Positions 1 through 64,000 of a stretch of DNA of 64,000 bases are shown in pieces; the stretch's first letter is position 1, and each line of letters opens with the position of its first letter. The DNA is from Isurus oxyrinchus. Taxonomy: Eukaryota. The notes below the pieces were generated by a model. The model was not told the origin of the DNA, did not search any database, and was given only the letters and a program-made list of their open reading frames with translations. Location of the stretch: positions 2,046,001 through 2,110,000 of the forward strand of contig JANJGN010000052.1 of assembly GCA_026770705.1 (NCBI GenBank), in the 5' to 3' direction. Both the position numbers and the translations under genes were made by a program.

Positions 1-298
1 ATCGAGCAGAAGAGTGTGATAGAGAGAGATTGTGAGTGTTAGAGAGAGAATGTGTGTGTGTGTGAGAGAGAGATAGAGCAGAAGAGTGTGATAGAGAGAG
101 ATTGTGAGTGTTAGAGAGACAATGTGTGTGTGAGAGAGAGAGAGAGATAGAGCAGAAGAGTGTGATAGAGAGAGATTGTGAGTGTTAGAGAGAGAATGTG
201 TGTGTGAGAGAGAGAGAGATAGAGAGAGATTGTGAGTGTTTTAGAGAGAATGTGTGTGTGTGAGAGAGAGAGAGAGCAGAAGAGTGTGATAGAGAGAG
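1..298. repeat. Compound (GA)n/(GT)n tandem repeat with a ~65-bp higher-order unit
   Basis: Repeated gagcagaagagtgtgatagagagagattgtgagtgttagagagagaatgtgtgtg units. Confidence 0.9.
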
Positions 299-789
299 TT
301 CTAATCAAATCAAGGTTCGTTCTTTGTTTGTCTTTGGTGGGCTTCCCCAGGTGATTGATGTCTCGTTGTTGTTAATGGGCTCGCATGATGTTTATCATTG
401 TCTTCCTGCCCAGTAACTAGTTTTGAACTGAAAGCCATTGTATGTGTGGAGTATTGATGGGTTCGCATAATTAAATTGCCGGCCTCAGAAGTTAGGAGCG
501 ATTATTGATGCAAGATTTAGATGGGCTTCAGTTGCGTGTGAAGTGAAGTCTTTCTCTGGGTTGATTGTATTAAAGGGAAGAATGCGTATTCTGTCTCCTC
601 TCATTGTCTGGTTTCAGGCCAAACATTCCACACTGCTCTCAATAAGCCCGGACATGTGCAGCCCCAGGCCTTCATGGGCCCAGCCTCCTGTCTGCAGGGT
701 TTTCCACTTAACTCAGCAGTTTAAAGGTGCAAAAGTGATATCCTTGTTGATGATATGGAAAATGTGGGAATTTTGAGAACCCTTCAAGA

Positions 790-1150
790 GATAGGGAGGG
801 TTACAGGGGCTGGAGGAGGTTACAGGTATAGGGAGGGGTGTAGGGGTTGAAGGTGGTTACAGAGATGGGGAGGGTTGTGGGGGTTGAAGGTGGTTACAGA
901 TATAGGGAGGGGTGTAGGGGTTGAAGGTGGTTACAGAGTTGGGGAGGGTTGTGGGGGTTGAAGGTGGTTACAGAGATGGGGAGGGTTGTGGGGGTTGGAG
1001 GTGGTTACAGATATAGGGAGGGGTGTAGGGGTTGAAGGTGGTTACAGAGATGGGGAGGGTTGTAGAGGCAGGTGGAGGCTGCCTTAGGGAGGGTTGTAGG
1101 GGCTGGAGGAAAGGGACAGAGAGAGGAGGTTACAGATATAGGGAGGGAGA
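790..1150 (-). repeat. ~32-bp minisatellite (L2 3'-region derived)
   Basis: Tandem gggagggttgtaggggttgaaggtggttacagagat; reverse complement of the array at 3790-4690. Confidence 0.9.
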
Positions 1151-1294
1151 CAGTCAGAGAGAGAGCGACAGGGAGAGAGAGAGCGATAGAGAGATTGAGA
1201 GACAGACAGAGACTGAGAGAGGGAGAAGAGAGAAGGAGAGTGAGAGAGAGACGGAACAAGTGTGAAAGATGGTGGAAGGGAAGAGTGGGGAGGT

Positions 1295-1650
1295 GTTGGC
1301 CTGATGGTATTTTCACTGGACCAGTAATCCAGAGACCCAGTGTAATGCTCCTGGGACCCTGGTTAGAATCCCACCACAGCAGTTGGTGGAATTTGAATTC
1401 AATAAAAACCTGGAATTAAAAGTCCGATGATGACCAGGAAACCATTGCTGATTCTTGTATTTGGGTCACAAATGCCCTTTAGGGAGGGAAATCTGCTGTC
1501 CTTACCTGGTCTGGCCTACATGTGACTCCAGGCCCACAGCAATGTGGTTCACTTTTAAAAAGTGGCCTCTGAACAAGGGCAATTAGGGTTGGGCAATAAA
1601 TGCTGGCCTAGGCAGTGATGTCCACATCACATGAAAGAATGAAATAAAAG
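1295..1650 (+). mobile_element. SINE sharing its 3' tail with the CR1-clade LINE at 10.4-12.6 kb
   Basis: Similar copy at 48700-49010; tail ggcaattagggttgggcaataaatgctggcc...gaatgaaataaaa resembles 12528-12600. Confidence 0.65.
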
Positions 1651-2229
1651 GACAGAGAGGGACAGACAGAGTCGAGAGACACCCAGAATGAAAAAAACAC
1701 AGTAAACACTGGAAAATAAACATTCTGGTCTGATCTGGTCTTGTATACCTTCAAATGGAACACCAGTAAAACAGGGAAATAAGAGTACTGGGCCAAACTG
1801 TTAGAGAGGGTCACATTTAGAGAGAGAGAGAGAGAGAGAAAGAGGGAGACACTGAAAGAGATAAGGACAAGGAAAGAAAGAGTGAGAGAGAGAGACAGAC
1901 AGAGACACACAAAGAAGTAGAAAGAAAGTGATAGAGATGAAGCAGGAGAGAATGAGGAGAAAGATAGATAGATAGAGAGAGAGGATGGTAGAGAAAGAGA
2001 ACGAGAGGAAAAGAGACAAAGGCAGAATGTGATGGAACACTGAATCCTTGTCTATGCGTTTTGAAATCCAGCCCAGAACTATCATTGGAAGATTCAGCGA
2101 GTGTCCAGTACAGGGGACCCAGCCCAACCTTCTCATCCTGACCTTCCCAGTGGGGCTGAAGAGGGCAGAGAGGAAACCTTCCTCTGTTATTCTGTTGTCG
2201 AATAAACACAACAATTCTGGAACTCTGCC

Positions 2230-2850
2230 CTTTCTATCTCACGGATTAGAATATAAGGGGGCAGAGGTCATGCTTCAGTCTACATAAAGCCCTGGCTAGA
2301 CCACACCTGGAGTCACTGTGAGACATTCTGGGCCCCACACCTTAGGAAGGATATATTGACCTCGGAGGGAGAGCAGTGTCAGTTTACCAGAATGAGACCG
2401 GGACTCCAAGGGTTAAATCACAAGGAGAGATTAAACACAAACTCGGCTTGTATTCCCTGGAAGTTAGAATGTTAAGCAGGAGATTTGATGAAAGTTTGCA
2501 TGATAATAAGGGGAACAGATCGGGGGCGATAAAGAGAAACCATTTCCCCTGGTTGGGGGGAGTCTGGGACTCGGGGTCAGAGCCTAAAAAGGAGAGGCTG
2601 ACCTTTCAGGAGTGAAATTAGGAAGTACAAAGTGTGGGAGAAATTTGGGACGGTCTTCCCCAAACTGAAACTGATGCACGATCAAGTTGTTCATTTTAAA
2701 CCTGTGAGACTGATAGATTTTTGTTATCCAAAGGTATTAAAGGAGATGGGACAAAGCCATATGGGGCTAGTTTGCAGATCAGCCATGATCTCATTGAATG
2801 GTGGAGCAGGCTCGAGGGGCCAAATGGCCTCCTCCTACCCTCATGTAATA
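2230..2850 (+). mobile_element. CR1 LINE 3' fragment, degenerate
   Basis: GLEYKGAEVMLQ / KALARPHLE / FWAPHLRKDI remnants and the 3' end caggctcgaggggccaaatggcctcctcct. Confidence 0.85.
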
Positions 2851-3219
2851 GAAACTTACCTGTCAGAAGCCAGTTTATGTTGATGTGAGTCTGAGTCGAT
2901 GACTGAACCCAGTTCGTGACTTGTTCCATACAAAGCAAGAACGTTCATGCCCTTCAATGTTCCTGGATAAACCATGAACAAAGCTGGTGACAGACAGTCT
3001 CCACATGGTAAACACTGACCAATCAACACATGACATGGCTGTTAACCCTTAAACCTCAGCGTAAATCAGTTCCCCCTCGAGGCCCCTTGTCCAAAATAAA
3101 AGCAACGCACACAATTTGTAAAATATTAAGTGTAGCAATGAGAGGAGTAAGGGGTTAGGGGGCATGCGGTTCACCTGATTTGCCGACATAAGAACCAGCC
3201 CCTCTGTTTTTGCTATGTT

Positions 3220-3435
3220 GTGTTGCGTCAATATGAACACATATTTGCACAAGGTGAAGGGCGTTGCGGAGGGACTGATAGTTCTCGGCGCCAGACAGTC
3301 AATGTCCCAGTGACCTTACTGCTGGTCCCAGGCCAGTGGGACAGGGAACATCGACACTGCAATATCCAGAAATGGGTGTGATACCACACAGCAACCCGCC
3401 CCCGGCTGTCCCCTTCAAGTGTTTCAGGTATAAGA
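3220..3435 (+). promoter_or_regulatory. Hepcidin proximal promoter
   Basis: TTGCACAA C/EBP site 3245-3252; GGCGCC BMP-RE 3287-3292 followed by AGAC Smad box 3293-3296; GC box 3395-3402; TATAA 3429-3433, about 70 nt before the ATG. Confidence 0.75.
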
Positions 3436-3500
3436 GCAGGAAGCTCCTCTAGTTACAAAGCATCAAAGCAGAGCCAGAAGATCAGAAGAGACAGGCAGAG

Positions 3501-3593
3501 ATGGGAAGCTCCCAGATGAAATGGCGACTTGTCTTGTTCACTCTGACTTTGCTGCTCTCCCTGCAGCTGAGTCACTTCTTCTCCTTGTCGAGG
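3501..3593 (+). CDS. HAMP: Hepcidin exon 1 (signal peptide) MGSSQMKWRLVLFTLTLLLSLQLSHFFSLSR
   Basis: ATG downstream of TATA; hydrophobic signal; donor AGG|gtaagc; phase 0. Confidence 0.88.
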
Positions 3594-3789
3594 GTAAGCT
3601 AAGAGATGTCCCTCTGGGTGAGATGTTTCTTGCACATGACTCTACGTCTACCACCCAGATAGACTGGTCACTTCCGCAGTTTGATATTATTATGTTCGTG
3701 CCTTTAATATTGTCGCCCTCTATGAATTTAACATCATTTCCTTCTGTCGTTTCCCCTGAAATTCTCATTCTTGTTTTCAATCCCTCCTC

Positions 3790-4690
3790 AGCGACTCCCT
3801 ATCTCTGTAACCTCCTCCAGCCCGTACAACCCTCCCTATCTCTGTAAACTCCTCCAGCCCCTACACCCCTCCCTATCTCTGTAACCTCCACCAGGCCTTA
3901 CAACCCTCCCTATCTCTGTAACCGCCTCCAGCCCCTACACCACTCCCTATCTCTGTAACCTCCTCCAGCCGCTACAACCCTCCCTATCTCTGTAACCTCC
4001 TCCAGCCCCTACAACCCTCCCTATCTCTGTAACCTCCTCCAGACCCTACAACCCTCCCTATATCTGTAACCTCCTCCAGCCCCTACAACAATCCCTATCT
4101 CTGTAACTTCCTCCAGCCCCTACAACTGTCCCTATCTCTGTTACCTCCTCCAGCCCCTACAACACTCCCTATCTCCGTAACCTCCTCCAGCCCCTACAAC
4201 CCTACCTATCTCTGTAACCTCCCCCAGGCCCCACAACCCTCATGATCACTGTAACCTCCTCTAGACCCTACAACACTCCCTATCTCTGTAACCTGCTCCA
4301 GACCCTACAACCCTCCCTATCTCTGTAACCTCCTCCAGACCCTACAACCCTCCCTATCTCTGTAACCTCCTCCAGGCCCCATGACCCTCAGAATCACTGT
4401 AACCTCCTCCAGCCCCTACAATGCTCATGAACTCTATAACGTCCTCTCCACACTATAACTCTCCCTATCTCTGTAACCTACTGTGGCCCCTACAACAGTA
4501 TCTATTTTGGTAACCTCCTCCAGCCTCTACAACCCTCCCTACCTCTGTAACCTCCTCCAGCCCCCACAACCCCCCCATCTCTTTAACCTCCTACAGCCCC
4601 TACTCACCTCCCTATCTCTGTAACCTCCTACAGCCTCTAGAACCCTCCCTATCTCTGTAACCTCCTCCAGCCGGAACAACCCTACCTAAA
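3790..4690 (+). repeat. ~32-bp minisatellite in hepcidin intron 1
   Basis: Tandem ctatctctgtaacctcctccagcccctacaaccctcc; the same unit occurs in the L2 3' region at 56500-56790. Confidence 0.95.
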
Positions 4691-4744
4691 TCTCTGGTCT
4701 GAGTCTCACTCCAGGGAATTCAGTCCCATAACGTCGGTCAACAC

Positions 4745-5340
4745 TCCGTGCTGAGGGAGTGCTGCACTGTCAGAGGGTCAGTAGTGTGGAAGTGTTGCAC
4801 TATTGGAGGGACAGTACTGAGTGAGTGCTATACTGTCGGAGGTCAGTACTGAGGAAGTGCTGCATTGTTACAGGGTCAGTACTGTGGAAGTGTTGCACTG
4901 TCGGAGGGTCAGTACTGAGGGAGCGCTGCACTGACGGAGGGACAATACTGTGGGAGTGCAGCACTATCGAAGGGTTAGTACTGAGGGAGTGCTGCAGTGT
5001 CAAAGGGTTAGTACTGAGGGAGCACAACAATGTTGAATGAGACATTAAACTGAGTCCCCCGTCTGCCCTCTCGGGCGGGTGTGAAAGATCCCACAGCCAC
5101 TATTTGGAGGAAGAGCAGGGGGTGTTCTCCCCGGTGTCCTGGGACCAATATTTATCCCTCACCCAACATCACCAAAAACAGATGATCTAGGCCATGATCA
5201 CATTGCTATTTGTGGGATCTTGCTGTGCACAAATCAGCTGCCACATTTCCTACAGTGTGAGTGCACTTCAAAAACATCCTTCAGTGGCTGTGAAATGCTT
5301 TGGGATGTGGTGAAAGGCGTTAGAGAAATGCAAGTCTGTC
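4745..5340 (+). mobile_element. SINE with expanded 33-bp units at its 5' side
   Basis: gtactgagggagtgctgcactgtcggagggtca units followed by the SINE body ending tgaaaggcgttagagaaatgcaagtc; paralog at 7045-7725. Confidence 0.75.
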
Positions 5341-5436
5341 CTCCTCCCCCTCTCTCTCCTGTACCTCTCTCTCTCTCTCTCCCTCTCCCTCAATCCTCCT
5401 CTCACTTTCTCCCTGATAAATTCTTTCTTTTTGCAG

Positions 5437-5493
5437 GTTGACACTGCTTTCGGTTCTTCGACGATTGAGAAATCTGTGGATTCCCCGGACACG
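5437..5493 (+). CDS. HAMP: Hepcidin exon 2 (pro-region) VDTAFGSSTIEKSVDSPDT
   Basis: Strong acceptor ttctttctttttgcag and donor ACG|gtaggt; 57 nt, phase 0-0, in frame with exons 1 and 3. Confidence 0.85.
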
Positions 5494-6189
5494 GTAGGTG
5501 GAAATTCATTCCTTATTTTAAGGTTTCTCCCTGCTCGTTTCTTCCACAGAAAGTTTCCTGATTTCAAGCTGATTTCAGTGGCAGTCTGTCTCGGTTATAC
5601 TCAGGAGGCATGTTTGAAATCGAGCCCCCCCGCCACCCCTTTTTTTGCAAAGCTGGGAAGAGGCAATTCCAAGGAAGTGAACATATCCCCACAGGAATTT
5701 TAAATGTAACCCACGCCGGGAATAGTGAGAGGGAGACTGATCCAGCCTGGGAGTGGGTTAAAGAGAGGCTGGGAATCGAGAGTCGGAGAGAGGGATGGAA
5801 TGGGGGAGGGAGGGATTGGAAGAGAGAGACAGAGAGTGGGACGGGGAGGGGTGAAAGGGAAAGAACATAGGTGGGAGAGAGTGACAGAGGGAGAAATTAA
5901 AGAAGAGATGCAGAGTGAGGGAAAGTGAAAAGGGAAGAGAGATTGTCCAAGAGAGAGAAATTAACAGGGAAGGGAGAGTTACAGAGTGAGCGAAAGGTAC
6001 AAAAATAGTGTGAGAGAGAGGGAGAGATACAGAGTGGGAGAAGGAGACAGGGGAGAGAGAGGGAGAGAGACAGGAAAAGGGAGAGAGGAGAGAAAGATTG
6101 GGAGAGAGGGCAATTGAGAGGAAGAGTAGGAGAGAGAGAGACAGGGAGAGGAGGAGTGGATGAGAGGAAGAGAGAGAGATATGGAGCAG

Positions 6190-6342
6190 GAGAACACCTC
6201 CTCCGGTCCCGATGTTCCTCCAAAATCTCTGACATTACTGCATCTCCCGGGTCCCCCTGATTCCCATCGCTCCACCATTGGTGGCCGTGCCTTCAGCTGC
6301 CTGGGGCCCTGAGCTCCAGAATACCCTCCCTTAACCTCTCTG

Positions 6343-6378
<36 letters not shown>

Positions 6379-6545
6379 TTAAGACGCTCTTTAAAAACTG
6401 ACATCTTTGACCAAGCTTTTGGTCACCTATCCCTAATATCTCCATATGTGACTCAGTGTTAGACTTCTCTCTGATTTACGCTCCGGTAATGTGGGCTGGG
6501 ACATTTTGCAATGTCCGAGGCGCTGTGTAAATGCAAGTTGTGAGT
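6190..6545 (+). mobile_element. L2 LINE 3' end fragment
   Basis: ggccgtgccttcagctgcctgggg and the tail resemble the end of the L2 copy at 56840-57100. Confidence 0.65.
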
Positions 6546-7044
6546 GTTATGTGGAAGGGAGTCCCCAGGCGGCAGTCAGTGCCAGAGACTGGAGTCATTG
6601 TGTGCAGACCATATCTAATCTCTCCGAATGCACAATCGGTTTGACTGTCAGCCAAAGCACTTTTGATATTTGATCCTTCTAACTGTTTATAACCAGGCCT
6701 ACATCAAACACCGAGAGGTTGGTTAATCAACAGACACCTTAGAGGATCGAGTGAAAGACAAAGAGGACTTGCATTTCTCTAGCGCATTCCAACACATCAG
6801 GACGTCCCAAAGTGTTTCGCAGACAATCAAGTGCTTTTTTTCTTTCATGTGAGGTCACTGATGTACTGTGGGAAAAGAATCAGCCATTGGCGCACAGTAA
6901 GATCCCACAGACAGCAGCATGATAATGACCAGCGCGCTCCCAGTACTTGCACTGCAAGTGTCAGTTCAGGATGTGTGCTCGATTCTCTGCAACTCTCAGC
7001 TCTGAGTTAAAAGGACCACCAGGCATAATTGAGAAATTACCGAG

Positions 7045-7725
7045 CTGTCGGAGGGTCAGTACCGGCGGGGGGGCAGGACAGTCGGAGGGTCAGTACTGAG
7101 GGGGTGCTGCATTGTCAGACGGTCAGTCTTGGAGTGCTGCACTGTCAGAGGGTCAGTACCGGCGGGGGACTGCACAGTCGGAGGGTCAGTACTGAGGGGG
7201 TGCTGCATTGTGAGACGGCCAGTACTGAGGGAGTGCTGCACTGTTGGAGGGTCAGTACTGAGGGGGTGCTGCATTGTCAGACGGTCAGTACTGAGGGAGT
7301 GCTGCACAGTCGGAGGGTCAGTACTGAGGGGGTGCTGCACTGTTGAAGGCGCTGTCTTTCAGATGAGATGTTAAACTGAGACAACATCTGCCCTCTCAGA
7401 TGGATGTAGAGGATTCCATGGCCACAATTTAGATGAAGTGCGTCAGGAGTTGGGGGTATGTGTGGAGGGGGTGGTGGGGGGTGGATGGGGTGGAGTTATG
7501 TCCGCTTTCCTGGGGCAAACATTTATCCCTCAACTGACATTGGTAAAAAACTGAAAATCGGGGCCATTATCACATTTCTGTTTGTGGGATCTTGCTGTGC
7601 GTGAATTGCCTGCTGCGTTTCCTACATTACAGCGGTGAGCTCACTTCAGAAAAAGTCCTTCCTTCAGCTGTGGAACACTTTGGGCCATCCTGAGGAGGGG
7701 AAAGGCGCTATAGAAATGCGCCATC
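7045..7725 (+). mobile_element. SINE with 33-bp unit expansion
   Basis: Same organisation as 4745-5340. Confidence 0.75.
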
Positions 7726-7808
7726 CTCCTTCCAATGACGCGCCTGATTGAAATGATGCCTTCTTTCTTTCCGGAATGTTCTCACCTATTGTCCTCCTGC
7801 TTTTCCAG

Positions 7809-7925
7809 GGCTCCTTGCTGCAGCGCCAGAACAGAATGAGCAGACAGCAGCTCTGCAGATTCTGCTGTAACTGCTGTAATTGGAGAGAACCAAATGAGAC
7901 TTGTGGTATCTGCTGCATATTTTAG
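7809..7925 (+). CDS. HAMP: Hepcidin exon 3 GSLLQRQNRMSRQQLCRFCCNCCNWREPNETCGICCIF*
   Basis: Acceptor ctgcttttccag; hepcidin cysteine pattern C-x2-CC-x-CC-xn-CG-x-CC-x-F-stop preceded by RxxR sites. Confidence 0.93.
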   Translation, partial: GSLLQRQNRMSRQQLCRFCCNCCNWREPNETCGICCIF

Positions 7926-8224
7926 ACCCTGGCCTCATTCACGCAAGGTCATCCTGCACCATGCCACAGCCTCTCCCCTCCTTATCTACTGCTTAGCAAT
8001 CTATTTCACACAGGCCCTGTTCATTAATTCCAACTGAAACTTTACCTGCGTTTTACAGCAGGGAAAGAAGCCATTCGGCCCATCTGCTCCCGGCTGGTGT
8101 TTCTGCTCCACACGAGTCTCCGCCCACCCCTTCTCCATCTCACCCCATCACCATATCCTTCTATTCATTTCTCCCTCGTGTGTTTATCCAGCTTCCCCTT
8201 AAATACATCGACACTATTCACCTC

Positions 8225-8251
8225 ACGTGACTGTGTTTGTGTCTGTCTTTA

Positions 8252-8282
<31 letters not shown>

Positions 8283-8560
8283 CTGTCAATATGTGTGTGT
8301 CAATGTGAATGAGTGAGTGTGTCAGTGTGTCTGTGTGGGTGTGTGTGACTGTCAGTGTGTGTCAATGTGAATGAGTGAGTGTGTCAGTGTGTCTGTGTGG
8401 GTGTGTGTGACTGTCAGTGTGTGTCAATGTGAATGAGTGAGTGTGTCAGTGTGTCTGTGTGGGTGTGTGTGACTGTGTCAGTGTGTGTCAATGTGAATGA
8501 GTGAGTGTGTCAGTGTGTCTGTGTGGGTGTGGGTGTGTGAGTGTGCAAGTGAATGTGTGA
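8225..8560. repeat. (GT)-rich compound repeat
   Basis: Repeated gtgtgtcaatgtgaatgagtgagtgtgtcagtgtgtctgtgtgg. Confidence 0.9.
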
Positions 8561-10396
8561 GGAATCTTATGACTAAGTCATTTGAATGGATGTTACTGGG
8601 GTTAATGATAGTTAAAATTCAGAGAGATGTAAAGCGGGCTCCTGATTTTGCTGCTTTATGCTCCCGGGCACAGATTCACCCCGACAATGTGTTCATGATT
8701 CACCATTATCTTGTCGGGACTTTAATTGTAAAGATGATGATTTGTAAAAAAAAATGAATAAACAACTTTTGTCTTCGCAAAGTGTCTGGCTTGGTATTTC
8801 AGGCTACTTGTCTCCCCCTCACCCTCCCCCCCCACCATGCCCCCCACACCAGGGAACAATTGTCCCCCCTTCCTCTGAAGCTCTGGGTAAAGATCAGCTT
8901 TGTTCAATGCAAGCTGTTCCGACATCGAGAACGTTGTTACAAATATCTCACAAAGGGCACACGCCATGATAGCCCACTTTCAACAGATTTTACCAGTTGA
9001 CCAGGTTGAAAACCTTTTCATAAACCACAACGTAGGTGTTCAATTCTTGCTGCTGTTTGCTTAATGTTCTCATAACTGCTATAACCTCTCTAGTTCCACT
9101 ACATAACAACACCAACATAAATAAACAGAAGCAGGAGTAGGCCTTTTGGCCCCCCCAAGCCATCTTGTCCATTCAATTTGAACCTGGCTCCTGCTGAAAG
9201 TTATTTAAGTTGAAGCGATAAAGCCATCAGGTGCAGGGATTAAAATGTAAGCAAAGGAAAAATAATACTTAGAGATGAGAGTTAAAATCAGTTTCTGTCA
9301 AGTATCATAGTGAGGCCCATTGCTCTGGATTCCTTCTTTCCAGAGTGAAGGGTTTGAAACTAGGAGTCACATTCAGCAGCTGCATTGTCTTCTCTAGTCG
9401 ACTGTTTGGAGGTTGCCTGTAGATGTGAATCAGCAGGTCAGCAGCTTTGAGGAGTGAGTGAAGGTCCCTTTTATTTACAGGATCTGCCACAGGATGTGCA
9501 GGAATATTCCTGCTGAATCCCCCATCCTTGTATTCATGAAGGTTTTGAAACTGGAAGTCATATTCAGCAGCTGCAATGGCCTTTGTAGTCAACTGTCTGG
9601 AGGTTGCCTGTACAGGTGGACTCGGCATGTCAACAGCTTTGTTGGGCGGGGGACACGGGTAGTGAAGGTCCCTTTTCTTTAAAGGCTCTGCCAGTGCAAA
9701 ATTGATGATCCTGGGTCAAAATCATGTAACTCCCTCCCCAAAAGCACTGTGGGTGTGCCCTATGGATGTTCCTTGGCTTCGACAAGCAGCCTACCAGCTC
9801 TACTCTCAATTCCTCTTCGCACTTGCTTCCTTCCTCCTCTGGTCTTTACTTTGTTATAGTGTTAGTGTCCGCTCTGCCTTTTTTGTTGCTTTCCCAATTC
9901 TTCCCACCAACTCTCTCTGGCTTGATCCTGCTCTGTGCTCATCTCATTGGTTTGAGTTTCTATCCGTTCATTGACCTGGTGTAATCTGAAACTGGTGCAA
10001 TCAGGTAGGGGTGGGGGGGTTGGCGCTGGCCGTGGGTGGTGATACACGGCTACCTTTTTACCAAAATTCTTTCACGGGATGTGGACAACGTTTGTTACCT
10101 GTTTCTGACTGAGCCCTTGAGAAGGGGGTGCTGAGCTGCCTTTTCGAAGTGCTGCAGTTCGCCTGGTTTGACTGGTCTGTGGCGGGTTTTGATATCTCAG
10201 TAGCTTGCTCGGCCATTTCAGGGGCCAGTTAAGAGTCAACCACATTGCTGTGGGTCAGGAGTCACACGTAGGCCAGAATGGGTAAGGACGGCAGGTTTCC
10301 TTCCCCAAAGGGCATTAGTGACCCAGATGGGTTTTTGCAACAATTGGCCTTAGTTTCATGGTCACCATTACTGAGACTAGCTTCGCATTCCAGATG

Positions 10397-12600
10397 TCAC
10401 ATCCAGTCATGGACAATCAAACAACTCACTGGAGGAGGAGGCTCCACAAATATCCCCATCCTCAATGATGGAGGAGCCCAGCACATCGGTGCAAAAGACA
10501 AGACTGATGCATGCGCAACAATCTTCAGCCAGAAGTGCTGAGTGGGTGATCCATCTCGGCCTCCTCCTGAGGTCCCCAGCATCAGAGATGCCAATCTTTA
10601 GCCAATTCGATTAATTCCACGTGATATCAAGAAAGGGCTGAAGGCACTGGATATTGTAAAGGCTCCAGGCCCTGACAATATTCTGGCAATAGTACTGAAG
10701 ACTTGTGCTCCAGAACTTGCTGCACCCCTAGCCAAGCTTTTCTGGAATTTTCTAGTACAGCTGCAACACTGGCAACTACCCGGCTATGGGGTACGTCCTG
10801 TACACAAAAAGCAGGACAAATCCAACCCAGCCAATTCCCCAGCAGTCTATTCTTGATCATTACTAAAGTGATGGAAGCTGTCATCAACAGCGCTTGCAAG
10901 CAGCACCTGCTTACCAAGAACCTGCTCACTGACGCTCAGTTTGTGTTCCACCAGGATCATTCAGCTCCTGCCCTCATTACAGCCTTGGTTCAAACATGCA
11001 CAAATGAGCTGAACTCCAGAGGTGAGAGTGACTGCCCTTGACATCAAGGCAGCATTTGACTGAGTGTGGCAAATCAAGGAGCCCGAGCAAAACTGGAGTC
11101 AATGGGAATCGGGGGAAAACTCTCCGCTGCTTGGAGTCGTACCCAGCACAAAGGACGATGGTTGTGATTGTTGGGGGTCAATCATCTCAGTTCCAGGACA
11201 TCACTGCAGGAGTTACTCAGGGTAGTGTCCTAGGCTCAAACATCTTCAACTGCTTCATCAATGACCTTCCTTCCATCATAAGGTCAGAAGTGGGGATGTT
11301 TGCTGATGTTTGCACAATGTTCAGCACCATTCACGGCTCCTCAGATACTGAAGCAAGTTATGTCCAAATGCAGCAAGACCTGGACAACATCCAGGCTTGG
11401 GCTGACAGGTGACAAGTAACATTCATGCCACACAAGTACCAGGCAATGACCAGCTCCAACAAGAGAGAATCTAATTGAAGGTGCAGAAAATTTGGATTTA
11501 TGTTCAAGAGCCAGCCAGGACCAGCAGCTAGGGCGCCAAAGCGTACACATCCTTACGTGAAAACTTAAAAACCTGTACTAAGGGCTCAGTTGGAAATTTG
11601 CAATGAGGAAATGGGAGACACACACACAAGGACACTGGGTGACTCAATCAAGAAATGGGGAAGGTTATTTCACACCGTCCGATGGCCTTGAACCACATCC
11701 AGTCAGCCTCCGGAAACCTTTTGTATTGAACAAACATAGATTCTTTGCTGTCTCAAAAGGACAATAGCCAGTCTCTGCCCTGTAATTACTGCACAAGAAC
11801 ACAATTATCAGCCCACCGGAGGGTCATTGTGCTGTGGCCTTTGTCTAACTAATACCATTACCTTGTAACTGAGAGTAAAAATATATAAACTGTGCTCATT
11901 TGAACCTCGGTGGAGAAGCGCCTGGACTGCCCAGCGTTTGCTCCCCACATGCCTAATAAAGGAACCACTTGAATATTGCATCTGGAGTCCGAGTGTTGAA
12001 ATTTTGTACCAGAATATTCCACAGACCATTCATAACCATCGCCCCTTGGCATTCAATGGCATTACCATCAATGAATCCCCCAATATCAACATCCTGGGAG
12101 TTACCATTGAGCAGAAACTGAACTGGACCAGCCATATAAACACTGTGGCTGCAAGAGCAGGTCAGAGGCTGGGAACCCTGCAGACAGTAACTCACCTCCT
12201 GACTCCCCAAAGCCTGTCCACCATCTACAACGCACAAGTCAGGAGTGTGATGGAATACTCTCCACATGCCTGGATGAGTGCAGCTCCAACAACACTCAAG
12301 AAGCTCGACACCATCCAGGACAAAGCAGCCCGATTGATTGGCTCCCCTTCCACAGAGCTAGATAGATTCTTGATTAACAAGGGGGTGAAAGGTCATTGGG
12401 GGTAGGCAGGAATGTGAGGTTGAGGTGACAATCAGATCAGCCATGATCTTACTGAATGGCGGAGCAGGTTCGAGGGACTGAGTGACCTACTCCTGATCCT
12501 AACTCAGATATCCAGATGTTCTCAAAGGCAATTGGGGATGGGCAACAAATATTGGCCTAGTCAGCGACACCAACATCCCTGAAATGAATAAGAAAAAAAT
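10397..12600 (+). mobile_element. CR1-clade LINE ORF2 (RT) fragment, degenerate and interrupted
   Basis: KAPGPDNI, GVTQGSVLGSNIFNCFINDLP, GMFAD, NILGVTIEQKLNWTSHI motifs; stops and frameshifts; A-rich 3' end. Confidence 0.9.
11476..12032 (+). mobile_element. Solo LTR (ERV-like) inserted in the LINE
   Basis: TGAA...TTCA inverted termini; flanks taat/taac; TATATAAA 11882-11889; AATAAA 11955-11960; the LINE reads through once it is removed. Confidence 0.75.
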
Positions 12601-13849
12601 GTATCAATCAATTAAATTTATTGTTTAATCGAATTGAAATTCCTCCAGCTGCCGTGGTGGGATTTGAACCCGTGCCTTCAAAGCATTCACCTGGGCCTCT
12701 GGATCACTGGCCTAGTGCCATTCCCATTGTGCGACTGTCTGCTATCATCATGGCTCTTTCACATCGATGTGGAAGTCTTGATAACAGAAGCATTGGACGA
12801 GGTACAGAAAGGTGACAAATCAGGAGCTCCATTGCTCAATATGAACGGATAATAAAGATAAATGAACATAAACCTTCCAGTCGCTAATTAGGGAGTCACT
12901 GTGGAGCCCATGAGTCCCTCGCAGCGCTATTGCAACCTTCTGGATCCCCAGTAGGGGACTCGGGGTGCAGCTGTGTCTTCGTCATCATTTGGAAAAGCCG
13001 GAATTGTTCGGGTGCCCCTTCAAACAGGCCGAAGATGCAGTGGGTGATGTCTCCCACAGGCCCTGGGAGACCTCCCCTGCCAATTTGTTTTGTAGCTTAT
13101 TCTTCAACTGCGACATTGGATCAGCTTGAAAAAGGGTGAGGCTGAGGCAATACCACCAGGTAAGCGTCTATCCCCTCACACGTCACCCCCCTCCACCCCC
13201 GTAACCGTCACAGTCCCTCCCATCGTGCTGGAGGAGCATAATGTGCACATTCCCCTCCTTCCAATCAGTCTCCTCCCTTCCTCTCTAATCCTTGATCTTA
13301 TTGTGTTCGGGGTTGACATCCCAGTCCTCCTCCCTAGACTGTCTGATGTTGACATCCCAATGCCCCATGTAGACCTGACCTCTCTCCAACTAGAGGCCCA
13401 TTGTACTGTGACTTACAGAGACCACCGGCCCCCCTCGATTCCCACCCCCACCTCTACCCTCTATATTACCTGCTCCCCACTGACAGGCTGCAGATGCCTC
13501 CCCTGACTGGGATTGTGCCACCTGCGGCCTAGTATCAAGCCACCCACCCCCAGGACCGACGTGTGTGAGGGACTGACCACGTCACTCACACCATGCTGGG
13601 CACCACCAACCCAGGACTGCCAGGCTCTCCCCACCACACTGGACTGGGACTAGAATAGGCGTGCCAAGCACAGCTCTCTAAATCGTGGCGCAGACCCACA
13701 GCAGTCGCAATGTTTTGTGGCCCGAATCCTTGCTGAGGAACTGCCCAGCACTAAAAGCAAAAAAACTGCAGATGCTGGAAATCCAAAACAGAAACAGAAA
13801 CAGAAATACCTGGAAAAACTCAGCAGGTCTGGCAGCATCGGCGGAGAAG

Positions 13850-14300
13850 AACTGAGGGAGTGCGGCACTGTCGGAGGTTCAGTACTGAGGGAGTGCTGCA
13901 CTGTCGGAGGGTCTGAACTGAGGGAGTGCTGCACTGTCGGAGGCTCTGAACTGAGGGAGTGCTGCACTGTCGGAGGCTCTGAAATGAGGGAGTGCTGCAC
14001 TGTCGGAGGGTTTGAACTGAGGGAGTGCTGCACTGTCGGAGGGTCTGAACTGAGGGAGTGCTGCACTGTTGGAGGGTCTGAAATGAGGGAGTGCTGCACT
14101 GTCTGAGGGTTTGAACTGAGGGAGTGCTGCACAGTCGGAGGGTCTGAACTGAGGGAGTGCTGCACTGTCGGAGGGTTTGAACTGAGGGAGTGCTGCATTG
14201 TCGGAGGGTCTGATCTGAAGGAGTACTGCACTGTAGGAGGGTCTGAACTGAGGGAGTGCTGCGCTGTTGGAGGGTCAGTACTGAGGGAGTGCTGCGCTGT
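13850..14300 (+). repeat. 33-bp tandem array
   Basis: gaactgagggagtgctgcactgtcggagggtct units. Confidence 0.95.
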
Positions 14301-14999
14301 CTAAAGAACATTGTACAAATTGCACAAAATTGCATCTGATGCCTGTGTCTCATGCTAACATGAAGTTCATGCACACAACAGGAATATTTCTCGCTGTTTC
14401 TCAGCAGCAAGACAGCTTTGATATCACACCACCCACTGGCAAGTGTGTGCAGTTACAATGTGACATGTTTACATTGGAAATTTCTATTATAAAGATGGAC
14501 AGAGGAATTCATCTGATTGGAAAACGTGACAACATGAAGTAATGTCTTTGAGCCAAGAATTTTGCAGCAAAATAAGAATTTTAATCTTTAAATATCTACA
14601 GAACAGGCTGAGCATTTTAATCACTTGAGTTAATCAATGTAATTTTATTCATAAGCCAAATGCTTCTTACAATCTATCGCAGCATGAAAAAGGTGCAGCA
14701 TTCAGAAAGCACATTCCAATCAGAGAACAGAGTTTAGCAACGTCACATTTCTGTTCATTCCTATTCGACCATGTTGGCTGCACACAGCCAGACAATGCCG
14801 TGGTTATGATGTGTCCACACAGCAGGACTGGGGAGCACCAGGTATAAGGAAAAGTTTCAGCTTGCTGAGGAGAAGAAGGAGAATCTCTCGTTCCAGGTTT
14901 CTCTCCGTACATTAAGAAGCAGGCATGCCGATGTTTCATTGCACTCTGTCTGCTGATGGGAGTCCGCTTGGAAATTGTTGTTTGTGCTGATGGAAAGAA

Positions 15000-15610
15000 T
15001 AAGCTTTTCATAAATCGAGGGATTGAGAACAAACACAGGGAGGTTATGCTGAACATTTATAAAGCTCTGGTTAGGTCACAACTAGAGTATTGTGTCCAGT
15101 TCTGGTCTCCTCACTTTGGGAAGGAAGTGAGGGTCCTTGAGAGGGTGGGGAGGAGATTGAGCAGAATGGGTCCAGGGATGAGGGATTTTAGCTACAAGGT
15201 TGGGTTGGAGAAGCTGGGGTTGTTCTCCTTGGAGCAAAGGAGATTGAGGGGGGATCTGATCGAGGTGTACAAGATGATGATGGGTTTAGATAAGGCAGAC
15301 AAAGAGAAGCTGTTGCCATTAGCTGATGGTACAAGGACTGGGGGACACAGATTGAAGGTTTTGGGCAGAGGGGGGATGTGAGGAGTAACTTTTTTACACA
15401 GCGAGTGGTAATGAGCTGGTACTCTCTGCCTACGAGGATGGTGGAAGCGGAGACGATGAACGATTTCAAAAGGAAATTGGATGGACACTTGAGGGGAAAT
15501 AACCTTGCAGGGATACGGGGATAGAGTGGGGGAATGGGACTGACTGGATTGCTTTACAGAGAGACAGCATGGAGTCGATGGGCCGAATGCCGTCCTTCTG
15601 TTCCATGATG
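15000..15610 (+). mobile_element. CR1 LINE 3' fragment (inverted duplicate at 42830-43420)
   Basis: VMLNIYKALVRSQLEYCVQFWSPH...LEQRRLRGDLIEVYK. Confidence 0.9.
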
Positions 15611-15631
15611 AGACTGTTTCTGTACAAAGCT

Positions 15632-15771
15632 TCAAACAGTCTGTCGACTTCCTTTCACTGTTTGTCTCTCCCAGACACAGACTCCAGCGATAGTGATAAC
15701 CACAGCCACAAGGAATATCACAGCTCGTATTCCCAGGATCAGGATCACGTGCAGAATCTCTCCTCCACTGT
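15632..15771 (-). CDS. Siglec A terminal exon: Arg-containing TM plus short tail, (D)SGGEILHVILILGIRAVIFLVAVVITIAGVCVWERQTVKGSRQTV*
   Basis: Acceptor tttctgtgtgttctctag; phase 1; hydrophobic helix with one Arg; stop TGA at 15634-15632. Confidence 0.8.
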
Positions 15772-17440
15772 CTAGAGAACACACAGAAAGAAATCATCAC
15801 TGACTCTCCGCTTTCAATCTCTCACTCTGGCTGAACAATCAAGCTTCATATCACTGCAACATTTGCTGGAATATTGACCCATCCACTGGGATTCAATGTG
15901 GAATGAATGTTTTCATTGTAAACACTCTAAGAGTGGACAATCGGAACTTTCCCCTTAGCGTGGAACATTGGTGAGAATGGATCATTGTGCTGTTGGACTC
16001 CCTGTCCAATGTTTCTCTCCATCGCTGTGTACAGGATTGTGCTGTAGAAAATTCTGGAAACGTTTAGTGCAGGGTAGAAATCCATCTCGGACGCGTGTGC
16101 GAATCGGGCAAGATCGAGATGGACTCCCCCATGGACTTACACCCCCCGCTTAATAAACAGTTCCAATCTTTACCCAGAGAGAGGGGAGAATGTGGAACTC
16201 GCTCCCACAGGGAGTGGTCGAGGTGAACAGTATCGATGTATTTAAGGGGCAGGAGGGTCGGTAACCAGAGGGACACAGATTGACGAACCGGAGGGGGAGA
16301 TGAGGAGAATTTGTTTTGACAGAGCGAGTTGTTGTGATCTGGAAGGTTCTGCCTGAAAGGGCAGTGGAAGCAGATTCAATAGGAACTTTCAAAAGGGAAA
16401 TTGGATAAACACTTGAAGGAGGAAGATGGGGGCAAAATGGAGTGGTGGTTAGTGGATCTGATGGGATAGAACATTGAAAGACCTGGCACAGGCACAATGG
16501 GCTGAATGGCCTCCTCCTGTGCTGTATCATTCTCCGCTTCCATGATCTCTCCCCCAGTCAGTAACCACTCCAGATCCCTCTTGAAGGTGACAGAGAAACA
16601 GCAACCACCACACCCACTGACAGCACATTCCCGAGGATCACTACTCTCTGGGAAAAGATGAACTCCCCAACATCCAGCCTATTCCTGCTTCCCGGAGAGT
16701 GTAAACCCTTCAGGGAGGCACTGAGGAAGTTTTCAATAAAATGACATCAAATCCACCGTTTGAGAAATAATTGAATTCCGATGAACTCACAGCTTGTGTA
16801 GCAAACTGGGAAGTGGAGTTGCTGGGAAAGCTGGGAAACACAAGGATTAAGGGCTACAATGCCACCACTGGTGGGAGGCTGTAACTACAGCGTGACGTTT
16901 ACATAGGCAGTCATCATTATAAACAGGGGCATTGCACATAATGGGAATTATGTGCACGGAAATAGTGAGAACATTATGTAAGCTTTTCACCAGCAGGAAT
17001 TCTCTTCCTAAACCTCTCCAACTCTCTCTTACTCTCAGATACACAAAGAAAATGACACAGAATCAGATAAGGAAGAATTAGGTTGGTGATTCGTCAAAGG
17101 GTTAGGTTTCAGGAAGCTTCTTAAAAGGAGAGAGAGAGTTGGAGACGCAGAGAGTATCTGTGATTGTCTCTATGCATCTGAGTGTCTGTAATAGTAATTT
17201 CCATATTCTTCCATAAATATGAATGGGAACACAAATCCCAGAATTCAGGCCAACTCTCCAGTGCAGTACTGAGGGAGGTCAGGTAACCCATGAGGGAGTG
17301 AGTGTTAGTGTTTGTGTGTGAGTGTGTCTTTGTGTGTGTTCATATATGTGTGTCTGCACGTGTCTATTTAGGTGTGTATGTTCGATGGTGTTTGTGTCGT
17401 GTTCGAATCTGAGAGAGATGTTGAAGTCTGTGTAACTCAC

Positions 17441-17592
17441 GTTCCACAGTGATGGTTATGAACCCATCCACTGCTCCATGTTCATTCTCTGCCACACACT
17501 GATAGTCTCCAGTGTCCCTGGAGGTAATGTGAGGAATCACCAACCACAGCTCATTGTTGGAACTTGTTCTGTTCATTTGGACATTCAGATGT
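17441..17592 (-). pseudogene. Siglec A 5'-truncated third Ig (C2) exon
   Basis: Matches only the 3' half of exon 30903-31184; first Cys and acceptor absent; in-frame TGA directly upstream; donor gtgagt kept. Confidence 0.85.
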
Positions 17593-17916
17593 CATGGCAG
17601 GAATCAAGAAGCCCGTTCACAGGATTACCAACAGAAAGTGAACAACAATTTATACTTAATGGGAAGAGAGTGCTGATTGGTTGGCAAGTGGTCTCTGATA
17701 GGTGGAGGTGTTGCCATGGAGAATGGTGTGTGCGAGATGTAAAGTTTAGACAGCTTGTCTCTTCATTCAGCAATAATCATATAAAGATCAATTAACTTCT
17801 ATCGACTTTGAAGCACTTAGAGAGGCCTTAGAATGTGGATACAGAGAACGGGCTGCACTGTCAGAGGGTCTGCGCTGAGGGAGTGCTGATGTAGCATGAA
17901 AGGTGTATGTAATTAC

Positions 17917-18213
17917 CTTGCACAGTTAGTACAAGGGTCCGCTCCGATGAAACAGATGGATATCTCACTCTGCAGCTGAGAGTGTGTCCGTGGTGTTTGA
18001 GTGATGGGATCAGGGTCAGAACAGAAGTATAGGTCAGAGTGACACCATGCTGAGTTACAGTGTTTGAGAGTGATCCAGGTACGTCAGTGGGAGTGTCCCA
18101 GGTTAAGACAGGTGCTGCTGTTCCATTTCACGTTGTGTTGAAGGTGCAGCTTACATCCACACGCTTTCCTGCAATAATTTCAGCAGGGAATATCATGGGT
18201 TTATCTGTGAAAT
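17917..18213 (-). CDS. Siglec A C2-set Ig domain 2 exon
   Basis: 297 nt, phase 1-1, ag/gt boundaries; DFTDKPMIFPAEIIAGKRVDVSCTFNTTCNG...HGHTLSCRVRY. Confidence 0.88.
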
Positions 18214-19525
18214 CTAACAGACAGAGAATGGATTCTTTTAGAGAAATATAACGTGAAGCATCAGTTCAAATAGAAATCACAGTCCCACACGAGAAAGCAC
18301 GTTTACAAGGATGATATCAGAACTGAGAGGTTACAATGATCATTAAAGAATTGTCTATTTTTACACTTGTTGAATCTCTGTCACTCAGATTAATACACTC
18401 TCACTCAGTGACCCTTGATTTGACCAGACTGGGTGAGGGTGGAGGAACAGCTCACAGCTCGGGGAGAACAGACTCAGCATTTGGAAAAGGATATGGAGAC
18501 ACTGGAGAGGGTGGTAAAAAGCTTCACAAGGATGATCTCAGCAATGTGAGGCTTTACCTATCAGGAGAGGCTGAACAGGCTGGGACTCTGTTCTCTTGAA
18601 CAGAGAAGGTTGAGGGGTGACCTCATTTGACCTTTGAAGTAATGAAAGGTTTTGATCGAGTAGACATGGAGAGAGTGTTTCCACTCCTCACAATGAACAA
18701 AACCAGAGGCTGACAATATAAGATCCTCACTAATAAATCCAATGGGGAATTCAGGAGAAAGTTCTTTACCCAGAGAGTGGGGAGAATGTGTGCTTCAAGA
18801 ATCACTTCATTGACTGTGAATTGATTTAGGATCGTCCTGATGTGAAAGGCGCTATGGAAATGCGAGACTTGGTTTTGTGTTTTGAAAGCAGGTTTCCAAG
18901 GATGAGATGGGAACTGAGAGGTAACAACAATCAGCAGCAACTTTCCTATTTTCAAACTTGGTGGGGAATGTGTCACTGAGCTGAATACACTTTCACTCCC
19001 AGACCCTTGAATTGCCAACACTGGGGTGTGGGTGATGGAGCAGCCCACAGCTCATGGAACCCTGGCTCATCGTTCTCTCAGAGATCTGGGTCACTGATCC
19101 CATTGCTCTCTGTGGGAGCTTCCTGTGAACAAACTCACTGCCACGTTAGACAGTGACTATACTTCAAGAATTTCTTCATTGTCTGTGAAGTGATTTGAAG
19201 TTTGCTGAGGTGGTGTAAGGCGCTATAGGAATGCACATCCTTCTTTTGTCAAATTGTTAGACTTTTAAAAAGCATTAGGTAGACTGATGGGAGTGGATAA
19301 CCTGATAACATTGATGGACACAGTCAATACATTTAATCATTGATATTAAAGTGAGTATTAGAGGTTGCTTTAGGACTGAACTGGAAGCTATCACCAGGTT
19401 ATTGAGAATCAGACAGTGTGTTATAATAAGCTGTGTTTTGTGTTAATATGTAAACGTCACAGTTTGTGTTATTTCCCATTGAGTGTTGAATGTGAATTGG
19501 TGAGTAATTATAACACAGCACTTAC

Positions 19526-19894
19526 CAGAAACGTGAAGCTGGGTTACAGGGTAATAGTTATGGCTCGGACCATTGTCAAATTCTATCCTGAAAAAATAAG
19601 GTCCTGCATCTTCCCGTCTGATGTTGTTTATAATCAGGGAACAGTCGCCATCTTTCAGGTCTCCAGACAGCCGGGTCCGATGGTGGAACCGTGGTAACTC
19701 GTGACTGTGATCCTTGGAGTGAAAGGCAATGGGAGCCCAGGGAATCTGTTCCTCATTATTAAACCAGACTCCACCTCGTTGTTGGTTTTCCAGACACGAT
19801 GGATAACTGTAATGACATGGAATCTGTACACACGAACCTTCCTGCGCTGTCACCTCTCGTGGAGTGTCACCTTTCCACTCTTGTGACAGTCCAA
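19526..19894 (-). CDS. Siglec A V-set sialic-acid-binding domain exon (essential Arg present)
   Basis: 369 nt, phase 1-1; EGSCVQIPC, GDCSLII and DAGPYFFRIE Siglec signatures. Confidence 0.92.
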
Positions 19895-20758
19895 CTGTGG
19901 AGAGAAATATCAATATTTAACCCTGGATCCTCATTGTCTAAGGGATTATTTCTGATCCAAGCCCCATATTGTTGTATTGTTGATTCCGATGCAGCATTGT
20001 AGACTGACTTGTCCCCAAGCTCAGCACTGACCCTACTCCAGCAGACACTGTGAAACACACTAACAAAGTGCCTCTAGCTTGAGCTCTGCCTGTGTCGAGA
20101 GAAAGACAAATATGCAAACTGAATATTGACACCTTTACACACGGACAGCTTTACCTTCCTTCTCTCTTTCAGTTATCTTGCTCCCTTATTGAAGTATCTA
20201 GCAAGGTGAGAATGGACAGGAAGTGTGACACTGAACAGCCTGTCTATTCTAGGAGCTGCTGTGTTGTCTTCATGGGAAATTCTGACTAAAATCAGCAAAA
20301 GACACTAATTTCAGGCCATTGCTGTCAGAGTCCTAGCCACAAGATAGACTTCATCCCCTGAATTTTGTGTCCAATTTTCCACTCAAGCTTTCACCTCCGC
20401 ACACACCCACCCCGACCCCAAATGTCACTCGCTGACCTACACTGGCTCCCAGTCCAACAACACCTCGATGTGATTATTTTCACACTTGATTTCCAATCCC
20501 TCCATCACTCCGCTCCACTCCCTGTCTCTGTAACCTACTCAAACCTACAACCCTCTGTGATCTCTGCACTCCCCCAATTCTGCTGTCAGACAGGGAGTCA
20601 GTGTATATCAGGGAGCACAGGGGTGATGGGTGAATGGGACTTGGTGTGAGTTTGTGCACTGGGTCACTGCTGAATTGGTTCCGAATCACAGCTCAATAAG
20701 AATGATCTTTTACGAAGACTATTAACCATAAATCTGTCTGAGCTGACGATGATATTAC

Positions 20759-20840
20759 CTTGGAGAAGTGACAGGAGGCAGTAATATTTCCCAATTATTG
20801 TCCACTCCCAGATATTCCTTTAGCTTCTGACTCTCAAACT
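20759..20840 (-). pseudogene. Siglec A leader exon with the start codon changed to ATA
   Basis: 82-nt paralog of 45927-46008; reads ATA ATT GGG AAA TAT TAC TGC CTC CTG TCA CTT CTC CAA G|gt; in-frame TAA upstream. Confidence 0.8.
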
Positions 20841-21248
20841 CTGAAAGAGAAAGGAGTTAATGAGACCTCACCTCTTGTCCGACAGCTCTCGAGAGATCAG
20901 AACTCCTTTTACATAATGTCTACACAGACTAATTTGGTTCTCTGTGGGATGACAGGTGCTCTGCAGAGAGTTAAAAAGCTTTAAAAAAATAAATCAATGA
21001 AGGACTTGCATTTCTATAGCACCTTTCACCACCTCAGGATGTCCCAAAGCTCATGTCCCTGCACTTCCATCATCCCTTGAGCTAGAAAGATGTTCTGTAC
21101 AACAGACTTGAGCCTCACACCCAGATCTCAAGAATCAGTAGAAATCTTTCAAAGGCATCAATCATTGGAATCTGTCTTTATAAAGTCACAACATCAACAA
21201 AGGACGGTGTTGGTGGTGGAAGTGAATTCCAATCGTTCCGTTACTTAC

Positions 21249-21400
21249 CCAGGACCTGTCCGACTGCTCGCCTGGGGAGGAACTGCCCACACGCTCTGCT
21301 TGGGCTGAATGACCTCTTCCTGTGCTGCTCCCTCTGTGTATTTAATGAGAAAGGGTTGATGTGTCACTGTGAGACAAAATGAGGAAGTTGCATCAAAGTG
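21249..21400 (-). promoter_or_regulatory. Siglec A promoter / non-coding exon 1
   Basis: PU.1-type AAATGAGGAAGT site, AT-rich box, TCATTC initiator-like motif, donor ctgg|gtaagt; paralog of 45375-45518. Confidence 0.6.
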
Positions 21401-22129
21401 ACAGAACAGCTCGTGTTTTGAGTTTTTTGAAGCTGTTAACCCTTTGCGTTCTGGACTTGTGATGATATTTCTGCTCAAAAGCGGAAAGTCATTGACCAGG
21501 AATTCTCCTGTGGGACACTGGATTTCGAACCCTCTCTCTCTCTGAGTGAGTAGGTCGTCAGTTCGAAATTCATTTGGCAAAATTCAGGCTGGCAAACCAG
21601 ACCAGCACTCGGTGTCAGGACTGAGTGTCCTGCACAGTCGGAGAGTCAGTACTGAGGGAGTGTTGCACTGTTGGACGGTCAGCACTGACTTAGTGCTGCA
21701 CTGTCGGAGGGTCTGTACTGCGAGTGTTGCACTCTGGGTGTGCCAGTGCTGAAGGAGTGCTGCACTGTCAGATGGTCAATGCTGAGGGAGCGCTACACTT
21801 TTCGAGCATCAGTACTAGGGGCTGCTGCACTATCAGGGGCTCATGACTAAGGGACCACTGCAAAGTCGGAGGGTCCGTACCCAGGGAATGCTGCACTGTC
21901 GCAGGCTCAGTACCGAGGGAGTGCAAACTAAAGTAGTGACAAGGGTTGAATAAACTGGTGATGAGGTGAAAAACAAGGAAGAAAAATCAAGGAATGAGAG
22001 CAAGGGAACTGAAATCGGGCTGTGCCTCACGCAGTGATTATAAATATAATTTCCATCCTAATAACCGAAGCAGTCCCCTCGAAGAATGCTGCAGTTTGGA
22101 AGAGTTGATCCTTTCGACCCAACGGTGGG

Positions 22130-24700
22130 CGATTGGTCCCATTATGGTGAACTCCTCGCGTTCTTTTTCCAAGTGAATGACATTGATGGGGAGGAGAAGA
22201 GGCGAGCGACCCTCTTATCCACGTGTGGCAGTAAGATTTAGGGATTGATGCGAACTTTAATGCCACCCGGTGCCATGGATTCAAAAAGTTTAGATGATAT
22301 AGTGAACCTTGTGAAGATTCCTTCCCAGCCCCAGCCCTCGGTAACGATGCAACGGTCCAAATTTAACTCAAGAAATAGAGTCCCAGGGGAGGCAGCTGCA
22401 TGTTATGTGGAAAGTCTGAAACAGTTAACAGGACATTGTGAGTTTGGTAAATCTATAAATGATATGCTGAGAGATCAACTGGTGTGCAGTATAAATGAAG
22501 ATTCGATTCAGAAGAGATTACTGTCTGAAACAGATTTGGATATTCAGAAAGCTCTGGGAATAGTGCTGGCTATGGAAAGAGCAGTGAGGGACTCGAAAAA
22601 CATATGGAGAGTGCAAAATGTCACCATCCTCATGTTGGGTGAGGAGCCTCAGCCAAGAAGTGCGGGAAAATGTACAGCTCTGATGAGAAACGGGAAACGT
22701 CCACCACTAGCAGCAAATAAAAAGGAATGACTTAGCAGAGAAAACATGGAATAATGTGAACAGAGGTGAAGCAGACAACCTCGTAGTGAATGGAACTTTA
22801 AAAAAATCAATTGTTTTTACTGTCATCGAAACAGAGAGCCCATGAGAGATTGCAAGGATAGAATCAGGCAGAGTTTCAATCAAGAGAGAAAACCCTGTGA
22901 GATCCATAACATAGAAGAGCCTGAAGTAACAGATTCAGATAGTTATTCATTGTATAATTTAAAGGTAGGAAGAACAGAGCCAATCTATGTAACAGTGAGG
23001 GTGAATGATAGAGCTCTCAGAATGGGGGTGGACACAGGAGCTAACATTACGCTAATTGGGGAGCATACTTTCAAATACTGGAATCATGGGGAAAGTCAAT
23101 TAAATTTGGAAGAAACAGATGACTAATTGAAAACTCACACGGGAGAAGACATTCAAGCCAAAGACATAAGCAGGGTTGTTATACAGTATGGAAGTCAATC
23201 AGTAAAATGACCCTTGATGATGGGAGCTGGTGAGGGACCAAGCCTCCTTGGACGAAACTGGCTGAAAGATATTAAGCTGGATTGGTCTGAGATCTTCCAA
23301 CTGAGAGCCAGTGGGCTACCTGAGCTACTACAAAAATACATCTCAGTTTTCCAAGATGAACTCGGGGAGATCCAGGGGCTGCAAGCAAAAATTCATGTGG
23401 ATCCAGACTCTACCCCTCTGATTTATGAAGGCACGACCAGTACCTTATGCAATGTGGGAAAAGGCAGATGCTGAATTGGGCAGGTTCTAGAAACTGGGAG
23501 GGATACAATCTGTGCAGTCCTCAGAATGGGCAGCACCAATAGTCCCTGGACCTGAGCCTGGCCAAAGTGTTTGTGGAGATGACAAGAATTGACTGGAACG
23601 GCCTACACGGAGCTGATATGAGCCATGCTTATCAACAATTGGAGTTCGAGAAGGCCTCCCAGAAGTTTGTCACAATTAATACACACAAAGGGTTGTATCA
23701 ATAAACCGGTTTGCCTTTCAGAGTCTCCTCTGCAGGATCACAGAGTCTTAATGGCACAGCAGGAGGCCATTCAGCCCATCGTGTCTATCCCAGCTCTCCA
23801 AATGAGCATCATGACCTAGTGTCATTGCCCTGCCTTTCCCCATGCCCCTGCACCTTTTCTCTATCCAAATAACCATCTAATGCCCTCCTGAATGCCTCGA
23901 TTGAACCTGCCTCCACAACACTTCCAGGCCGTGCATTCCAGGCCCAGAACTTAGTTGTGTGAAAAAGTTTTTTCTCACGTCACATTTGCAACATCAGTCA
24001 TGCTAAATGTCAGCGGGAAGGTGGAAAGGAGGCCAGGAAGACAGGAAACTGGACATGACTGGCATAGTCATGACAGGAAGCTGACCGTAGGAGAGACGGT
24101 ATATGTGAAGGATTTTATAGAACGGCCAAAGTGGTCACCGGGTGAAATAAATGCAGCGATTGGAACTCTTTCTCACCATGTGAAAGTGGAAGACCGAGTC
24201 ATATGGAGACATGTGGGTCATATAAGGAGGAGAGAAACAAAGTACCAAGAAACAATCCCACCAGTCTTCACGGCTGCGTCTATGTCTCCTGTTGAAAGAA
24301 CTCAGCTGAGAACAGATGTGTCTGAAGGGTCCGTTGTACCTGCAAGAGTTGAGGAAACAGGTTTGCAGGTGTCCACCGAAGAAGCTGGTGTTGGGACAAC
24401 ATCAGAAAAGGAGACTCCTGACAAAGCATCTGAAGCTGTGGATCTGAGACGTTCCAGACGCATAAGGAAACCCCCCAGAAAGACTGAATTTGTAAATTAC
24501 TGATCTGTGTAAATCATCTGATACTTTGAGAAAATGGTAAAAGTAAGTGTAAAATGTATTTCTGAGTAAAGGGGGAGGGTGGTGGTAATCTGATGTGTGA
24601 TGTACCTTTAAGAAGAAGGTTACAATGGAAGATAACATGAGCTCAGTGTTGTGGTGTGTTCTCAGAATCAACCTCAGGCCTGGCTAAAAACAGAACTCTA
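22130..24700 (+). mobile_element. Degenerate Ty3/Gypsy LTR retrotransposon
   Basis: Gag (HCEFGKSINDMLRDQLVC), protease (VDTGA), RT and integrase-tail remnants; polypurine tract aaagggggaggg at about 24568 followed by a TG-starting LTR. Confidence 0.88.
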
Positions 24701-25419
24701 CCCATTACAGGGAAACCATCTTTTTTGTTCACAGTGTTAGTCACGTACACATTGGGTTATTTAAATTCAAATCTTGTCAGTACATAATCACATAATAAGC
24801 AGTTGTTCCCAGTCCCAGGTACATATCTGCTCCTTACCCAAGCAAGAACTGTTTATCTCATTCTAGCCTGGTGCTGTTTGCCTTTACCTGATCTGTTTAC
24901 CCTCAGAATCTCTTTATGTCTGTTCTCGAGTTAATCCCTCGTGATCTTCAAGGCCTTTCTGGAGAGTTCTGCTGATGTCAGCCCCATGGTGCACAAGATT
25001 CACCTGGAGAATTCTGCTGACCTTTGGTTTTCACTAATAGAAGTCCCTGTTTAACTCTTATATCAGTGTCCAACAGACGAGTGGCGCAGGTACCTCAGTA
25101 GTCGGTCACCTTTAGTTAGAGCCTGTAATGCGGAGACAGGGCTTGAGTTGAAAGCACACAAGTGTAGCTGCTGAGTTCCTTTGTAAATAAGCAGAATGTG
25201 TTTCATCTAAGAACTGTCTGCTGATCTACTCTGTCTATTGTACCTACTCAGCCTCTCCAAAACAAGCCTGGATCCATAAGTCCCAACAAACTCGTGACCA
25301 GCATCCAACAGTATCAATAATTAATGTCTCTATTGTGGGTGGAATTTTTGATTTGGATCAATAATACTAAACACTGATCACTCTGATTGTCACTCTGATC
25401 ATTTCTGTTTCTATTACAG

Positions 25420-25536
25420 AAGAAAGATGAAAATGTTCTGGAAATGAAATCTAACCGCGGAGTCAATCCTGATACAGATGATGATCTTTACGCAAACTGT
25501 GATTTTGCCAAGGATTCTGTTTATGGGAATTTATAA
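25420..25536 (+). pseudogene. Orphan copy of the terminal ITIM exon KKDENVLEMKSNRGVNPDTDDDLYANCDFAKDSVYGNL*
   Basis: Acceptor ttctgtttctattacag; near-identical to 35248-35364; no upstream + strand Siglec exons seen. Confidence 0.7.
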
Positions 25537-26624
25537 ACTGAGCAAGAATGAGACACACACAGTGTGGGGAGAATACAGAATGGGAGAATCATTCAAAACT
25601 CCAATTTACCTTCCTAATATCCACAGGAACTCACTCCCAGGAAATAGATTTAAACCTCTTGTTACAATCTGATGGAATTTCTTCGGAATGATCTATCCAG
25701 GATGATTGTCTGTGGGTTTCAATTCGAACATCCTCCTTCAGATTTGTCCCTCACTGTTGGAAACATCCTTCTCTCCATTCTGATTGTAAATGTCTTTAGA
25801 TATCGTTCGATGATGTACCAGGACAGAACGGACAAATTCAATCCCGTGTCCGTGATTATGAGTTAATTTTCATTCTGTTATTCACCTTCCTGTCTGTCAG
25901 TGTTTACAGAATATTCATCAGCCAGTGCAGACTTCAGGAAATGCAGGATCGGTGGATAATTGGACCAGAGCAAATCCCTACAGTTTATTCACCATTTTGC
26001 AGTCAAACATATGTTCAGAGAACATGTGTATTTTATGAGTTATTGTTTAATATTAGACTAATCGCAGCCTGGGAAAGGGAAACAATTTGATTGGAGAATT
26101 GGTAGACTTCCGACAACACAGAGGAAAACAGGTGTGCTACGGTGCCAGCACTGGTGGGAGGATGTCATTACAGCGTGACATGTTTACATTGATGTTGCCA
26201 ATGTCATTGTGAACAGAGGGAGCTATGATGTGAAAAGTTGCTTGCAAATGTACGTTTTTCACTGTATCCTGGATGGCTGAAACAGCTTGGACAACAGAAT
26301 GAGCTAAAGCTACAACTTACAACCATTTCAGTCTTTCAGTTTCTGAAAGAACAATTAGCCTCCATCCTGAAGGCTGAGTGAATGGGTGGACTGTGCGATG
26401 TGTTACAGATTTCAGACACCAACATCCTCGATCCTGGTTCTGCTCTGTGTTTGATGAAAAGATCCTAACCAGACACATGGATAAAAGATTGGGAAAATAA
26501 ATAATCCTCCTGCATTAACCAGTAACCAGTCACTAACTAAGTTAATCATGTGAGGACAGGATTGTGTTGGAGGCCATTAACCCCAGCATCAAACACATCC
26601 TTTGGACTGGCCATTTACACAGAA

Positions 26625-27830
26625 GAAAGGAGGAGGCCCATTCAGCCCCCTGAAGCCTGTTACACAGCAACAGGAGGAGGCCCATTCAGCCCCTCGAGCC
26701 TGTTACACAGGAACAGGAGGAGGCCCATTCAGCCCCCTCGAGCCTGTTACACAGGAACAGGAGGAGGCCCATTCAGCCCCTCAAGCCTGTTACACAGGAA
26801 CAGGAGGAGGCCCATTCAGCCCCTCGAGCCTGTTACACAGCAACAGGAGGAGGCCCATTCAGCTGCCTCGAGTCTGTTACACAGGAACAGGAGGACGCCC
26901 ATTCAGCCCCTTGAGCCTGTTACACAGGAACAGGAGGAGGCCCATTCAGCCCCATGAGCCTGTTACACAGGAACAGAAGGAGGCAATTAAGCCCCCTCGA
27001 GCCTGTTACACAGGAACAGGAGGAGGCCATTCAGCCCCCTCGAGCCTGTTACACAGGAACAGGAGGAGGCCCATTCAGCCCCCTGAAGCCTGTTGCACAG
27101 GAACAGGAGGAGGCCCATTCAGCCCCCTGAAGCCTGTTGCACAGGAACAGGAGGAGGCCCATTCAGCTCCTCGAGCCTGTTACACAGCAACAGGAGGAGG
27201 CCATTCAGCCCCCTCGAGCCTATTACACAGGAACAGGAGGAGGCCATTCAGCCCCCTCGAGCCTGTTACACAGGAACAGGAGGAGGCCCATTCAGCCCCC
27301 TCGAGCCTGTTACACAGGAACAGGAGGAGGCCCATTCAGCCCCCTGAAGCCTGTTACACAGGAACAGGAGGAGGCCATTCAGCCCCCTCGAGCCTGTTAC
27401 ACAGGAACAGGAGGAGGCCCATTCAGCTCCTCAAGCCTGTGACACAGGAACAGGAGGAGGCCCATTCAGCCCCCTGAAGCCTGTTACACAGGAACAGGAG
27501 GAGGCCCATTCAGCCCCCTCGAGCCTGTTACACAGGAACAGGAGGAGGCCATTCAGCCCCCTCGAGCCTGTTACACAGGAACAGGAGGAGGCTCATTCAG
27601 CCCCTCGAGCCTGTTACACATGAACAGGAGGAGGCCCATTCAGCTCCTCGAGCCTGTTACACAGGAACAGGAGGAGGCCCATTCAGCCATCGAGCTTGTA
27701 ACAAAAGAAAAGGAGGAGGCCGTTCAACCCCTTGAGCCTGTTACCCATGAACATGAGGGGCCCATTCAGCCCCCTCAATCCCATTACACAGGAACAGGAG
27801 CAGGCCATTCAGCCCCTCGAGAGATTCCAA
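26625..27830 (+). repeat. ~41-bp tandem array derived from the antisense CR1 3' terminus
   Basis: gagcctgttacacaggaacaggaggaggcccattcagccccctc units. Confidence 0.95.
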
Positions 27831-27835
27831 TGATT

Positions 27836-29180
27836 CACAGTGCAGCACTCCCTCAGTTCTCACCCTCTGACAGTGCAGCACTCCCTCAGTACTGACCCTC
27901 TGACAGTGCAGCACTCCCTCAAAACTGACTCTCTGACAGTGCAGCACGCCCTCAGTACTGAACTTCTGGCAGTGCAGCACTCCCTCAGTACTGACCCTCT
28001 GACAGTGCAGCACTCCCTCAATACTGACTCACTGACAGTGCAGCACTCCCTCAGTTCTGAACCACCGATAGTGAAGCAATCCCTCAGTACTGACTCTCTT
28101 ACAGTGCAGCACTGCCTCAATACTGACTCACTGACAGTGCAGCACTCCCTCAGTACTGAACTTCTGGCAGTGCAGCACTCCCTCAATACTGACCCTCTGA
28201 CAGTGCAGCACTCCCTCAATACTGACCCTCTGACAGTGCAGCACTCACTCAGTACTGACCCTATGACAGTGCAGCACTCCCTCAGTTCTGTCCCTCTGAC
28301 AGTGCAGCACTCCCTCAATACTGACCCTCTGACAGTGCAGCACTCCCTCAGTACTGACCCTCTTACAGTGCAGCACTCCCTCAATACTGACCCTCTGACA
28401 CCGCAGCATTGCTTCAGTACTGACCCTCTGACAGTGCAGCACTCCCTCAGTACTGACCCTCTTACTGTGCAGCACTCCCTCAGTACTGACCCTCTGACAG
28501 TGCAGCACTCCCTCAGTACTGTACTTCTGACAGTGCAGCACTCCCTCAGTACTGACCCTCTGACAGTGCAGCACTCCCTCAGTACTGACCCTCTGACAGT
28601 GCACCACTCCCTCAGTACTGACCCACTGACAGTGCAGCATTGGTTCAGTACTGACCCTCTGACAGTGCAGCACTCCCTCAGTACTGACCCTCTGACAGTG
28701 CAGCACTCCCTCAGTAATGACCCTCCAACAGTGCAGCACTCCCTCAGTACTGACCCTCTGACAGTGCAGCACTCCCTCAGTACTGACCCGCTGACAGTGC
28801 AGCACTCCCTCAGTACTGACCCTCTGACAGTGCAGCACTCCCTCAGTACTGACCCTCTGACAGTGCAGCACTCCCTCAGTACTGACCCGCTGACAGTGCA
28901 GCACTCCCTCAGTACTGACCCTCTGACAGTGCAGCACTCCCTCAGTACTGACCCTCTGACAGTGCAACACTCCCTCAGTACTGACCCTCTGACAGTGCAG
29001 CACTCCCTCAGTACTGACCCTCTGACAGTGCAGCACTCCCTCAGTACTGACCCTCTGACAGTGCAGCACTCCCTCAGTACTGACCCTCTGACAGTGCAGC
29101 ACTCCCTCAGTACTGACCCTCTGACAGTGCAGCACTCCCTCAGTACTGACCCTCTGACAGTGCAGCACCTCTTCAGTACA
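27836..29180 (-). repeat. 33-bp tandem array (~40 units)
   Basis: cagtgcagcactccctcagtactgaccctctga units. Confidence 0.97.
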
Positions 29181-30191
29181 GGGTCCTGAATCTTTGGAAG
29201 TCTCTCCTTAATCCTTGGGTGTGGAGGATCTCAGAGACTCTCATGTAATTGAGAAGTCACCATGAGCACAGCAGCAGTCAGAATAGACAGATCTACAACC
29301 CAACACTCACACTTGCTGCACAGTTTCACCACCAAACCACAAGAATTAAGCAAACTGGCTGAAAATAAAGAGATGACAATTCAGCCTGTGTGGAAAGGTC
29401 AGAAGTTTATTGTTTCCTGTTTGTCTCTGATCTGCAGTGCAGATAAATATTAGAAAACCACAGAATCAAACAGCACAGAAAGAGGCCACTCAGCCCATTG
29501 TCCCTGTCCTGGTCTCCTGGGACAGATATCCAATTGGTCCCAATCTCCCATTCTCTCACACTCTGCAAGTATTTTGAAAGATCCTATTGAATCTGCTTCC
29601 ACCGCCCTTTCAGGCAGCACCTTCCAGATCACAGCAACTCGCTGTGCACAATAAAACCTAACCTGCCTGCTCAGTGATGGTTACTCCCATCTGAGGGGAT
29701 TTATATTCATGAATTTGGATTCAATCTGGAACAGGAAGAATTTGAAGGACGATGGGGGAAGAGAGGTGGATTGAAACCAATTGTGTGCTTCTTTTAAAGA
29801 GCTAGCACAGCCAAGATGGCATGAATGGCCTCCTGCTATTCTATATGATTCTGTAATATGATGAAGAAAGTTCCTTTTCAGCAACAGTTTACCTCTTCTG
29901 CTGAAACTCTTCATGTTGGAGAAGAGGAAGTGATGGTTTCCATCAGTGTTTAGTTTGTGTTCCATTTCCGTTTTAACCGAAACTCAGTGAAGCGGATGGT
30001 GAAGGTCATGAACCCACCACAGCGGCACCTCCAACACATGCAGAGCTCAGGCTAGAGGCGCTTTGTTAGTGTGTTTCACAGGGTCTGCTGGAGTAGGGTC
30101 AGTGCTGAGCTTGGGGACAAGTCAGTCTACAATGCTGCATCGGAATCAACAATACAACAATATGGGGTTTGGATCGAAATAATTTGATCCT

Positions 30192-30775
30192 GTGACAGTG
30201 CAGCACTCCCTCAGTACTGATTCTCCAACAGTGCAGCATGCCCTCAGGAATGACCCTCTGACAGTGCAGCACTCCCTCAGTACTGACCCTCTGGCAGTGC
30301 AGCACTCCCACAATACTGAGCCTCTGACAGTGCAGCATTCCCTCAGTACTGACCCTCTGGCAGTGCAGCACTCCCACAATACTGAGCCTCTGACAGTGCA
30401 GCACTGCTTCAGTACTGATTCTCCAACAGTGCAGCACTCCCTCAGTACTGACCCTCTGACAGTGTGTGTTCCAGTTCAGTTTTAACCGAAACTCAGTGAA
30501 GCGGTTCTGATCCCCCAACAGTGCAGCACTCCCTCAGTACTGATCCTCCAACAGTTCAGCACTCCCTCAGTACTGATTCTCTGACAGTGAAGTACTTGCT
30601 CAGTACTGACTATGCGGCAGTGCAGCTTTCACAGTACCTGCCCTCCAACAGTGCAGCAGGTCATCAGTACTCACGCGCCAAGAGGGCAGCTCTCCCTCAG
30701 TACTGACCCTCCAACAGTGCAGCACTCCATCAGTACTGACCCTCCAACAATACAGCACTCCCTCACTACTGAACT
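30192..30775 (-). repeat. 33-bp tandem array
   Basis: Same unit as 27836-29180. Confidence 0.9.
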
Positions 30776-30902
30776 GAATTGTCTGCCTGAATTAAGTGCT
30801 TTGTGGTGAAGGAACCTACATTGATATCACACCTTTCACATTCTCAGGGTGTCTCAAAGCGTTTCACAGTCAATGTAAGTAATGATCTTTATTTGTTTTC
30901 AG

Positions 30903-31184
30903 ACACACCACAGAATCTCTCAATTAATTCTCTTGATATGATTAACGCTTCATCAATCAATATAATTGAGGGGAATTCTGCAGTGATAATCTGCTCTGTC
31001 GAGAGCTTCCCAGCTTCTAACCTGACGTGGCAACATCTTAATGTCCCAATGAACAGAACAAGTTCCAACAATGAGCTGTGGTTGGTGATTCCTCACGTTA
31101 CATCCAGGGACACTGGAGAATATCAGTGTGTGGCAGAGAATGAACATGGAGCAGTGGAGGGGTTCATAACCATCACTGTGGAAC
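30903..31184 (+). CDS. Siglec B intact third Ig (C2) exon, MAG domain-3-like
   Basis: 282 nt, phase 1-1; IIEGNSAVIICSVESFPASNLTW...DTGEYQCVAENEHG; sequons NLS, NAS, NLT, NRT. Confidence 0.88.
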
Positions 31185-31219
31185 GTGAGTTACACAGAAT
31201 TGAACGTTCTCTTGTTGTT

Positions 31220-32260
31220 AGCTCATGGGATGTGGGCATTGTTGACAAGACCAGAAATTATTGCCCATCTGTAACTGCCCCTTGAGAAGGTGGTGGTGAG
31301 CTGCCTTCTTTAACCACTACATTCCCTGTGGTGTAGGTACACCCTCAGTGCTGTTAGGGTGGGAGTTCCAGGATTTTGTCCCAGTGATGGTGAAAGAACG
31401 GCCAATATATTTCCAAGTCCCAGGGCAGACCACCACCTCAAGTTCGCTTCCAAATCACACACCTCACTGACTTGGAACTGTCTTGGTGGAAGAGGTTAAG
31501 AGTTTGGAAGGTGCTGTCGAAGGAGCCTTGGTGAGTTGCTGCAGTGCATCTTGTAGATGGTGCACACACTGCTGCCATTGTGTGCCAGTGGTGGAGGGTA
31601 TGAATGTTTATGCTGGTGGATGGGCTGTCGATCAAACAAGCTGCTCCTGGATGGTGTCGAGCTTCTTGAGTGTTGTTGGAGCTGCACTTATTCAGGCAAT
31701 TGGAGATTATTCCATCACACTCCTGACTTGTGCCTTGTCGATGGTGGACAGGCTTTGGGGGGTCAGGAGGTGAGTTACTCACCGCAGAGTTCCCAGCCTC
31801 TTACCCGCTCTTGTAGCCACATTATTTCCTGTTGCTGGGTTGTTGCCAGGGCCAATAGCCTTTGCTGTATCCAGTATCATCAGCTAATTGCTGATGTCAC
31901 GTGGAGTCAATCGAATTGTCTGAAAGCTGACATCTGTGATGCTGGGACCCTCTGGAGGAGGCCGAGATGGAGCATCCACTCAGCACTTCTGGCTGAACAT
32001 GGTTGCCAATGCTTCAGCCTTGTCATTTGCACTGATGTGCTGAGCTCCCCCATCATTAAGGATGGGGATATTTGTGGAACATCCTCCTCCTGTTAGATCT
32101 TTAATTGTCCATCACCATTCATGACTGGATGTGGCAGGACTGCAGAGCTTAGATCTGACCCGTTGGTTGTGGGATCGCTTTGCTCTGTCTATAGCATGTT
32201 GTTTCCGCTGTTTGGTGTGTATGTAGTCCTGTGTGTCACCTCAGCAGCTTGGCACCTCTG
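31220..32260 (-). mobile_element. CR1-clade LINE fragments
   Basis: Reverse-complement similarity to segments of 10397-12350. Confidence 0.8.
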
Positions 32261-32450
32261 TTATATGTGAATCCTCCTTATAGAAACCTGCATGTACATG
32301 GATATTATCAATAAATATTACATAGATAAATGTTATTTGTATAGACCTTTCATGCATAGACAATATCACTTCACAAGTTCAGAATTACTACATGTACATA
32401 GAGAACCATTCTCAAACTGTACCGGAGTCATTCATTGGCTGATTTTACAG

Positions 32451-32547
32451 GGCGAGATTCCAATGAATGGAAAGCAGGATTGCTTGGAGCTGGAATCTGT
32501 TTGAGTGTTGGACTGAGTGGATTCTTCATCTTCAAGTGTGTGAGAAA
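32451..32547 (+). CDS. Siglec B neutral TM exon (R)RDSNEWKAGLLGAGICLSVGLSGFFIFKCVR(K)
   Basis: Acceptor gattttacag, donor AA|gtaagt; phase 1 in, phase 2 out; uncharged helix followed by a basic stop-transfer. Confidence 0.78.
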
Positions 32548-33199
32548 GTAAGTGTGAAGGTTTAATTGGTTGTTTTTGAAAATGTTTTCTTCAAACTTCT
32601 CTCCTTATAGAAAGAACTTGCATTTCTATAGCACCTTTCACAACCCAAAACCCTTCACAGCCCCTGAAGAGCTTTGATGTTCACCTACTGTTTAACATCT
32701 CATCCAACATTCACTGTTTCACAACTCAGTCCTGTAACTGGCAGTGTTGACCCGGACCATAAGATACCTTGTGACCTACTGAGGATGTGAAAGGAGCTAT
32801 ATAAATGAAAACCTTTCTTTTGTTAGTGAATGCAATCTCTTTCCTCTTTCCATGTTTCATTCACTCTCTCCAATCTCCACTAATGCTCTCCTTCTCATTC
32901 TCTCTCTCATCCTCCTACACGTTGTTCAGTCTCTCACATTTTTAAGGAGCGCTGAGCAACATCTGCTCCTTCAGAAGATCCACCTCAACAGCTGGATTGA
33001 GCAGTGAATTGAAACTCGCTCAACGACTGCTCAGCTTTACACAGGAATCACGACACAGAGTCAGGACACAAAGGGTTAACAGTTTGTTTACAACACAACA
33101 CTAAGGCCCTACGTTTCAATGAAAGGGTTTTCACAATTGTTCCCCAATTCCTGATTTGATTCACAGAGACACATCAACCCTTTCTCATTAAACACACAG

Positions 33200-33284
33200 A
33201 GGGAGCAGCACAGGAAGAGGTCATTCAGCCCAAGCAGAGCGTATGGGCAGTTCCTCCCCAGGCGAGCAGTCGGACAGGTACTGG
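33200..33284 (+). other. Copy of the promoter/exon-1 module that could serve as an in-frame 85-nt cytoplasmic exon
   Basis: Paralog of 45430-45518; cacacag|A...TGG|gtaagt is open and phase 2 to 0. Confidence 0.4.
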
Positions 33285-33798
33285 GTAAGTAACGGAACGA
33301 TTGGAATTCACTTCCACCACCAACACCGTCCTTTGTTAATGTTGTGACTTTATATATAATCAGATTCCAATGATTGATGCCTTTGAAAGATTTCTACTGA
33401 TTATTGAGATCTGGGTGTGAGGCTCAGGTCTGTTGTACAGAACATCTTTCTGGTTAAATTATGCAGACAGGTTACACACAGTCTACGATTATATTCCCTC
33501 AGGTCTAGAAGATTAAAGGAGTGATGTAACTGAGGGGTTCAAACTGATTAAACACTCGATAGGGTCGATAGAGAGAAGCTATTCCCTCGGGTGGGGGTGG
33601 GTGGTGGGGGTCGGGTGGAGTCCAGAACAAGGGGGCTGGAACTTCAGATTGGAGCCAGGCCGTTCAGGGGTGATGTCAGGAAGCACTTCTTCACACAAAG
33701 GGGAGTGGAAATCTGGAACTCTCTCCCCAATAATCAAACCCAACACCGAATACACATCATGTTGATTGTCACTCTGTCCATTTCCATCTCTATTACAG

Positions 33799-33903
33799 AA
33801 GAGAGGCGAGGTGAAAGCAGGAATCAAATCGAACCATCGTGTTGATGAATATCGAGGTCCTGTTTATGAAAACTGTGAGCGTGGTTGGGCTTTGAGGAAT
33901 CAG
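33799..33903 (+). CDS. Siglec B cytoplasmic exon KRGEVKAGIKSNHRVDEYRGPVYENCERGWALRNQ
   Basis: Acceptor ccatctctattacag, donor CAG|gtgagt; phase 0-0; YENC motif. Confidence 0.75.
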
Positions 33904-34034
33904 GTGAGTCACACACCACAGGATCCCCAGCCTCTCAGCTGCTCCAGTAGCCTGGTTATTGATATGGCTGCTCCAGTCCTGTATCTGCAATGTTTTATAC
34001 AGTCACTCCCAAACCCAACCAAACTCACACCCAA

Positions 34035-35160
34035 CACCGTTCAGAATCAATAATCAAACCCCGATCAGAATCAATAATCAAACCCCGTTCAGAATCAATA
34101 ATCAAACCCCGTTCAGTATCAATAATCAAACCCCTTTCAGAATCAATAATCAAACACTGTTCAGAATCAATAAACAAACCCCGTTCAGTATCAATAATCA
34201 AACTCCGTTCAGGTTCAATAATCAAACACCGTTTAGAATCAATAATCAAACCCCGTTCAATGTCAATAATCAAACCCCATTCAGTATCAATAATCAAACT
34301 CCTTTCAGAATCAATAATCAAACCCAGTTCAGTATCAATAATCAAACCCAGTTCAGTATCAATAATCAAACCCCTTTCAGGATCAATAATCAAACTCCGT
34401 TCAGGATCAATAATCAAACACCGTTCAGTATAAATAATCAAACCCTGTTCAGTGTCAATAATCAAAACCCGTTCATAATCAATAATCAAACCCCGTTCAG
34501 TATCAATAATCAAAACCCGTTCATAATCAATAATCAAACCCCGTACAGTATCAATAATCAAACCCCGTTCAGAATCAATAATCAAACACCGTTCAGTGTC
34601 AATAATCAAACCCCGTTCAGTATCAATAATCAAAACCCATTCATAATCAATAATCAAACCCCGTACAGTTTCAATAATCAAACCCCGTTCAGTATCAATA
34701 ATCAACCCCCGATCAGTATCAATAATCAACCCCCGTTCAGTATCAATAATCAAACCCCGTTCAGTATCAATAATCAACCCCCGTTCAGTGTCAATAATCA
34801 AACCCCATTCAGTAACAATAATCAAACCCCGTTCAGTATTAATAATCAAACCCCGTTCAGTATCAATAATCAAACCCCGTTCAGTATCAATAATCGAACC
34901 CCGTTCAGAATCAATAAACAAATCCCATTCAGTATCAATAATCAAACCCCGTTCAGTATCAATAATCAAACCCCGTTCAGTATCAATAATCGAACCCCGT
35001 TCAATATCAATAATCAAACCCCGTTCAGTATCAATAATCAAACCCTGTTCAGTATCAATAATCAAACCCCATTCAGTGTCAATATTCAAACCTTGTTCAG
35101 AATCAATAATCAAACCCCGTTCAGAATCAATAATCAAACCCTGTTCAGTGTCAATAATTA
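34035..35160. repeat. 24-bp tandem array
   Basis: atcaataatcaaaccccgttcagt units filling the last intron of gene B. Confidence 0.97.
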
Positions 35161-35247
35161 ATGTATGTATTGTGGGTGGAATTTTCGATTTGGATCAATA
35201 ATACTAAACACTGATTGTCACTCTGATCATTTCTGTTTCTATTACAG

Positions 35248-35364
35248 AAGAAAGATGAGAAGGATCTGGAAATGAAATCTAACCGCGGAGTCAATCCTGA
35301 TACAGATGATGATCTTTACGCAAACTGTACTTTTGCCAAGGATTCTGTTTATGGGAATTTATAA
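35248..35364 (+). CDS. Siglec B terminal exon KKDEKDLEMKSNRGVNPDTDDDLYANCTFAKDSVYGNL* (ITIM SVYGNL)
   Basis: Acceptor ttctgtttctattacag; phase 0; ends in an S-x-Y-x-x-L motif then a stop. Confidence 0.78.
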   Translation, partial: KKDEKDLEMKSNRGVNPDTDDDLYANCTFAKDSVYGNL

Positions 35365-36699
35365 ACTGAGCAAGAATGAGACACACACAGTGTGGGGAGA
35401 ATACAGAATGGGAGAATCATTCAAAACTCCAATTTACCTTCCTAATATCCACAGGTACTCACTCCCAGGAAATAGATTTAAACCTCTTGTTACAATCTGA
35501 TGGAATTTCTTCGGAATGATCTATCCAGGATGATTGTCTGTGGGTTTCAATTCGAACATCCTCCTTCAGAATTGTCCCTCACTGTTGGAAACATCCTTCT
35601 CTCCATTCTGATTGTAAATGTCTTTAGATATCGTTCGATGATGTACCAGGACAGAACGGACAAATTCAATCCCGTGTCCGTGATTAAGAGTTAATTTTCA
35701 TTCTGTTATTCACCTTCCTGTCTGTCAGTGTTTAGAATATTCATCAGCCAGTGCAGACTTCAGGAAATGCAGGATCGGTGGATAATTGGAACAGAGGAGA
35801 TTGGTAAAATTTACACCATTTTGTAGTCAAATGTATTTTCAGAAATATATTTGGATTTTACACTTCATTGTTAAACAGCGAAACGAACAACAATCTGGGA
35901 TACAATTTGATTGGAGATTTGAGAAATTCTCTGCAGCTTAGAAGATAACATGTGCTACAGTGCCACCAATGATGTGAGTTCATCAGTACAACGTGACATG
36001 TTTACATTGATATAGCCAATGAACATTGGAAATTATGATGTGAAAAATTGGTTGCAGGTTTATCTTCTTCAATATGTCATGGATGGATGAGACAGCTTTG
36101 ATAACAGAATGAGATAGAGCTGCAATAAACCACCATTTTAGTCCTTCACACTTGGAGAGTACATTTAGCATCCATCCTGAAGGCTGAGTGGATGGGTGGA
36201 CTGTGCGATGTGTTACAGATTACAGAGACCAACATCCTTGATCAGTATTCCGCTCTGTGTTTGATGAGATGCTTGGATCAAAGATTGGGAAAATAAATAA
36301 TCCTCCTGCATTGATCTATAACTGGTCTCTCCCTCTATCAGTGTCCTGAGGACAGAATTGGGTTCGATGTCCAAAATCAGACACATGCTTTGACTGCCCA
36401 TTGAATAGGAACAGGAGGAGGCCATTCAGCCCCCTCGAGCCTGCTACACAGGAACAAGAGAGCACCTGAAATAAAAACAGAAAATGCTGGAGAAACTGAG
36501 TAGGTCTGGCAGCATCTGTGCAGAGATAAACAGAATAATCATTTCGAGTCCGTATGACCCTTCTTCAGAGTCTATAAGCAAAAACTCTGTTTCTCTCTCC
36601 ACAGCTGCTGCCAGACCTGCTGAGTTAATGCAGCATTTTCTGTTTTTATTTCAGATTTACAGCATCTGCAGTATTTATTTTTAATGAGAGGAGGACATT

Positions 36700-37365
36700 C
36701 AGCACCTGAGCCTGTTACACAGGAACAGGAGGAGGCCCATTCAGCCTCCTTGGGCCTGTTACACAGGAACAGCAGGAGGCCCATTCAGCACCTGAGCCTG
36801 TTACACAGGAACAGGAGAAGGCCCATCAGCCTCATGAGCCTATTACACAGGAACAGGAAGAGGCCATTCAGTCTCTCAACACCCTTCAACAGGAACAGGA
36901 GAGACTCTCAGCCCCTCGAGCCTGTTACACAGGAAAAGGAGGAGTCCTATTCAGCCCCATAGAGCCTGTAACACAGGAACAAGAGGAGGCCATTCAGTCA
37001 CATTAGCCTGTTATCCAGGAACAGGACGAGCACATTCAGTCTCTCAACCCTCTTACACAGGAATAGGAAACCCATTCAGCCCCTTGAGCCTGTTACACAG
37101 GAAGAGGAGGAGGCCCATTCAGTCCCCTCGAGCCTGTTACACAGGAACAGGAGGAGGCCCATTCTGTCCCCTCGAGCCTGTTACACAGGAAGAGGAGGAG
37201 GCCCATTCACCCTCCTCGAGCCTGTTACACAGGAACAGGAGGAGGCCCATTCTGTCCCCTTGAGCCTGTTTCACAGGTACAGGAGACCCATTCAGCCTCC
37301 ACAAGCTTGTTACACAGGAACTTTAGGGGCTCCATTCAGCCACTCAAGCCTGTTCCACAAGAACA
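36700..37365 (+). repeat. ~41-bp tandem array, degenerate
   Basis: Same unit as 26625-27830. Confidence 0.9.
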
Positions 37366-37369
37366 GGAG

Positions 37370-38200
37370 CAAAAACAAAAATAGCTGGAAAAACTCAGCA
37401 GGTCTGACAGGATCTGCGGAGAGGAACACACTTGACGTTTTGGGTCTGTATGACTCTTCATCAGAACTAAGGGAATCGAGAAATGAGGTGACGTTTTAGC
37501 TGGTAGAGGGGGTGGGACAGGTAGAGCTGGATTGTGGGCCAGTGATAGGTGGAGGTAAAGAAGAGGTTGCCAAAGATGTGATAGACAAAAGGACAAAGGG
37601 GTGTTGACGGTGGTGATATTATCTGAGGAATGTGCTAATGGGGACATTAAGGGTAGAAAGCAGGACGAGCAAGAGACAGATAGTCCTAGTGGGGGTGGGG
37701 TGGGGGAAAGGATTGAAATAGGCTAAAAGGTAGAGATACAACAACAGATGTAAAACATTTAAAAATAATGGAAATAGGTGGGAAAAGAAAAATATATAAA
37801 TAAAATAAATATTAAAAATGATCAATTATTGGAAAAAGGGAGATTGGAAAGGGGGTGGGGATGGAGGAGCGAGTTCATGATCTGAAATTGTTGAACTCAA
37901 TATTCAGTCGGGAAGGCTGTAAAGTGCCAGGTCGGAAGATGAGGTGCTGTTCCTCCAGTTTGTGTTGGGCTTCACTGGAACAATGCAGCAGGCCAAGGAC
38001 GGACATGTGGGCATGAGAGCAGGGTGGGGTGTTAAAATGGCAAGCGACAGGGAGGTCTGGGTCATGCTTGTGGACAGACCGAAGGTGTTCATCAGAGCGA
38101 TCACCCAGTCTGTGTTTGGTCTGTCCCATGTAGAGGAGACCACATTGGGAGCAGTGAAGGCAGTAGATTAAATTGAGGGAAGTGCAAGTGAAATGCTGCT
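37370..38200 (-). mobile_element. Penelope-like retroelement 3' fragment (GIY-YIG endonuclease)
   Basis: YMGQTKHRLGDRSDEH...PVACHFN...LEEQHLIFRPGTLQPSRLNIEF; degenerate hammerhead motif at 37432-37466. Confidence 0.85.
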
Positions 38201-39045
38201 TCCAATGATGCTCCTAATGTACTCGAGCCTGGTACACAGGAACTGGGGAAGGCCAATTCAGCCCCTTTAGCCTTTTACACAGGAACAGGAGGAGGCCCAC
38301 TCAGCCCCTCGAGCCTATAACACAGGATCAGGAGGAGGCCCATTCAGCCCAAGCAGAGCGTGTGGGCAGTTCCTCTCCAGGCGAGCAGTCGGACAGGTCC
38401 TGGGTAAGTAACGGATCGATTGGAAATCACGGGGGGAGTTCTGAGGGCTCCTAATCCATTGTCCTGTCTTCTAAATCAGCACCTTAATACAGTGCGGCAC
38501 TCCCTCAGTACTGATCCTCCAACATTGCAGCACTCCCTGATTAATGTCCCTCTGACAGTGCAGCACTCCCTCAGTACTGACCCTCCAACAGTGCAGCACT
38601 CCCTGATTAATGACCCTCTGACAGTGCAGCACTCACTCAGTACTGACCCTCCAAAAGTGGAGATCTCCCTCAGTACTGACCTTACAATAGTGCAACACTC
38701 GCTCAGTAATGACCATCCGACAGTGCAGCACTTGCTCAGTACTGACACTGGGGAGTTTCAGTCTACTCTGTGGGGCAGACGTCCCCTGAATGGGGTCTTG
38801 AACCCCACAACATTCTGACCCCCTGAATTTGGCTGTGAAACCCACTGACCCACAGGAGAAATTCCTGGTCAATGACTGTCCACCTGTGAGCAGAAATATC
38901 ATCACAGGGTCAGGACACAAAGGGTTAACAGTTCACCAACATCTCAAAACATGAGCTGCTCTGTCACTTTGAACCAACTTCCTCATTTTGTCTCACAGAG
39001 ACACATCAGCCCTTTCTAATTAAATACACAGAGGGAGCAGCCTAA

Positions 39046-39258
39046 ATGGTCTATAGCCTTTCACTCCGAGGGTCACAGTCACAGGGATCAAAGATTCCGC
39101 CATCGTACCCGGCTGTCTGGAGACCTGAAAGATGGCGACTGTTCCCTGATTATAAACAACATCAGACGGGAAGATGCAGGACCTTATTTTTTTCAGAATA
39201 GAATTTGACAGCAGTAATAGTTACAGCTACTATCCTGTAACCCAGCTTCACGTTTCTG
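39046..39258 (+). pseudogene. Siglec C 5'-truncated, frameshifted V-set exon
   Basis: Starts mid-domain (WSIAFHSEG), fused to promoter sequence; T7 instead of T6 before the Arg codon; donor intact. Confidence 0.88.
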
Positions 39259-39729
39259 GTAAGTGCTGTGTTATAATTACTCAACAATTCACATTCAACA
39301 CTCAATGGGAAATAACACAAACTGTGACGTTTACATATTAACACAAAACACAGCTTATTATAACACACTGTCTGATTCTCAATAACCTGATGATAGCTTC
39401 CAGTTCAGTCCTAAAGCAACGTCTAATACTCACTTTAATATCAATGATGAAAAGCATTAACTGTATTATCAGGTTACCACACCCATCAATCTCTCCTGTC
39501 CTGTTTAAAAGTCTGACGTATCGATAAAAGAAAGATGTGCATTTCTGCAGCGCAATTTACCACCTCAGGAGGAGCCAAATCCCTTCACAGCCAATGAAAT
39601 TATTCCTGAATTGTAGTCACAGATGTTAAACACAGCAGGCAGTTTGTGCACAGCAAGATCCAACAAACCACAAGGTGATAAATCACCCAGATCACTGAGG
39701 AAATGAGAAGCCAGTGAACTCAAACCTTT

Positions 39730-39767
39730 GGTCTGATGAAGAGTCATACGGACTCGAAACGTTAACC
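39730..39767 (+). ncRNA. Minimal hammerhead ribozyme motif (Penelope-type)
   Basis: GGT-CTGATGA-A-GAGTC-atacg-GACTC-GAAAC-GTTA-ACC. Confidence 0.6.
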
Positions 39768-40116
39768 CTGTCTTCCTCTCCACTGATACTGTCAGACCTG
39801 CTGAGTCTTTCCAGCAATTTTTGTTTTGGTTACAGATTTCCAGCATCCGCAGTATTCTGCTTTTAACTCCAATCTCTGGTCTGAGCCTCTTCTCTCATCC
39901 AGTGTTCTCAATTCACATGTCTCGGAGTGAACGTGTATTAAGCTGAGAGACAGAAACACTACTGCCAAAGAGCAAGAAAATCTTTCCTGATCATTGTAAC
40001 CTCTCAGTTCTGATATCATCCTTGTAAAAGTGCTTTCTCTTGTGGGACTGTGATAACTATTTGAACTGGTGCTTCACGTTATATTTCTCTAAAAGGATCC
40101 ATTCTCTGTCTGTTAG

Positions 40117-40413
40117 ATTTCACAGATAAACCCACGATATTCCCTGCTGAAATTATTGCAGGAAAGCGTGTGGATGTAAGCTGCACCTTCAACGCAACGT
40201 GCAATGGAACAGCAGCACCTGTCTTAACCTGGGACACTCCCACTGACGTACCTGGATCAGTCTCAAACACTGTAACTCAGCATGGTGTCACTCTGACCTA
40301 TACTTCTGTTCTGACCCTGATCCCATCACTCAAACACCACGGACACAATCTCAGCTGCAGAGTGAGATATCCATCTGTTTCATCGGAGCGGACCCTCGTA
40401 CTAACTGTGCAAG
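40117..40413 (+). CDS. Siglec C C2-set domain 2 exon (open, but within a probable pseudogene)
   Basis: 297 nt, phase 1-1, ag/gt boundaries. Confidence 0.75.
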
Positions 40414-40738
40414 GTAAGAACGGACACTCTTCATTCTACATCAGCACTCCCTCAGCGCTGACCCTCTGACAGTGCAGCCCGTTCTCAGTATCCACATTCT
40501 CAGTAATCTCTAAGTGCTTCACAGTCGATAGAAGTTAATTGATCTTTATATGATTATTGCTGAATGAAGAGACAAGCTGTCTAAACTTTTCATCTCACAC
40601 ACAGTATTCTCCATGGCAACACCTCCACCTATCAGAGACCACTTGCCAACCAATCAGCACTCTCTTCCCATTAAGTATAAATTGTTGTTCACTTTCTGTT
40701 GGTAATCGTGCGAACGGGCTTCTTGATTCCTGCCCTGA

Positions 40739-40888
40739 GATCTTAACGTCCCAATGATTAGAACAAGTTCCAACAATGAGCTGTGGTTGGTGATTCCTCA
40801 CGTTACATCCAGGGACACTGGACACTATCAATGTGTTCAGAGAATGAACATGGAGCAGTGGAGGGGTTCATAACCATCACTGTGGAAC
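40739..40888 (+). pseudogene. Siglec C truncated and frameshifted third Ig exon
   Basis: Same 5' truncation as 17441-17592, plus a 1-nt deletion after the QCV codons. Confidence 0.85.
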
Positions 40889-42562
40889 GTGAGTGTACAC
40901 AGACTTCAACATCTCTCACAGATTCGAACACTACACAAACACCCTCAAACATACAGACCTAAATAGACACGTGTAGACACACATATATGACCACACACAA
41001 AGACACACTCACAAACAAACACACTGGCACAAGACTCCCTCATGGGTTACCTGACCTCCCTCAGTACTGCACTGGAGAGTGGGCTGAATTCTGGGATTCG
41101 TGTTCCCATTCATATTTATGGAAGAATATGGAAATTACTCGTACAAACACTCAGATGCATAGAGGCACTCGTAGATACTATCTGCTTCTCCAACTCTCTC
41201 TCTCTCCCTTTAAGGAGGTACCTGAAACCTAACCCTTTGACGAAGAACTAGTCCCAACTCCTCCTTATCTGATTCTGTGATTTTTTTTGTGTATCTGAGA
41301 TTAAAACAGAGGTGAAGAGGTTTAGTACGAGAATTCTTGCTGGTGAAAAGATTACATCGTGTTCTCACTATTTCCGTGCACATAATTCCCAATATGTCCA
41401 ATGCCCCTGTTTATAATGATGACTGCCTATGTAAACGTCACGCTGTAGTTACAGCCTTCCACCAGTGGTGGCATTGTAGCACTTAATCCTTGTGTTTCCC
41501 AGCTTTTCAAGCAAATCTACTTCCCAGTTTGCTCCACAAGCATTGAGATCATCAGAATTAAATTATTTCTCAAATGGTAGATTTGATAACTCATTTTATT
41601 GAAAACTTCCTCAGCGCCTCCCTGAAGGGTTACACTCTCTGGGAAGCAGGAATAGGCTGGATGTTGGGGACTTCATCTTTTCCCAGAGAGTAGGGATCCT
41701 CGGTAATGTGCTGTCAGTGGGTGTGGTGGTTGCTGATTCTCTGTCACCTTCAAGAGGGATCTGGAGTGGTTACTGACTGGGGGAGAGATAATGGAAGCAG
41801 AGAATGATACAGCACAGGAGGAGGCCATTCAGCCCATTGTGCCTGTGCCAGGTCTTTCAATGATCTATCCAATCAGATCCACTAACCACCACTCCACTTT
41901 GCCCCCATCTTCCTCCTTCAAGTGTTTATCCAATTTCCCTTTTGAAAGTTCCTATTGAATCTGCTTCCACCGCCCTTTCAGGCAGCACCTTCCAGATCAC
42001 AACAACTCGCTCTGTCAAAACAAATTCTCCTCATCTCCCCCTCCGGTTCATCAATCTGTGTCCCTCTGGTTACCGACCCTCCTGCCCCTTAAATACATCG
42101 ATACTGTTCACCTCAATCACTCACAGTGGGAGCGAGTTCCACATTCTCCCCTCTCTCTGGGTAAAGATTGGAACTGTTTATTAAGCGGGGGGTGTAAGTC
42201 CGTGGGGGAGTCCATCTCGAACCTGCCCGATTCGCACACGCGTCCGAGATGGATTTCCACGCTGCACTAAACGTTTCCAGAATTTTCTACAGCACAATCC
42301 TGTACACAGCGACGGAGAGAAACATTGGACAGGGAGTCCAACAGCACAATGATCCATTCTCACCAATGTTCCACGCTAAGGGGAAAGTTCCGATTGTCCA
42401 CTCTTAGAGTGTTTACAATGAAAACATTCATTCCACATTGAATCCCAGTGGATGGGTCAATATTACAGCAAATGTTGCAGTGATATGAAGCTTGATTGTT
42501 CAGCCAGAGTGAGAGATTGAAAGCGGAGAGTCAGTGATGATTTCTTTCTGTGTGTTCTCTAG

Positions 42563-42702
42563 ACAGTGGAGGAGAGATTCTGCACGTGATCCTGATCCTG
42601 GGAATACGAGCTGTGATATTCCTTGTGGCTGTGGTTATCACTATCGCTGGAGTCTGTGTCTGGGAGAGACAAACAGTGAAAGGAAGTCGACAGACTGTTT
42701 GA
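42563..42702 (+). CDS. Siglec C terminal Arg-TM exon with short tail
   Basis: Apparently identical to 15632-15771 on the opposite strand. Confidence 0.75.
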
Positions 42703-44134
42703 AGCTTTGTACAGCAACAATCTGGTTAGTCAGTGCGGACAAATAATGTGTGATGTTGTGTTAAGTTGTAATGAAACTGGTTAGTGTCCTGGTTAGAATC
42801 ACCTTCGTATCAGAGAGGCATTCCAGCACAGTGGGAGCCCATTCAGCCCATTGAGTCCATGCTGCCTCTCTGTAGAGCAATCCAGTCAGTCCCATTCCCC
42901 CGCTCTATCCCCGTATCCCTGTGAGTTTAGTTCCAAGTGTCCGTCCAATTTCCTTTTGAAATTGTTCATCGTCTCCACTTCCACCATCCTCGTAGGCAGC
43001 GAGTTCCAGCTCATTACCACTCGCTGTGTAAAAAAGTTCCTCCTCACATCCCCCTCTGCCCAAAACCTTCAATCTGTGTCCCCCAGTCCTTGTCCCATCA
43101 GCTAATGGCAACAGCTTCTCTTTGTCTGCCTTATCTAAACCCATCATCATCTTGTACACCTCGATCAGATCCCCCCTCAATCTCCTTTGCTCCAAGGAGA
43201 ACAACCCCAGCTTCTCCAACCCAACCTTGTAGCTAAAATCCCTCATCCCTGGACCCATTCTGCTCAATCTCCTCCCCACCCTCTCAAGGACCCTCACTTC
43301 CTTCCCAAAGTGAGGAGACCAGAACTGGACACAATACTCTAGTTGTGACCTAACCAGAGCTTTATAAATGTTCAGCATAACCTCCCTGTGTTTGTACTCA
43401 GTCCCTCGATTTATGAAAAGCTTATTCTTTCCATCAGCACAAACAGCAATTTCCAAGCGGACTCCCATCAGCAGACAGAGTGCAATGAAACATCGGCATG
43501 CCTGCTTCTTAATGTACGGAGAGAAACCTGGAACGAGAGATTCTCCTTCTTCTCCTCAGCAAGCTGAAACCTTTCCTTATACCTGGTGCTCCCCAGTCCT
43601 GCTGTGTGGACACATCATAACCACGGCATTGTCTGGCTGTGTGCAGCCAACATGGTCGAATAGGAATGAACAGAAATGTGCCGTTGCTAAACTCTGTTCT
43701 CTGATTGGAATGTGCTTTCTGAATGCTGCACCTTTTTCATGCTGCGATAGATTGTAAGAAGCATTTGGCTTATGAATAAAATTACATTGATTAACTCAAG
43801 TGATTAAAATGCTCAGCCTGTTCTGTAGATATTTATAGATTAAGATTCTTATTTTGCAGCCAAATTCTTGGCTCAAAGACATTACTTCATGTTGTCACAT
43901 TTTCTCCATCATATGAATTCCATTGCCCATCTTTATAATAGAAATTTCCAATGTAAACATGTCACATTGTAGTTGCACACTCCTGCCAGTGGTGGTGCCA
44001 TTCCAAAGCTGTCTTGCTGCACTGACACAGTGAGAATTATTCTTGACTTGTACATGATGTTGTTGTTACACAGACATCAGGCGGAATCTTGGGCAGTGCC
44101 TAGAATGCACTTAGGACATTGCGGACCACAATCA

Positions 44135-45150
44135 GAACTGACAGTGCAGCGTTTCCTCAGTGCTGACCCTCCGTCAGTGCAGCGCTCCCTCATTACTGTC
44201 CCTCTGACAGTGCTGCACAACCTCATTATTGACCCTTTTCAAGTGCAGCACCCCGTCAGCACTAACCTTCTGACAGTGCAGCATTCCCTCATGGCTGACA
44301 ATCTGACAGTGCAGCACTCCCTCAGTACTCACCCACCCACAGTACAGCACTCCCTCAGTACTGATTCTCTGACACTGTATCCCTCCCTCACTACTGACCT
44401 TCCGACAGTTCAGCACTCCCGCGGTACAGACTCTCTGACAGTGCAGCACTCCCTCAGTACTCAACCTCCCACAGTGCAGCACTCTATCAGTACTCCCACT
44501 GTGCTGCGCAAGTTGTTTCAATCAAGATTGGTGCCCAAAGAGGGAGGTTCCATTGCTACATCATTGAAATCAGTGAAAATTATTTTTAGGCTTACGGGAA
44601 CAAGACTTAGTTCCTCAAATCCTTTCTTTTGCAATAACACACAGTACAAGAATCTCTGTTTAAATAAATTCCAGTTAAACTTTGCCATGAAAGGATATCT
44701 GCTCTTACTCCGCTCTACCTCAGTATTAACCATCCCACAGTCCGGCACCCCCTCAATACTGAGCCTCCGACTGTGTGGAACTCACTCAGTACAGACACGC
44801 TGACTGTTCAGCACTCCCACATTACTGACCATCTGATAGTGCAGCACTCCCTCATCAGTGACCCTCTGACAGTGCAGCACTCCCACATTACTGACCCTCT
44901 GACAGTGCAGCACTCCCACATTACTGACCCTCTGACAGTGCAGCACTCCCTCACTACTGTCCCTCCTACATAGCAGCACTCCCTCATTACTGAACCTCTG
45001 ACAATGCAGCACTCCCACATTGCTCACCCTCTGATATTGCAGCACCCCCACATTACTGACCCTCTGCTAGTGCAGCACTCCCTCAGTACTGACCCTCCCA
45101 CAGTGCAGCACTCCCACAGTACTGTCCCACTGACAGTGCAGCACTCCCTC
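44135..45150 (-). repeat. 33-bp arrays (two blocks)
   Basis: cagtgcagcactccctcagtactgaccctc units at 44135-44500 and 44770-45150. Confidence 0.9.
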
Positions 45151-45374
45151 CGTAATGATAACAGGGATCGTTGAAATGAATCATAAGGCCAGAGACCTGT
45201 ATTGGGAACTCTTATCGCCTGAGTTTCAGCCTCCGAGGTGAGGGGGAGGAGTCTAATCCCACGGAGCCAATGGAGAAGCTTCATGACTATAGATGCCCAT
45301 ATATGAGCTGACAGATCATCAGATGGTAAACGTTTTGCTGAGAGCACAAAACATCCTCGATCTTCTCACTGGTT

Positions 45375-45518
45375 ACCCACTTCCTCATTTTGTCTCACAG
45401 TGACACATCCACCCTTTCTAATTAAACACACAGAGGGAGCAGCACAGGAAGAGGTCATTCAGCTCAAGCAGAGCATGTGGGCAGTTCCTCTCCAGACGAG
45501 CAGTCGGACGGGTCCTGG
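45375..45518 (+). promoter_or_regulatory. Siglec D promoter / non-coding exon 1
   Basis: cacttcctcatttt (PU.1/Spi motif in reverse), attaaa box, tcattc, donor ctgg|gtaagt. Confidence 0.62.
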
Positions 45519-45968
45519 GTAAGTAACGGAACGATTGGAATTCACATCCATGACCAACACCGTCCTTTGTTGATGTTGTGACTTTATAAAGACAGATTCC
45601 AATGATTCATGCATTTGAAAGATTTCTACTGATTATTGAGATCAGGGTGTGAGGCTCAAGTCTGTTGTACAGAACATCTTTCTAGCTCAAGGGATGAGGG
45701 AATTGCAGAGACATGAGCTTTGGGACGTCTTGAGGTGGTGAAAGGTGCAATAGAAATGCAAATCCTTCAATGTTTTTCTTTCTTAAAGCCTTGTAACTCT
45801 CTGCAGAGTACCTATCATCCCACAGAGAATTAAATTAGTCTGTCAAGACATTGTCCAAAAGCAGTTCTGATCTCTTGAGAGCTGTCGGACAAGAGGTGAG
45901 GTCTATTTAACTCCTTTCTCTTTCAGAGTTTGAGAGTCAGAAGCTAATGAAATATCTGGGAGTGGACA

Positions 45969-46008
45969 ATGATCGGGAAATCTTACTTCCTCCTGTCACT
46001 TCTCCAAG
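45969..46008 (+). CDS. Siglec D leader exon MIGKSYFLLSLLQ (exon 45927-46008)
   Basis: acaATG context; phase-1 donor CAAG|gtaat; joining to TT GGA CTA TCA CAA completes the signal peptide. Confidence 0.8.
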
Positions 46009-47389
46009 GTAATAACATCGTCAGCTTGGACAGATTTATGGTTAATAGTCTTTGTAAAAGATCATTCTTATTGAGCTGTGATTGGGAAACGATTCAGCAG
46101 TGAGCCAGTGTACAAACACACACCAAGTCCCATTCACCCATCACCCCTGTGCTCACTGATATTCACTGACTCCATGTCTGACAGCAGAATTGGAGGAGAG
46201 CAGAGATCTCAGAGGGTTTTAGGGTTGGAGGAGGTTACACAGATAGAGAGTGTAGAGGGGGGATGGTGTGGTAAGAAATCGATGATGAGAATTTGAAATT
46301 TGAGTCATTGCTGTACTGGGAGTCAGTGTAGGTCAGTGAGTGACAGGGAAGCGATCGGCTGAATAGAGAATCAGGGATAAAAACTGGGGGTTGAGGTCTA
46401 TCCCGATGCTAGGACACGGATAACAATGCCCTGAAATTTTGTGTCTTTTGCTGATTTTGTCAGAATTTCCCATGAAGACAACACAGCAGCTCCTAGAATA
46501 GACAGGCTGTTCAGTGTCACACTTCCTGTCCATTCTCACCTTGCGAGATACTTCAATAAGGGAGCAAGATAACTGAAAGAGAGAAGGAAGGTAAAGCTGT
46601 CTGTGTGTAAAACTATCAAATATTCTGAGTTATCATGATTGTCTCTGACCTGCTGCAGAGTTTAAATTTCACAGAATCTGAGCACTTTGCAGCTCAGAGA
46701 GAGACCATTGACTCACTGCCTGAAAGGGCGGTGGAAGCAGATTCAACAGGAACTTTCAGAAGGGGAACTAGATAAATACTTGAAGGTGACATTTTGCAGG
46801 GCTGTGGAGGAGAGAGCAGAGGTGAGAGTGGGACTAATTGGACAGATCTTTCAAAGGCCCAGCACAGGCTGGATGGACCAAATGGCTTCCTTCTGTTCCA
46901 GATCATTCTACAATCTGACAAATTAAGCCCCACATCAATAACTCTTCAGGCTCCCGCTGCAGGGATGGATCTTTGACAAGGACAGAGAACAAGAGGTTTC
47001 TGGTATCATTTTCATAATTCTTGACAATTACATAAATGTATAGATCTGTTGAATATTTAAGTCTCTAAAGCATAGAGGTAATCTGCTGTTACGCCCAGGT
47101 CTTGTGGTGGGAACCTTGTCTGGAGGTGTCTTTAATTGCTCACATTGATCTGTGGGATTGTCATTCTTTGATGTTGTCCCTGGTTTCAATTGGCATTTTA
47201 CCCTTGATGCAACTGGGGAGGCTTTAAACTAACATGGCAGGGGATGGGATCCCAAAAAGAGGTTGACCAAAGGGAGATGCACAGCCAAAATTAGAAGAGA
47301 GAGCAAATGAACCTGGAAGGCAGAGAAATTATTGGCAGAAGATAGAATGGCAAAGTTGGATTGCAATTATTTTAATGCAAGGAGTCTGA

Positions 47390-50300
47390 CAGACTTGCAT
47401 TCTCCTGCAGGTGTGATGTTCCAGCTCCCTTGAAATTGCCAATATTGTTGAAACTTTCTGCATATTTCAATGTTATGTCATGAACTGAGGTGATGGAGTA
47501 GTTTCTGAGACTGGGACAGACATAAATCCTTTGGCTTTCGGCTGGTCCGGACAATCCTGGCAGTGGGTGGGGCCAGCAAATCCCACCCCTTGGGACATTT
47601 TCAGTTTATTTGATGTGCCCAGAGAGATCAATAAAGACCTCAATCCACAATTTATTGGCAAGCCACGTCAGGATATGTGTGAGAGGTGGAATATCGATCA
47701 CCGCTCCTCGTCTCGCCATGCACATCATCGCCATTTCCTGGTTTGTCAGTCACCACATGTCTATGTTCCTGATGGGATAGGGGATGGTCATTCTTATTGC
47801 TTGAAGGTTCCCCGTTGTGTAGGGTTAGTTTGGATCAGCGCACAGCTCTTTGTAGTGGCATCAGCCTTTGCTCTAGTGCCCTGCCGCTGTCAATGGCCCT
47901 TTCTGCCACAAGCCTTGCAGGAACTGGATAAATACTTGAAGGGGACATTTTGCAGGGCTGTGGAGGAGAGAGCAGAGGTTAGAGTGGGACTAACTGGACA
48001 GATCTTTCAAAGGCCCAGCACAGGCTCGATGGGCCAAATGGCTTCCTTCTGTTCCGAATCATTCTACAATCCGATAAATTAAGTCCCTTTTCAATAACTC
48101 TTCAGGCTCCTGCTGCAGGAATGGATCTTTGAGAAGGGCAGGGAACAAGCGGTTTCTCATATCATGTTCATGTTTATTGGCAATTACATAAGTGCATGGA
48201 ACTGTTGAATATTTGAGTCTCTAAAGTGTGGATTTAACCTTCTGGTACACCCAGATCTTGTGCTGGTTACCTTGTCTGGAGGTGTCTTTAACTGCTCACC
48301 GTGATCTGTGGGATTGTCACCCTTGGATGCTGATCCTGATTTCATGTGGGATCTGCTCCTCGATGGAATAGGAGCGGGAATGGATCTGAGTTATCCTCGG
48401 TTCCACCTCACCGCTGTGCCCTTGTGTGTTTGACTCCATAGCCCCTTGGTTCTGAACAAATCCTTGTCACCTCGGCTGGTGATCATGAACCTTCTGTGGG
48501 ATCCTGGATGTGAACTTGTCCCAACTGTAAACTTGGCAACTCTGCACCTCCATTTTTATCATGAACATTCCTTATCTTCTCTTGTAGTTTTAAAAGTTGC
48601 TCTCTGGTTTCTGAGAGAGTAGAATGGGTAAGAGTAGCGAAATTGGTCACTACTGGCACACGAAACATGATCTCTGTCAGTGATGGAATAAGGTGAGGTG
48701 ATGGTGTAGTGGTATTGTTGCTGGACGAGTAATTCAGAGACCCAGGGTAATATCCTGAGAATATGGGTTCAAATCCGGCCATAATAGATGATGGAATTTG
48801 AATTTAATAAGAATATGAAATTCAAAGTCTAGTGATGACCACAAAACCATTGTTAGAAATCCCACCTGGCTCACCAGTGCCCTTTAGGGAACAAAATTAT
48901 CTGGCAGACATGTGACTCCAGACTCCACGTCAATGTGGTTATCTCTTACATTAGGGATGGGTAATAAATCCTGGCCTGGCCAGTGACTCCCACATCCCAT
49001 GAATGAATTTAACAAAGTTGCAGTTGTAGGTGTTGATCTCAGATGTAACATTGCAATGTGTGGATCTTGCTTGGTCTGTCTACATTTGAGAATTAGGGAT
49101 TTCACTGTGTGAATCATTCATTCAGCTAGGCTGTTAGATCTGGGGTAATGAGGAGAAGAAGTAGTGTGATTGATATTCCAGATTATCTGTAATCATGTCC
49201 CTAGGTTCACCAAAGAAACTGAAAATAGTGCTTAGAGTGTGTGCACCAGTTGTGCTCGGTGTGTTGTGCTTTTTTTGAATAACGGGATATCTGGTAAAGC
49301 TGTTGACAATGACGATGAAGTCAGTGACATGGACATGAAAGGATTCAGATTTTGGACTAAGAATGGGCAGGAATTTCCTGTGGAATCAGTGGTTCTTTGA
49401 CAAGCCTCTTGACAAGCCTTGTACTTCCCTACAAACGACTTCAAGGTCATTGTTCATACCCGGCCAGTGACTGTATCTCTTGTGAGTCTCCTTGTCTGAT
49501 CTGTGTCCATGTGTGAGGGATGAAGTTGTTGAAGAATATAGGATCACAAATGTTCCGGTATGATGCCCTGCCTGCCTTTAAAAATGGTTCCCTGGGAGAT
49601 GCCTCGCTTATGCCGATCAGGTCAAATTGAATCAGGCCACGCTTCAATGATATTTCCACAGTTCCTGTAGAATTTTTCACTGTTCCCTCTTGTAGCTGCT
49701 GTCATTTCTGTTGTGCTAAATGTACTGGATCAATTGACAGACTTGCATTCTCCTGCAGGTGTAATGTTGCAGCTACCTTGAAACTACCAATACTGTTGAA
49801 ACTTTCTGCATATTTCAATGTTATGGCATGAACTGAGGTGATGGGGTAGTTTCTGAGGTTGACCCATGTGATGTCTGACAAATTCCATGGATAGTCACTA
49901 GTGTGAGGTCACCGCATGCGGGTAGATTGTAATTGCTCAGCGTTTAGTCTCCACAATGTAGAACATCTGTGAGACCCAGGAGGATTGATTGTACTTGCAC
50001 TCCAGGACTATGGATTCTGCACATGGAGTTGGTGAAGTGTTGTACACAGCAATAGGTTTCCCCATGGACTTCCATATCCTTGGATACATGTCTTTGAAAA
50101 TTTGCTGGAGTGGGCTGGGGGAGGGGAATGTTGGCACTTGCCCCTGTGTCAATCTTGGCCAATAAAGGGGAGGTAGCAACTTTCTCAGGGCAGATAATTG
50201 GAATCTTGGCCAATAGTGCAGGTGATGTGACGGCATCTGTTCTCCATGAGATTGATGGTGTAAAAGGTGTGAAATTGTTCAACAATTGCACAATACGTTG

Positions 50301-52034
50301 AGCACAAGTGCTGCACAAACTCTAGGCTGGGGTTTTCTGGCCCAGTCATGGTAGGACCTGCCATGGGAGATTGGGACAAATATAAATCCATTCGCTTTCG
50401 GCCGGTCTGGACAATCCTGGCAGTGGGTGGGGCCAGAAAATCCCACTGCTATGGGACATTTTCAGTTTATTTGATGTGCTGAGAGATATCATGAAGGACA
50501 ACAATCCACAATTTATTGGCAAGCCACGTCAGGATATGTGTGAGAGGTGGAATATCGATCACCGCTCCTCGTCTCATCGTGCACATCATTGCCATTTCCT
50601 GGTTTGTCAGTCACCGCATGTATATGTTCCTGATGGGATAGCGGATGGTCATTCTTATTGCTTGAAGTTTCCCCGCTGTGTAGGGTTATTTTGGATCAGC
50701 ACACGGCTCTTTGTAGCTGCATCAGCCTTTGCTCTAGTGCCCTGCCGCTGTCAATGGCCCTTTCTGCCACAAGCCTTGCAGGATTGCTGGAAAGCTGGGC
50801 ATTTCCTTGGTGCCTGCAGAAGGCCACACCTTCCACACGTCTCACTAGGTTTGGATGTTCTAGTGAGTGTGTCAACAATTGATGTTGTACAGAGGACCTG
50901 TAATCTTCGTTGACCTGTGAGGATCCATTCGTATTTATGTCTATCCTTGAGTAGCTCTTCAATGCTATAGGTTTTGGTCTTATCTAGCAGAGCTTTCTGG
51001 AAGGCTTCCATGGGAGTGGATGCGATCGCCAACTCAACAACTCTGTCTGCAGACTCTGTGTTTGAAATCACAGTGCGTACCCTTTTCTCTACATCGGCTG
51101 ATGAAGTGGTCTATGGATTGTGTAGGCTGATGAAATGACATAAACTCTAGTTGATGAATATGGAGTTTCACCTGATTCTGAACCTGTCTTCCAATGTCGT
51201 CCATATCTATTGGGGATCCTTTCACTCTTCTGCTGTTAATCCTGACGTGTTCGGCCTGTGTAGACCTTCATTCCCAATCGTGAGGTGAATTTTTATGGCT
51301 TGCTCGTCTGGTTCAGTCACACCTGAATCAGGAAACCAGAGTTCTGTACGCTGTTTAAACATCCTGAATTCAGATAGTCGGTCAGCTACATCCCAGTTCA
51401 AACTGGGGAATTTCGTGGACATTCTGACAATATTCCTTTGACCTTCCTTCTCCTACAGGACCTGGGATGAGTGTCGCTTTAGCCCCTTTCGTACGCTTTT
51501 CCGAAGCTCCGCCCACGAAGACGGGTTGCGGCAGGAACACACCACGGAGTAATGGAGTCTTTGTTTTTTATTCAATTTGCTGTTCAGCAATCTCGAAGCC
51601 GCCCGTTATAATCACTAACTTCTCTGGGCTGATTTTTATAATGGTTTTTGTGTGTTTGACTCTCCCTTGCTCACTATCGATCCAGCCCACACCCTGGTCA
51701 CTCGCCTTCCCTGACTGAGCTAACCCGCTGCTGGTCCTGGCGATACACACTGTCCCACTCATTGACCTACAGGCCGTGTGCTGTAATCTCACCACGAGGG
51801 ATCTGTCTGCTCCCCAGCTCTTTACTTGAGCTCTTTCCCGTCACTGTGTCTTCAAAGGTTTCCTGAGCAGTCAGTACACTGCGATTTCAACCCTCTCTGA
51901 TGCTGTGTCTCTGTTGTGGTCTGACCAAAGCGTCGAGGGTTGTCTCATGCCATGTAGCTCGATCTAAGGCTGTTCACCACATCATACCTGTACTGAATCT
52001 TGCTGCCAGAATGTTTGGCCACCGCTGATCACCA
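47390..52034 (-). mobile_element. Degenerate, internally rearranged Ty3/Gypsy element in the gene D intron
   Basis: Gag (FKQRTELWF), Zn knuckle (CGRCG...CKACGRKGH), protease (IDTGAS), integrase remnants; TGG primer-binding site next to the LTR. Confidence 0.85.
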
Positions 52035-53544
52035 TGTTGTGTTTTTATAATGATATAAAGGCACCAGCCACTGATACAGAATTGGGTAAATACATTGTGC
52101 GTTCATTTATTTAGAATAGGGACATGAGAACAGATATACAAGGATAGAAAGCTGGGAGACACCTGCAGCCAAACTGTGTGAGCTGTGTTCTGCTCACAGG
52201 CCAAAGTGAAACTTGGACTGGATGGTGTTATCATCCCAGCTGATGTTACTACTGGGCAAGTCAGATCCCAGGGTGGAACTCAGCTTGATAGGTCCTAACT
52301 TTTATTTTTTATTTAGGAATGTGGAGTGCGGCTACTGAACAGAGTCACAGGAATCATCTGATGACCTTCTAACAAAAGAATAAAACATTTATTAAACTAG
52401 GAAAGACTGATTATATTACATTACTCCTTCACCCAGACCTATACATTTACAGATTCATAAGTAGAATACAAGTTACAATAACTATCTTATACTCTCATGT
52501 TCACACTAAGTACACAGTTCATGCAAACCAATAGACGACCTGGCGTCAGGGACACCACATTCTGTATCCAAGTGATAGACCCCAATTGGAACAAATGCTA
52601 TGGGTTTCAGCTCAACTGACTCCAGACACTTGTTTCACCATGAGGCAACTGGTCTTCCAAAACTGTATCTTTCACATGAGAGTTTCCAATCTCTACTCGT
52701 CAAGTGCTCTCTTTGGAATCTTCTCTAACATGACACTTTCACTCAGACACCTTCCACAAGGGTCCACTTCCATGATTTCAAACTCTCCTTCCCATGTTCC
52801 TGCCCCCTGGATCGCCACATGCATTCAGCCTTCCTTCTACGCGTTGTCTCTCCAATGCTCAGTCATGCCAATGGAACACCATGGCTTCACATGGTCATAG
52901 TAAGAAGACATCAACATTTAGCTGTCTCCTATGATCTTCTGGCTTCTAATAAGCCTTTTTTGCTTTAGGTCTGTGTCCTTTTGCTTTTTCTCTTTTAGCT
53001 TGGATCCCTCCTCTGCTCCTCAATCTTATCTCGACTTAACAGGACCTTTTTCAGATTCCTGATCTTCTTTGGAGTAGAAGGTCTTCTTGGCTCTTTCTCC
53101 TGTTCCACTCGATGGTTTTGGCTTCTTCTTTACTTTGGGACTGACTATCTGTCCCGCTCCTTTGCTGCTTCTCCTGGCAACTCCTTTCAACCAAACTGAA
53201 AGCACATTTCTGTTTTTCTCTGTCTCTATGGGTCCGTCCCTCTGGATCACTGTTGCTTAGCAACAGCACAGTTTCTTACACCTTGTGTTTGTATTGACTT
53301 TCCTTCAAGAGACATCAAACCCCATTAGATTGCTAAATGAAAATGAAACCAAAACTGAAGTTTCCCCCTTTCTTAACACACAAATACAGAAAACAAACTA
53401 AACTTGAACTTAAAGATAGACCTTATCCCTAACACACACAAATACACATAGAACTTACTTAAGCTATCCCCAGTTCTAAAATCACATGACACACTTCCCC
53501 TCGAGTGATGTCATGCTGCTGTCCCTGAAAGGCATATTACAACA
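52035..53544 (-). mobile_element. 5' LTR of the Gypsy element, apparently carrying a nested insertion (~52245-53480)
   Basis: TGTTG...CAACA termini at 53544 and 52035; abuts the primer-binding site. Confidence 0.55.
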
Positions 53545-54873
53545 GTGTTGTCACTTGGCAGGTGATGTGTGCCAGGCAGACCAAGTCCATGAGAGAAAGG
53601 TGGTCACACTATCATAATGATTTTGCAATTTGTATTTATTATGAGATGTGTGCACTGAATTCAGAAGCAATAATTACACCAAGACCTTTAGAGATTTGAA
53701 AATTAAATTAATATTCTTGCTCTCAAAATAAAAGATTTCAAGCACATACATAACTCTACAATTACCACTATAATAATTCTTAAAATTCCAAATTAACCTG
53801 ACTCCCAGTTACACTCCCTTTAAGGCAACAGACTAAAAATAGATGTTAGATTTAAAACAACTCAGCAAGTTAACACAATACAATAGCAATACCCTGCACA
53901 GAGGAATTCCAAGTGGCTTTTCCCCAACTTCAGTTCTGTTGGATAGCAGGCTTGTGCACAAATGCTTGAGGTTTCATTAAGACTATATCACACACTCGTG
54001 TTAGATCTTACATGGCATTCTGACACATAGCCTTTCATTCTCCCTGATAGATATATATTTGTCTCTTTGTAACATGAAAATTCTATTGTTCCAAATGTTT
54101 TTGAAACTGTCTCTTCCTCATAACAAATTCTTTCGTGGTGCCCATATTGCCAGGAGCCTTTGAGAAAAATAAGCACATTCCTTAGTCTTGCTTATCTGGC
54201 TAGTTGTAAACAAGCTAAGATTCCTTTGAAATCCAACAACCCCTTCATTGAAATAAAAATGCAAATTCTCTTCATACCTTCCATGCTAAGCAGCATCCAT
54301 GTTTCCTCAATAGCATGTCAAGCACCTAGCTCCTTTTGATCATTTTAAACTTCCAATCTAATTAACTCCAAATGTACTTAAATCACATGCAGACCCATCA
54401 TGCGTACCCCCATAAACCTACTTCACAATATACTATAAAATATTATGAAAATTATTATACTTACATCACAATAGGAACCACTGCCTTAGACACTGAGGAT
54501 CTAGGACAGCTAGGCCAATTACTGATTCATGATGGTGATAATGGGGGAATTCTGAAGGCTCCAAATCCATTGTCCTACATTGTAAATCAGCAGTGAACTC
54601 ACTTCAATCAGTGCGTCTTGTAGACACTGTGTTGGGTGGCAGACTGACTTCACTAAATAGGTTCCTGTGGGCCATGAGCCAATGTAGAATGAACTTGTCC
54701 ACTCCTGTGTCCAGAATTCTCTTCGATCTGTGGTAAAACCTTGGGGCATTCATTGTGTGACCTGTGGATTATCCAGACTGCAGCCACTGTGCCCCAGTGA
54801 TGGAGGGGGTGGATATTGAGTACAGTGGATTGAGAAAACATTCAGAGTTAAATATTGATATTTCTCTCCGTAG

Positions 54874-55248
54874 TTGGACTATCACAAGTGTGGAAAGTCA
54901 ACACTCCAGGAGAGGTGACAGCGCAGGAAGGTTCGTGTGTACAGATTCCATGTAATTACAGTTATCCATCATATTTAGTAGCGAGATCACCAGTCGGATT
55001 CTGGTATATGAGAAGGAATTGGGAAACATGGAATGAACGGTCTATAGCCTTTCACTCCAAGAATCACAATCGCAAGTTAATAAGGTTCCACCATCGGACC
55101 CGGCTGTCTGGAGACCTGAAAGATGGTGACTGTTCCCTGATTATAAACAATGTCAGACGGGAAGATGCAGGATATTATTTATTCAGCCTAGAATTTGACA
55201 ACAGGAATAGATACAACGACCGTCCTGAAACCCAGCTTCACGTTTCTG
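54874..55248 (+). CDS. Siglec D first V-set exon; essential Arg replaced by Ser
   Basis: 375 nt, phase 1-1, open; DAGYYLFSLE with AGC at 55185-55187. Confidence 0.9.
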
Positions 55249-55449
55249 GTAAGTGCTGTGTTATAATTACTCAACAATTCACATTCAACACTCAATGGGA
55301 AATAATAGTGTTTGATTTGCTTGTTTTTTGGCCGTGTTAACCAGCGTCACTATTTTTAATGATTTGTCTATTTCTACTCCCAGATCCATGAGCTTATTGT
55401 GTGTGATTGAATCCACATCATAGCTGTAACGTAAACCGAGCTGAGGGGT

Positions 55450-57100
55450 GATGACACCTCCCCCCTGAGTGAAGTGTCTCCTCCCCACTACACCTTCCAC
55501 CCCTCACACTGTCCGTGTAAACCCCCGTCCCATCTCCAGCCTCTCTTTCCCCTGCAAAGTCCTTGAACGTGTTTCCATCTCCCGAATCCGTTCCCATCTT
55601 TCCCGGAACTCCATGTTTGAATCCCTCCAATCAGGTTCCCACCCCAGCCACTGTGCTGAAACAGCTCTTATCAAGGTCACAAATGGCATCCTGTGTGACT
55701 GTGACAAAGGTCAACTTTCCCTCCTCGTCCTTCTCGATCTGTCTGCAGCCTTTGACATGCTCGACCACACCATCCTCCTCCAACACCTCTCCACTGTTGT
55801 CCAGCTGGGTGGGACTGCTCTCCCCTGGCTCCATTCTTATCCATCTCATCGTAGCCAGAGAATCACTTGCAATGGCTTTGCAGCATCATCTGAACACTGT
55901 TAGTTTTCACCTGTCCACTGAGGATCCCCAGCTCTACCTCACCACCACCTCTCTCGACTCCTCCACTGCTGCTAAATTATCAGGCTGCTTATCCGACATC
56001 CAGTACTGGATGGGCAGAAATTCCCTCCAATTAAATATTGGAAAGACTGAAGCCATTGTCTTCATTCCCCACTCCAAACTCTGTTCCCTCGCTACCAACT
56101 CCATTCCTCTCCCTGGCAGCTCTCTGAGATTGAAGCCAATCTGTTCACAGCTTTGTTGTCCCATTTGATCCTGAGATGAGCTTCCGGCCTCACATCTGCG
56201 CCCTCACTAACACCGTCTATTTCCACCTCCGTAACATCGCACGACATCACCCTGTCTCAGCTCATCTGCTGCTGAAACCCTCATCCACGCCTTCATTACC
56301 TCCAGACTCGACTGTTCCAACAACACGCTCTACACTCCATAAACTTGAGGCCATCCAAAACTGCTGACCACGTCCTTACTCACACCAAGTCCCGTTCCCT
56401 CATCACCCGCTCTGCTCGATGACCGAGACTGGCTCCTGGTCAAGCAAAGTCTCAATGTCACAATTTTCATCTTTGTTTCCTCATTATCCCTGTAATCTCC
56501 TCATCCTCCTCCAGTACCTACAACCATCCCATTCTCTGTAACCTCTTCAAGCCTCCACCGCTTCCCTATATCTGTAAAATCATCCTGCCCAACAAACCTA
56601 CCAATCTCTGCAACCTCCTCCAGCCACTACAAACCTCTCTAGCTCTGCAAACTCCTCCATACCCTACACTCTCCCAATCTCTCTTCAATTTTCCAGCCTC
56701 TACAACCCTCCCTATCTCTGTAACTCCTCCAATCACTACAACCCTCCCTATCTCTGTAACCTCCTCCAGCCCCTCCAACCCTCTGAGGTCTCTGCTCTCC
56801 TCCAATTCCAGCCTCTTGACCATCCCCCGGTCCCATCACTCCAACATCGGCGGCCGTGCCTTCAGCTGCCTGGGGCCCGAGCTCTGTAATACCCTCCCTC
56901 AACCCCTCTCCGTCCCTCTCTCTCTCTCTCTCTATCCATTTCATCCCTCTTTGAAGATTCTCCATAACACCGTCCTCTTCTGGCCAGCTGTCGCTAATAT
57001 CTCCACATGTGTCTGGGTGACATACTTTGTTTTATGACGCTCCTGTGTAGCACCTTGGGGTGATTTGTCATGTTCAAGTTGTTGTGTAAATATAAGTTGT
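55450..57100 (+). mobile_element. L2 LINE ORF2 3' fragment
   Basis: RPISSLSFPCKVLE, ETALIKVTN, LLVLLDLSAAFD, LQLNIGKTE motifs; degenerate. Confidence 0.9.
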
Positions 57101-57649
57101 TGCCCTTTGACCCTCGACCCCAGCTTGAGTCTTATTTTTGAGGGAATGTACAACCTCCTTAGATTTCTGACCAAAATGTCATTTGATTATTTTTATTGAG
57201 TGAATGCCAAGTCCCGATACCGAGTGAGAGCCTCCTCATTTGCTGAGTTTAAGGTGATGAGTCAGCCCCTTAGTCCGTAGAGGGGATTCTCCTCGGTAAT
57301 GTGCAGCCTTGTTTGTGTCTCTCCACAAGCGCATGAGGGGTTTGTACAGAGGCTGCAGCGCTGGAGGGGGTCTGCACAGGTGTCCTGACCTGTCCTGAGC
57401 CGGTTTTAGCAAGGACCACTCTGGCCTTGGCAGCTGAAAGCCAGCCATTGGACAGACGGGGCCTGTCACAAGGAGCCTGTTAGTCACACCCCCCCGTGTC
57501 TCCTGTGCTCAGATCCAGACCATGTTGGCTGGTGGATCTGGCTCAGGAAGGGTCCTCCCCATGGGACACCCAGATGAAAGGTGGGTCGAGCAGGTCAGTC
57601 ACTTGCATGTTTATTCTGCAGCTTTAATATTTCAAGAAGGTAAGAATGT

Positions 57650-58415
57650 AGGAACATAAGAAATAGGGACAGGAGCAGGCCATTCGGCCCCCCGAGCCTA
57701 CTCTCGCAGATCTGGTTGTGGCCTTAACTCCATTTTCCTGCCTGTCCCCCAAACCCTTGACTCCCTTGTCGATCAAAAACCTGCCTCACTCAGCCTTGAG
57801 TCTATTCAATGGCCCAGCCTCCACTGCTCTCTGGGGAAGAGAATTCCACAGGCTAGCGCCCCTCTGAGAGAGGAAATTCCTCCTCATCTCAGTCTTAAAT
57901 GGGAGAGTCCTCATTCCGAAACTGTGCTCCCTGGTTCTAGATTCCCCCACGAGGGGCAAACATCCTCCCAGCATCCACCCTGTCAAGCCCCCTCGGAATC
58001 GGATATGTTTCAATAAGGTCACCCCTCATTCTTCTAAACTCCAATGGATACAGGCCCAACCTGCTCACCATTTCCTCACAGGACAAACCCTTTAATCCCA
58101 GGAATCAGCCCAGTGAACCTCCTCTGAACTGCCTCCAATGCAGAGTCTATCCCTCCCTAAGTAAGGAGACCAGAACTGTACACACTGCTCCTGATACAAT
58201 CTCACCCTGTGCAGCTGTTGCAAGACTTCCCTCCTTTTATACTCCATCCCTTTGCAATAAAGGCCAACATTCCACTTGCCTTCCTCATTCCGTGGTGTTC
58301 CTGAATGCTGACTTTCTGTGATTCATGTACAAGGACACCCAGATCCCTCTGTCCTGCATTCTGCAGCCTGTCTCCATTTAAATAATATTCTGTTTTTCTA
58401 TTCATCCTGCCAAAA
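57650..58415 (-). mobile_element. CR1 LINE 3' fragment
   Basis: QRDLGVLVHESQK; MRRNFLSQRGASLWNSLPQRAVEA. Confidence 0.88.
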
Positions 58416-58533
58416 TAATTTGTTGCCATTCTCCTCAGTATTAACCATCCCCCCAATTCAGCCTCATCTGTAAAGTTGAGTCTAGTGGATCCACAAACCA
58501 TCCAGAGTTAAATATTGAGATTTCTCTCCCCAG

Positions 58534-58902
58534 TTGAACCCTCACAAGAGTGGAAAGGTGACACTCCACGAGAGGTGACAGCGCAGGAAGGTTCGTGTGT
58601 ACAGATTCCTTGTCATTACAGTTATCCATCGTGTCTGGAAAACCAACCGCGAGGTGGAGTCTGGTTTAATAATGAGAAACAGATTCCCTGGGCTCCTATT
58701 GCCTTTCACTCCAAGGATCACAGTCACGAGTTACCACGGTTCCGCCATCGGACCCGGCTGTCTGGAGACCTGAAAGATGGCGACTGTTCCCTGATTATAA
58801 ACAACATCAGACGGGAAGATGCAGGACCTTATTTTTTCAGAATAGAATTTGACAGCAGTAATAGTTACAACTACTATCCTGTAACCCAGCTTCACGTTTC
58901 TG
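58534..58902 (+). CDS. Siglec D second V-set exon (essential Arg present)
   Basis: 369 nt, phase 1-1; DAGPYFFRIE with AGA at 58839-58841. Confidence 0.92.
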
Positions 58903-59373
58903 GTAAGTGCTGTGTTATAATTACTCAACAATTCACATTCAACACTCAATGGGAAATAACACAAACTGTGACATTTACATATTAACACAAAACACAGCTT
59001 ATTATAACACACTGTCTGATTCTCAATAACCTGGTGATAGCTTCCAGTTCAGTCCTAAAGCAACGTCTAATACTCACTTTAATATCAATGATGAAAAGCA
59101 TTAACTGTATTATCAGGTTACCACTCCCATCAATCTCTCCTGTCCTGTTTAAAAGTCTGACGTATCGATAAAAGAAAGATGTGCATTTCTGCAGCGCAAT
59201 TTACCACCTCAGGAGGATCCAAATCCCTTCACAGCCAATGAAATTATTCCTGAATTGTAGTCACAGATGTAAAACACAGCAGGCAGTTTGTGCACAGCAA
59301 GATCCAACAAACCACAATGTAATAAATCACCCAGATCACTGAGGAAATGAGAAGCCAGTGAACTCAAACCTCT

Positions 59374-59411
59374 GGTCTGATGAAGAGTCATACGGACTCG
59401 AAACGTTAACC
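59374..59411 (+). ncRNA. Minimal hammerhead ribozyme motif (duplicate of 39730-39767)
   Basis: Identical core, stem II and palindromic stem III. Confidence 0.6.
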
Positions 59412-59760
59412 CTGTCTTCCTCTCCACTGATACTGTCAGACCTGCTGAGTCTTTCCAGCAATTTTTGTTTTTGTTTCAGATTTCCAGCATCCACAGTATT
59501 CTGCTTTTAACTCCAATCTCTGGTCTCAGCCTCTTCTCTCATCCAGTATTCTCAATTCACATGTCTCGGAGTGAACGTGTATTAAGCTGAGAGACAGAAA
59601 CACTACTGCCAAAGAGCAAGAAAATCTTTCCTGATCATTGTAACCTCTCAGTTCTCATATCATCCTTGTAAAAGTGCTTTCTCTTGTGGGACTGTGGTTT
59701 CTATCTGAACTGATGCTTCACATTATATTTCTCTAAAAGGATCCATTCTCTGTCTGTTAG

Positions 59761-60057
59761 ATTTCACAGATAAACCCACGATATTCCCTGCTGAAATTAT
59801 TGCAGGAAAGCGTGTGGATGTAAGCTGCACCTTCAACACAACGTGCAATGGAACAGCTGCACCTGTCTTAACCTGGGACACTCCCACTGACGTACCTGGA
59901 TCAGTCTCAAACACTGTAACTCAGCATGGTGTCACTCTGACCTATACTTCTGTTCTGACCCTGACCCCATCACTCAAACACCACGGACACACTCTCTGCT
60001 GCAGAGTGAGATATCCATCTGTTTCATCGGAGCGGACCCTTGTACTAACTGTACAAG
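59761..60057 (+). CDS. Siglec D C2-set domain exon
   Basis: 297 nt, phase 1-1; ...HGHTLCCRVRY...VQ|gtaagt. Confidence 0.9.
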
Positions 60058-60429
60058 GTAAGTACTGACACCCTTGATTCTATATTAGCTGTAATAGGAT
60101 ACAATGTGCAGAGCAAGATCCCACAAACATCACTGGGTTGAAGACAAAACAGGTCCTTTTTTATTAGTGATATTGACCAGGGAGAGCTCTTCCTGTATTA
60201 AGCCTTGGGATTGTTTATGCCTACCTGATAAGGCAGAGGGGGCCAAGGTTGAACTTAAAAGACAATATAGGATAATATAAATATTGTCTTCATTGATGTC
60301 AAAGATTTTGGGGGAGATGTAGTATAAAAGTTTAATATTAACAATGTAAATAGATAGTATTTATCATTAATTACTCAAGGTCACATGAGAATAGAACACG
60401 GAGAGAGATAGTTCTATAGATACCTAGGT

Positions 60430-62485
60430 ACATAGAAACTAGGAGCACGATTAGGACATTCAGCCCTTCAAGCCTTCTCCGCCATTCAATATGATCAAGG
60501 CTGACCCTCTATCTCAAAGCCTTATTCCCGCTTTCTCTCCGTACCCTTTGATGCCCCTAATATCAAAATATTTATCAGTTTCTTTCTTGAATACACTCAG
60601 TGACCCGGCCTCCACAGCCTCTGTGATGGAGAATTCCACAGATTGACCACCCTCTGAGTGAAGAAATGTTTCCCTATCTCAGTCCAAAATGGCCTGTCCT
60701 GTATCCTGAGATTGTCGCCCTTGGTTTTAGACTCCCCAACCAAGGGATGCATCCTCCCTCCATCCAGTCTGTCTATCTCTGTTAGAATTTCTTACGTTTA
60801 TTCAGGTCTCCTCTCATTCTTCTAAACTCTAGTGAATACAGACCCAGTCGTACCAATTCTCCTCATACGACAGTCCTGCCGCCCCTGGTATCAGCCTAGA
60901 GAACCTTCTCTGCGCTCTCTCGACGGCAAGTCTATCCTTTTTTAGGGAGGGAGACCAAAACGGCACGTAGTACCCCATGTGCAGTCTCACCAAGACCTTG
61001 TATAACTGCAGTGAGACATCCCTACTCCTGAACACAAATCCTCTTGCAATGAAGGCCAACATACCATTTGCCTTCCGAATTACTTGCTGCACCTGCCTGT
61101 TTACTTTCATTGGCTAGTGCACAAGGACACCCAGATCCCTTTGTACATCCACATTTCGCAATATATCACCATTTAAATAATACTCTGCCTTTCTGTTTTT
61201 CACACCAAAGCCTACAATGTCACATTCATCCACATCATCTGCCATGTGTTTGCCCACACACACAACTTGTCTAAATCGCCTTGAAGCCTCTTTGCATCCT
61301 CCTCACAGCTCACACCCTTACCCAGCGTTGTGTCATCAGAAAACCTGGAAATATTGCACTTGGCTCCCTCACCCAAGTCATTTATATATATCATGAATAG
61401 TTAGGTCCCAAGCACGGATCCCTGTGGTATACCACTAGTCACCGCCTGCCACTCAGATAAAGACTAATTTATTCTGACCCTCTGTTTCCTGTCTATCGAC
61501 CAATTCTCAATCCATGCCAGTAAATTACCCGCAATCCCATGGGCTTTAATGTTGCGCACTAGCCTCATGTAGGACCTTATCAAAAGCCTTCTTGAAGTCT
61601 AAATACACCACATCCACTGGTTATCCCTTATCTATTCTACTCGTTACATCTTCAAAATCTCCAATAGATTAGTTAACCATGATTTTCCTTTCATTAACCC
61701 ATGCTGATTTTGTCGAATCCCATTAAAGCTTTCCAAGCGTTCCATTAGCACACCTTATATAATAGGCTCTAGCATTTTCCCCATGACTGATGTTAGACTA
61801 ACTGGTCTGTAATTCTCTGATTTTTCTCTCCCTTCTATTTTAAATAGTGGGGTTACAATTGCCACTCTCCAATCTATAGGAACTGCTCCAGAGCCTATAG
61901 AATTTTGGAGGATGACCACCAGTGCTTCCAATATTTCCAGGGTCACTTCCGTTAGTCTCTGGGATGTAGATTTTCAGGCCCTGGGGACTGTTCAACCTTT
62001 AACCCATTAATCTCTCCAGATTCATTTTTTAAAACTAATCCTGATTATCTTCAATTCCTCCCTCTCACTAGACACTTGGTTCCCTAACATTCCTGGGAAA
62101 TTATTTGTGTCCTCTTTTGTGAAGACAGAACCAAAATATATGTTCAGTTCTTCTGCCATTTCTTTGTTTCTCATTAGAATTTCCCCCCTTTCTGACTGCA
62201 AGGAACCTACATCGGTCACTGCTAATCTTTCTCTCTTCACATATTTATAGAAGCTTTTACAGTCGGTTTTTACGTTCCCTGCAAGTTTACTCCCATGTTC
62301 CATTTTCCCCTTCTTGATCAATCTTTTTGTCCACTTTTGCTGAATTCTAAACTGCTCCCAATCCTCAGCATTGCTGCTTCCCCTGGCAATTTTATGTCTC
62401 CTCTCTGGATCTAATACTATCCCTAATTTCTTTTGTAAGCCCTGGTTGAGCACCATTTCCTGACTTATTTTTACGCCAGACAGAA
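60430..62485 (-). mobile_element. CR1 LINE ORF2 fragment
   Basis: NYRPVSLTSVMGKMLE, IYINDL, FSDDTTLG, KANGMLAFIARG. Confidence 0.92.
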
Positions 62486-62614
62486 ATGGATAATTGTTGT
62501 AGCAAATGCTTCAGCCTTATCTTTTGCCCTGATGTGCTGGGCTCCCCCTTCATTGAGGATGGGGATATTTGTGGATTCCCCTCCTCCAGTGAGCTAATTG
62601 TCCGTTATCATTGG

Positions 62615-63455
62615 ATACGAGCATTAGTGGACTGTGTTAGACCATTATCGAAAATGAAAGCCAGACTCCAGTATGGCCTTACTATGATGGATATGACAAA
62701 TCGATTTCCAGAGACCATCCCTTTAGGAACAATTACAGCTAAAGTAGGAATAGGGAAGTTAACCCAATTTTTTTACCCATTATGGATTACCGCTGGAGAT
62801 CCAGTCAGATCAAGGTTCCATCTCTATGTCTTAAAATTTTCCGAACATAATGAGTAATTTGGGTATAAAACAGTTAAAGTCCGCAGCATATCATCCATAG
62901 ACACAGGGATCTTTAGAGAGGGACCAACAAACCCTCAAAACAATGATTGAAGCTATTGTCATGAACTCCCCATGACTGGGACAAAGGACTGGATTTTCTT
63001 GTATTTCCCACACAAGATTCACCAACTGAATCGGTAGGTTTTAGTCTTTTTGGAATAACTTATGGACACGAGATAAGAGGCTGTCTGAAATACATCAAAG
63101 AAAGATATTCCGGACAGAGGGATGAATCCTCTATTTCAGATGATATGTCCATGTTTCAGGAACGGCTCATGGGAGCCTCCAAAGTGGCACAAGAACATCT
63201 TATAGTTTCTCAAACAGAGATGAAGGAATGGGGCAGACAGGCAAGCTGTGACCCGAACATCTCAACCAGGGGGATGACTTGTTAGTATCATTGCCTTGGC
63301 AGGGGGAGCCTCTGAAAGCGCAGTTCAGTGGTCCCTACAAGGTAATTAGGAGGGTTGGTCAAGTAAATTATTTGATAGACACCCCAGATTGTAGAATAAA
63401 GAATCGGCTGTGACACATCAATATGTTAAAACGATACCATCGTAGGGAGGGAGGT
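62615..63455 (+). mobile_element. Gypsy integrase fragment
   Basis: VDCVRPL...LTMMDMTNRFPETIPL; AAYHP*TQGSLER; FSGPYKVI remnants. Confidence 0.8.
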
Positions 63456-63659
63456 AAAAAGGAGCAGGTATTTCATTTCCAACCAGATTCTGCATAGATT
63501 ACAGCAAGGTTAATGCAGCAATAAAACCAGATTCCTACCCAATCCCCTGTTTAGAAGATGGTATTGACGAGGTTGGCAGTGCCATGTTCCTTACTGAGAT
63601 AAATTTGTTGGTAGTGGGGGATGTTTGTGACCATCAGTGTGGAAGGGTTAGGTTTACAG

Positions 63660-64000
63660 GTTACACAGACCAGACACACACCAACAGACACACACACACA
63701 TGTAAGCACGCACATTCACACGCACACGTGCACACACACAACACACACACGCACACACACATGCACACACACACACACACACGTAAGCACGCACATNNNN
63801 NNNNNNNNNNNNNNNNNNNNNNNNNNNNNNNNNNNNNNNNNNNNNNNNNNNNNNNNNNNNNNNNNNNNNNNNNNNNNNNNNNNNNNNNNNNNNNNNNNNN
63901 NNNNNNNNNNNNNNNNNNNNNNNNNNNNNNNNNNNNNNNNNNNNNNNNAATCACTTGTGCAGAAACACAAACACACACACACACACATACACACACACAA
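63660..64000. repeat. (CA)n repeat flanking an assembly gap (N 63797-63948)
   Basis: Read directly from the sequence. Confidence 0.97.

What the first reader, a model, noticed from the sequence alone, without database searches (positions are those of the whole stretch)
3501..21400. HAMP sits next to a MAG-like Siglec expansion, mirroring the mammalian USF2-HAMP-MAG-CD22 block
Seen: the hepcidin stop lies about 7.7 kb from the 3' end of Siglec A (convergent orientation). The domains resemble MAG D1-D3 as I recall them (AQEGSCVQIPC, AEIIAGKRVDVSC, IIEGNSAVIIC, YQCVAENEHG). Known: HAMP, MAG and CD22 are neighbours on human 19q13. Inference: the synteny predates the shark/bony fish split, and immune-type Siglecs were spawned locally from a MAG-like ancestor, which bears on the origin of CD33-related Siglecs.
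Basis: partly seen in the sequence, partly recalled or inferred. Interest (0 to 1): 0.7.

Follow-up and report, generated by a model that had tools for sequence, protein, structure and literature searches.

The report
Giant shark hepcidin-Siglec gene array
This shark DNA is one unit of a huge immune-gene array with dozens of copies of an altered iron-hormone (hepcidin) gene and hundreds of sugar-receptor (Siglec) gene starts, likely copied out of an old gene block that mammals also keep, and the altered hepcidins likely serve a new defence role that is untested.

Summary
The hepcidin gene and convergent Siglec A, 7.7 kb apart, are real, but Siglec A is a pseudogene and the pair is one unit of a multi-megabase array: 86 copies of this hepcidin exon, 793 Siglec V-exon sites and 502 leader exons in the assembly, up to twice the haploid number. 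The parent block is on C34: two HAMP1-type genes, three same-strand Siglec gene starts and FFAR2. A PP2A scaffold gene split across a C34 gap places two array contigs there. Array hepcidins lost the HAMP1 N-terminus, keep eight cysteines, vary mostly in the mature peptide, and 14 of 23 examined are intact. The family is spliced in one RNA sample. Old hepcidin-Siglec-FFAR2 linkage is supported. USF2 and MAG were not found, CD22-like genes are unplaced, and a MAG-specific origin is unresolved. The scan had noted single features of this array on other pieces of this genome, not the co-amplification or its anchor. New variant of a known kind; interest 0.7.

The parts
3516..3593 (+). Hepcidin (array type) exon 1, signal peptide; TATA box at about 3429
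   Evidence: splice joint 3593/5437 GT..AG in runs X1, X7
5437..5493 (+). Hepcidin exon 2, propeptide
7809..7925 (+). Hepcidin exon 3: minimal furin site RQNR, mature peptide with 8 Cys, N-terminus MSRQQ instead of MSHLS, net charge +1
8290..13752 (.). 3' flank collinear (about 88-92%) with the 3' flank of the canonical C34 hepcidin; an inferred inversion breakpoint lies in the satellite near 13.8-14.3 kb
15632..15771 (-). Siglec A terminal exon: transmembrane segment with an intramembrane Arg, short tail without tyrosine motifs (activating type, inferred)
17441..17591 (-). Siglec A third Ig exon, 3' half only
17917..18213 (-). Siglec A C2-set exon with in-frame TGA at about 18128-18130
19526..19894 (-). 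Siglec A V-set exon, open, Siglec cysteines and F-strand Arg present
20758..20798 (-). Siglec A leader exon, start codon lost (ATA)
21249..21329 (-). Upstream exon-like segment of Siglec A, similar to a tail exon of the family
30902..35358 (+). Headless Siglec fragment: one C2 exon, TM exon, three tail exons
39020..42702 (+). Siglec B: broken inverted duplicate of Siglec A (truncated frameshifted V, C2, broken half exon, Arg-type TM)
45969..60056 (+). Siglec C, 5' part: leader, V1 (Arg absent), V2 (Arg present), C2; continues 10 kb past the window to a TM and a tail with ITIM and ITSM-like motifs; all ten exons open

Best explanation
The window is one unit of a multi-megabase shark gene array that holds 86 copies of a divergent hepcidin exon and about 500 Siglec leader exons in this assembly, likely built by repeated segmental duplication out of an old hepcidin-Siglec-FFAR2 block that survives beside it. 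Shown: copy counts, the canonical HAMP1-type pair with same-strand Siglecs and FFAR2 on C34, the split PP2A scaffold gene and overlap that tie contigs C121 and C150 to a C34 gap, broken and intact gene models side by side, and splicing of the hepcidin gene family. Inferred: one hepcidin copy with its downstream Siglec was duplicated, the Siglec was inverted to face it and decayed, and this module was copied many times with the Siglec cluster by birth-and-death evolution. Also inferred: the canonical pair keeps the iron-hormone role, while the array copies, having lost the HAMP1 N-terminus, likely act as secreted host-defence peptides under diversifying selection, an independent parallel to the teleost HAMP1/HAMP2 split (about 50%). 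The Siglecs likely work as paired inhibitory and activating sialic-acid receptors.
For: Counts with zero reversed-pattern controls: 86, 793, 502; 29 of the 86 and 70 exact leader matches lie on C52 alone. The 28 array hepcidin loci sampled average 97.3% identity, only 1 of 378 pairs exceeds 99.8%, and all are 89-91% to the canonical gene. PP2A-A exons 1-4 are on C34 next to a gap, later exons on both C150 and C121, and 745 terminal bases of C150 overlap C34 at 90%. Of 23 C52 copies examined, 21 have the full 83-codon frame with 8 Cys and 14 also keep all splice sites; the 21 give 13 distinct mature peptides. Mature-peptide amino-acid changes 13/72 sites against intron 22/309 (p=0.011) and signal+pro 5/121 (p=0.002). 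Array versus canonical pN is 0.33-0.36 in the mature peptide and 0.05-0.08 elsewhere. All 5 other elasmobranch hepcidins found are MSHL type. Exon-restricted depth and GT..AG joints in X1, X7. 20 of 26 sampled C52 V exons are open, 18 of these 20 keep the Arg.
Against: C121 and C150 look allelic (8 of 8 exon-region segments 99.2-100%), so counts may be doubled; no read-depth estimate was obtained. Only C121 and C150 are anchored; C52 is placed by shared content only. 7 of 21 full-frame copies share a dead intron-1 donor and 1 of 23 is frameshifted, and broken Siglecs and an orphan V exon were amplified too, so the hepcidins may be passengers. 13 nonsynonymous to 1 synonymous change is not significant by itself (sites 72:15); gene conversion and CpG effects were not modelled. 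Net charge falls from +5 to +1 or +2, which argues against a stronger cationic antimicrobial. RNA evidence is one sample, contigs only, and canonical transcripts are in it too.
Confidence: 0.78

Rival explanations
1. The array is real but the hepcidin copies are passengers of Siglec cluster turnover; one divergent hepcidin was carried along and is drifting.
For: Same convergent broken Siglec neighbour in 3 of 3 copies examined; 7 of 21 full-frame copies with a dead donor; other broken pieces amplified alike; lower net charge.
Against: 8 Cys fixed in 21 of 21 full-frame copies, signal peptide almost invariant, variation concentrated in the mature peptide; array-type intron contigs and spliced joints in RNA.
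Confidence: 0.35
2. One reading: this pair mirrors USF2-HAMP-MAG-CD22 and the Siglecs arose locally from a MAG-like ancestor, explaining the origin of CD33-related Siglecs.
For: HAMP-Siglec-FFAR2 on C34; MAG is a top PDB match and CD22 far lower, 123.9 against 53.7 bits; the tree puts the array away from the CD22/sialoadhesin rows, support 81.
Against: Siglec-8 ties with MAG and Siglec-5 ranks first for the V domain. The array is an elasmobranch-only clade (support 100) outside the tetrapod CD33-like clade (support 99), in an open polytomy, and no MAG row was available. USF2 and MAG not located.
Confidence: 0.3
3. Most of the amplification is an assembly artefact (uncollapsed haplotypes and duplicated reads).
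For: C121 and C150 duplicate the same PP2A-A exons; array contigs are unplaced.
Against: No identical pair among 378; 29 copies on one contig; 13 distinct mature peptides; different gene architectures within 284 contiguous kb. This can explain a factor of two, not of forty.
Confidence: 0.05

Closest known systems
Teleost HAMP1/HAMP2 hepcidin families (large yellow croaker, 6 genes, PMC6240063; Nile tilapia, 12 genes, PMC8774982; sea bass, PMC8502971; passages read)
   Same: Conserved HAMP1-type gene with SHLS N-terminus plus many diversified copies that lost it; three exons; eight cysteines; the array peptides share the CRFCCNCC core printed for sea bass hamp2.
   Different: At least 29 on one contig and 86 in the assembly against 6-12; derived from the shark's own HAMP1 locus (89-91% DNA identity), so an independent origin; interleaved with a Siglec cluster; activity untested.
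Mammalian CD33-related Siglec cluster, human 19q13.4 (PMC6288428, passages read)
   Same: V-set plus C2-set receptors with the essential Arg, ITIM plus ITSM-like tails and charged-TM forms, many pseudogenes, tandem cluster; next to a PP2A scaffold gene and a chemoattractant GPCR, as PPP2R1A and FPR1-3 flank the human cluster (human order recalled).
   Different: Hundreds of gene starts instead of about a dozen (human number recalled), 1-10 V exons per gene, Arg in the TM, separate elasmobranch clade in the tree, and directly beside hepcidin and FFAR2.
Human USF2-HAMP-MAG-CD22-FFAR block (FFAR2, HAMP, USF2 and MAG near each other: PMC4453067 passages; exact order recalled)
   Same: HAMP followed on the same strand by a Siglec of the MAG/CD33 type, FFAR2-like gene on the same contig.
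   Different: No USF2, MAG or CD22 found in 0.8 Mb of C34; FFAR2 lies upstream of HAMP; LSR and CD22-like genes are on unplaced contigs.
RefSeq elasmobranch 'Siglec-10/12/13-like, CD33-like, MAG-like' models
   Same: Same family: 111 hits, all named from sharks and rays, up to 96% (Carcharodon) and 94% (Cetorhinus).
   Different: Automatic names only; the size of the array and its co-amplified hepcidin were not described in the papers searched.

Membership tests
Hepcidin | Three exons; signal, pro and mature peptide; eight cysteines; Pfam PF06446 | tested here: met
Hepcidin | Furin-type site before the mature peptide | tested here: met
   RQKR in most copies, minimal RQNR in the window copy, first Arg lost in 2 of 21
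HAMP1-type (iron hormone) | SHLS-type N-terminus as in sea bass hamp1 (PMC8502971) | tested here: not met
   absent in 28 of 28 array loci, present in both C34 genes
HAMP1-type (iron hormone) | Binds and degrades ferroportin | not testable with these tools
   needs peptide assay
Teleost HAMP2 | Descent from the teleost HAMP2 duplication | tested here: not met
   introns and flanks 89-91% identical to the shark canonical gene; analogue at most
Teleost HAMP2 | Antimicrobial activity | not testable with these tools
   net charge +1 to +2 is no test
Siglec | V-set domain with B- and E-strand cysteines and extra inter-domain cysteine, followed by C2-set | tested here: met
   alignments to Siglec-5, Siglec-8, MAG; Pfam
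Siglec | Essential F-strand arginine | tested here: met
   present in Siglec A and in 18 of 20 open V exons sampled; absent in V1 of gene C
Siglec | Intact type I membrane gene (Siglec A itself) | tested here: not met
   start lost, in-frame stop, half exon; neighbours C, E, F look intact, D and G carry one lesion each
Siglec | Sialic-acid binding | not testable with these tools
   needs glycan array
MAG (Siglec-4) orthologue | Single conserved five-Ig gene | tested here: not met
   hundreds of copies with variable domain numbers
MAG-derived lineage | Sister to MAG in a domain tree | tested here: inconclusive
   no MAG row available; PDB scores tie
CD33-related Siglecs | Nested in or sister to the tetrapod CD33-related clade | tested here: inconclusive
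   not nested; open polytomy next to it, FastTree only, most labels guessed from sequence
CD33-related Siglecs | Clustered, ITIM plus ITSM-like tails and charged-TM partners | tested here: met
   LLYANI and TEYAQI in gene C; Arg in TM of A and B
USF2-HAMP-MAG-CD22-FFAR block | HAMP, same-strand Siglec and FFAR on one contig | tested here: met
   C34 15.13-15.51 Mb
USF2-HAMP-MAG-CD22-FFAR block | USF2, LSR, MAG, CD22 adjacent | tested here: inconclusive
   not found in C34 14.92-15.72 Mb, which has four gaps; LSR on C452/C1620, CD22-like on C2274

The most novel reading that the evidence does not exclude
Lamniform sharks evolved their own family of dozens of diversifying non-hormone hepcidins, independently of teleost HAMP2, inside an innate-immune complex of hundreds of paired Siglecs. 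That complex sits where human 19q13.1 (HAMP, FFAR2) and 19q13.4 (CD33-related cluster, PPP2R1A) markers are still neighbours, so it would mark the ancestral jawed-vertebrate site of the variable Siglec cluster.
Probability: 0.4. Interest if true: 0.82.

Novelty: new variant of a known kind. Interest (0 to 1): 0.7.

Why it matters
It would be a far larger hepcidin family than those in the papers read here (6 and 12 genes) and a second, independent split between iron-hormone and defence-type hepcidin, with both forms in one genome and short enough to synthesise and compare. It also shows that a large variable Siglec cluster with inhibitory and activating forms is not confined to tetrapods; a teleost study states that fish lack ITIM-bearing CD33-related Siglecs (PMC7226832). 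The anchor next to both HAMP/FFAR2 and a PP2A scaffold gene makes the old question of where the CD33-related cluster came from testable by synteny.

Tried and rejected
USF2: two degenerate patterns from a recalled motif gave 0 matches and the HLH family search listed nothing on C34 or array contigs among 87 matches; weak negatives. MAG: a recalled motif gave 6 matches against 6 control matches; the Ig_CD22 search was swamped by array exons; the representative search returned no recognisable MAG among 150. C452 1-200 kb of 487 kb held LSR and a FAM187-like ORF (name recalled) but no hepcidin, Siglec or USF motif. The atlas search gave no useful hit. A homologue search with the array exon alone found no candidate. 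No RNA holder was listed on record as RNA; runs X20 and X24 showed no cover of the exons, which is no evidence of silence. Copy number from reads was not obtained. The careful tree did not finish (quick tree shown). Horizontal transfer from teleost HAMP2 was rejected because introns and flanks match the shark canonical gene. The long cysteine loop was rejected as array-specific: all five other elasmobranch hepcidins have it. Cao et al. 2009 was not held and is recalled only.
Full report
Observation. The window holds a three-exon hepcidin gene on the + strand (coding exons 3516-3593, 5437-5493, 7809-7925), whose last exon passes the Pfam Hepcidin cut-off. Siglec A lies on the - strand; its stop at 15632-15634 is 7,707 bases from the hepcidin stop. 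The V exon matches Siglec-5, -8, -7, MAG and CD33 at 55-62 bits and keeps the Siglec cysteines and the F-strand Arg. Siglec A is a pseudogene: start codon lost, TGA in the second domain, only the 3' half of the third. Its last exon is a short tail with an Arg in the membrane segment. The window also holds a headless fragment, a broken inverted duplicate (B) and the 5' part of gene C, whose ten exons are all open and whose tail has an ITIM and an ITSM-like motif. Nearest relatives are Carcharodon (96%) and Cetorhinus (94%), so the source is likely a lamniform shark; all 111 hits are named from sharks and rays.

The array. The window is G000:C52:2,046,001-2,110,000. The V exon had 1,043 candidates and all 150 scored were at least 92% identical. 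Whole-genome pattern counts, each with zero control matches, are 793 V-exon sites, 502 leader exons and 86 array-type hepcidin exons, 29 of them on C52. They lie on a set of unplaced contigs, the seven largest measured being 4.17, 2.55, 1.51, 1.24, 0.99, 0.65 and 0.57 Mb. In 284 contiguous kb around the window there are two hepcidin genes and Siglec genes with one to ten V exons, three kinds of TM exon and many broken pieces. Of five multi-exon models checked, three look intact and two carry one lesion each. Of 26 consecutive listed C52 V exons, 20 are open and 18 of those keep the Arg.

The parent locus. Two of 78 Pfam hepcidin matches lie on the 19.9 Mb contig C34 and begin MSHLS after RQKR, like all five other elasmobranch hepcidins found and like sea bass hamp1 (PMC8502971, passages). 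They are followed on the same strand by three Siglec gene starts, two with TM and tyrosine-bearing tail exons. An FFAR2-like gene lies at 15.509 Mb (300.6 bits), a PP2A scaffold gene at 15.11 Mb and a CMKLR1-like receptor at 14.92 Mb. The window's 3' flank is collinear with the C34 flank up to 13.75 kb, after which the Siglec is inverted; the convergent layout is therefore likely derived. PP2A-A exons 1-4 lie on C34 beside a 100-N gap; the later exons lie at the ends of both C150 and C121, none is in the 190 kb left of the gap, and C150's last 745 bases overlap C34 at 90% in a repeat-rich stretch. This places the array on the 3' side of that gene, about 90 kb from the canonical pair. C121 and C150 look allelic (8 of 8 segments 99.2-100%), so assembly counts may be twice the haploid number. 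Haplotype doubling cannot make the array: among 28 hepcidin loci no two are identical over 2.2 kb and 1 of 378 pairs exceeds 99.8%. C52 itself is tied to the locus by content only.

The hepcidin copies. I examined 23 of at least 29 copies on C52: 21 have the full 83-codon frame and eight cysteines, 7 of these share a GT-to-TT change at the first donor, 14 keep all splice sites, one is frameshifted and one was not fully inside the stretch fetched. The 21 give 13 distinct mature peptides. Amino-acid changes cluster in the mature peptide: 13 in 72 sites, against 22 in 309 intron sites (p=0.011) and 5 in 121 signal and pro sites (p=0.002). The 13:1 ratio to silent changes is not significant by itself, and gene conversion was not modelled. 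Against the canonical gene the mature peptide differs at 33-36% of nonsynonymous sites (25-29% of the few silent ones), the rest at 5-8%; net charge falls from +5 to +1 or +2. In two runs of one sample, guessed as RNA, depth is about 100-fold or more higher on exons than on unique intron bins and both introns are bridged at the predicted GT..AG sites. Loose ends show canonical transcripts as well. Intron contigs 98-99% like the window and the depth over the diverged core suggest array-type transcription, but this rests on contigs from one sample.

Synteny and origin. Hepcidin, a same-strand Siglec and FFAR2 on one contig repeat part of the human block (PMC4453067, passages). USF2 and MAG were not located; LSR is on C452 and C1620; CD22-like exons are on C2274 and a seven-Ig ITIM Siglec on C1037. 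For three domains MAG and Siglec-8 tie at 123.9 bits, CD22 scores 53.7. In an 87-row FastTree the array is an elasmobranch-only clade (100) outside the tetrapod CD33-like clade (99), in an open polytomy away from CD22 and sialoadhesin rows (81); no MAG row was available, only 30 representatives were named, and other labels are my guesses. Human PPP2R1A and FPR1-3 flank the CD33-related cluster (recalled; cluster at 19q13.4 per PMC6288428, passages). Against reading too much into this: the one exon tested scored slightly higher with the beta than the alpha PP2A-A isoform, and the GPCR is closer to CMKLR1 than to FPR1.

Literature. Ten searches listed no paper on a shark hepcidin or Siglec expansion. 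Term look-ups found no hepcidin or Siglec in the main text of two Greenland shark genome papers and one passing Siglec mention in the whale shark paper. Known expansions read as passages: six genes in croaker (PMC6240063) and twelve in tilapia (PMC8774982); a seabream 'massive expansion' paper was seen only as a reference title. PMC7226832 (passages) says fish lack inhibitory CD33-related Siglecs and does not mention sharks. PMC6877629 passages were not relevant. No supplements were read; gene-family tables there and subscription papers may bear on novelty. Cao et al. 2009 on a common ancestral Siglec region is recalled only.

Verdict. The synteny claim is partly right but ordinary in kind; the larger finding is the co-amplified array, its anchor and the divergent hepcidin family. 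Structure and origin of the array: about 0.78. A selected new role for the array hepcidins: about 0.5. A MAG-specific origin: about 0.3. New variant of a known kind, interest 0.7.

Noticed in passing
L191:6759-7121 (C71), L196 (C385), C52:2133987 and 2173364: A second, distant V-set exon (best matches sialoadhesin and MAG, no F-strand Arg, ends in a stop) is amplified in the array, about 5 kb upstream of hepcidin in three places; likely an orphan remnant of another Siglec.
   Followed up: partly
L182-L186 (C1037:149,421-181,296): A different Siglec gene with seven Ig exons and ITIM/ITSM-like tail; its last Ig exon is 91% like the array's, the others 31-44%, suggesting exon exchange. Relatives in Heptranchias, Pristiophorus, Mobula.
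   Followed up: partly
L177-L178 (C2274:68,745-78,678): CD22-like V exons grouping with Carcharodon CD22-like; one ends YYC without the Arg.
   Followed up: partly
window 787-3117 against C34:15,218,083-15,215,766: The array copy's upstream DNA beyond about -125 matches sequence 10.8 kb upstream of the canonical gene, so the two hepcidin types have different distal promoters.
   Followed up: no
C52:2,280,276-2,299,937 (L240-L241): A gene with ten tandem V exons at about 2 kb spacing; one has a 1-base deletion.
   Followed up: partly
L170-L171 (C34:15.657-15.663 Mb): Endogenous retrovirus-like stretch with pol, integrase and env-like fragments, broken.
   Followed up: no
L176:9473-9844 (C34:15.72 Mb): V-set exon resembling B7-family genes (label recalled).
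   Followed up: no
L140-L141 (C452:159.7-161.1 kb): Single-exon two-Ig membrane protein ORF, FAM187-like by recall, 100 kb from LSR as in the human block.
   Followed up: partly
C121 and C150, hepcidin positions: The two allelic-looking contigs differ in hepcidin order and spacing away from the PP2A-A end, suggesting structural haplotype variation as in KIR clusters, or misassembly.
   Followed up: no
window 26541-29230, 33908-35200: Minisatellites of about 43, 33 and 24 bases give long false ORFs.
   Followed up: no

What the first reader, a model, noticed from the sequence alone, without database searches (positions are those of the whole stretch)
7809..7925. Atypical hepcidin: no ferroportin-type N-terminus, a doubled hairpin loop with an N-glycosylation sequon, and two minimal convertase sites
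Seen: the predicted mature peptide MSRQQLCRFCCNCCNWREPNETCGICCIF keeps all 8 Cys. The loop between Cys5 and Cys6 is 8 residues (NWREPNET) and contains N-E-T. The processing region has RQNR and RMSR, giving a 29-mer or a 26-mer, rather than R-x-K/R-R. Known: human hepcidin has a 4-residue loop (HRSK); its N-terminal DTHFP (QSHLS in fish HAMP1) is needed for ferroportin down-regulation, and fish HAMP2 paralogs lacking it are mainly antimicrobial. Inference: this is a functionally shifted or glycosylated hepcidin, or a paralog. The gene is not represented as such in the ORF track.
Basis: partly seen in the sequence, partly recalled or inferred. Interest (0 to 1): 0.85.

Follow-up and report, generated by a model that had tools for sequence, protein, structure and literature searches.

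The report
Expressed long-loop hepcidin gene copy
This is a real, correctly spliced hepcidin-family gene whose peptide has a hairpin loop twice the usual length and an altered start. It is one of many similar copies in this genome, and the same animal also transcribes a hepcidin with the usual iron-hormone start, so this one is a side branch of unknown function, not the animal's only hepcidin.

Summary
A three-exon hepcidin gene (3501-3593, 5437-5493, 7809-7925) encodes an 88-aa prepropeptide. Exon 3 passes Pfam Hepcidin (33.6 bits, cut-off 27). It has 8 Cys, an 8-residue Cys5-Cys6 loop NWREPNET with an N-E-T sequon, and two overlapping R-x-x-R sites.

Both predicted junctions appear as GT..AG joints in RNA-like contigs of two runs from one sample (10 and 9 contigs in X1, 1 each in X4). 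Most junction and 3'UTR depth carries letters that differ from this copy, so other copies or alleles dominate. Transcription of this exact copy is not shown.

New here:
- One contig in the same sample follows exon 3 to 7841, then reads H-L-S-I-C-M-Y-C-C-G in frame. That is a canonical iron-hormone-type start.
- Another contig encodes a basic 8-residue loop, NKKGTKKT, without the sequon.

The "paralog" reading is therefore supported. "Antimicrobial" is not: formal charge is +1 (29-mer) or 0 (26-mer). Loop length alone says little about ferroportin, because the loop is extracellular in the complex. Glycosylation is untested.

The scan has already found this long-loop hepcidin many times elsewhere in this genome. 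I found no orthologues and did not verify the taxon. Verdict: new variant of a known kind, moderate interest.

The parts
3287..3292 (+). GGCGCC hexamer followed by AGAC, about 170 bp upstream of the transcript start. It resembles a BMP-responsive element; this is a sequence match only.
   Evidence: the only GGCGCC in 2000-3500; not tested for function
3429..3435 (+). TATA box (TATAAGA), about 25-30 bp upstream of where the contigs begin
   Evidence: an X4 contig begins at 3457 (table 8, record 9)
3457..3593 (+). Exon 1: 5'UTR from about 3457 and CDS 3501-3593 (31 aa, MGSSQMKWRLVLFTLTLLLSLQLSHFFSLSR, a signal peptide with a hydrophobic core). Donor GT at 3594.
   Evidence: The X4 contig covers 3457-3592 with 0 differences and joins to exon 2. 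The 3593/5437 joint is seen in 10 X1 contigs and 1 X4 contig.
5437..5493 (+). Exon 2: 19 aa of pro-region (VDTAFGSSTIEKSVDSPDT), phase 0 on both sides
   Evidence: joints on both sides
7809..7925 (+). Exon 3 coding part: end of the pro-region, convertase sites, mature peptide and stop codon
   Evidence: The 5493/7809 joint (GT..AG) is seen in 9 X1 contigs and 1 X4 contig.
7824..7844 (+). Two overlapping minimal convertase motifs: R-Q-N-R (7824-7835) and R-M-S-R (7833-7844)
   Evidence: cleavage is inferred, not shown
7836..7922 (+). Predicted 29-residue mature peptide MSRQQLCRFCCNCCNWREPNETCGICCIF. It has 8 Cys and the same six-residue register before Cys1 as hepcidin-25/26.
7878..7901 (+). 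Enlarged hairpin loop NWREPNET between Cys5 and Cys6, with the N-E-T sequon at 7893-7901
   Evidence: 4-residue insertion relative to bass hepcidin and to the Pfam profile
7926..8200 (+). 3'UTR, at least to 8200. No AATAAA was seen on reading through 8230. Transcribed copies diverge from this copy at 8091/8092 and from 8175 on.

Best explanation
This is an intact member of a multi-copy, lineage-specific 'long-loop' branch of the hepcidin (HAMP) family, lying beside Siglec/CD22-like Ig genes as HAMP does in mammals.

Shown: the three-exon structure, family membership, the spliced form in RNA-like contigs, and at least three hepcidin types in one sample's contigs.

Inferred: exon 1 gives a signal peptide. 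A furin-type convertase cuts after R-Q-N-R, at the same register as in canonical hepcidins, releasing a 29-mer that folds into the four-disulfide hairpin with an 8-residue turn. The Arg that replaces the canonical His3 creates a second R-x-x-R site, which could trim the peptide to a 26-mer starting with Gln.

Positions 3-5 of the mature peptide are replaced, and the same animal makes a hepcidin with the canonical x-S-H-L-S-I-C start. This peptide is therefore most likely not the ferroportin-regulating hormone. It is more likely a diverged secreted paralog with some other role, probably in host defence or immune modulation. With a charge of +1 or 0, it would not work by classical cationic membrane attack.
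For: - Family: Pfam Hepcidin 33.6 bits against a cut-off of 27 on exon 3. The best PDB match is bass hepcidin 1s6w (weak, E 0.66), with all Cys aligned and a 4-residue loop gap. It is the only such Cys pattern in the window.
- Gene model: consensus splice sites, phase-0 introns, TATA box.
- Splicing: GT..AG joints at 3593/5437 (10 contigs in X1, 1 in X4) and 5493/7809 (9 in X1, 1 in X4). Contigs lie over all three exons.
- Paralogy: an X1 contig matches up to 7841, then reads CACCTCTCGATCTGCATGTACTGCTGTGGC, which is HLSICMYCCG in frame. Another X1 contig joins at 7897 after AACAAGAAAGGCACAAAGA, giving the loop NKKGTKKT (table 7). Ten different contigs cross one junction, which implies several expressed variants.
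- Earlier scan notes report many such copies and 'at least two hepcidin types'; these are leads only.
- Synteny: V-set/Ig_CD22 exons at 54855-55340 and 58515-58985, and an Ig exon at 30803-31285.
- N-terminus comparison with sea bass Hamp1/Hamp2 peptides from PMC5665920; charges.
Against: - No function was tested.
- The canonical-type and basic-loop paralogs each rest on one contig's loose end of about 19-35 letters.
- The runs are Logan contigs whose RNA status is the tool's guess. Contigs cannot give expression level or assign reads to a copy.
- Most depth differs from this copy: the C5492T-type joint (letter T between 5491 and 7808) has depth 13,927 against 2,475 for the form laid without the change (at 90% likeness or more). 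At 8091/8092, 97-99% of depth carries other letters. At 7921, T>A (F38Y) carries 61% of depth.
- The peptide keeps L6, C7, R8, F9 and an aromatic C-terminus. The loop is extracellular in the ferroportin complex (PMC8235187). Residual ferroportin activity is therefore not excluded.
- No orthologue was retrieved, so the age of the branch is unknown.
Confidence: 0.65

Rival explanations
1. It is still a ferroportin ligand: the ordinary, or an alternative, iron-regulatory hepcidin of this lineage. The long loop is a neutral elaboration of a part that stays outside the transporter.
For: - The register and S2, L6, C7, R8, F9 are as in sea bass Hamp1.
- The C-terminal residue is aromatic, as in fish hepcidins.
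- The loop is 'highly variable' and 'largely extracellular' in the complex (PMC8235187).
- A GGCGCC BMP-RE-like hexamer lies upstream of the TATA box.
- The long-loop form covers most contigs laid on exon 3.
Against: - His3 and the hydrophobic residue 4 are replaced by Arg and Gln.
- The new Arg adds a convertase site that would remove the N-terminal three residues.
- A canonical SHLSIC-type transcript exists in the same sample.
- A single GGCGCC is a weak match, and no STAT motif (TTCNNNGAA) was found in 2000-3500.
Confidence: 0.15
2. The loop Asn (N-E-T) is N-glycosylated, so the secreted product is a glycopeptide hepcidin. This is compatible with either functional reading.
For: - It is an N-x-T sequon without Pro at x, in an enlarged and presumably exposed turn.
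- Among the listed differences at 10% or more of depth, only 7921 T>A falls in coding exon 3, so most laid contigs keep NWREPNET. 47 further differences were not shown.
Against: - The sequon sits 9 residues from the C-terminus of an 88-aa precursor, next to a disulfide Cys. Such late sequons depend on post-translocational glycosylation and are often skipped (my own knowledge).
- The co-expressed NKKGTKKT loop variant has no sequon.
- A search for hepcidin together with 'N-glycosylation site' listed no paper holding both terms among the 12 shown.
Confidence: 0.15
3. This particular copy is silent or poorly processed, and all the RNA signal comes from near-identical sister copies or alleles.
For: - The dominant junction contig carries ACG>ATG at the last codon of exon 2.
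- 97-99% of depth differs at 8091/8092.
- A contig diverges from the window at 8175.
- Contigs over unique intron sequence differ from the window at 0-7 places per 145-360 letters.
- No AATAAA was seen in 7926-8230.
Against: - The reading frame, splice sites, TATA box and Kozak context are all intact.
- An X4 contig matches 3457-3592 with 0 differences and carries the exon 1-2 joint.
- An X4 contig matches intron 7570-7794 with 0 differences.
Confidence: 0.25

Closest known systems
Teleost Hamp2-type hepcidins (e.g. sea bass Hamp2, HSSPGGCRFCCNCCPNMSGCGVCCRF; PMC5665920)
   Same: A multi-copy paralog beside a canonical type. The CRFCCNCC core is identical. The canonical His-containing N-terminus is lost. 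The prepro part is conserved while the mature part varies.
   Different: - The loop is 8 residues, not 5.
- Charge is near neutral (+1 or 0), against +2.
- The convertase motif is R-x-x-R, not R-x-K/R-R.
- An N-x-T sequon is present.
- The duplication is almost certainly independent, not orthologous to teleost hamp2. This is inferred; no tree was possible.
Iron-regulatory hepcidin (human hepcidin-25; teleost Hamp1, QSHLSLCRWCCNCCRGNKGCGFCCKF)
   Same: The gene has three exons, 8 Cys and six residues before Cys1. S2, L6, C7, R8 and F9 are shared with Hamp1. The gene lies next to Siglec/CD22-like genes, as human HAMP lies next to MAG and CD22 (the human locus order is from my own knowledge).
   Different: H3, L/F4 and S/P5 are replaced by R-Q-Q. 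The loop is doubled (8 residues against 4-5). No polybasic furin site. Charge is much lower.
N-terminally truncated hepcidin-20/-22 (mammals)
   Same: A cut at the second site (RMSR) would leave only three residues before Cys1. This resembles the truncated forms, which lack ferroportin activity (my own knowledge).
   Different: Here the truncation would be encoded by a convertase site in the precursor, not produced by degradation in the circulation. It has not been shown to occur.

Membership tests
Hepcidin family (Pfam PF06446) | Profile match above the curated threshold | tested here: met
   33.6 bits, E 5e-8, cut-off 27; residues 5-38 on profile positions 24-53 of 53
Hepcidin family (Pfam PF06446) | Eight Cys in the spacing C-x2-CC-x-CC-loop-C-x2-CC at the C-terminal end of the precursor | tested here: met
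   All Cys align to bass hepcidin 1s6w. The loop is 4 residues longer.
Hepcidin family (Pfam PF06446) | Three-exon gene with a signal peptide in exon 1 and the mature peptide in exon 3 | tested here: met
   joints seen in contigs. The signal peptide is judged by eye (hydrophobic core LVLFTLTLLLSL); no predictor was run.
Hepcidin family (Pfam PF06446) | Pro-region ending in an R-x-K/R-R convertase site | tested here: not met
   Only the minimal R-x-x-R motifs are present (RQNR, RMSR). This is a processing detail, not a criterion for family membership. Cleavage itself cannot be tested here.
Hepcidin family (Pfam PF06446) | Transcribed and spliced as predicted | tested here: met
   GT..AG joints at 3593/5437 and 5493/7809 in X1 and X4, which are one sample. 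This holds at family level and is not specific to this copy.
Iron-regulatory hepcidin (hepcidin-25 / Hamp1 type) | N-terminal D/Q-T/S-H-F/L-P/S-I/L before Cys1 | tested here: not met
   The sequence is M-S-R-Q-Q-L: S2 and L6 are kept, while H3, the hydrophobic residue 4 and residue 5 are replaced
Iron-regulatory hepcidin (hepcidin-25 / Hamp1 type) | Short (4-5 residue) hairpin loop | tested here: not met
   The loop has 8 residues. The loop is variable and extracellular in the complex (PMC8235187), so this feature carries little weight.
Iron-regulatory hepcidin (hepcidin-25 / Hamp1 type) | Binds ferroportin and causes its occlusion or degradation | not testable with these tools
   Complex prediction takes references only for bacteria, archaea and phages, and no ferroportin sequence was in hand
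Teleost Hamp2-type antimicrobial hepcidins | Cationic mature peptide with antimicrobial activity | tested here: not met
   Formal charge is +1 (29-mer) or 0 (26-mer), against +2 for sea bass Hamp2 and +4 for Hamp1. Activity itself was not tested.
Teleost Hamp2-type antimicrobial hepcidins | Orthology to the teleost hamp2 clade | not tested
   No homologous sequences were retrieved, so no tree could be built

The most novel reading that the evidence does not exclude
This animal's lineage (a shark, according to earlier scan notes) has amplified a hepcidin-Siglec module many times. The dominant product would be a near-neutral, long-loop and possibly N-glycosylated hepcidin that is neither the ferroportin hormone nor a cationic antimicrobial peptide. 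That would be a third functional class of hepcidin, with its own target.
Probability: 0.1. Interest if true: 0.75.

Novelty: new variant of a known kind. Interest (0 to 1): 0.42.

Why it matters
[quoted passage not shown] How hepcidin is organised in cartilaginous fishes is almost undescribed: no paper in the searched library contains any of six phrases such as 'shark hepcidin' or 'elasmobranch hepcidin'.

A canonical-type hepcidin and a diversifying long-loop branch expressed in the same animal would show that the split into a conserved hormone and variable side copies arose more than once in vertebrates. The branch has a conserved prepro part and a variable N-terminus and loop.

It also offers natural loop variants (acidic with a sequon, or strongly basic) for asking what the hepcidin loop does. 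This window's copy is only one of many and adds little beyond the family-level picture.

Tried and rejected
- **phmmer:** exon 3 (38 aa) against 1.84 billion cluster representatives gave 0 hits at E 0.001 or better. The query is too short for distant kin, so this shows only that no close relative is among the representatives.
- **The search for homologous proteins:** I queried window:7752-7922 (exon 3 plus 19 open intron codons, added only to widen the length window to 31-100 aa), region 18-57. No candidate shared three 5-residue words.
- **ESM Atlas:** the best cluster was an unrelated plant 'hypothetical protein' at 0.76. Discarded.
- **AlphaFold2 without an alignment:** the model is two helices, pLDDT 69, pTM 0.37. 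That is not a disulfide hairpin, so it is unusable and no fold search was run.
- **Literature:** nothing describes shark or ray hepcidin or a glycosylated hepcidin. Preza 2011 (PMC3225996) is not held.
- **Second copy in this window:** none by Cys-pattern scan or by blastn of 3000-8300 against the window, which hit only intron satellites.
- **Promoter:** no STAT (TTCNNNGAA), E-box or HNF4 motif (HNF4 scanned on the exact consensus only) in 2000-3500.
- **Organism B runs X5 and X7:** their small word shares came from intron satellites, not exons.
- **Not done by rule:** the joined three-exon protein was not built, searched or looked up. Exons were handled separately by reference.

Full report
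**1. Observation**

The stretch 7809-7925 translates in frame 1 to GSLLQRQNRMSRQQLCRFCCNCCNWREPNETCGICCIF*.
- eight Cys;
- an eight-residue Cys5-Cys6 loop, NWREPNET (7878-7901), containing N-E-T (7893-7901);
- two overlapping minimal convertase motifs, RQNR (7824-7835) and RMSR (7833-7844), which give a 29-mer or a 26-mer.

The upstream exons are also as predicted:

| Exon | Coordinates | Length | Boundaries |
|---|---|---|---|
| 1 | 3501-3593 | 31 aa | ATG with purine at -3 and G at +4; donor AGG\|gtaagc |
| 2 | 5437-5493 | 19 aa | pyrimidine tract plus cag\|G; donor ACG\|gtaggt |
| 3 | 7809-7925 | 38 aa plus stop | ttttccag\|G |

All introns are phase 0, and the total is 88 aa. A TATAAGA box lies at 3429-3435.

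Exon 3 alone passes the Pfam Hepcidin gathering threshold (33.6 bits against 27, E 5e-8). The best solved-structure match is bass hepcidin 1s6w, with every Cys aligned and a four-residue gap in the loop. A six-frame scan of the whole window for the hepcidin Cys pattern finds only this site.

**2. Is it transcribed and spliced as predicted?**

I laid contigs of four public runs on 3300-8200.
- In X1 and X4 (organism A, one sample), the joint 3593/5437 is seen as GT..AG in 10 and 1 contigs.
- The joint 5493/7809 is seen in 9 and 1 contigs.
- Contigs lie over all three exons and over the 3'UTR to at least 8200.

The tool only guesses that these runs are RNA. However, canonical intron-removing joints in many contigs are what spliced RNA gives.

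Limits:
- These are assembled contigs, not reads, so they give no expression level and do not assign signal to one gene copy.
- Most of the signal differs from this copy:
  - The deepest exon 2-3 joint has a T between 5491 and 7808. That makes the last codon of exon 2 ATG instead of ACG (depth 13,927, against 2,475 for the form laid without the change, at 90% likeness or more).
  - At 8091/8092, 97-99% of depth carries other letters.
  - 7921 T>A (F38Y) carries 61% of depth.
  - One contig leaves the window sequence at 8175.
- Ten distinct contigs across one junction also imply several expressed variants.
- An X4 contig does match 3457-3592 without any difference and carries the exon 1-2 joint. 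This copy may be active, but that is not shown.
- Runs of organism B (X5, X7) covered mainly intron satellites, plus one low-depth exon 2-3 joint in X5.

**3. Other hepcidin types in the same sample**

Two loose ends in X1 are informative (table 7).

*Canonical-type contig.* One contig follows the window to 7841, the end of codon S11. It then reads CACCTCTCGATCTGCATGTACTGCTGTGGC, which in frame is H-L-S-I-C-M-Y-C-C-G.
- This aligns without indels to the window's R-Q-Q-L-C-R-F-C-C-N, with 17 of 30 bases identical by my count.
- It gives x-S-H-L-S-I-C, matching the S-H-L-S-(L/I)-C start of sea bass Hamp1 (QSHLSLC; PMC5665920).
- So the animal appears to make a canonical, iron-hormone-type hepcidin whose pro-region is close to this gene's.
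- The shared register supports cleavage after RQNR, leaving six residues before Cys1 as in hepcidin-25/26.

*Basic-loop contig.* A second contig joins the window at 7897 after AACAAGAAAGGCACAAAGA. That gives the loop N-K-K-G-T-K-K-T: also eight residues, but strongly basic and without a sequon.

Each of these rests on one contig. Together they indicate a family with a conserved prepro part and a diversifying N-terminus and loop.

Earlier notes of this scan say the same: many long-loop copies among Siglec genes, one 28.7 kb upstream of this window, and 'at least two hepcidin types'. I treat those as leads. The scan has found this thing before, on other DNA of this genome.

**4. What the peptide looks like against known hepcidins**

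Peptides quoted in PMC5665920:
- Hamp1: QSHLSLCRWCCNCCRGNKGCGFCCKF
- Hamp2: HSSPGGCRFCCNCCPNMSGCGVCCRF
- This window: MSRQQLCRFCCNCCNWREPNETCGICCIF

Comparison:
- The window peptide keeps S2, L6, C7, R8 and F9, and has the CRFCCNCC core of Hamp2.
- It replaces positions 3-5 (H-L-S) with R-Q-Q.
- His3 and the hydrophobic residue 4 are the residues long held to be needed for ferroportin action. This is from my own knowledge of Nemeth 2006, Preza 2011 and Clark 2011, none of which I could read here.
- The Arg that replaces His3 is the P1 Arg of the second R-x-x-R motif. One substitution thus removes the His and adds a possible trimming site, which would leave only Q-Q-L before Cys1.

The long loop by itself is weak evidence of lost ferroportin binding. 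In the solved complex the loop is 'highly variable' and 'largely extracellular', while both termini are buried (PMC8235187).

The HAMP2 analogy ('mainly antimicrobial') is not backed by composition. Formal charge is +1 for the 29-mer and 0 for the 26-mer, against +4 for Hamp1 and +2 for Hamp2.

**5. Context**

- Downstream on the same strand lie V-set/Ig_CD22-type exons (54855-55340, 58515-58985) and an Ig exon (30803-31285).
- This fits the HAMP-MAG-CD22 neighbourhood known from mammals (my own knowledge).
- There is no second hepcidin exon in this window.
- The introns hold 37-bp and 33-bp satellites.
- A single GGCGCC followed by AGAC lies about 170 bp upstream of the transcript start. It resembles a BMP-responsive element, but it is one hexamer and I give it little weight.

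**6. Verdict**

This is a genuine hepcidin-family gene of a multi-copy long-loop branch. The best reading (0.65) is a diverged secreted paralog that is not the ferroportin hormone and whose function is still unknown.

Rivals:
- residual or alternative ferroportin ligand (0.15);
- N-glycosylated product (0.15; compatible with either functional reading);
- this particular copy silent while sister copies are expressed (0.25).

I could not retrieve any orthologue. So 'ordinary chondrichthyan form' against 'lineage-specific branch' stays open. I also did not verify the taxon: run organisms are coded, and 'shark' comes from earlier notes.

Each exon was handled by reference.

Novelty: a new variant of a known kind. 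Interest is moderate at family level and low for this one copy.

Noticed in passing
window 7841 and 7897 (loose ends of X1 contigs): Contigs from the same sample encode other hepcidin exon-3 types. One has the canonical start HLSICMYCCG. One has a basic 8-residue loop, NKKGTKKT, without the N-E-T sequon. Their genes are not in this window.
   Followed up: partly
window 5493 to 6697: A minor GT..AG joint from exon 2 to a cryptic acceptor at 6696/6697 (1 contig in X1). It would end the protein after AYIKHREVG*, so it is probably a non-productive splice.
   Followed up: yes
window 3795-4688; 4751-5022; 7045-7343; also 13848-14304, 27834-29182, 30185-30775, 38489-38750, 44138-45158: The introns carry a 37-bp satellite (24 copies) and a 33-bp (99-bp higher-order) satellite. 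The 33-bp family recurs in large arrays across the window and is covered by contigs in all four runs, including those of organism B.
   Followed up: partly
window 8232-8545: A TG-rich tandem repeat lies directly behind the 3'UTR and includes a 62-bp unit repeated 4.4 times at 95% identity. Transcribed copies diverge from this copy just upstream, at 8175.
   Followed up: no
window 3287-3296: GGCGCCAGAC lies about 170 bp upstream of the transcript start and resembles a BMP/SMAD-responsive element as found in HAMP promoters. It is a single match and was not tested.
   Followed up: partly
window 30803-31285, 54855-55340, 58515-58985: Ig and V-set/Ig_CD22-type exons lie on the + strand, consistent with Siglec-like genes downstream of the hepcidin gene.
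   Followed up: partly
window 11038-11412: An ORF with a reverse-transcriptase match (RVT_1, 24.2 bits, below the 29.6 cut-off). It is probably a decayed retroelement between hepcidin and the Ig genes.
   Followed up: no
window 63797-63948: A run of 152 N (assembly gap or mask).
   Followed up: no

Follow-up and report, generated by a model that had tools for sequence, protein, structure and literature searches.

Arginine-transmembrane pseudogenes and an orphan tyrosine-tail cassette in a probable piece of an elasmobranch CD33-like Siglec cluster

The window analysed here, the whole 64-kb stretch of DNA, is probably (likelihood of about 0.75) a fragment, altered by rearrangement, of a large cluster of elasmobranch genes that encode CD33-like Siglec receptors. 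Judged by sequence, the matches of its exons to shark Siglec models, at 55-98% identity, are beyond chance. An earlier, sequence-only reading had proposed a MAG-like paired system in which one ectodomain family is linked to activating and inhibitory membrane modules. The paired-receptor idea is supported at the level of the family but not for a working pair within the window, where the genes with an arginine-bearing transmembrane exon (Arg-TM) are disabled and the ITIM cassette is devoid of ectodomain exons. The caveat attached to that reading holds: no complete gene of either tail type was found within the 64-kb window.

Organization of the locus

Two Arg-TM genes (A and B; Table 1) lie head to head within an inverted duplication (13917-19928 versus 44491-39053, 89-94% identity) that carries both Arg-TM copies. 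The spacer between them contains an inhibitory 3' cassette that is intact but orphaned, along with an extra copy of its last exon, the latter included in a direct duplication (25309-26676 versus 35146-36460, 85% identity). Minisatellite arrays adjoin nearly every unit (13849-14301, 26615-29179, 30195-30772, 34033-35158, 36688-37369, 38489-38746 and 44138-45148), and an N gap occupies 63797-63948. Downstream of gene B, a two-V gene (D/C; leader, V1, V2, C2), with no TM exon 3' of its C2 exon inside the window, runs past the window end; its V1 exon encodes Ser instead of the canonical Arg (YYLFSLE), and V2 retains the Arg (YFFRIE). The six exons listed in the earlier reading are all present where it had placed them, with translations that agree with the claimed coding content; its list omitted cytoplasmic exon 1, the relic copies of this exon and the intact leader exon.

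Table 1. Coordinates of receptor exons and exon relics in the window
Feature	Position	Strand	Basis
Gene A leader exon (5'UTR and signal-peptide start)	20759..20841	-	Splice joint 20759/19894 in 4 runs; one contig extends to 20841
Gene A V-set exon, 369 nt, phase 1-1, open	19526..19894	-	Splice joints; Pfam V-set and Ig_CD22
Gene A C2-set exon, 297 nt	17917..18213	-	Splice joints 19526/18213 and 17917/15771; Pfam C2-set_2
Gene A relic, 3' half of domain-3 Ig exon	17441..17594	-	Alignment; donor site retained, acceptor and 5' half lost
Gene A terminal exon, Arg-bearing TM, 12-residue tail, stop (activating cassette)	15632..15771	-	Translation, acceptor site, C2 joint in 4 runs
Relic of cytoplasmic exon 1, upstream of gene A leader	21249..21341	-	Sequence matches
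Cytoplasmic exon 3, orphan second copy	25420..25536	+	Translation; inside direct duplication
Domain-3 (I-set/C2) Ig exon, intact, phase 1-1, first exon of orphan inhibitory 3' cassette	30903..31184	+	Splice sites, phase
Neutral TM exon, phase 1-2	32451..32547	+	Translation; 96.6% identity to Carcharodon 'CD33-like' P0018
Cytoplasmic exon 1, phase 2-0	33200..33284	+	74% identity to P0018 residues 268-294
Cytoplasmic exon 2 (..VDEYRGPVYENC..), phase 0-0	33799..33903	+	Matches tails of Stegostoma P0193 and Mustelus P0188
Cytoplasmic exon 3, end DDLYANC..DSVYGNL-stop	35248..35364	+	55% identity to P0018 tail; exon order as in P0193
Cytoplasmic exon 1 relics, further copies	38329-38430, 45426-45518	+	Sequence matches
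Gene B V exon, 3' part only	39051..39258	+	Comparison with arm A
Gene B C2-set exon, open	40117..40413	+	98% identical to Carcharodon P0217
Gene B relic of domain-3 exon 3' half, 1-nt deletion	40740..40888	+	Alignment
Gene B terminal Arg-TM exon, intact	42563..42702	+	Translation
Leader coding exon, intact (MIGKSYFLLSLLQ, GT donor, phase 1); probable first coding exon of gene D/C	45969..46008	+	Sequence, splice site
Gene D/C V1 exon, open, phase 1-1	54874..55248	+	72.6% identity to V1 of P0002 and P0181
Gene D/C V2 exon, open	58534..58902	+	95% identity to P0179, 93% to P0157
Gene D/C C2 exon, open	59761..60057	+	Sequence comparison

The activating-type genes and their transcripts

As the earlier reading had described, both Arg-TM exons encode a membrane segment with an arginine and a tyrosine-free tail of 12 residues before the stop; the two translations are an identical, hydrophobic string of 45 residues with the Arg at its centre (..ILILGIRAVIF..). 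Receptors of this kind, with an Arg-bearing TM and a short tail, are of the activating type, their presumed partner being an acidic ITAM adaptor chain. The coding part of the exon is identical between the arms of the duplication (137/137 nt, with about 7 differences expected), compared with 94.6% identity in the adjoining intron. The C2 exon shows 98.0% identity, the intron that separates it from the relic 93.5% and the relic 91.9%, a pattern that speaks for constraint since the duplication; the 3' half of V is the least conserved part of the coding exons, at 87.6%.

Gene A retains in its V exon (97.5% identical to the Carcharodon model P0179) the canonical Arg (YFFRIE) along with an additional Cys (YPSCLEN), and its Arg-TM exon is 95.6% identical to those of Carcharodon P0179/P0180. 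By comparison with the intact leader copy at 45969-46008, its start codon has changed from ATG to ATA, and an upstream ATG is gone as well; an in-frame TGA stands at 18128-18130 in C2, at a codon that reads TGC (Cys) in genes B and C. With the lost ATG and the TGA in C2, gene A is a pseudogene. The same applies to gene B, which, compared with arm A, carries a deletion of about 1.6 kb that removed most of cytoplasmic exon 1, the leader, intron 1 and the 5' half of V, as well as frameshifts, including a 1-nt insertion in V that breaks the frame at YFFR.

The claim that a shared domain-3 exon precedes both TM types stands for the neutral TM, where this exon is intact, but not for the Arg-TM exons, before which only the 3' 154 nt remain: identity is 93-95% in this part and falls to about 42%, as between random sequences, over the 5' 128 nt. 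The gene A remnant is 94.8% identical to 31031-31184, with an unrelated 5' part, and is bypassed in RNA by the joint 17917/15771. The 'domain 3' preceding the Arg-TM exon is a skipped half-exon relic.

The joints between leader and V, V and C2, and C2 and Arg-TM (20759/19894, 19526/18213 and 17917/15771) show minus-strand GT..AG boundaries and were recovered in 4/4 runs (3 studies, 2 organisms), and a single contig of 972 nt spans all four exons. These canonical joints demonstrate that the activating form is indeed transcribed and is spliced leader-V-C2-ArgTM. Contigs were placed at 90% likeness and are about 96% identical to gene A; they probably derive from paralogues or from a sister species and not from the gene A copy itself. 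The RNA status of the runs is presumptive, supported only by exon-restricted coverage and the canonical joints; in runs X5 and X7, the exons are covered and most intron bins are not. The sequence-only reading had named a transcript or an intact paralogue linking the Ig exons to the TM types as its test, and both kinds of link were found, namely this spliced transcript and paralogue models that carry either TM type.

The orphan tyrosine-tail cassette

The neutral TM exon and the tyrosine-motif exons ending in SVYGNL, including the second copy of the last exon, translate as had been described. All exons on the inhibitory side have AG/GT sites and compatible phases, and no V or C2 exon was found upstream of the cassette on the plus strand within the window; the cassette is an intact, orphan 3' end, presumably of an inhibitory receptor. 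Its domain-3 exon is 88-89% identical to Scyliorhinus P0186 and P0191, and yields generic I-set matches against PDB. Among the tail tyrosines, one fits the ITIM consensus (SVYGNL, the C-terminal motif of cytoplasmic exon 3, which fits YxN as well), and PVYENC, DLYANC and SVYGNL are all of the YxN form, a Grb2-SH2-type motif.

Family affinity

The window encodes Siglec-type receptors, as had been proposed: Pfam identifies V-set, Ig_CD22 and C2-set_2 domains, and the Siglec cysteine pattern and the YFFR arginine align with CD33 and Siglec-5, the YFFRIE motif matching the arginine of the latter. The designation 'MAG-like' is not supported. The V exon is about equally close to Siglec-5 (5e-16; top score 62.1 bits), MAG (60.6 bits), Siglec-8, Siglec-7 and CD33 among the PDB matches, and the domain order, V-C2 or V-V-C2, differs from the five domains of MAG. 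Of the full-length models, P0157 is the closest, with identities to the window exons of 90-93% in V and 94-95% in C2; its best match among solved structures is human CD33 (96 bits, 1.8e-26), with V and C2 aligned and the Arg and all hallmark cysteines kept. We accordingly assign the window genes to an elasmobranch CD33-like Siglec family that is not specifically MAG-like.

Shared ectodomains and alternative tails

Public shark proteins, which are automatic gene models, join such ectodomain exons to an Arg-TM (P0179, P0180, P0183, P0125, P0182, P0184, P0006, P0023) or to an ITIM-type tail (P0157, P0217, P0189, P0018, P0007, P0193). In lamniform shark models, C2 exons that are 95-98% identical occur on three tails, Arg-TM, CD33-type ITIM and YxN/ITIM; those of the window share 97-98% identity with P0217 (CD33-type tail), 96-97% with P0180 (Arg-TM) and 90-91% with P0018 (YxN tail). 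These near-identical exons bear out the earlier claim that a single ectodomain family comes in Arg-TM/short-tail and ITIM-tailed forms. In the C2 tree, lamniform sequences of all three tail types fall into one group, that is, they cluster by lineage and not by tail, and forcing the Arg-TM C2 exons into one clade, a constraint that follows tail type but was put to the test once the first tree was known, is rejected (delta lnL 50.9, p-AU 0.0002). The grouping by lineage and the 95-98% identity across tails suggest that the ectodomain is kept alike among paired receptors, which would fit gene conversion or cassette swapping between paralogues of opposite signalling. On the inhibitory side, the partner nearest to the Arg-TM ectodomain is not the SVYGNL cassette but the CD33-type tail (LLYxN..TEYAQIRF), which is absent from the window.

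Under the model that we propose, the genes would be assembled from cassettes. A leader would be followed by V-set exons, one or two in number, that carry the arginine for sialic acid, by a C2-set exon and, in some genes, by additional Ig exons; the 3' end would be of one of several types. The first type is a lone terminal exon that places an arginine within the membrane helix and gives a tail of 12 residues, its presumed partner being an acidic ITAM adaptor. The second, presumed inhibitory, has a neutral TM exon and, behind it, three cytoplasmic exons, with SVYGNL at the end of the last. The third, on the closest paralogues outside the window, is a CD33-type ITIM plus TEYAQI tail. Such receptors would be expected to bind sialic acid, to pair with adaptors and, through the tyrosine tail, to recruit SHP.

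Alternative readings

That the locus works in its present form, the lost ATG and the TGA of gene A being assembly or individual-specific errors, the cassette being spliced to distant ectodomain exons and a working pair residing in the window, would agree with the conservation of the Arg-TM (100%) and C2 (98%) exons between the arms, with the open exons and canonical splice sites of the inhibitory cassette, and with contigs of at least 99% identity in runs X1 and X2. Nevertheless, this is most unlikely in the face of three independent lesions in gene A (both candidate ATGs changed, TGA in C2), three in gene B (the 1.6-kb deletion, the 1-nt insertion in V and the 1-nt deletion in the relic), and a plus strand without V or C2 exons 5' of 30903 in the window. 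Very unlikely, too, is an assembly artefact, with paralogues collapsed or mis-joined at minisatellites to produce the inverted duplication and orphan exons. The arrays beside nearly every unit, the N gap and the maximum of 40% of sampled words in any run are compatible with such an origin, but the 6-11% divergence and several indels between the arms are not what false haplotype duplicates would show, the clean breakpoints agree with one another, and the exon-level findings are independent of the large-scale order.

Two other readings concern function within the rearranged Siglec cluster that we favour. The receptors might retain the Siglec fold and bind a ligand other than sialic acid, so that 'Siglec' denotes ancestry and not function. 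The Ser in V1 of gene D/C (Arg loss is known in some primate Siglecs) and the low conservation of the V 3' half point in this direction, which we hold to be quite improbable given that the V exons of genes A and C, like those of the nearest Carcharodon models, retain the Arg and the cysteine framework of Siglecs. Improbable as well is a non-inhibitory role of the neutral-TM cassette, whose three YxN tyrosines would serve Grb2-type adaptors or endocytosis, the true partner being the CD33-type tail encoded elsewhere; in that case, the pair of membrane modules in the window would not be one of activation and inhibition. Such a role would be in line with YENC, YANC and YGNL all fitting YxN, SVYGNL alone meeting the ITIM consensus; with the proximity of the Arg-TM ectodomain to the CD33-type-tail models P0157 and P0217; with the V domain of P0018 (YxN tail) being only 52-56% identical to the window V exons (tblastn); and with the presence of the same IYxN motif at the C terminus of teleost and frog Siglec-like models. 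CD22, however, is inhibitory even though it carries a YxN site in addition to its ITIMs. Furthermore, the C2 of P0018 is 91% identical to that of the Arg-TM genes, and the C-terminal motif conforms to the accepted ITIM signature, [S/I/V]xYxx[L/V/I] (PMC7226832).

Comparison with known systems

The nearest relatives are RefSeq models from Carcharodon carcharias and other elasmobranchs (P0179, P0180, P0183, P0157, P0217, P0018, P0125, P0006, P0023), automatically named 'Siglec-12/13/14/8/10' or 'CD33-like', to which the window exons are 90-97.5% (V), 94-98% (C2), 91-96% (Arg-TM) and 97% (neutral TM) identical, the window copies being pseudogenes or fragments. The family is present in the public annotation of more than 15 species of sharks, rays and skates; our literature search found no paper describing it or its pairing.

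Human CD33 (Siglec-3) shares the V-C2-TM architecture with P0157, whose tail ends in LLYAN..TEYAQIRF, which we take to resemble the ITIM and ITIM-like pair of CD33. This likeness is one of score, MAG and Siglec-5 scoring nearly as high, and the tail cassette in the window is of another type. With MAG (Siglec-4), the domain-3 exon finds its best Siglec match in the membrane-proximal Ig domain (chain residues 318-385), but it is equally close to sidekick, DSCAM and contactin and accordingly is a generic I-set domain; MAG, with its five Ig domains, is not known to occur in paired forms, and the two-domain comparison favours CD33.

Paired Siglecs have been described in mammals (PMC4042635, PMC13358205). 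Human Siglec-5/Siglec-14 and Siglec-11/Siglec-16 likewise place near-identical V-C2 ectodomains on either an ITIM tail or a basic-residue TM with a short tail, and in these pairs, as in the shark family, the ectodomains are kept alike within the lineage. Unlike in the human pairs, the shark Arg-TM cassette is a single terminal exon, 80-96% conserved over three shark orders, and there are at least three tail cassettes compared with two, with many members carrying two or three V-set domains. Pairing in sharks presumably arose independently of the mammalian pairs.

Exon content of the window

Exons were catalogued by tblastn of 225 related public proteins (models carrying P0xxx handles) against the window, with splice sites and phases inspected by eye; single exons or public protein ids served as queries in all searches, comparisons and trees. 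The membrane and tail exons listed in the sequence-only reading were all recovered at their coordinates and, when translated, encode what had been claimed. That reading had passed over the first cytoplasmic exon (cyt1) and an intact leader exon, probably that of gene D/C, a gene with two V exons that runs out of the window, and had not noticed that the two exons encoding the arginine-bearing transmembrane segment (Arg-TM) belong to an inverted duplication (13917-19928 versus 44491-39053, 89-94% identity), the arms of which hold genes A and B. The Arg-TM exon encodes a membrane helix that has an arginine inside it (..ILILGIRAVIF..); the tyrosine-free tail after it reads ERQTVKGSRQTV-stop.

Exons and exon relics of the receptor genes in the window (cyt, cytoplasmic exon; TM, transmembrane)
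Feature	Position	Strand	Remarks
Gene A leader	20759-20841	minus	
Gene A V	19526-19894	minus	Pfam V-set + Ig_CD22
Gene A C2	17917-18213	minus	Pfam C2-set_2
Gene A half-exon relic	17441-17594	minus	
Gene A Arg-TM	15632-15771	minus	terminal exon, 45 residues
Gene B V, 3' part	39051-39258	plus	
Gene B C2	40117-40413	plus	
Gene B relic	40740-40888	plus	
Gene B Arg-TM	42563-42702	plus	terminal exon, same 45 residues as gene A
Gene D/C leader	45969-46008	plus	open, phase-compatible
Gene D/C V1	54874-55248	plus	open, phase-compatible
Gene D/C V2	58534-58902	plus	open, phase-compatible
Gene D/C C2	59761-60057	plus	open, phase-compatible
Ig domain-3 exon	30903-31184	plus	open, AG/GT, phase 1-1
Neutral TM exon	32451-32547	plus	open, AG/GT, phase 1-2
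cyt1	33200-33284	plus	open, AG/GT, phase 2-0
cyt2	33799-33903	plus	encodes ..VDEYRGPVYENC..; open, AG/GT, phase 0-0
cyt3	35248-35364	plus	ends DDLYANC..DSVYGNL-stop; open, phase 0-stop
Spare cyt3 copy	25420-25536		ends DDLYANC..DSVYGNL-stop

The window itself consists mostly of dead copies, mainly pseudogenes and fragments. In gene A, neither candidate start codon survives (one ATG is now ATA, at 20796-20798, and the other AAG), and a TGA at 18128-18130 stands where genes B and C have a cysteine codon; compared with arm A, gene B lacks about 1.6 kb, comprising most of cyt1, the leader and the 5' half of V, its YFFR codons are interrupted by one inserted nucleotide (an extra T within 39195-39215), and its relic has lost one nucleotide. 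To judge from these sequences, the decay of both genes looks recent. Between the arms, the Arg-TM coding exon is identical at 137 of 137 positions, against 94.6% for the intron adjoining it, and the C2 exon is 98.0% identical; this likeness of the exons indicates that they were under constraint or being converted after the duplication. The relic is 91.9% identical. False haplotype duplication was rejected as the origin of the arms because they differ by 6-11% plus indels.

Gene D/C has no TM exon in the tblastn catalogue between its C2 exon and the window end. The models nearest to the window exons come from Carcharodon carcharias, with 21 of 21 residues identical in the leader region. In another frame, the leader region 45947-46009 reads MKYLGVDNDREILLPPVTSP, which matches the N-termini of the Carcharodon models P0189 and P0011 residue for residue; the explanation is either use of an alternative start or mis-modelling of these public isoforms.

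The putative inhibitory 3' cassette (domain-3, neutral TM and cyt1-cyt3 exons) lies between the inverted arms and is an orphan in this assembly, since the tblastn catalogue contains no V or C2 exon 5' of it on the same strand in the window. As the sequence-only reading had cautioned, no complete gene of either type lies inside the window. Its statement that a shared domain-3 exon precedes both TM types stands for the neutral TM, which has the complete exon before it, and falls for the Arg-TM, which is preceded by the 3' half alone: in genes A and B, homology to domain 3 is confined to the 3' 154 nt (93-95%), the 5' 128 nt being at the random level of about 42%. By comparison with solved structures, the domain-3 exon encodes a generic I-set domain.

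The tail encoded in the window carries the motifs YENC, YANC and a C-terminal SVYGNL. The last fits the ITIM consensus [S/I/V/L]xYxx[L/V/I], a motif match only, which fits YxN as well. Grb2-type signalling by this tail is a live alternative to the ITIM assignment, given that all three tyrosines (PVYENC, DLYANC, SVYGNL) also fit YxN. A CD33-type ITIM together with a membrane-distal ITIM-like motif is absent from the window tail; the models that carry this motif pair (LLYxxI/N .. TEYAQI) are all of paralogues located outside the window, for example P0157, P0002, P0189 and P0217. The cyt2 exon resembles cyt3, with the common pattern K(R/K)..K(S)N(H)R(V)..(D)xY..YxNC, a likeness that points to internal exon duplication within the tail. 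Relic copies of cyt1 (21249-21341, 38329-38430 and 45426-45518) are found about 450 nt upstream of leader exons, an arrangement suggesting a tandem duplication unit whose start lay within the tail of an inhibitory gene.

One 33-bp minisatellite family appears at seven places (4751-5022, 7045-7343, 13849-14301, 27837-29179, 30195-30772, 38489-38746 and 44138-45148), at or near the ends of duplicated gene units and including both ends of the inverted arms, and may be a substrate of the rearrangements. A 43/44-bp minisatellite follows each cyt3 copy (26615-27821 and 36688-37369), and a 24-bp array of 47 copies (34033-35158) fills the cyt2-cyt3 intron. Retroelement-like ORF remnants, reverse-transcriptase-like or gag/protease-like by sequence, were recognized at 10272-12402, 14869-15378, 42908-43555, 22242-24500, 47489-51110 and 60832-62510; a Pfam scan of nine repeat-associated ORFs returned only a sub-threshold aspartyl-protease match (22770-23123).

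Splicing of the activating form

Contigs from four public sequencing runs (three studies, two coded organisms) were matched to 15600-20900 at 90% likeness. In all four runs, the same three joints with GT..AG borders on the minus strand are present (20759|19894, 19526|18213 and 17917|15771), and a single 972-nt contig contains the leader, V, C2 and Arg-TM exons consecutively. The sequence-only reading was to be given up if no transcript joined the Ig exons to a TM; these contigs join leader, V and C2 to the Arg-TM exon. The half-exon relic is skipped, C2 being joined directly to Arg-TM. Because the 972-nt contig diverges from gene A by about 4%, its most likely origin is either a functional paralogue or a sister species.

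The RNA nature of the runs is listed as a guess, and the coverage in runs X5 and X7 has the RNA pattern: the exons are covered and most intron bins are zero, except for very-high-depth, repeat-like bins, so that DNA was rejected as the source of the joined contigs. A retrocopy could in principle be their source. The very high summed contig depth over the domain-3 relic (17370-17723) in runs X1 and X2 most likely reflects cross-mapping from the many paralogue domain-3 repeats rather than use of the relic. The V exon of gene A and V2 of gene D/C encode an extra cysteine (YPSCLEN) that is missing from single-V models such as P0157; in the RNA contig, the V exon with this cysteine is spliced directly to the leader.

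Family identity

The search of 1.8 billion representatives yielded 331 relatives below 1e-10, the close ones being elasmobranch RefSeq models (sharks, rays and skates) that bear the names 'Siglec-12/13/14/8/10', 'CD33-like' or, sometimes, 'MAG-like'. The assignment to Siglecs was borne out by V-set plus C2-set domains, the canonical arginine and the Siglec cysteine pattern. The Pfam domains detected are V-set and Ig_CD22 in the V exons and C2-set_2 in the exon after them; V and C2 are spliced together in the RNA contigs. The F-strand arginine is present in the V exon of gene A and V2 of gene D/C (YFFRIE, aligned with YFFRVE of Siglec-5), and that of P0157, a great-white 'CD33-like' protein and the closest full-length model, aligns with YFFRME of CD33; the exceptions are V1 of gene D/C, which has serine (YYLFSLE), and gene B, which is frameshifted there. 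Unlike this V1, its Carcharodon counterparts P0180 and P0181 keep the arginine (YYLFRTD). The Siglec cysteines of P0157 (CxxxPC and DCSL in V, an extra cysteine in domain 2 for the putative interdomain bond) all align with those of human CD33.

The more specific label 'MAG-like' did not survive. Among solved structures, the V exon matches Siglec-5, MAG, Siglec-8, Siglec-7 and CD33 at 1e-15 to 1e-16, and P0157 scores highest with human CD33 (96 bits), followed by Siglec-5 (87), MAG (85) and Siglec-10 (83), with Siglec-15 and CD22 far behind; MAG is the best match for neither. The C2 exon alone gives 26.5 bits with CD33 and 25.2 with MAG, its top match being a nectin-family protein. Furthermore, MAG (Siglec-4) has five Ig domains, whereas the window family has V-C2 or V-V-C2, with or without extra Ig domains. 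These comparisons support the family as CD33-like or unclassified Siglecs. In a tree built from C2 exons, the mammalian rows are placed apart from the elasmobranch group.

Ectodomains shared across tail types

The claim of a paired activating/inhibitory system holds at the level of the family, in which C2 is 95-98% identical across the Arg-TM, CD33-type and YxN tails, and fails for complete genes in the window. Models with Arg-TM and a short tail are found in Carcharodon (P0179, P0180, P0183), two Scyliorhinus species and two Chiloscyllium species, and the ray model P0199 has a similar design. The CD33-type tail (LLYxN..TEYAQIRF) is represented by P0157, P0217, P0189 and P0002, and the YxN tail of the window type by P0018, P0007 and P0193, the last of which bears out the cyt2-cyt3 exon order. 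In Carcharodon, P0183, P0157 and P0018 lie on a 1.8-Mb contig and P0180 on one of 646 kb. The window C2 exons are 97-98% identical to P0217 (CD33-type), 96-97% to P0180 (Arg-TM) and 90-91% to P0018 (YxN); the V domain of gene A is 97.5% identical to P0179 and 90% to P0157.

In the C2 tree, all lamniform rows form one group regardless of tail, and the catshark and carpet-shark groups each mix Arg-TM models with other or unclassified tails. Constraining the C2 exons of Arg-TM genes to a single clade cost 50.9 log-likelihood units and was rejected (p-AU 0.0002). The Arg-TM cassette is 80-96% conserved across the shark orders of the tree. Thus, C2 groups by lineage while the Arg-TM cassette stays conserved, indicating that ectodomain and tail do not have a common history; the discordance would be expected from gene conversion or from repeated exchange of cassettes. 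Production of both forms by alternative splicing of one gene was rejected: the Arg-TM exons are not followed by a neutral TM exon, and the 1.27-kb intron preceding the neutral TM contains no Arg-TM exon.

Proposed mechanism and origin

On top of the observed exon structure, splicing of the activating form and ectodomain exons common to the tail types, Siglec biology suggests that the V domain would bind sialylated ligands via its arginine and, together with paired-receptor biology, that the ITIM-type tails would recruit SHP phosphatases. By analogy with other paired receptors, the Arg-TM form may pair with an acidic-TM ITAM adaptor of the DAP12 or FcR-gamma type, and could serve as a counter-receptor against pathogens taking advantage of the inhibitory form. 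Grafting is suggested by the relic half-exon, the donor site of which is intact: the Arg-TM cassette might have come to lie behind C2 from a gene of the domain-3-Arg-TM type (as in P0006 and P0023), with the breakpoint within the domain-3 exon.

Tentatively, at a probability of roughly 0.3, we read these genes as an elasmobranch Siglec lineage of the CD33-related type that diversifies by swaps of whole 3' cassettes behind a concertedly evolving V-C2 ectodomain, a process that the window would capture. The cassettes swapped would be the Arg-TM, the CD33-type ITIM and the YxN/ITIM tails. Possible traces of such swaps include the half domain-3 exon, as the graft mark from a three-Ig gene, the inverted duplication with an orphan inhibitory cassette in its spacer, and minisatellites at almost every breakpoint.

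Comparison with known paired Siglecs

A teleost survey reported fish genomes without CD33-related Siglecs (PMC7226832). If the cassette-swapping lineage is real, the CD33-related subgroup would date to the jawed-vertebrate ancestor, contrary to the view that it is missing from fish. Teleosts and frogs have Siglec-like models sharing the C-terminal IYxN motif. The shark family is already in the RefSeq annotation of many species, and our literature search found no paper on elasmobranch (shark or ray) Siglec pairs. The window contributes splice joints that document the activating form directly, the half-exon relic and a tree test of the disagreement between ectodomain and tail histories.

The standard example of host receptors pursued by pathogens that mimic sialic acid is the paired Siglecs, which, to our knowledge, are documented in mammals alone. 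If a large and expressed shark family follows the same pairing logic, the activating-decoy strategy would either have arisen at least twice among Siglecs or be as old as jawed vertebrates, and the family would offer a system that still displays its recombination steps. The mammalian paired Siglecs are exemplified by Siglec-5/14 and Siglec-11/16 (PMC4042635, PMC13358205), and the shark family has the same design, namely, a shared ectodomain combined with either an Arg-TM or an ITIM tail.

Follow-up and report, generated by a model that had tools for sequence, protein, structure and literature searches.

Results

The Arg-anchor exon and the gene that carries it

The window analysed here is a 64,000-nucleotide stretch of contig JANJGN010000052.1 from the shark Isurus oxyrinchus. 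Positions 42563..42702 of its forward strand hold the terminal exon of a gene that we call copy B, encoding a linker, a transmembrane helix with an Arg, a 12-residue cytoplasmic tail without Tyr, and a stop codon. The acceptor AG at 42561-2 is preceded by a polypyrimidine tract, and phase 1 reading from 42565 gives SGGE-ILHVILILGIRAVIFLVAVVITIAGVCVW-ERQTVKGSRQTV-stop. The membrane Arg is encoded by CGA at 42607..42609 (+), a codon kept, and its Arg with it, in 211 of the 216 Arg-type anchors of the genome; 18 uncharged residues follow it, then ERQTVKGSRQTV and the stop. Kyte-Doolittle hydropathy averages 2.95 over the best 21-residue stretch. A preliminary description of this DNA had proposed a transmembrane exon with an Arg, and these features bear it out; its remark that the open reading frame track shows the exon in a wrong frame agrees with the ATG-started frame that crosses the exon in another phase. 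Searches with the anchor peptide give no match in Pfam and none in PDB at E values up to 10.

A GT..AG joint from the end of the C2 exon (~40413) to 42563 is found in all four probable-RNA runs, as are V to C2 joints, the runs representing one sample of one study whose RNA status is a guess, with contigs that are not attributable to single copies. Because the contigs carry both the V to C2 and the C2 to anchor joints, the family is seen to use this acceptor and frame, and splicing in the frame originally proposed is thereby upheld.

Copy B is a pseudogene within a very large paired Siglec-like cluster, and the exon, itself intact, is its last. That the gene carrying it (39.0-42.7 kb) is broken had been missed in the preliminary description. 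At 38999..39258 (+), the 5' half of a 5'UTR exon runs directly (~39041/39051) into the 3' half of a Siglec V exon. This fusion removes the leader exon together with 160 bases at the start of V, and the V remnant has an extra T near 39187 that causes a +1 frameshift. On a map of the window plus 20 kb leftward, no leader exon for copy B is present on the plus strand between the end of the preceding gene and copy B, and the gene lacks both the signal peptide and the whole in-frame V exon expected of a functional Siglec gene. An open C2-set exon of 297 nt, bounded by AG..GT, follows at 40117..40413 (+; Pfam C2-set_2, E 3e-9), and beyond it lies the 3' remnant of a second C2 exon (40740..40888, +), which has no acceptor and a 1-base frameshift and is skipped by the spliced contigs.

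Copy B is very probably non-functional. It might still encode a C2-plus-anchor protein that lacks a leader, or supply sequence to other copies by exchange: the frameshift puts an internal ATG (near 39174) in frame, splicing in silico yields a frame that stays open from there across C2 and anchor, the C2 exon, anchor and splice sites are undamaged, and the same UTR/V fusion occurs in 3 of 91 other fetched loci. We regard such a role as very improbable, since the signal peptide and ligand-binding V domain are missing, out-of-frame ATGs lie upstream of the one near 39174, and the frameshift is common by descent to three of the four fusion copies. Contigs placed on the fusion, moreover, run into a normal 5'UTR exon or a normal V exon (loose ends); among the pieces listed no RNA contig bridges the fusion, which is not proof of silence. 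The extra T at 39187 is absent from only about half of the depth in run X3, and in X2 none was scored as lacking it. Position 42727 is T in copy B and in 2 of the 66 copies of its contig, and C in the RNA contigs.

Other copies in and beside the window

A second Arg-anchor gene, copy A, is inverted (15632..21387, minus strand). Its anchor exon is 140/140 identical, its start codon is ATA, and its C2 exon contains a stop. A further fragment, made up of an orphan C2 exon and a decayed neutral-anchor exon, lies at 30903..32547 (+). Copy C, the inhibitory-type partner, starts 2.7 kb downstream of the 42563-42702 exon; its 5'UTR exon through C2 fall within the window (45380..60057, +), and the gene continues past the right edge (locus L070). 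Its plus-strand exons are an open leader (45929-46008), V1 (54874-55248), in which the essential Arg has become Ser, V2 (58534-58902), in which that Arg is kept, and C2 (59761-60057). Right of the window there are two further C2 exons (three in total), a neutral anchor, and tails with tyrosine motifs. The two cytoplasmic exons are tandemly duplicated (L070 5154-6950 and 8140-10000), with FLYANP (ITIM lost) and TEYAQI in the first tail and LLYANI in the second, and choice between these tails could tune inhibition. Introns of copy C (window 46700-54800 and 62450-63800) hold what we take to be retroelement fragments, with zinc-knuckle-like and reverse-transcriptase-like open reading frames. Long tandem repeats with 24-base, 33-base and other units, at window positions 33908-35158 and 26581-29230, create spurious long open reading frames.

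Siglec-like identity of the family

The V exon at 58534-58902 matches Siglec-5, -8, -7, CD33 and MAG with E values of 5e-16 to 1e-13 and with the Arg of its YFFR motif aligned, and matches Siglec-15 more weakly (E 2e-7). Siglec-5/7/8/CD33 and MAG score alike against it. Pfam assigns V-set and Ig_CD22 to the family V exon, and the essential Arg is retained in 87 of 93 open V exons. Thus at the family level a Siglec-type V-set domain with the essential Arg is combined with a C2-set exon, as in Siglecs. Of the 116 homologs, the 115 that are named come from sharks and rays, most are annotated as Siglec-, CD33-, CD22- or MAG-like, and the closest come from lamniform sharks, at 90-95% identity. Judged by sequence, the anchor exon closes a Siglec-like gene of sharks. 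Automatic NCBI models from Carcharodon, Cetorhinus, Scyliorhinus and other elasmobranchs, named sialic acid-binding Ig-like lectin 12/13/14 or CD33-like, have V domains up to 95% identical, and three of them (P0024, P0027, P0034) end in the same anchor exon as copy B. These Siglec-like names are automatic, and we found no paper on the pairing, number or adaptor of the genes.

Size, architecture and pairing of the cluster

A 30-base motif of the Arg anchor has 216 exact matches genome-wide (reversed control, 0) and a 23-base motif of the neutral anchor has 193, 55 of them on the window's contig; both counts may include some doubling through unplaced contigs. Loci were read over about 10 kb upstream of 91 other Arg-type copies, which together with the window's own two brings the total to 93 of 216, and over 10 kb upstream of 20 of the 193 neutral anchors. 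All 66 Arg-type copies on the 4.2-Mb contig were scored. Five are complete from leader to anchor, and 17 show no lesion, with a leader beyond the fetched stretch (together 22 of 66 lesion-free); 42 have lesions, and two are open with the Arg changed to Gln. The C2 remnant was not scored as a lesion because contigs skip it. Among the copies scored as lesioned, L112, L114, L115, L122 and L136 have an open leader and C2 with no V in the stretch, and could yield a V-less surface protein (leader-C2-anchor).

Arg-type genes have 1-4 V exons and 0-3 C2 exons. At four inhibitory-type loci (L162, L167, L171, L173), 7-11 tandem C2 exons or remnants lie within 10 kb, so that stalk length is widely variable. 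The 93 open V exons encode 74 proteins that are 60-100% alike and vary mostly in what we take to be the stretch between strands B and C' and the FG region. V exons do not sort by type: mean identity is 0.885 between activating and activating, 0.871 between inhibitory and inhibitory, and 0.874 across types (92 and 14 exons), the closest pairs between types are up to 99.5% identical, and one clade for all inhibitory V exons is rejected for the same set (p-AU 3e-109, 92 + 14). The C2 exons of the two types are intermixed as well. Tails with tyrosine motifs were read in the sequence of just two genes, copy C and the one to the left of the window. For the remaining neutral-anchor genes we infer ITIM/ITSM-type tails from the shared anchor and from database relatives; of 116 such relatives, 56 show an ITIM or ITSM in a crude scan, a few of whose calls are false.

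One type in this cluster has a basic membrane residue and a short tail without Tyr motifs, and its linked twin has a near-identical ectodomain and an ITIM/ITSM tail. By analogy, this is the paired-receptor pattern of Siglec-5/14 and Siglec-11/16, in which the two types would be kept alike by exchange. According to the available portions of the primate literature (PMC6288428, PMC13358205, PMC4042635), both of those pairs are kept alike by sequence exchange, and human populations commonly carry null alleles of activating Siglecs (PMC6288428). The shark genes resemble the primate pairs in a V-set domain with the essential Arg followed by C2-set domains, in near-identical ectodomains placed on either an ITIM/ITSM tail or a short tail with a basic membrane residue, and in sequence exchange with frequent null activating copies. 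They differ in number (two pairs in primates, in those portions, against roughly 200 + 200 anchors in the shark), in the exon content of single genes (1-4 V exons in tandem, 0-11 C2 exons or remnants), and in an adaptor that is likely FcR-gamma, not DAP12. The likeness is stated without a claim of orthology.

Spread and conservation of the Arg anchor

The Arg-anchor exon is present in 16 of 127 stored proteins, from three shark orders (Carcharodon, Scyliorhinus, Mustelus, Chiloscyllium, Hemiscyllium, Rhincodon). The Arg is found in 16 of 16, nine of which were recovered by likeness to an anchor query, which favours Arg, and seven by a V search free of that bias. Exactly 18 uncharged residues separate the Arg from the inner edge in all 15 proteins in which the exon is terminal. 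Searches with the anchor region recovered three Carcharodon proteins by word index and ten proteins by HMMER, P0123 being left out. Among the 127 stored proteins, none with the exon came from rays, Heptranchias, Pristiophorus or Heterodontus. The same exon is likewise the last one in CD22-like models of Chiloscyllium and Hemiscyllium, and in two models that are not Siglecs: P0124, annotated as SLAM family member 9-like, and P0122, which matches CEA, CEACAM1 and CD2 in the PDB. In the Isurus genome, a SLAM/CEACAM-type gene on a different, 118-Mb contig (C21:89443000-89447640) ends in a homologous Arg-anchor exon (89.4475 Mb) that is 67% alike over 434 bases including the upstream intron; this gene has stops in its leader and V exons.

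Within the genome, no selection on the anchor exon was detected by diversity or pN/pS. Diversity is 0.012 in the exon and 0.011-0.022 in the flanking intron, the same in broken and unbroken copies, and pN/pS stands at 1.0 for C2 and, among only 15 distinct sequences, at 2.5 for the anchor. The Arg codon is changed in 2 of 66 copies, and two other CpG sites of the exon in 2 and 7 of 66. The near-identity of the genomic anchor copies reflects recent copying.

Discussion

Probable adaptor coupling

The exon at 42563-42702 is the membrane anchor of a broken copy whose intact relatives are probably activating receptors, signalling through the Arg and an ITAM adaptor that is most likely FcR-gamma. 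That intact copies couple to some adaptor is probable. The identity of the partner is less firm, the balance inclining towards FcR-gamma (or CD3-zeta) rather than DAP12/DAP10. The genome contains an FcR-gamma-like membrane exon with Asp (L084/L085; E 2e-10 to FcR-gamma) and a CD3-zeta-like one, also with Asp (L083). Counted from the inner edge of the membrane, 18 uncharged residues follow the receptor Arg vs 15 after the FcR-gamma Asp, and the Arg thus lies three residues further out than the Asp, which is the Fc-alpha-RI offset. FcR-gamma is favoured because these membrane exons with Asp are present and because the three-residue offset matches Fc-alpha-RI. When the anchor peptide was modelled in a complex with the FcR-gamma-like exon in two copies, the score was 0.15 against a mark of 0.34, and the model counts neither for nor against coupling. 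Loci L084 and L085, on the small contigs C1723 and C1648, are paralogs or haplotypes. The ITAM exons of the FcR-gamma-like gene were matched neither by an ITAM profile, which shows no absence, nor by a motif scan of the adjacent sequence.

LILRA, GPVI, NKp46 and OSCAR are FcR-gamma-coupled receptors with an Arg in the outer membrane helix and a short tail. The shark receptors differ in having an ectodomain of Siglec type, not of LRC C2 type, and an Arg that is maybe slightly deeper, and their coupling is a prediction. The likeness extends to Fc-alpha-RI, a type I protein with the Arg in the outer part of its membrane helix and a short tail (PMC1440944, in the portion available).

Siglec-14 pairs with DAP12 through an Arg, and the intact shark receptors could likewise be activating through DAP12 or DAP10, as are Siglec-14, -15 and -16. 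DAP12 is used by all activating mammalian Siglecs in the accounts available (PMC6288428, PMC13358205, PMC4042635), and the shark Arg, counted from the Val after the His, is residue 8 of the longest hydrophobic stretch, where DAP12 partners have position 9 and Fc-alpha-RI position 3. Its depth lies between residue 5 and residue 8, according to the point at which the helix begins, and relatives have polar residues at -5 to -7, which suggests that the helix may begin later. We consider DAP12 or DAP10 coupling unlikely, since FcR-gamma-like exons are present in the genome and DAP12 is reported to prefer Lys in type I proteins, the change K9R having cut KIR assembly to 15% (PMC1440944, in part). 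A genome-wide DAP10 profile search gave nine weak matches (best E 0.4), with no DAP10/DAP12 helix in the five of nine that were translated; exons this short are easily missed. Siglec-15 is itself an activating Siglec with a basic membrane residue that is present in fish; it differs in using Lys with DAP10/12 and, in the available part of the study, in having no large paired cluster described (PMC7226832).

The Arg could also be a mere boundary or snorkelling residue, the short-tailed genes then acting as decoys that do not signal, or as largely neutral passengers that a segmental repeat carries along as it amplifies itself. An exon no more conserved than its own intron within the genome is what such passengers would show, as is a contig on which two thirds of the copies are broken. 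This reading is nevertheless quite improbable: neither the Arg nor its register changes between three shark orders or between unrelated ectodomains, although the residues around it do, the neutral-anchor twins lack a residue of this kind, and spliced transcripts exist. The adaptor-coupled activating receptor of the preliminary description finds good support at the family level, in view of the Siglec-like ectodomain, short Tyr-free tail, conserved Arg and intermixed ITIM/ITSM-type twins, and none for copy B, with no leader exon, only the 3' half of a V exon, and a +1 frameshift.

Under FcR-gamma coupling, the V domain of an intact receptor would bind sialylated or microbial ligands, the membrane Arg would pair with two adaptor Asp residues, and the adaptor ITAM would recruit Syk. 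Such activating receptors may counter microbes that take advantage of the inhibitory twins. The birth and death of copies, together with sequence exchange, would produce both the matched ectodomains and the many dead copies, copy B included.

The C-terminal tail

The preliminary description was headed by a class I PDZ motif and itself doubted PDZ binding; the doubt was right and the motif does not stand. The tail ends in Q-T-V, with Gln at -2. Class I PDZ ligands need S/T-X-hydrophobic, according to the available part of PMC2891790, and Gln at -2 falls outside classes I, II and III of that account. The last residue, Val, is hydrophobic and satisfies that part of the rule, Val is terminal in 59+3 of 65 scored copies on the same contig, and the three-class scheme is acknowledged to be imperfect (PMC2891790, likewise in part). 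Binding of the tail to a PDZ scaffold is nonetheless extremely improbable, since 0 of 15 relatives with a terminal exon have a class I end and their ends are variable (QTV, QPV, RTV, KGS, KGN, KEN, TNS, QNS). The RQTV duplication also noted earlier is real as peptide; in the DNA the two stretches agree at 8 of 12 bases, with a synonymous difference in each of the four codons. Because relatives stop earlier (KGS, KGN, RTV, TNS), the second RQTV may be a read-through extension.

Wider significance

In a literature search with most subscription journals outside its coverage, so that a prior description is possible, we found no paper on paired, expanded or CD33-related shark Siglecs or on shark adaptors. 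In the whale shark genome paper, the available part mentions Siglecs a single time, as a family of jawed vertebrates, and a teleost study, in the portion available, reports fish genomes without inhibitory CD33-related Siglecs (PMC7226832). We put forward tentatively, as a possibility rather than an expectation, that galeomorph sharks have several hundred paired Siglec-like receptors, diversified in the V loops and by exon shuffling, whose activating half works via FcR-gamma through one portable Arg-anchor exon that, along with its intron, was passed by copying between Siglec, CD22-like and SLAM/CEACAM-type genes. If this is true, paired ITIM/ITAM Siglec immunity is as old as jawed vertebrates or was invented twice with different adaptors. 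Paired Siglecs have been described for primates; about 400 shark anchors, half of activating type and half of inhibitory type, would place the design at the base of jawed vertebrates and on a scale of hundreds. An anchor exon common to unrelated Ig families offers a direct test of how activating receptors arise, and because it is common to them, one adaptor assay would answer for several families. Two otherwise open copies with Gln in place of the membrane Arg, L108 and L133, are natural controls for adaptor coupling.
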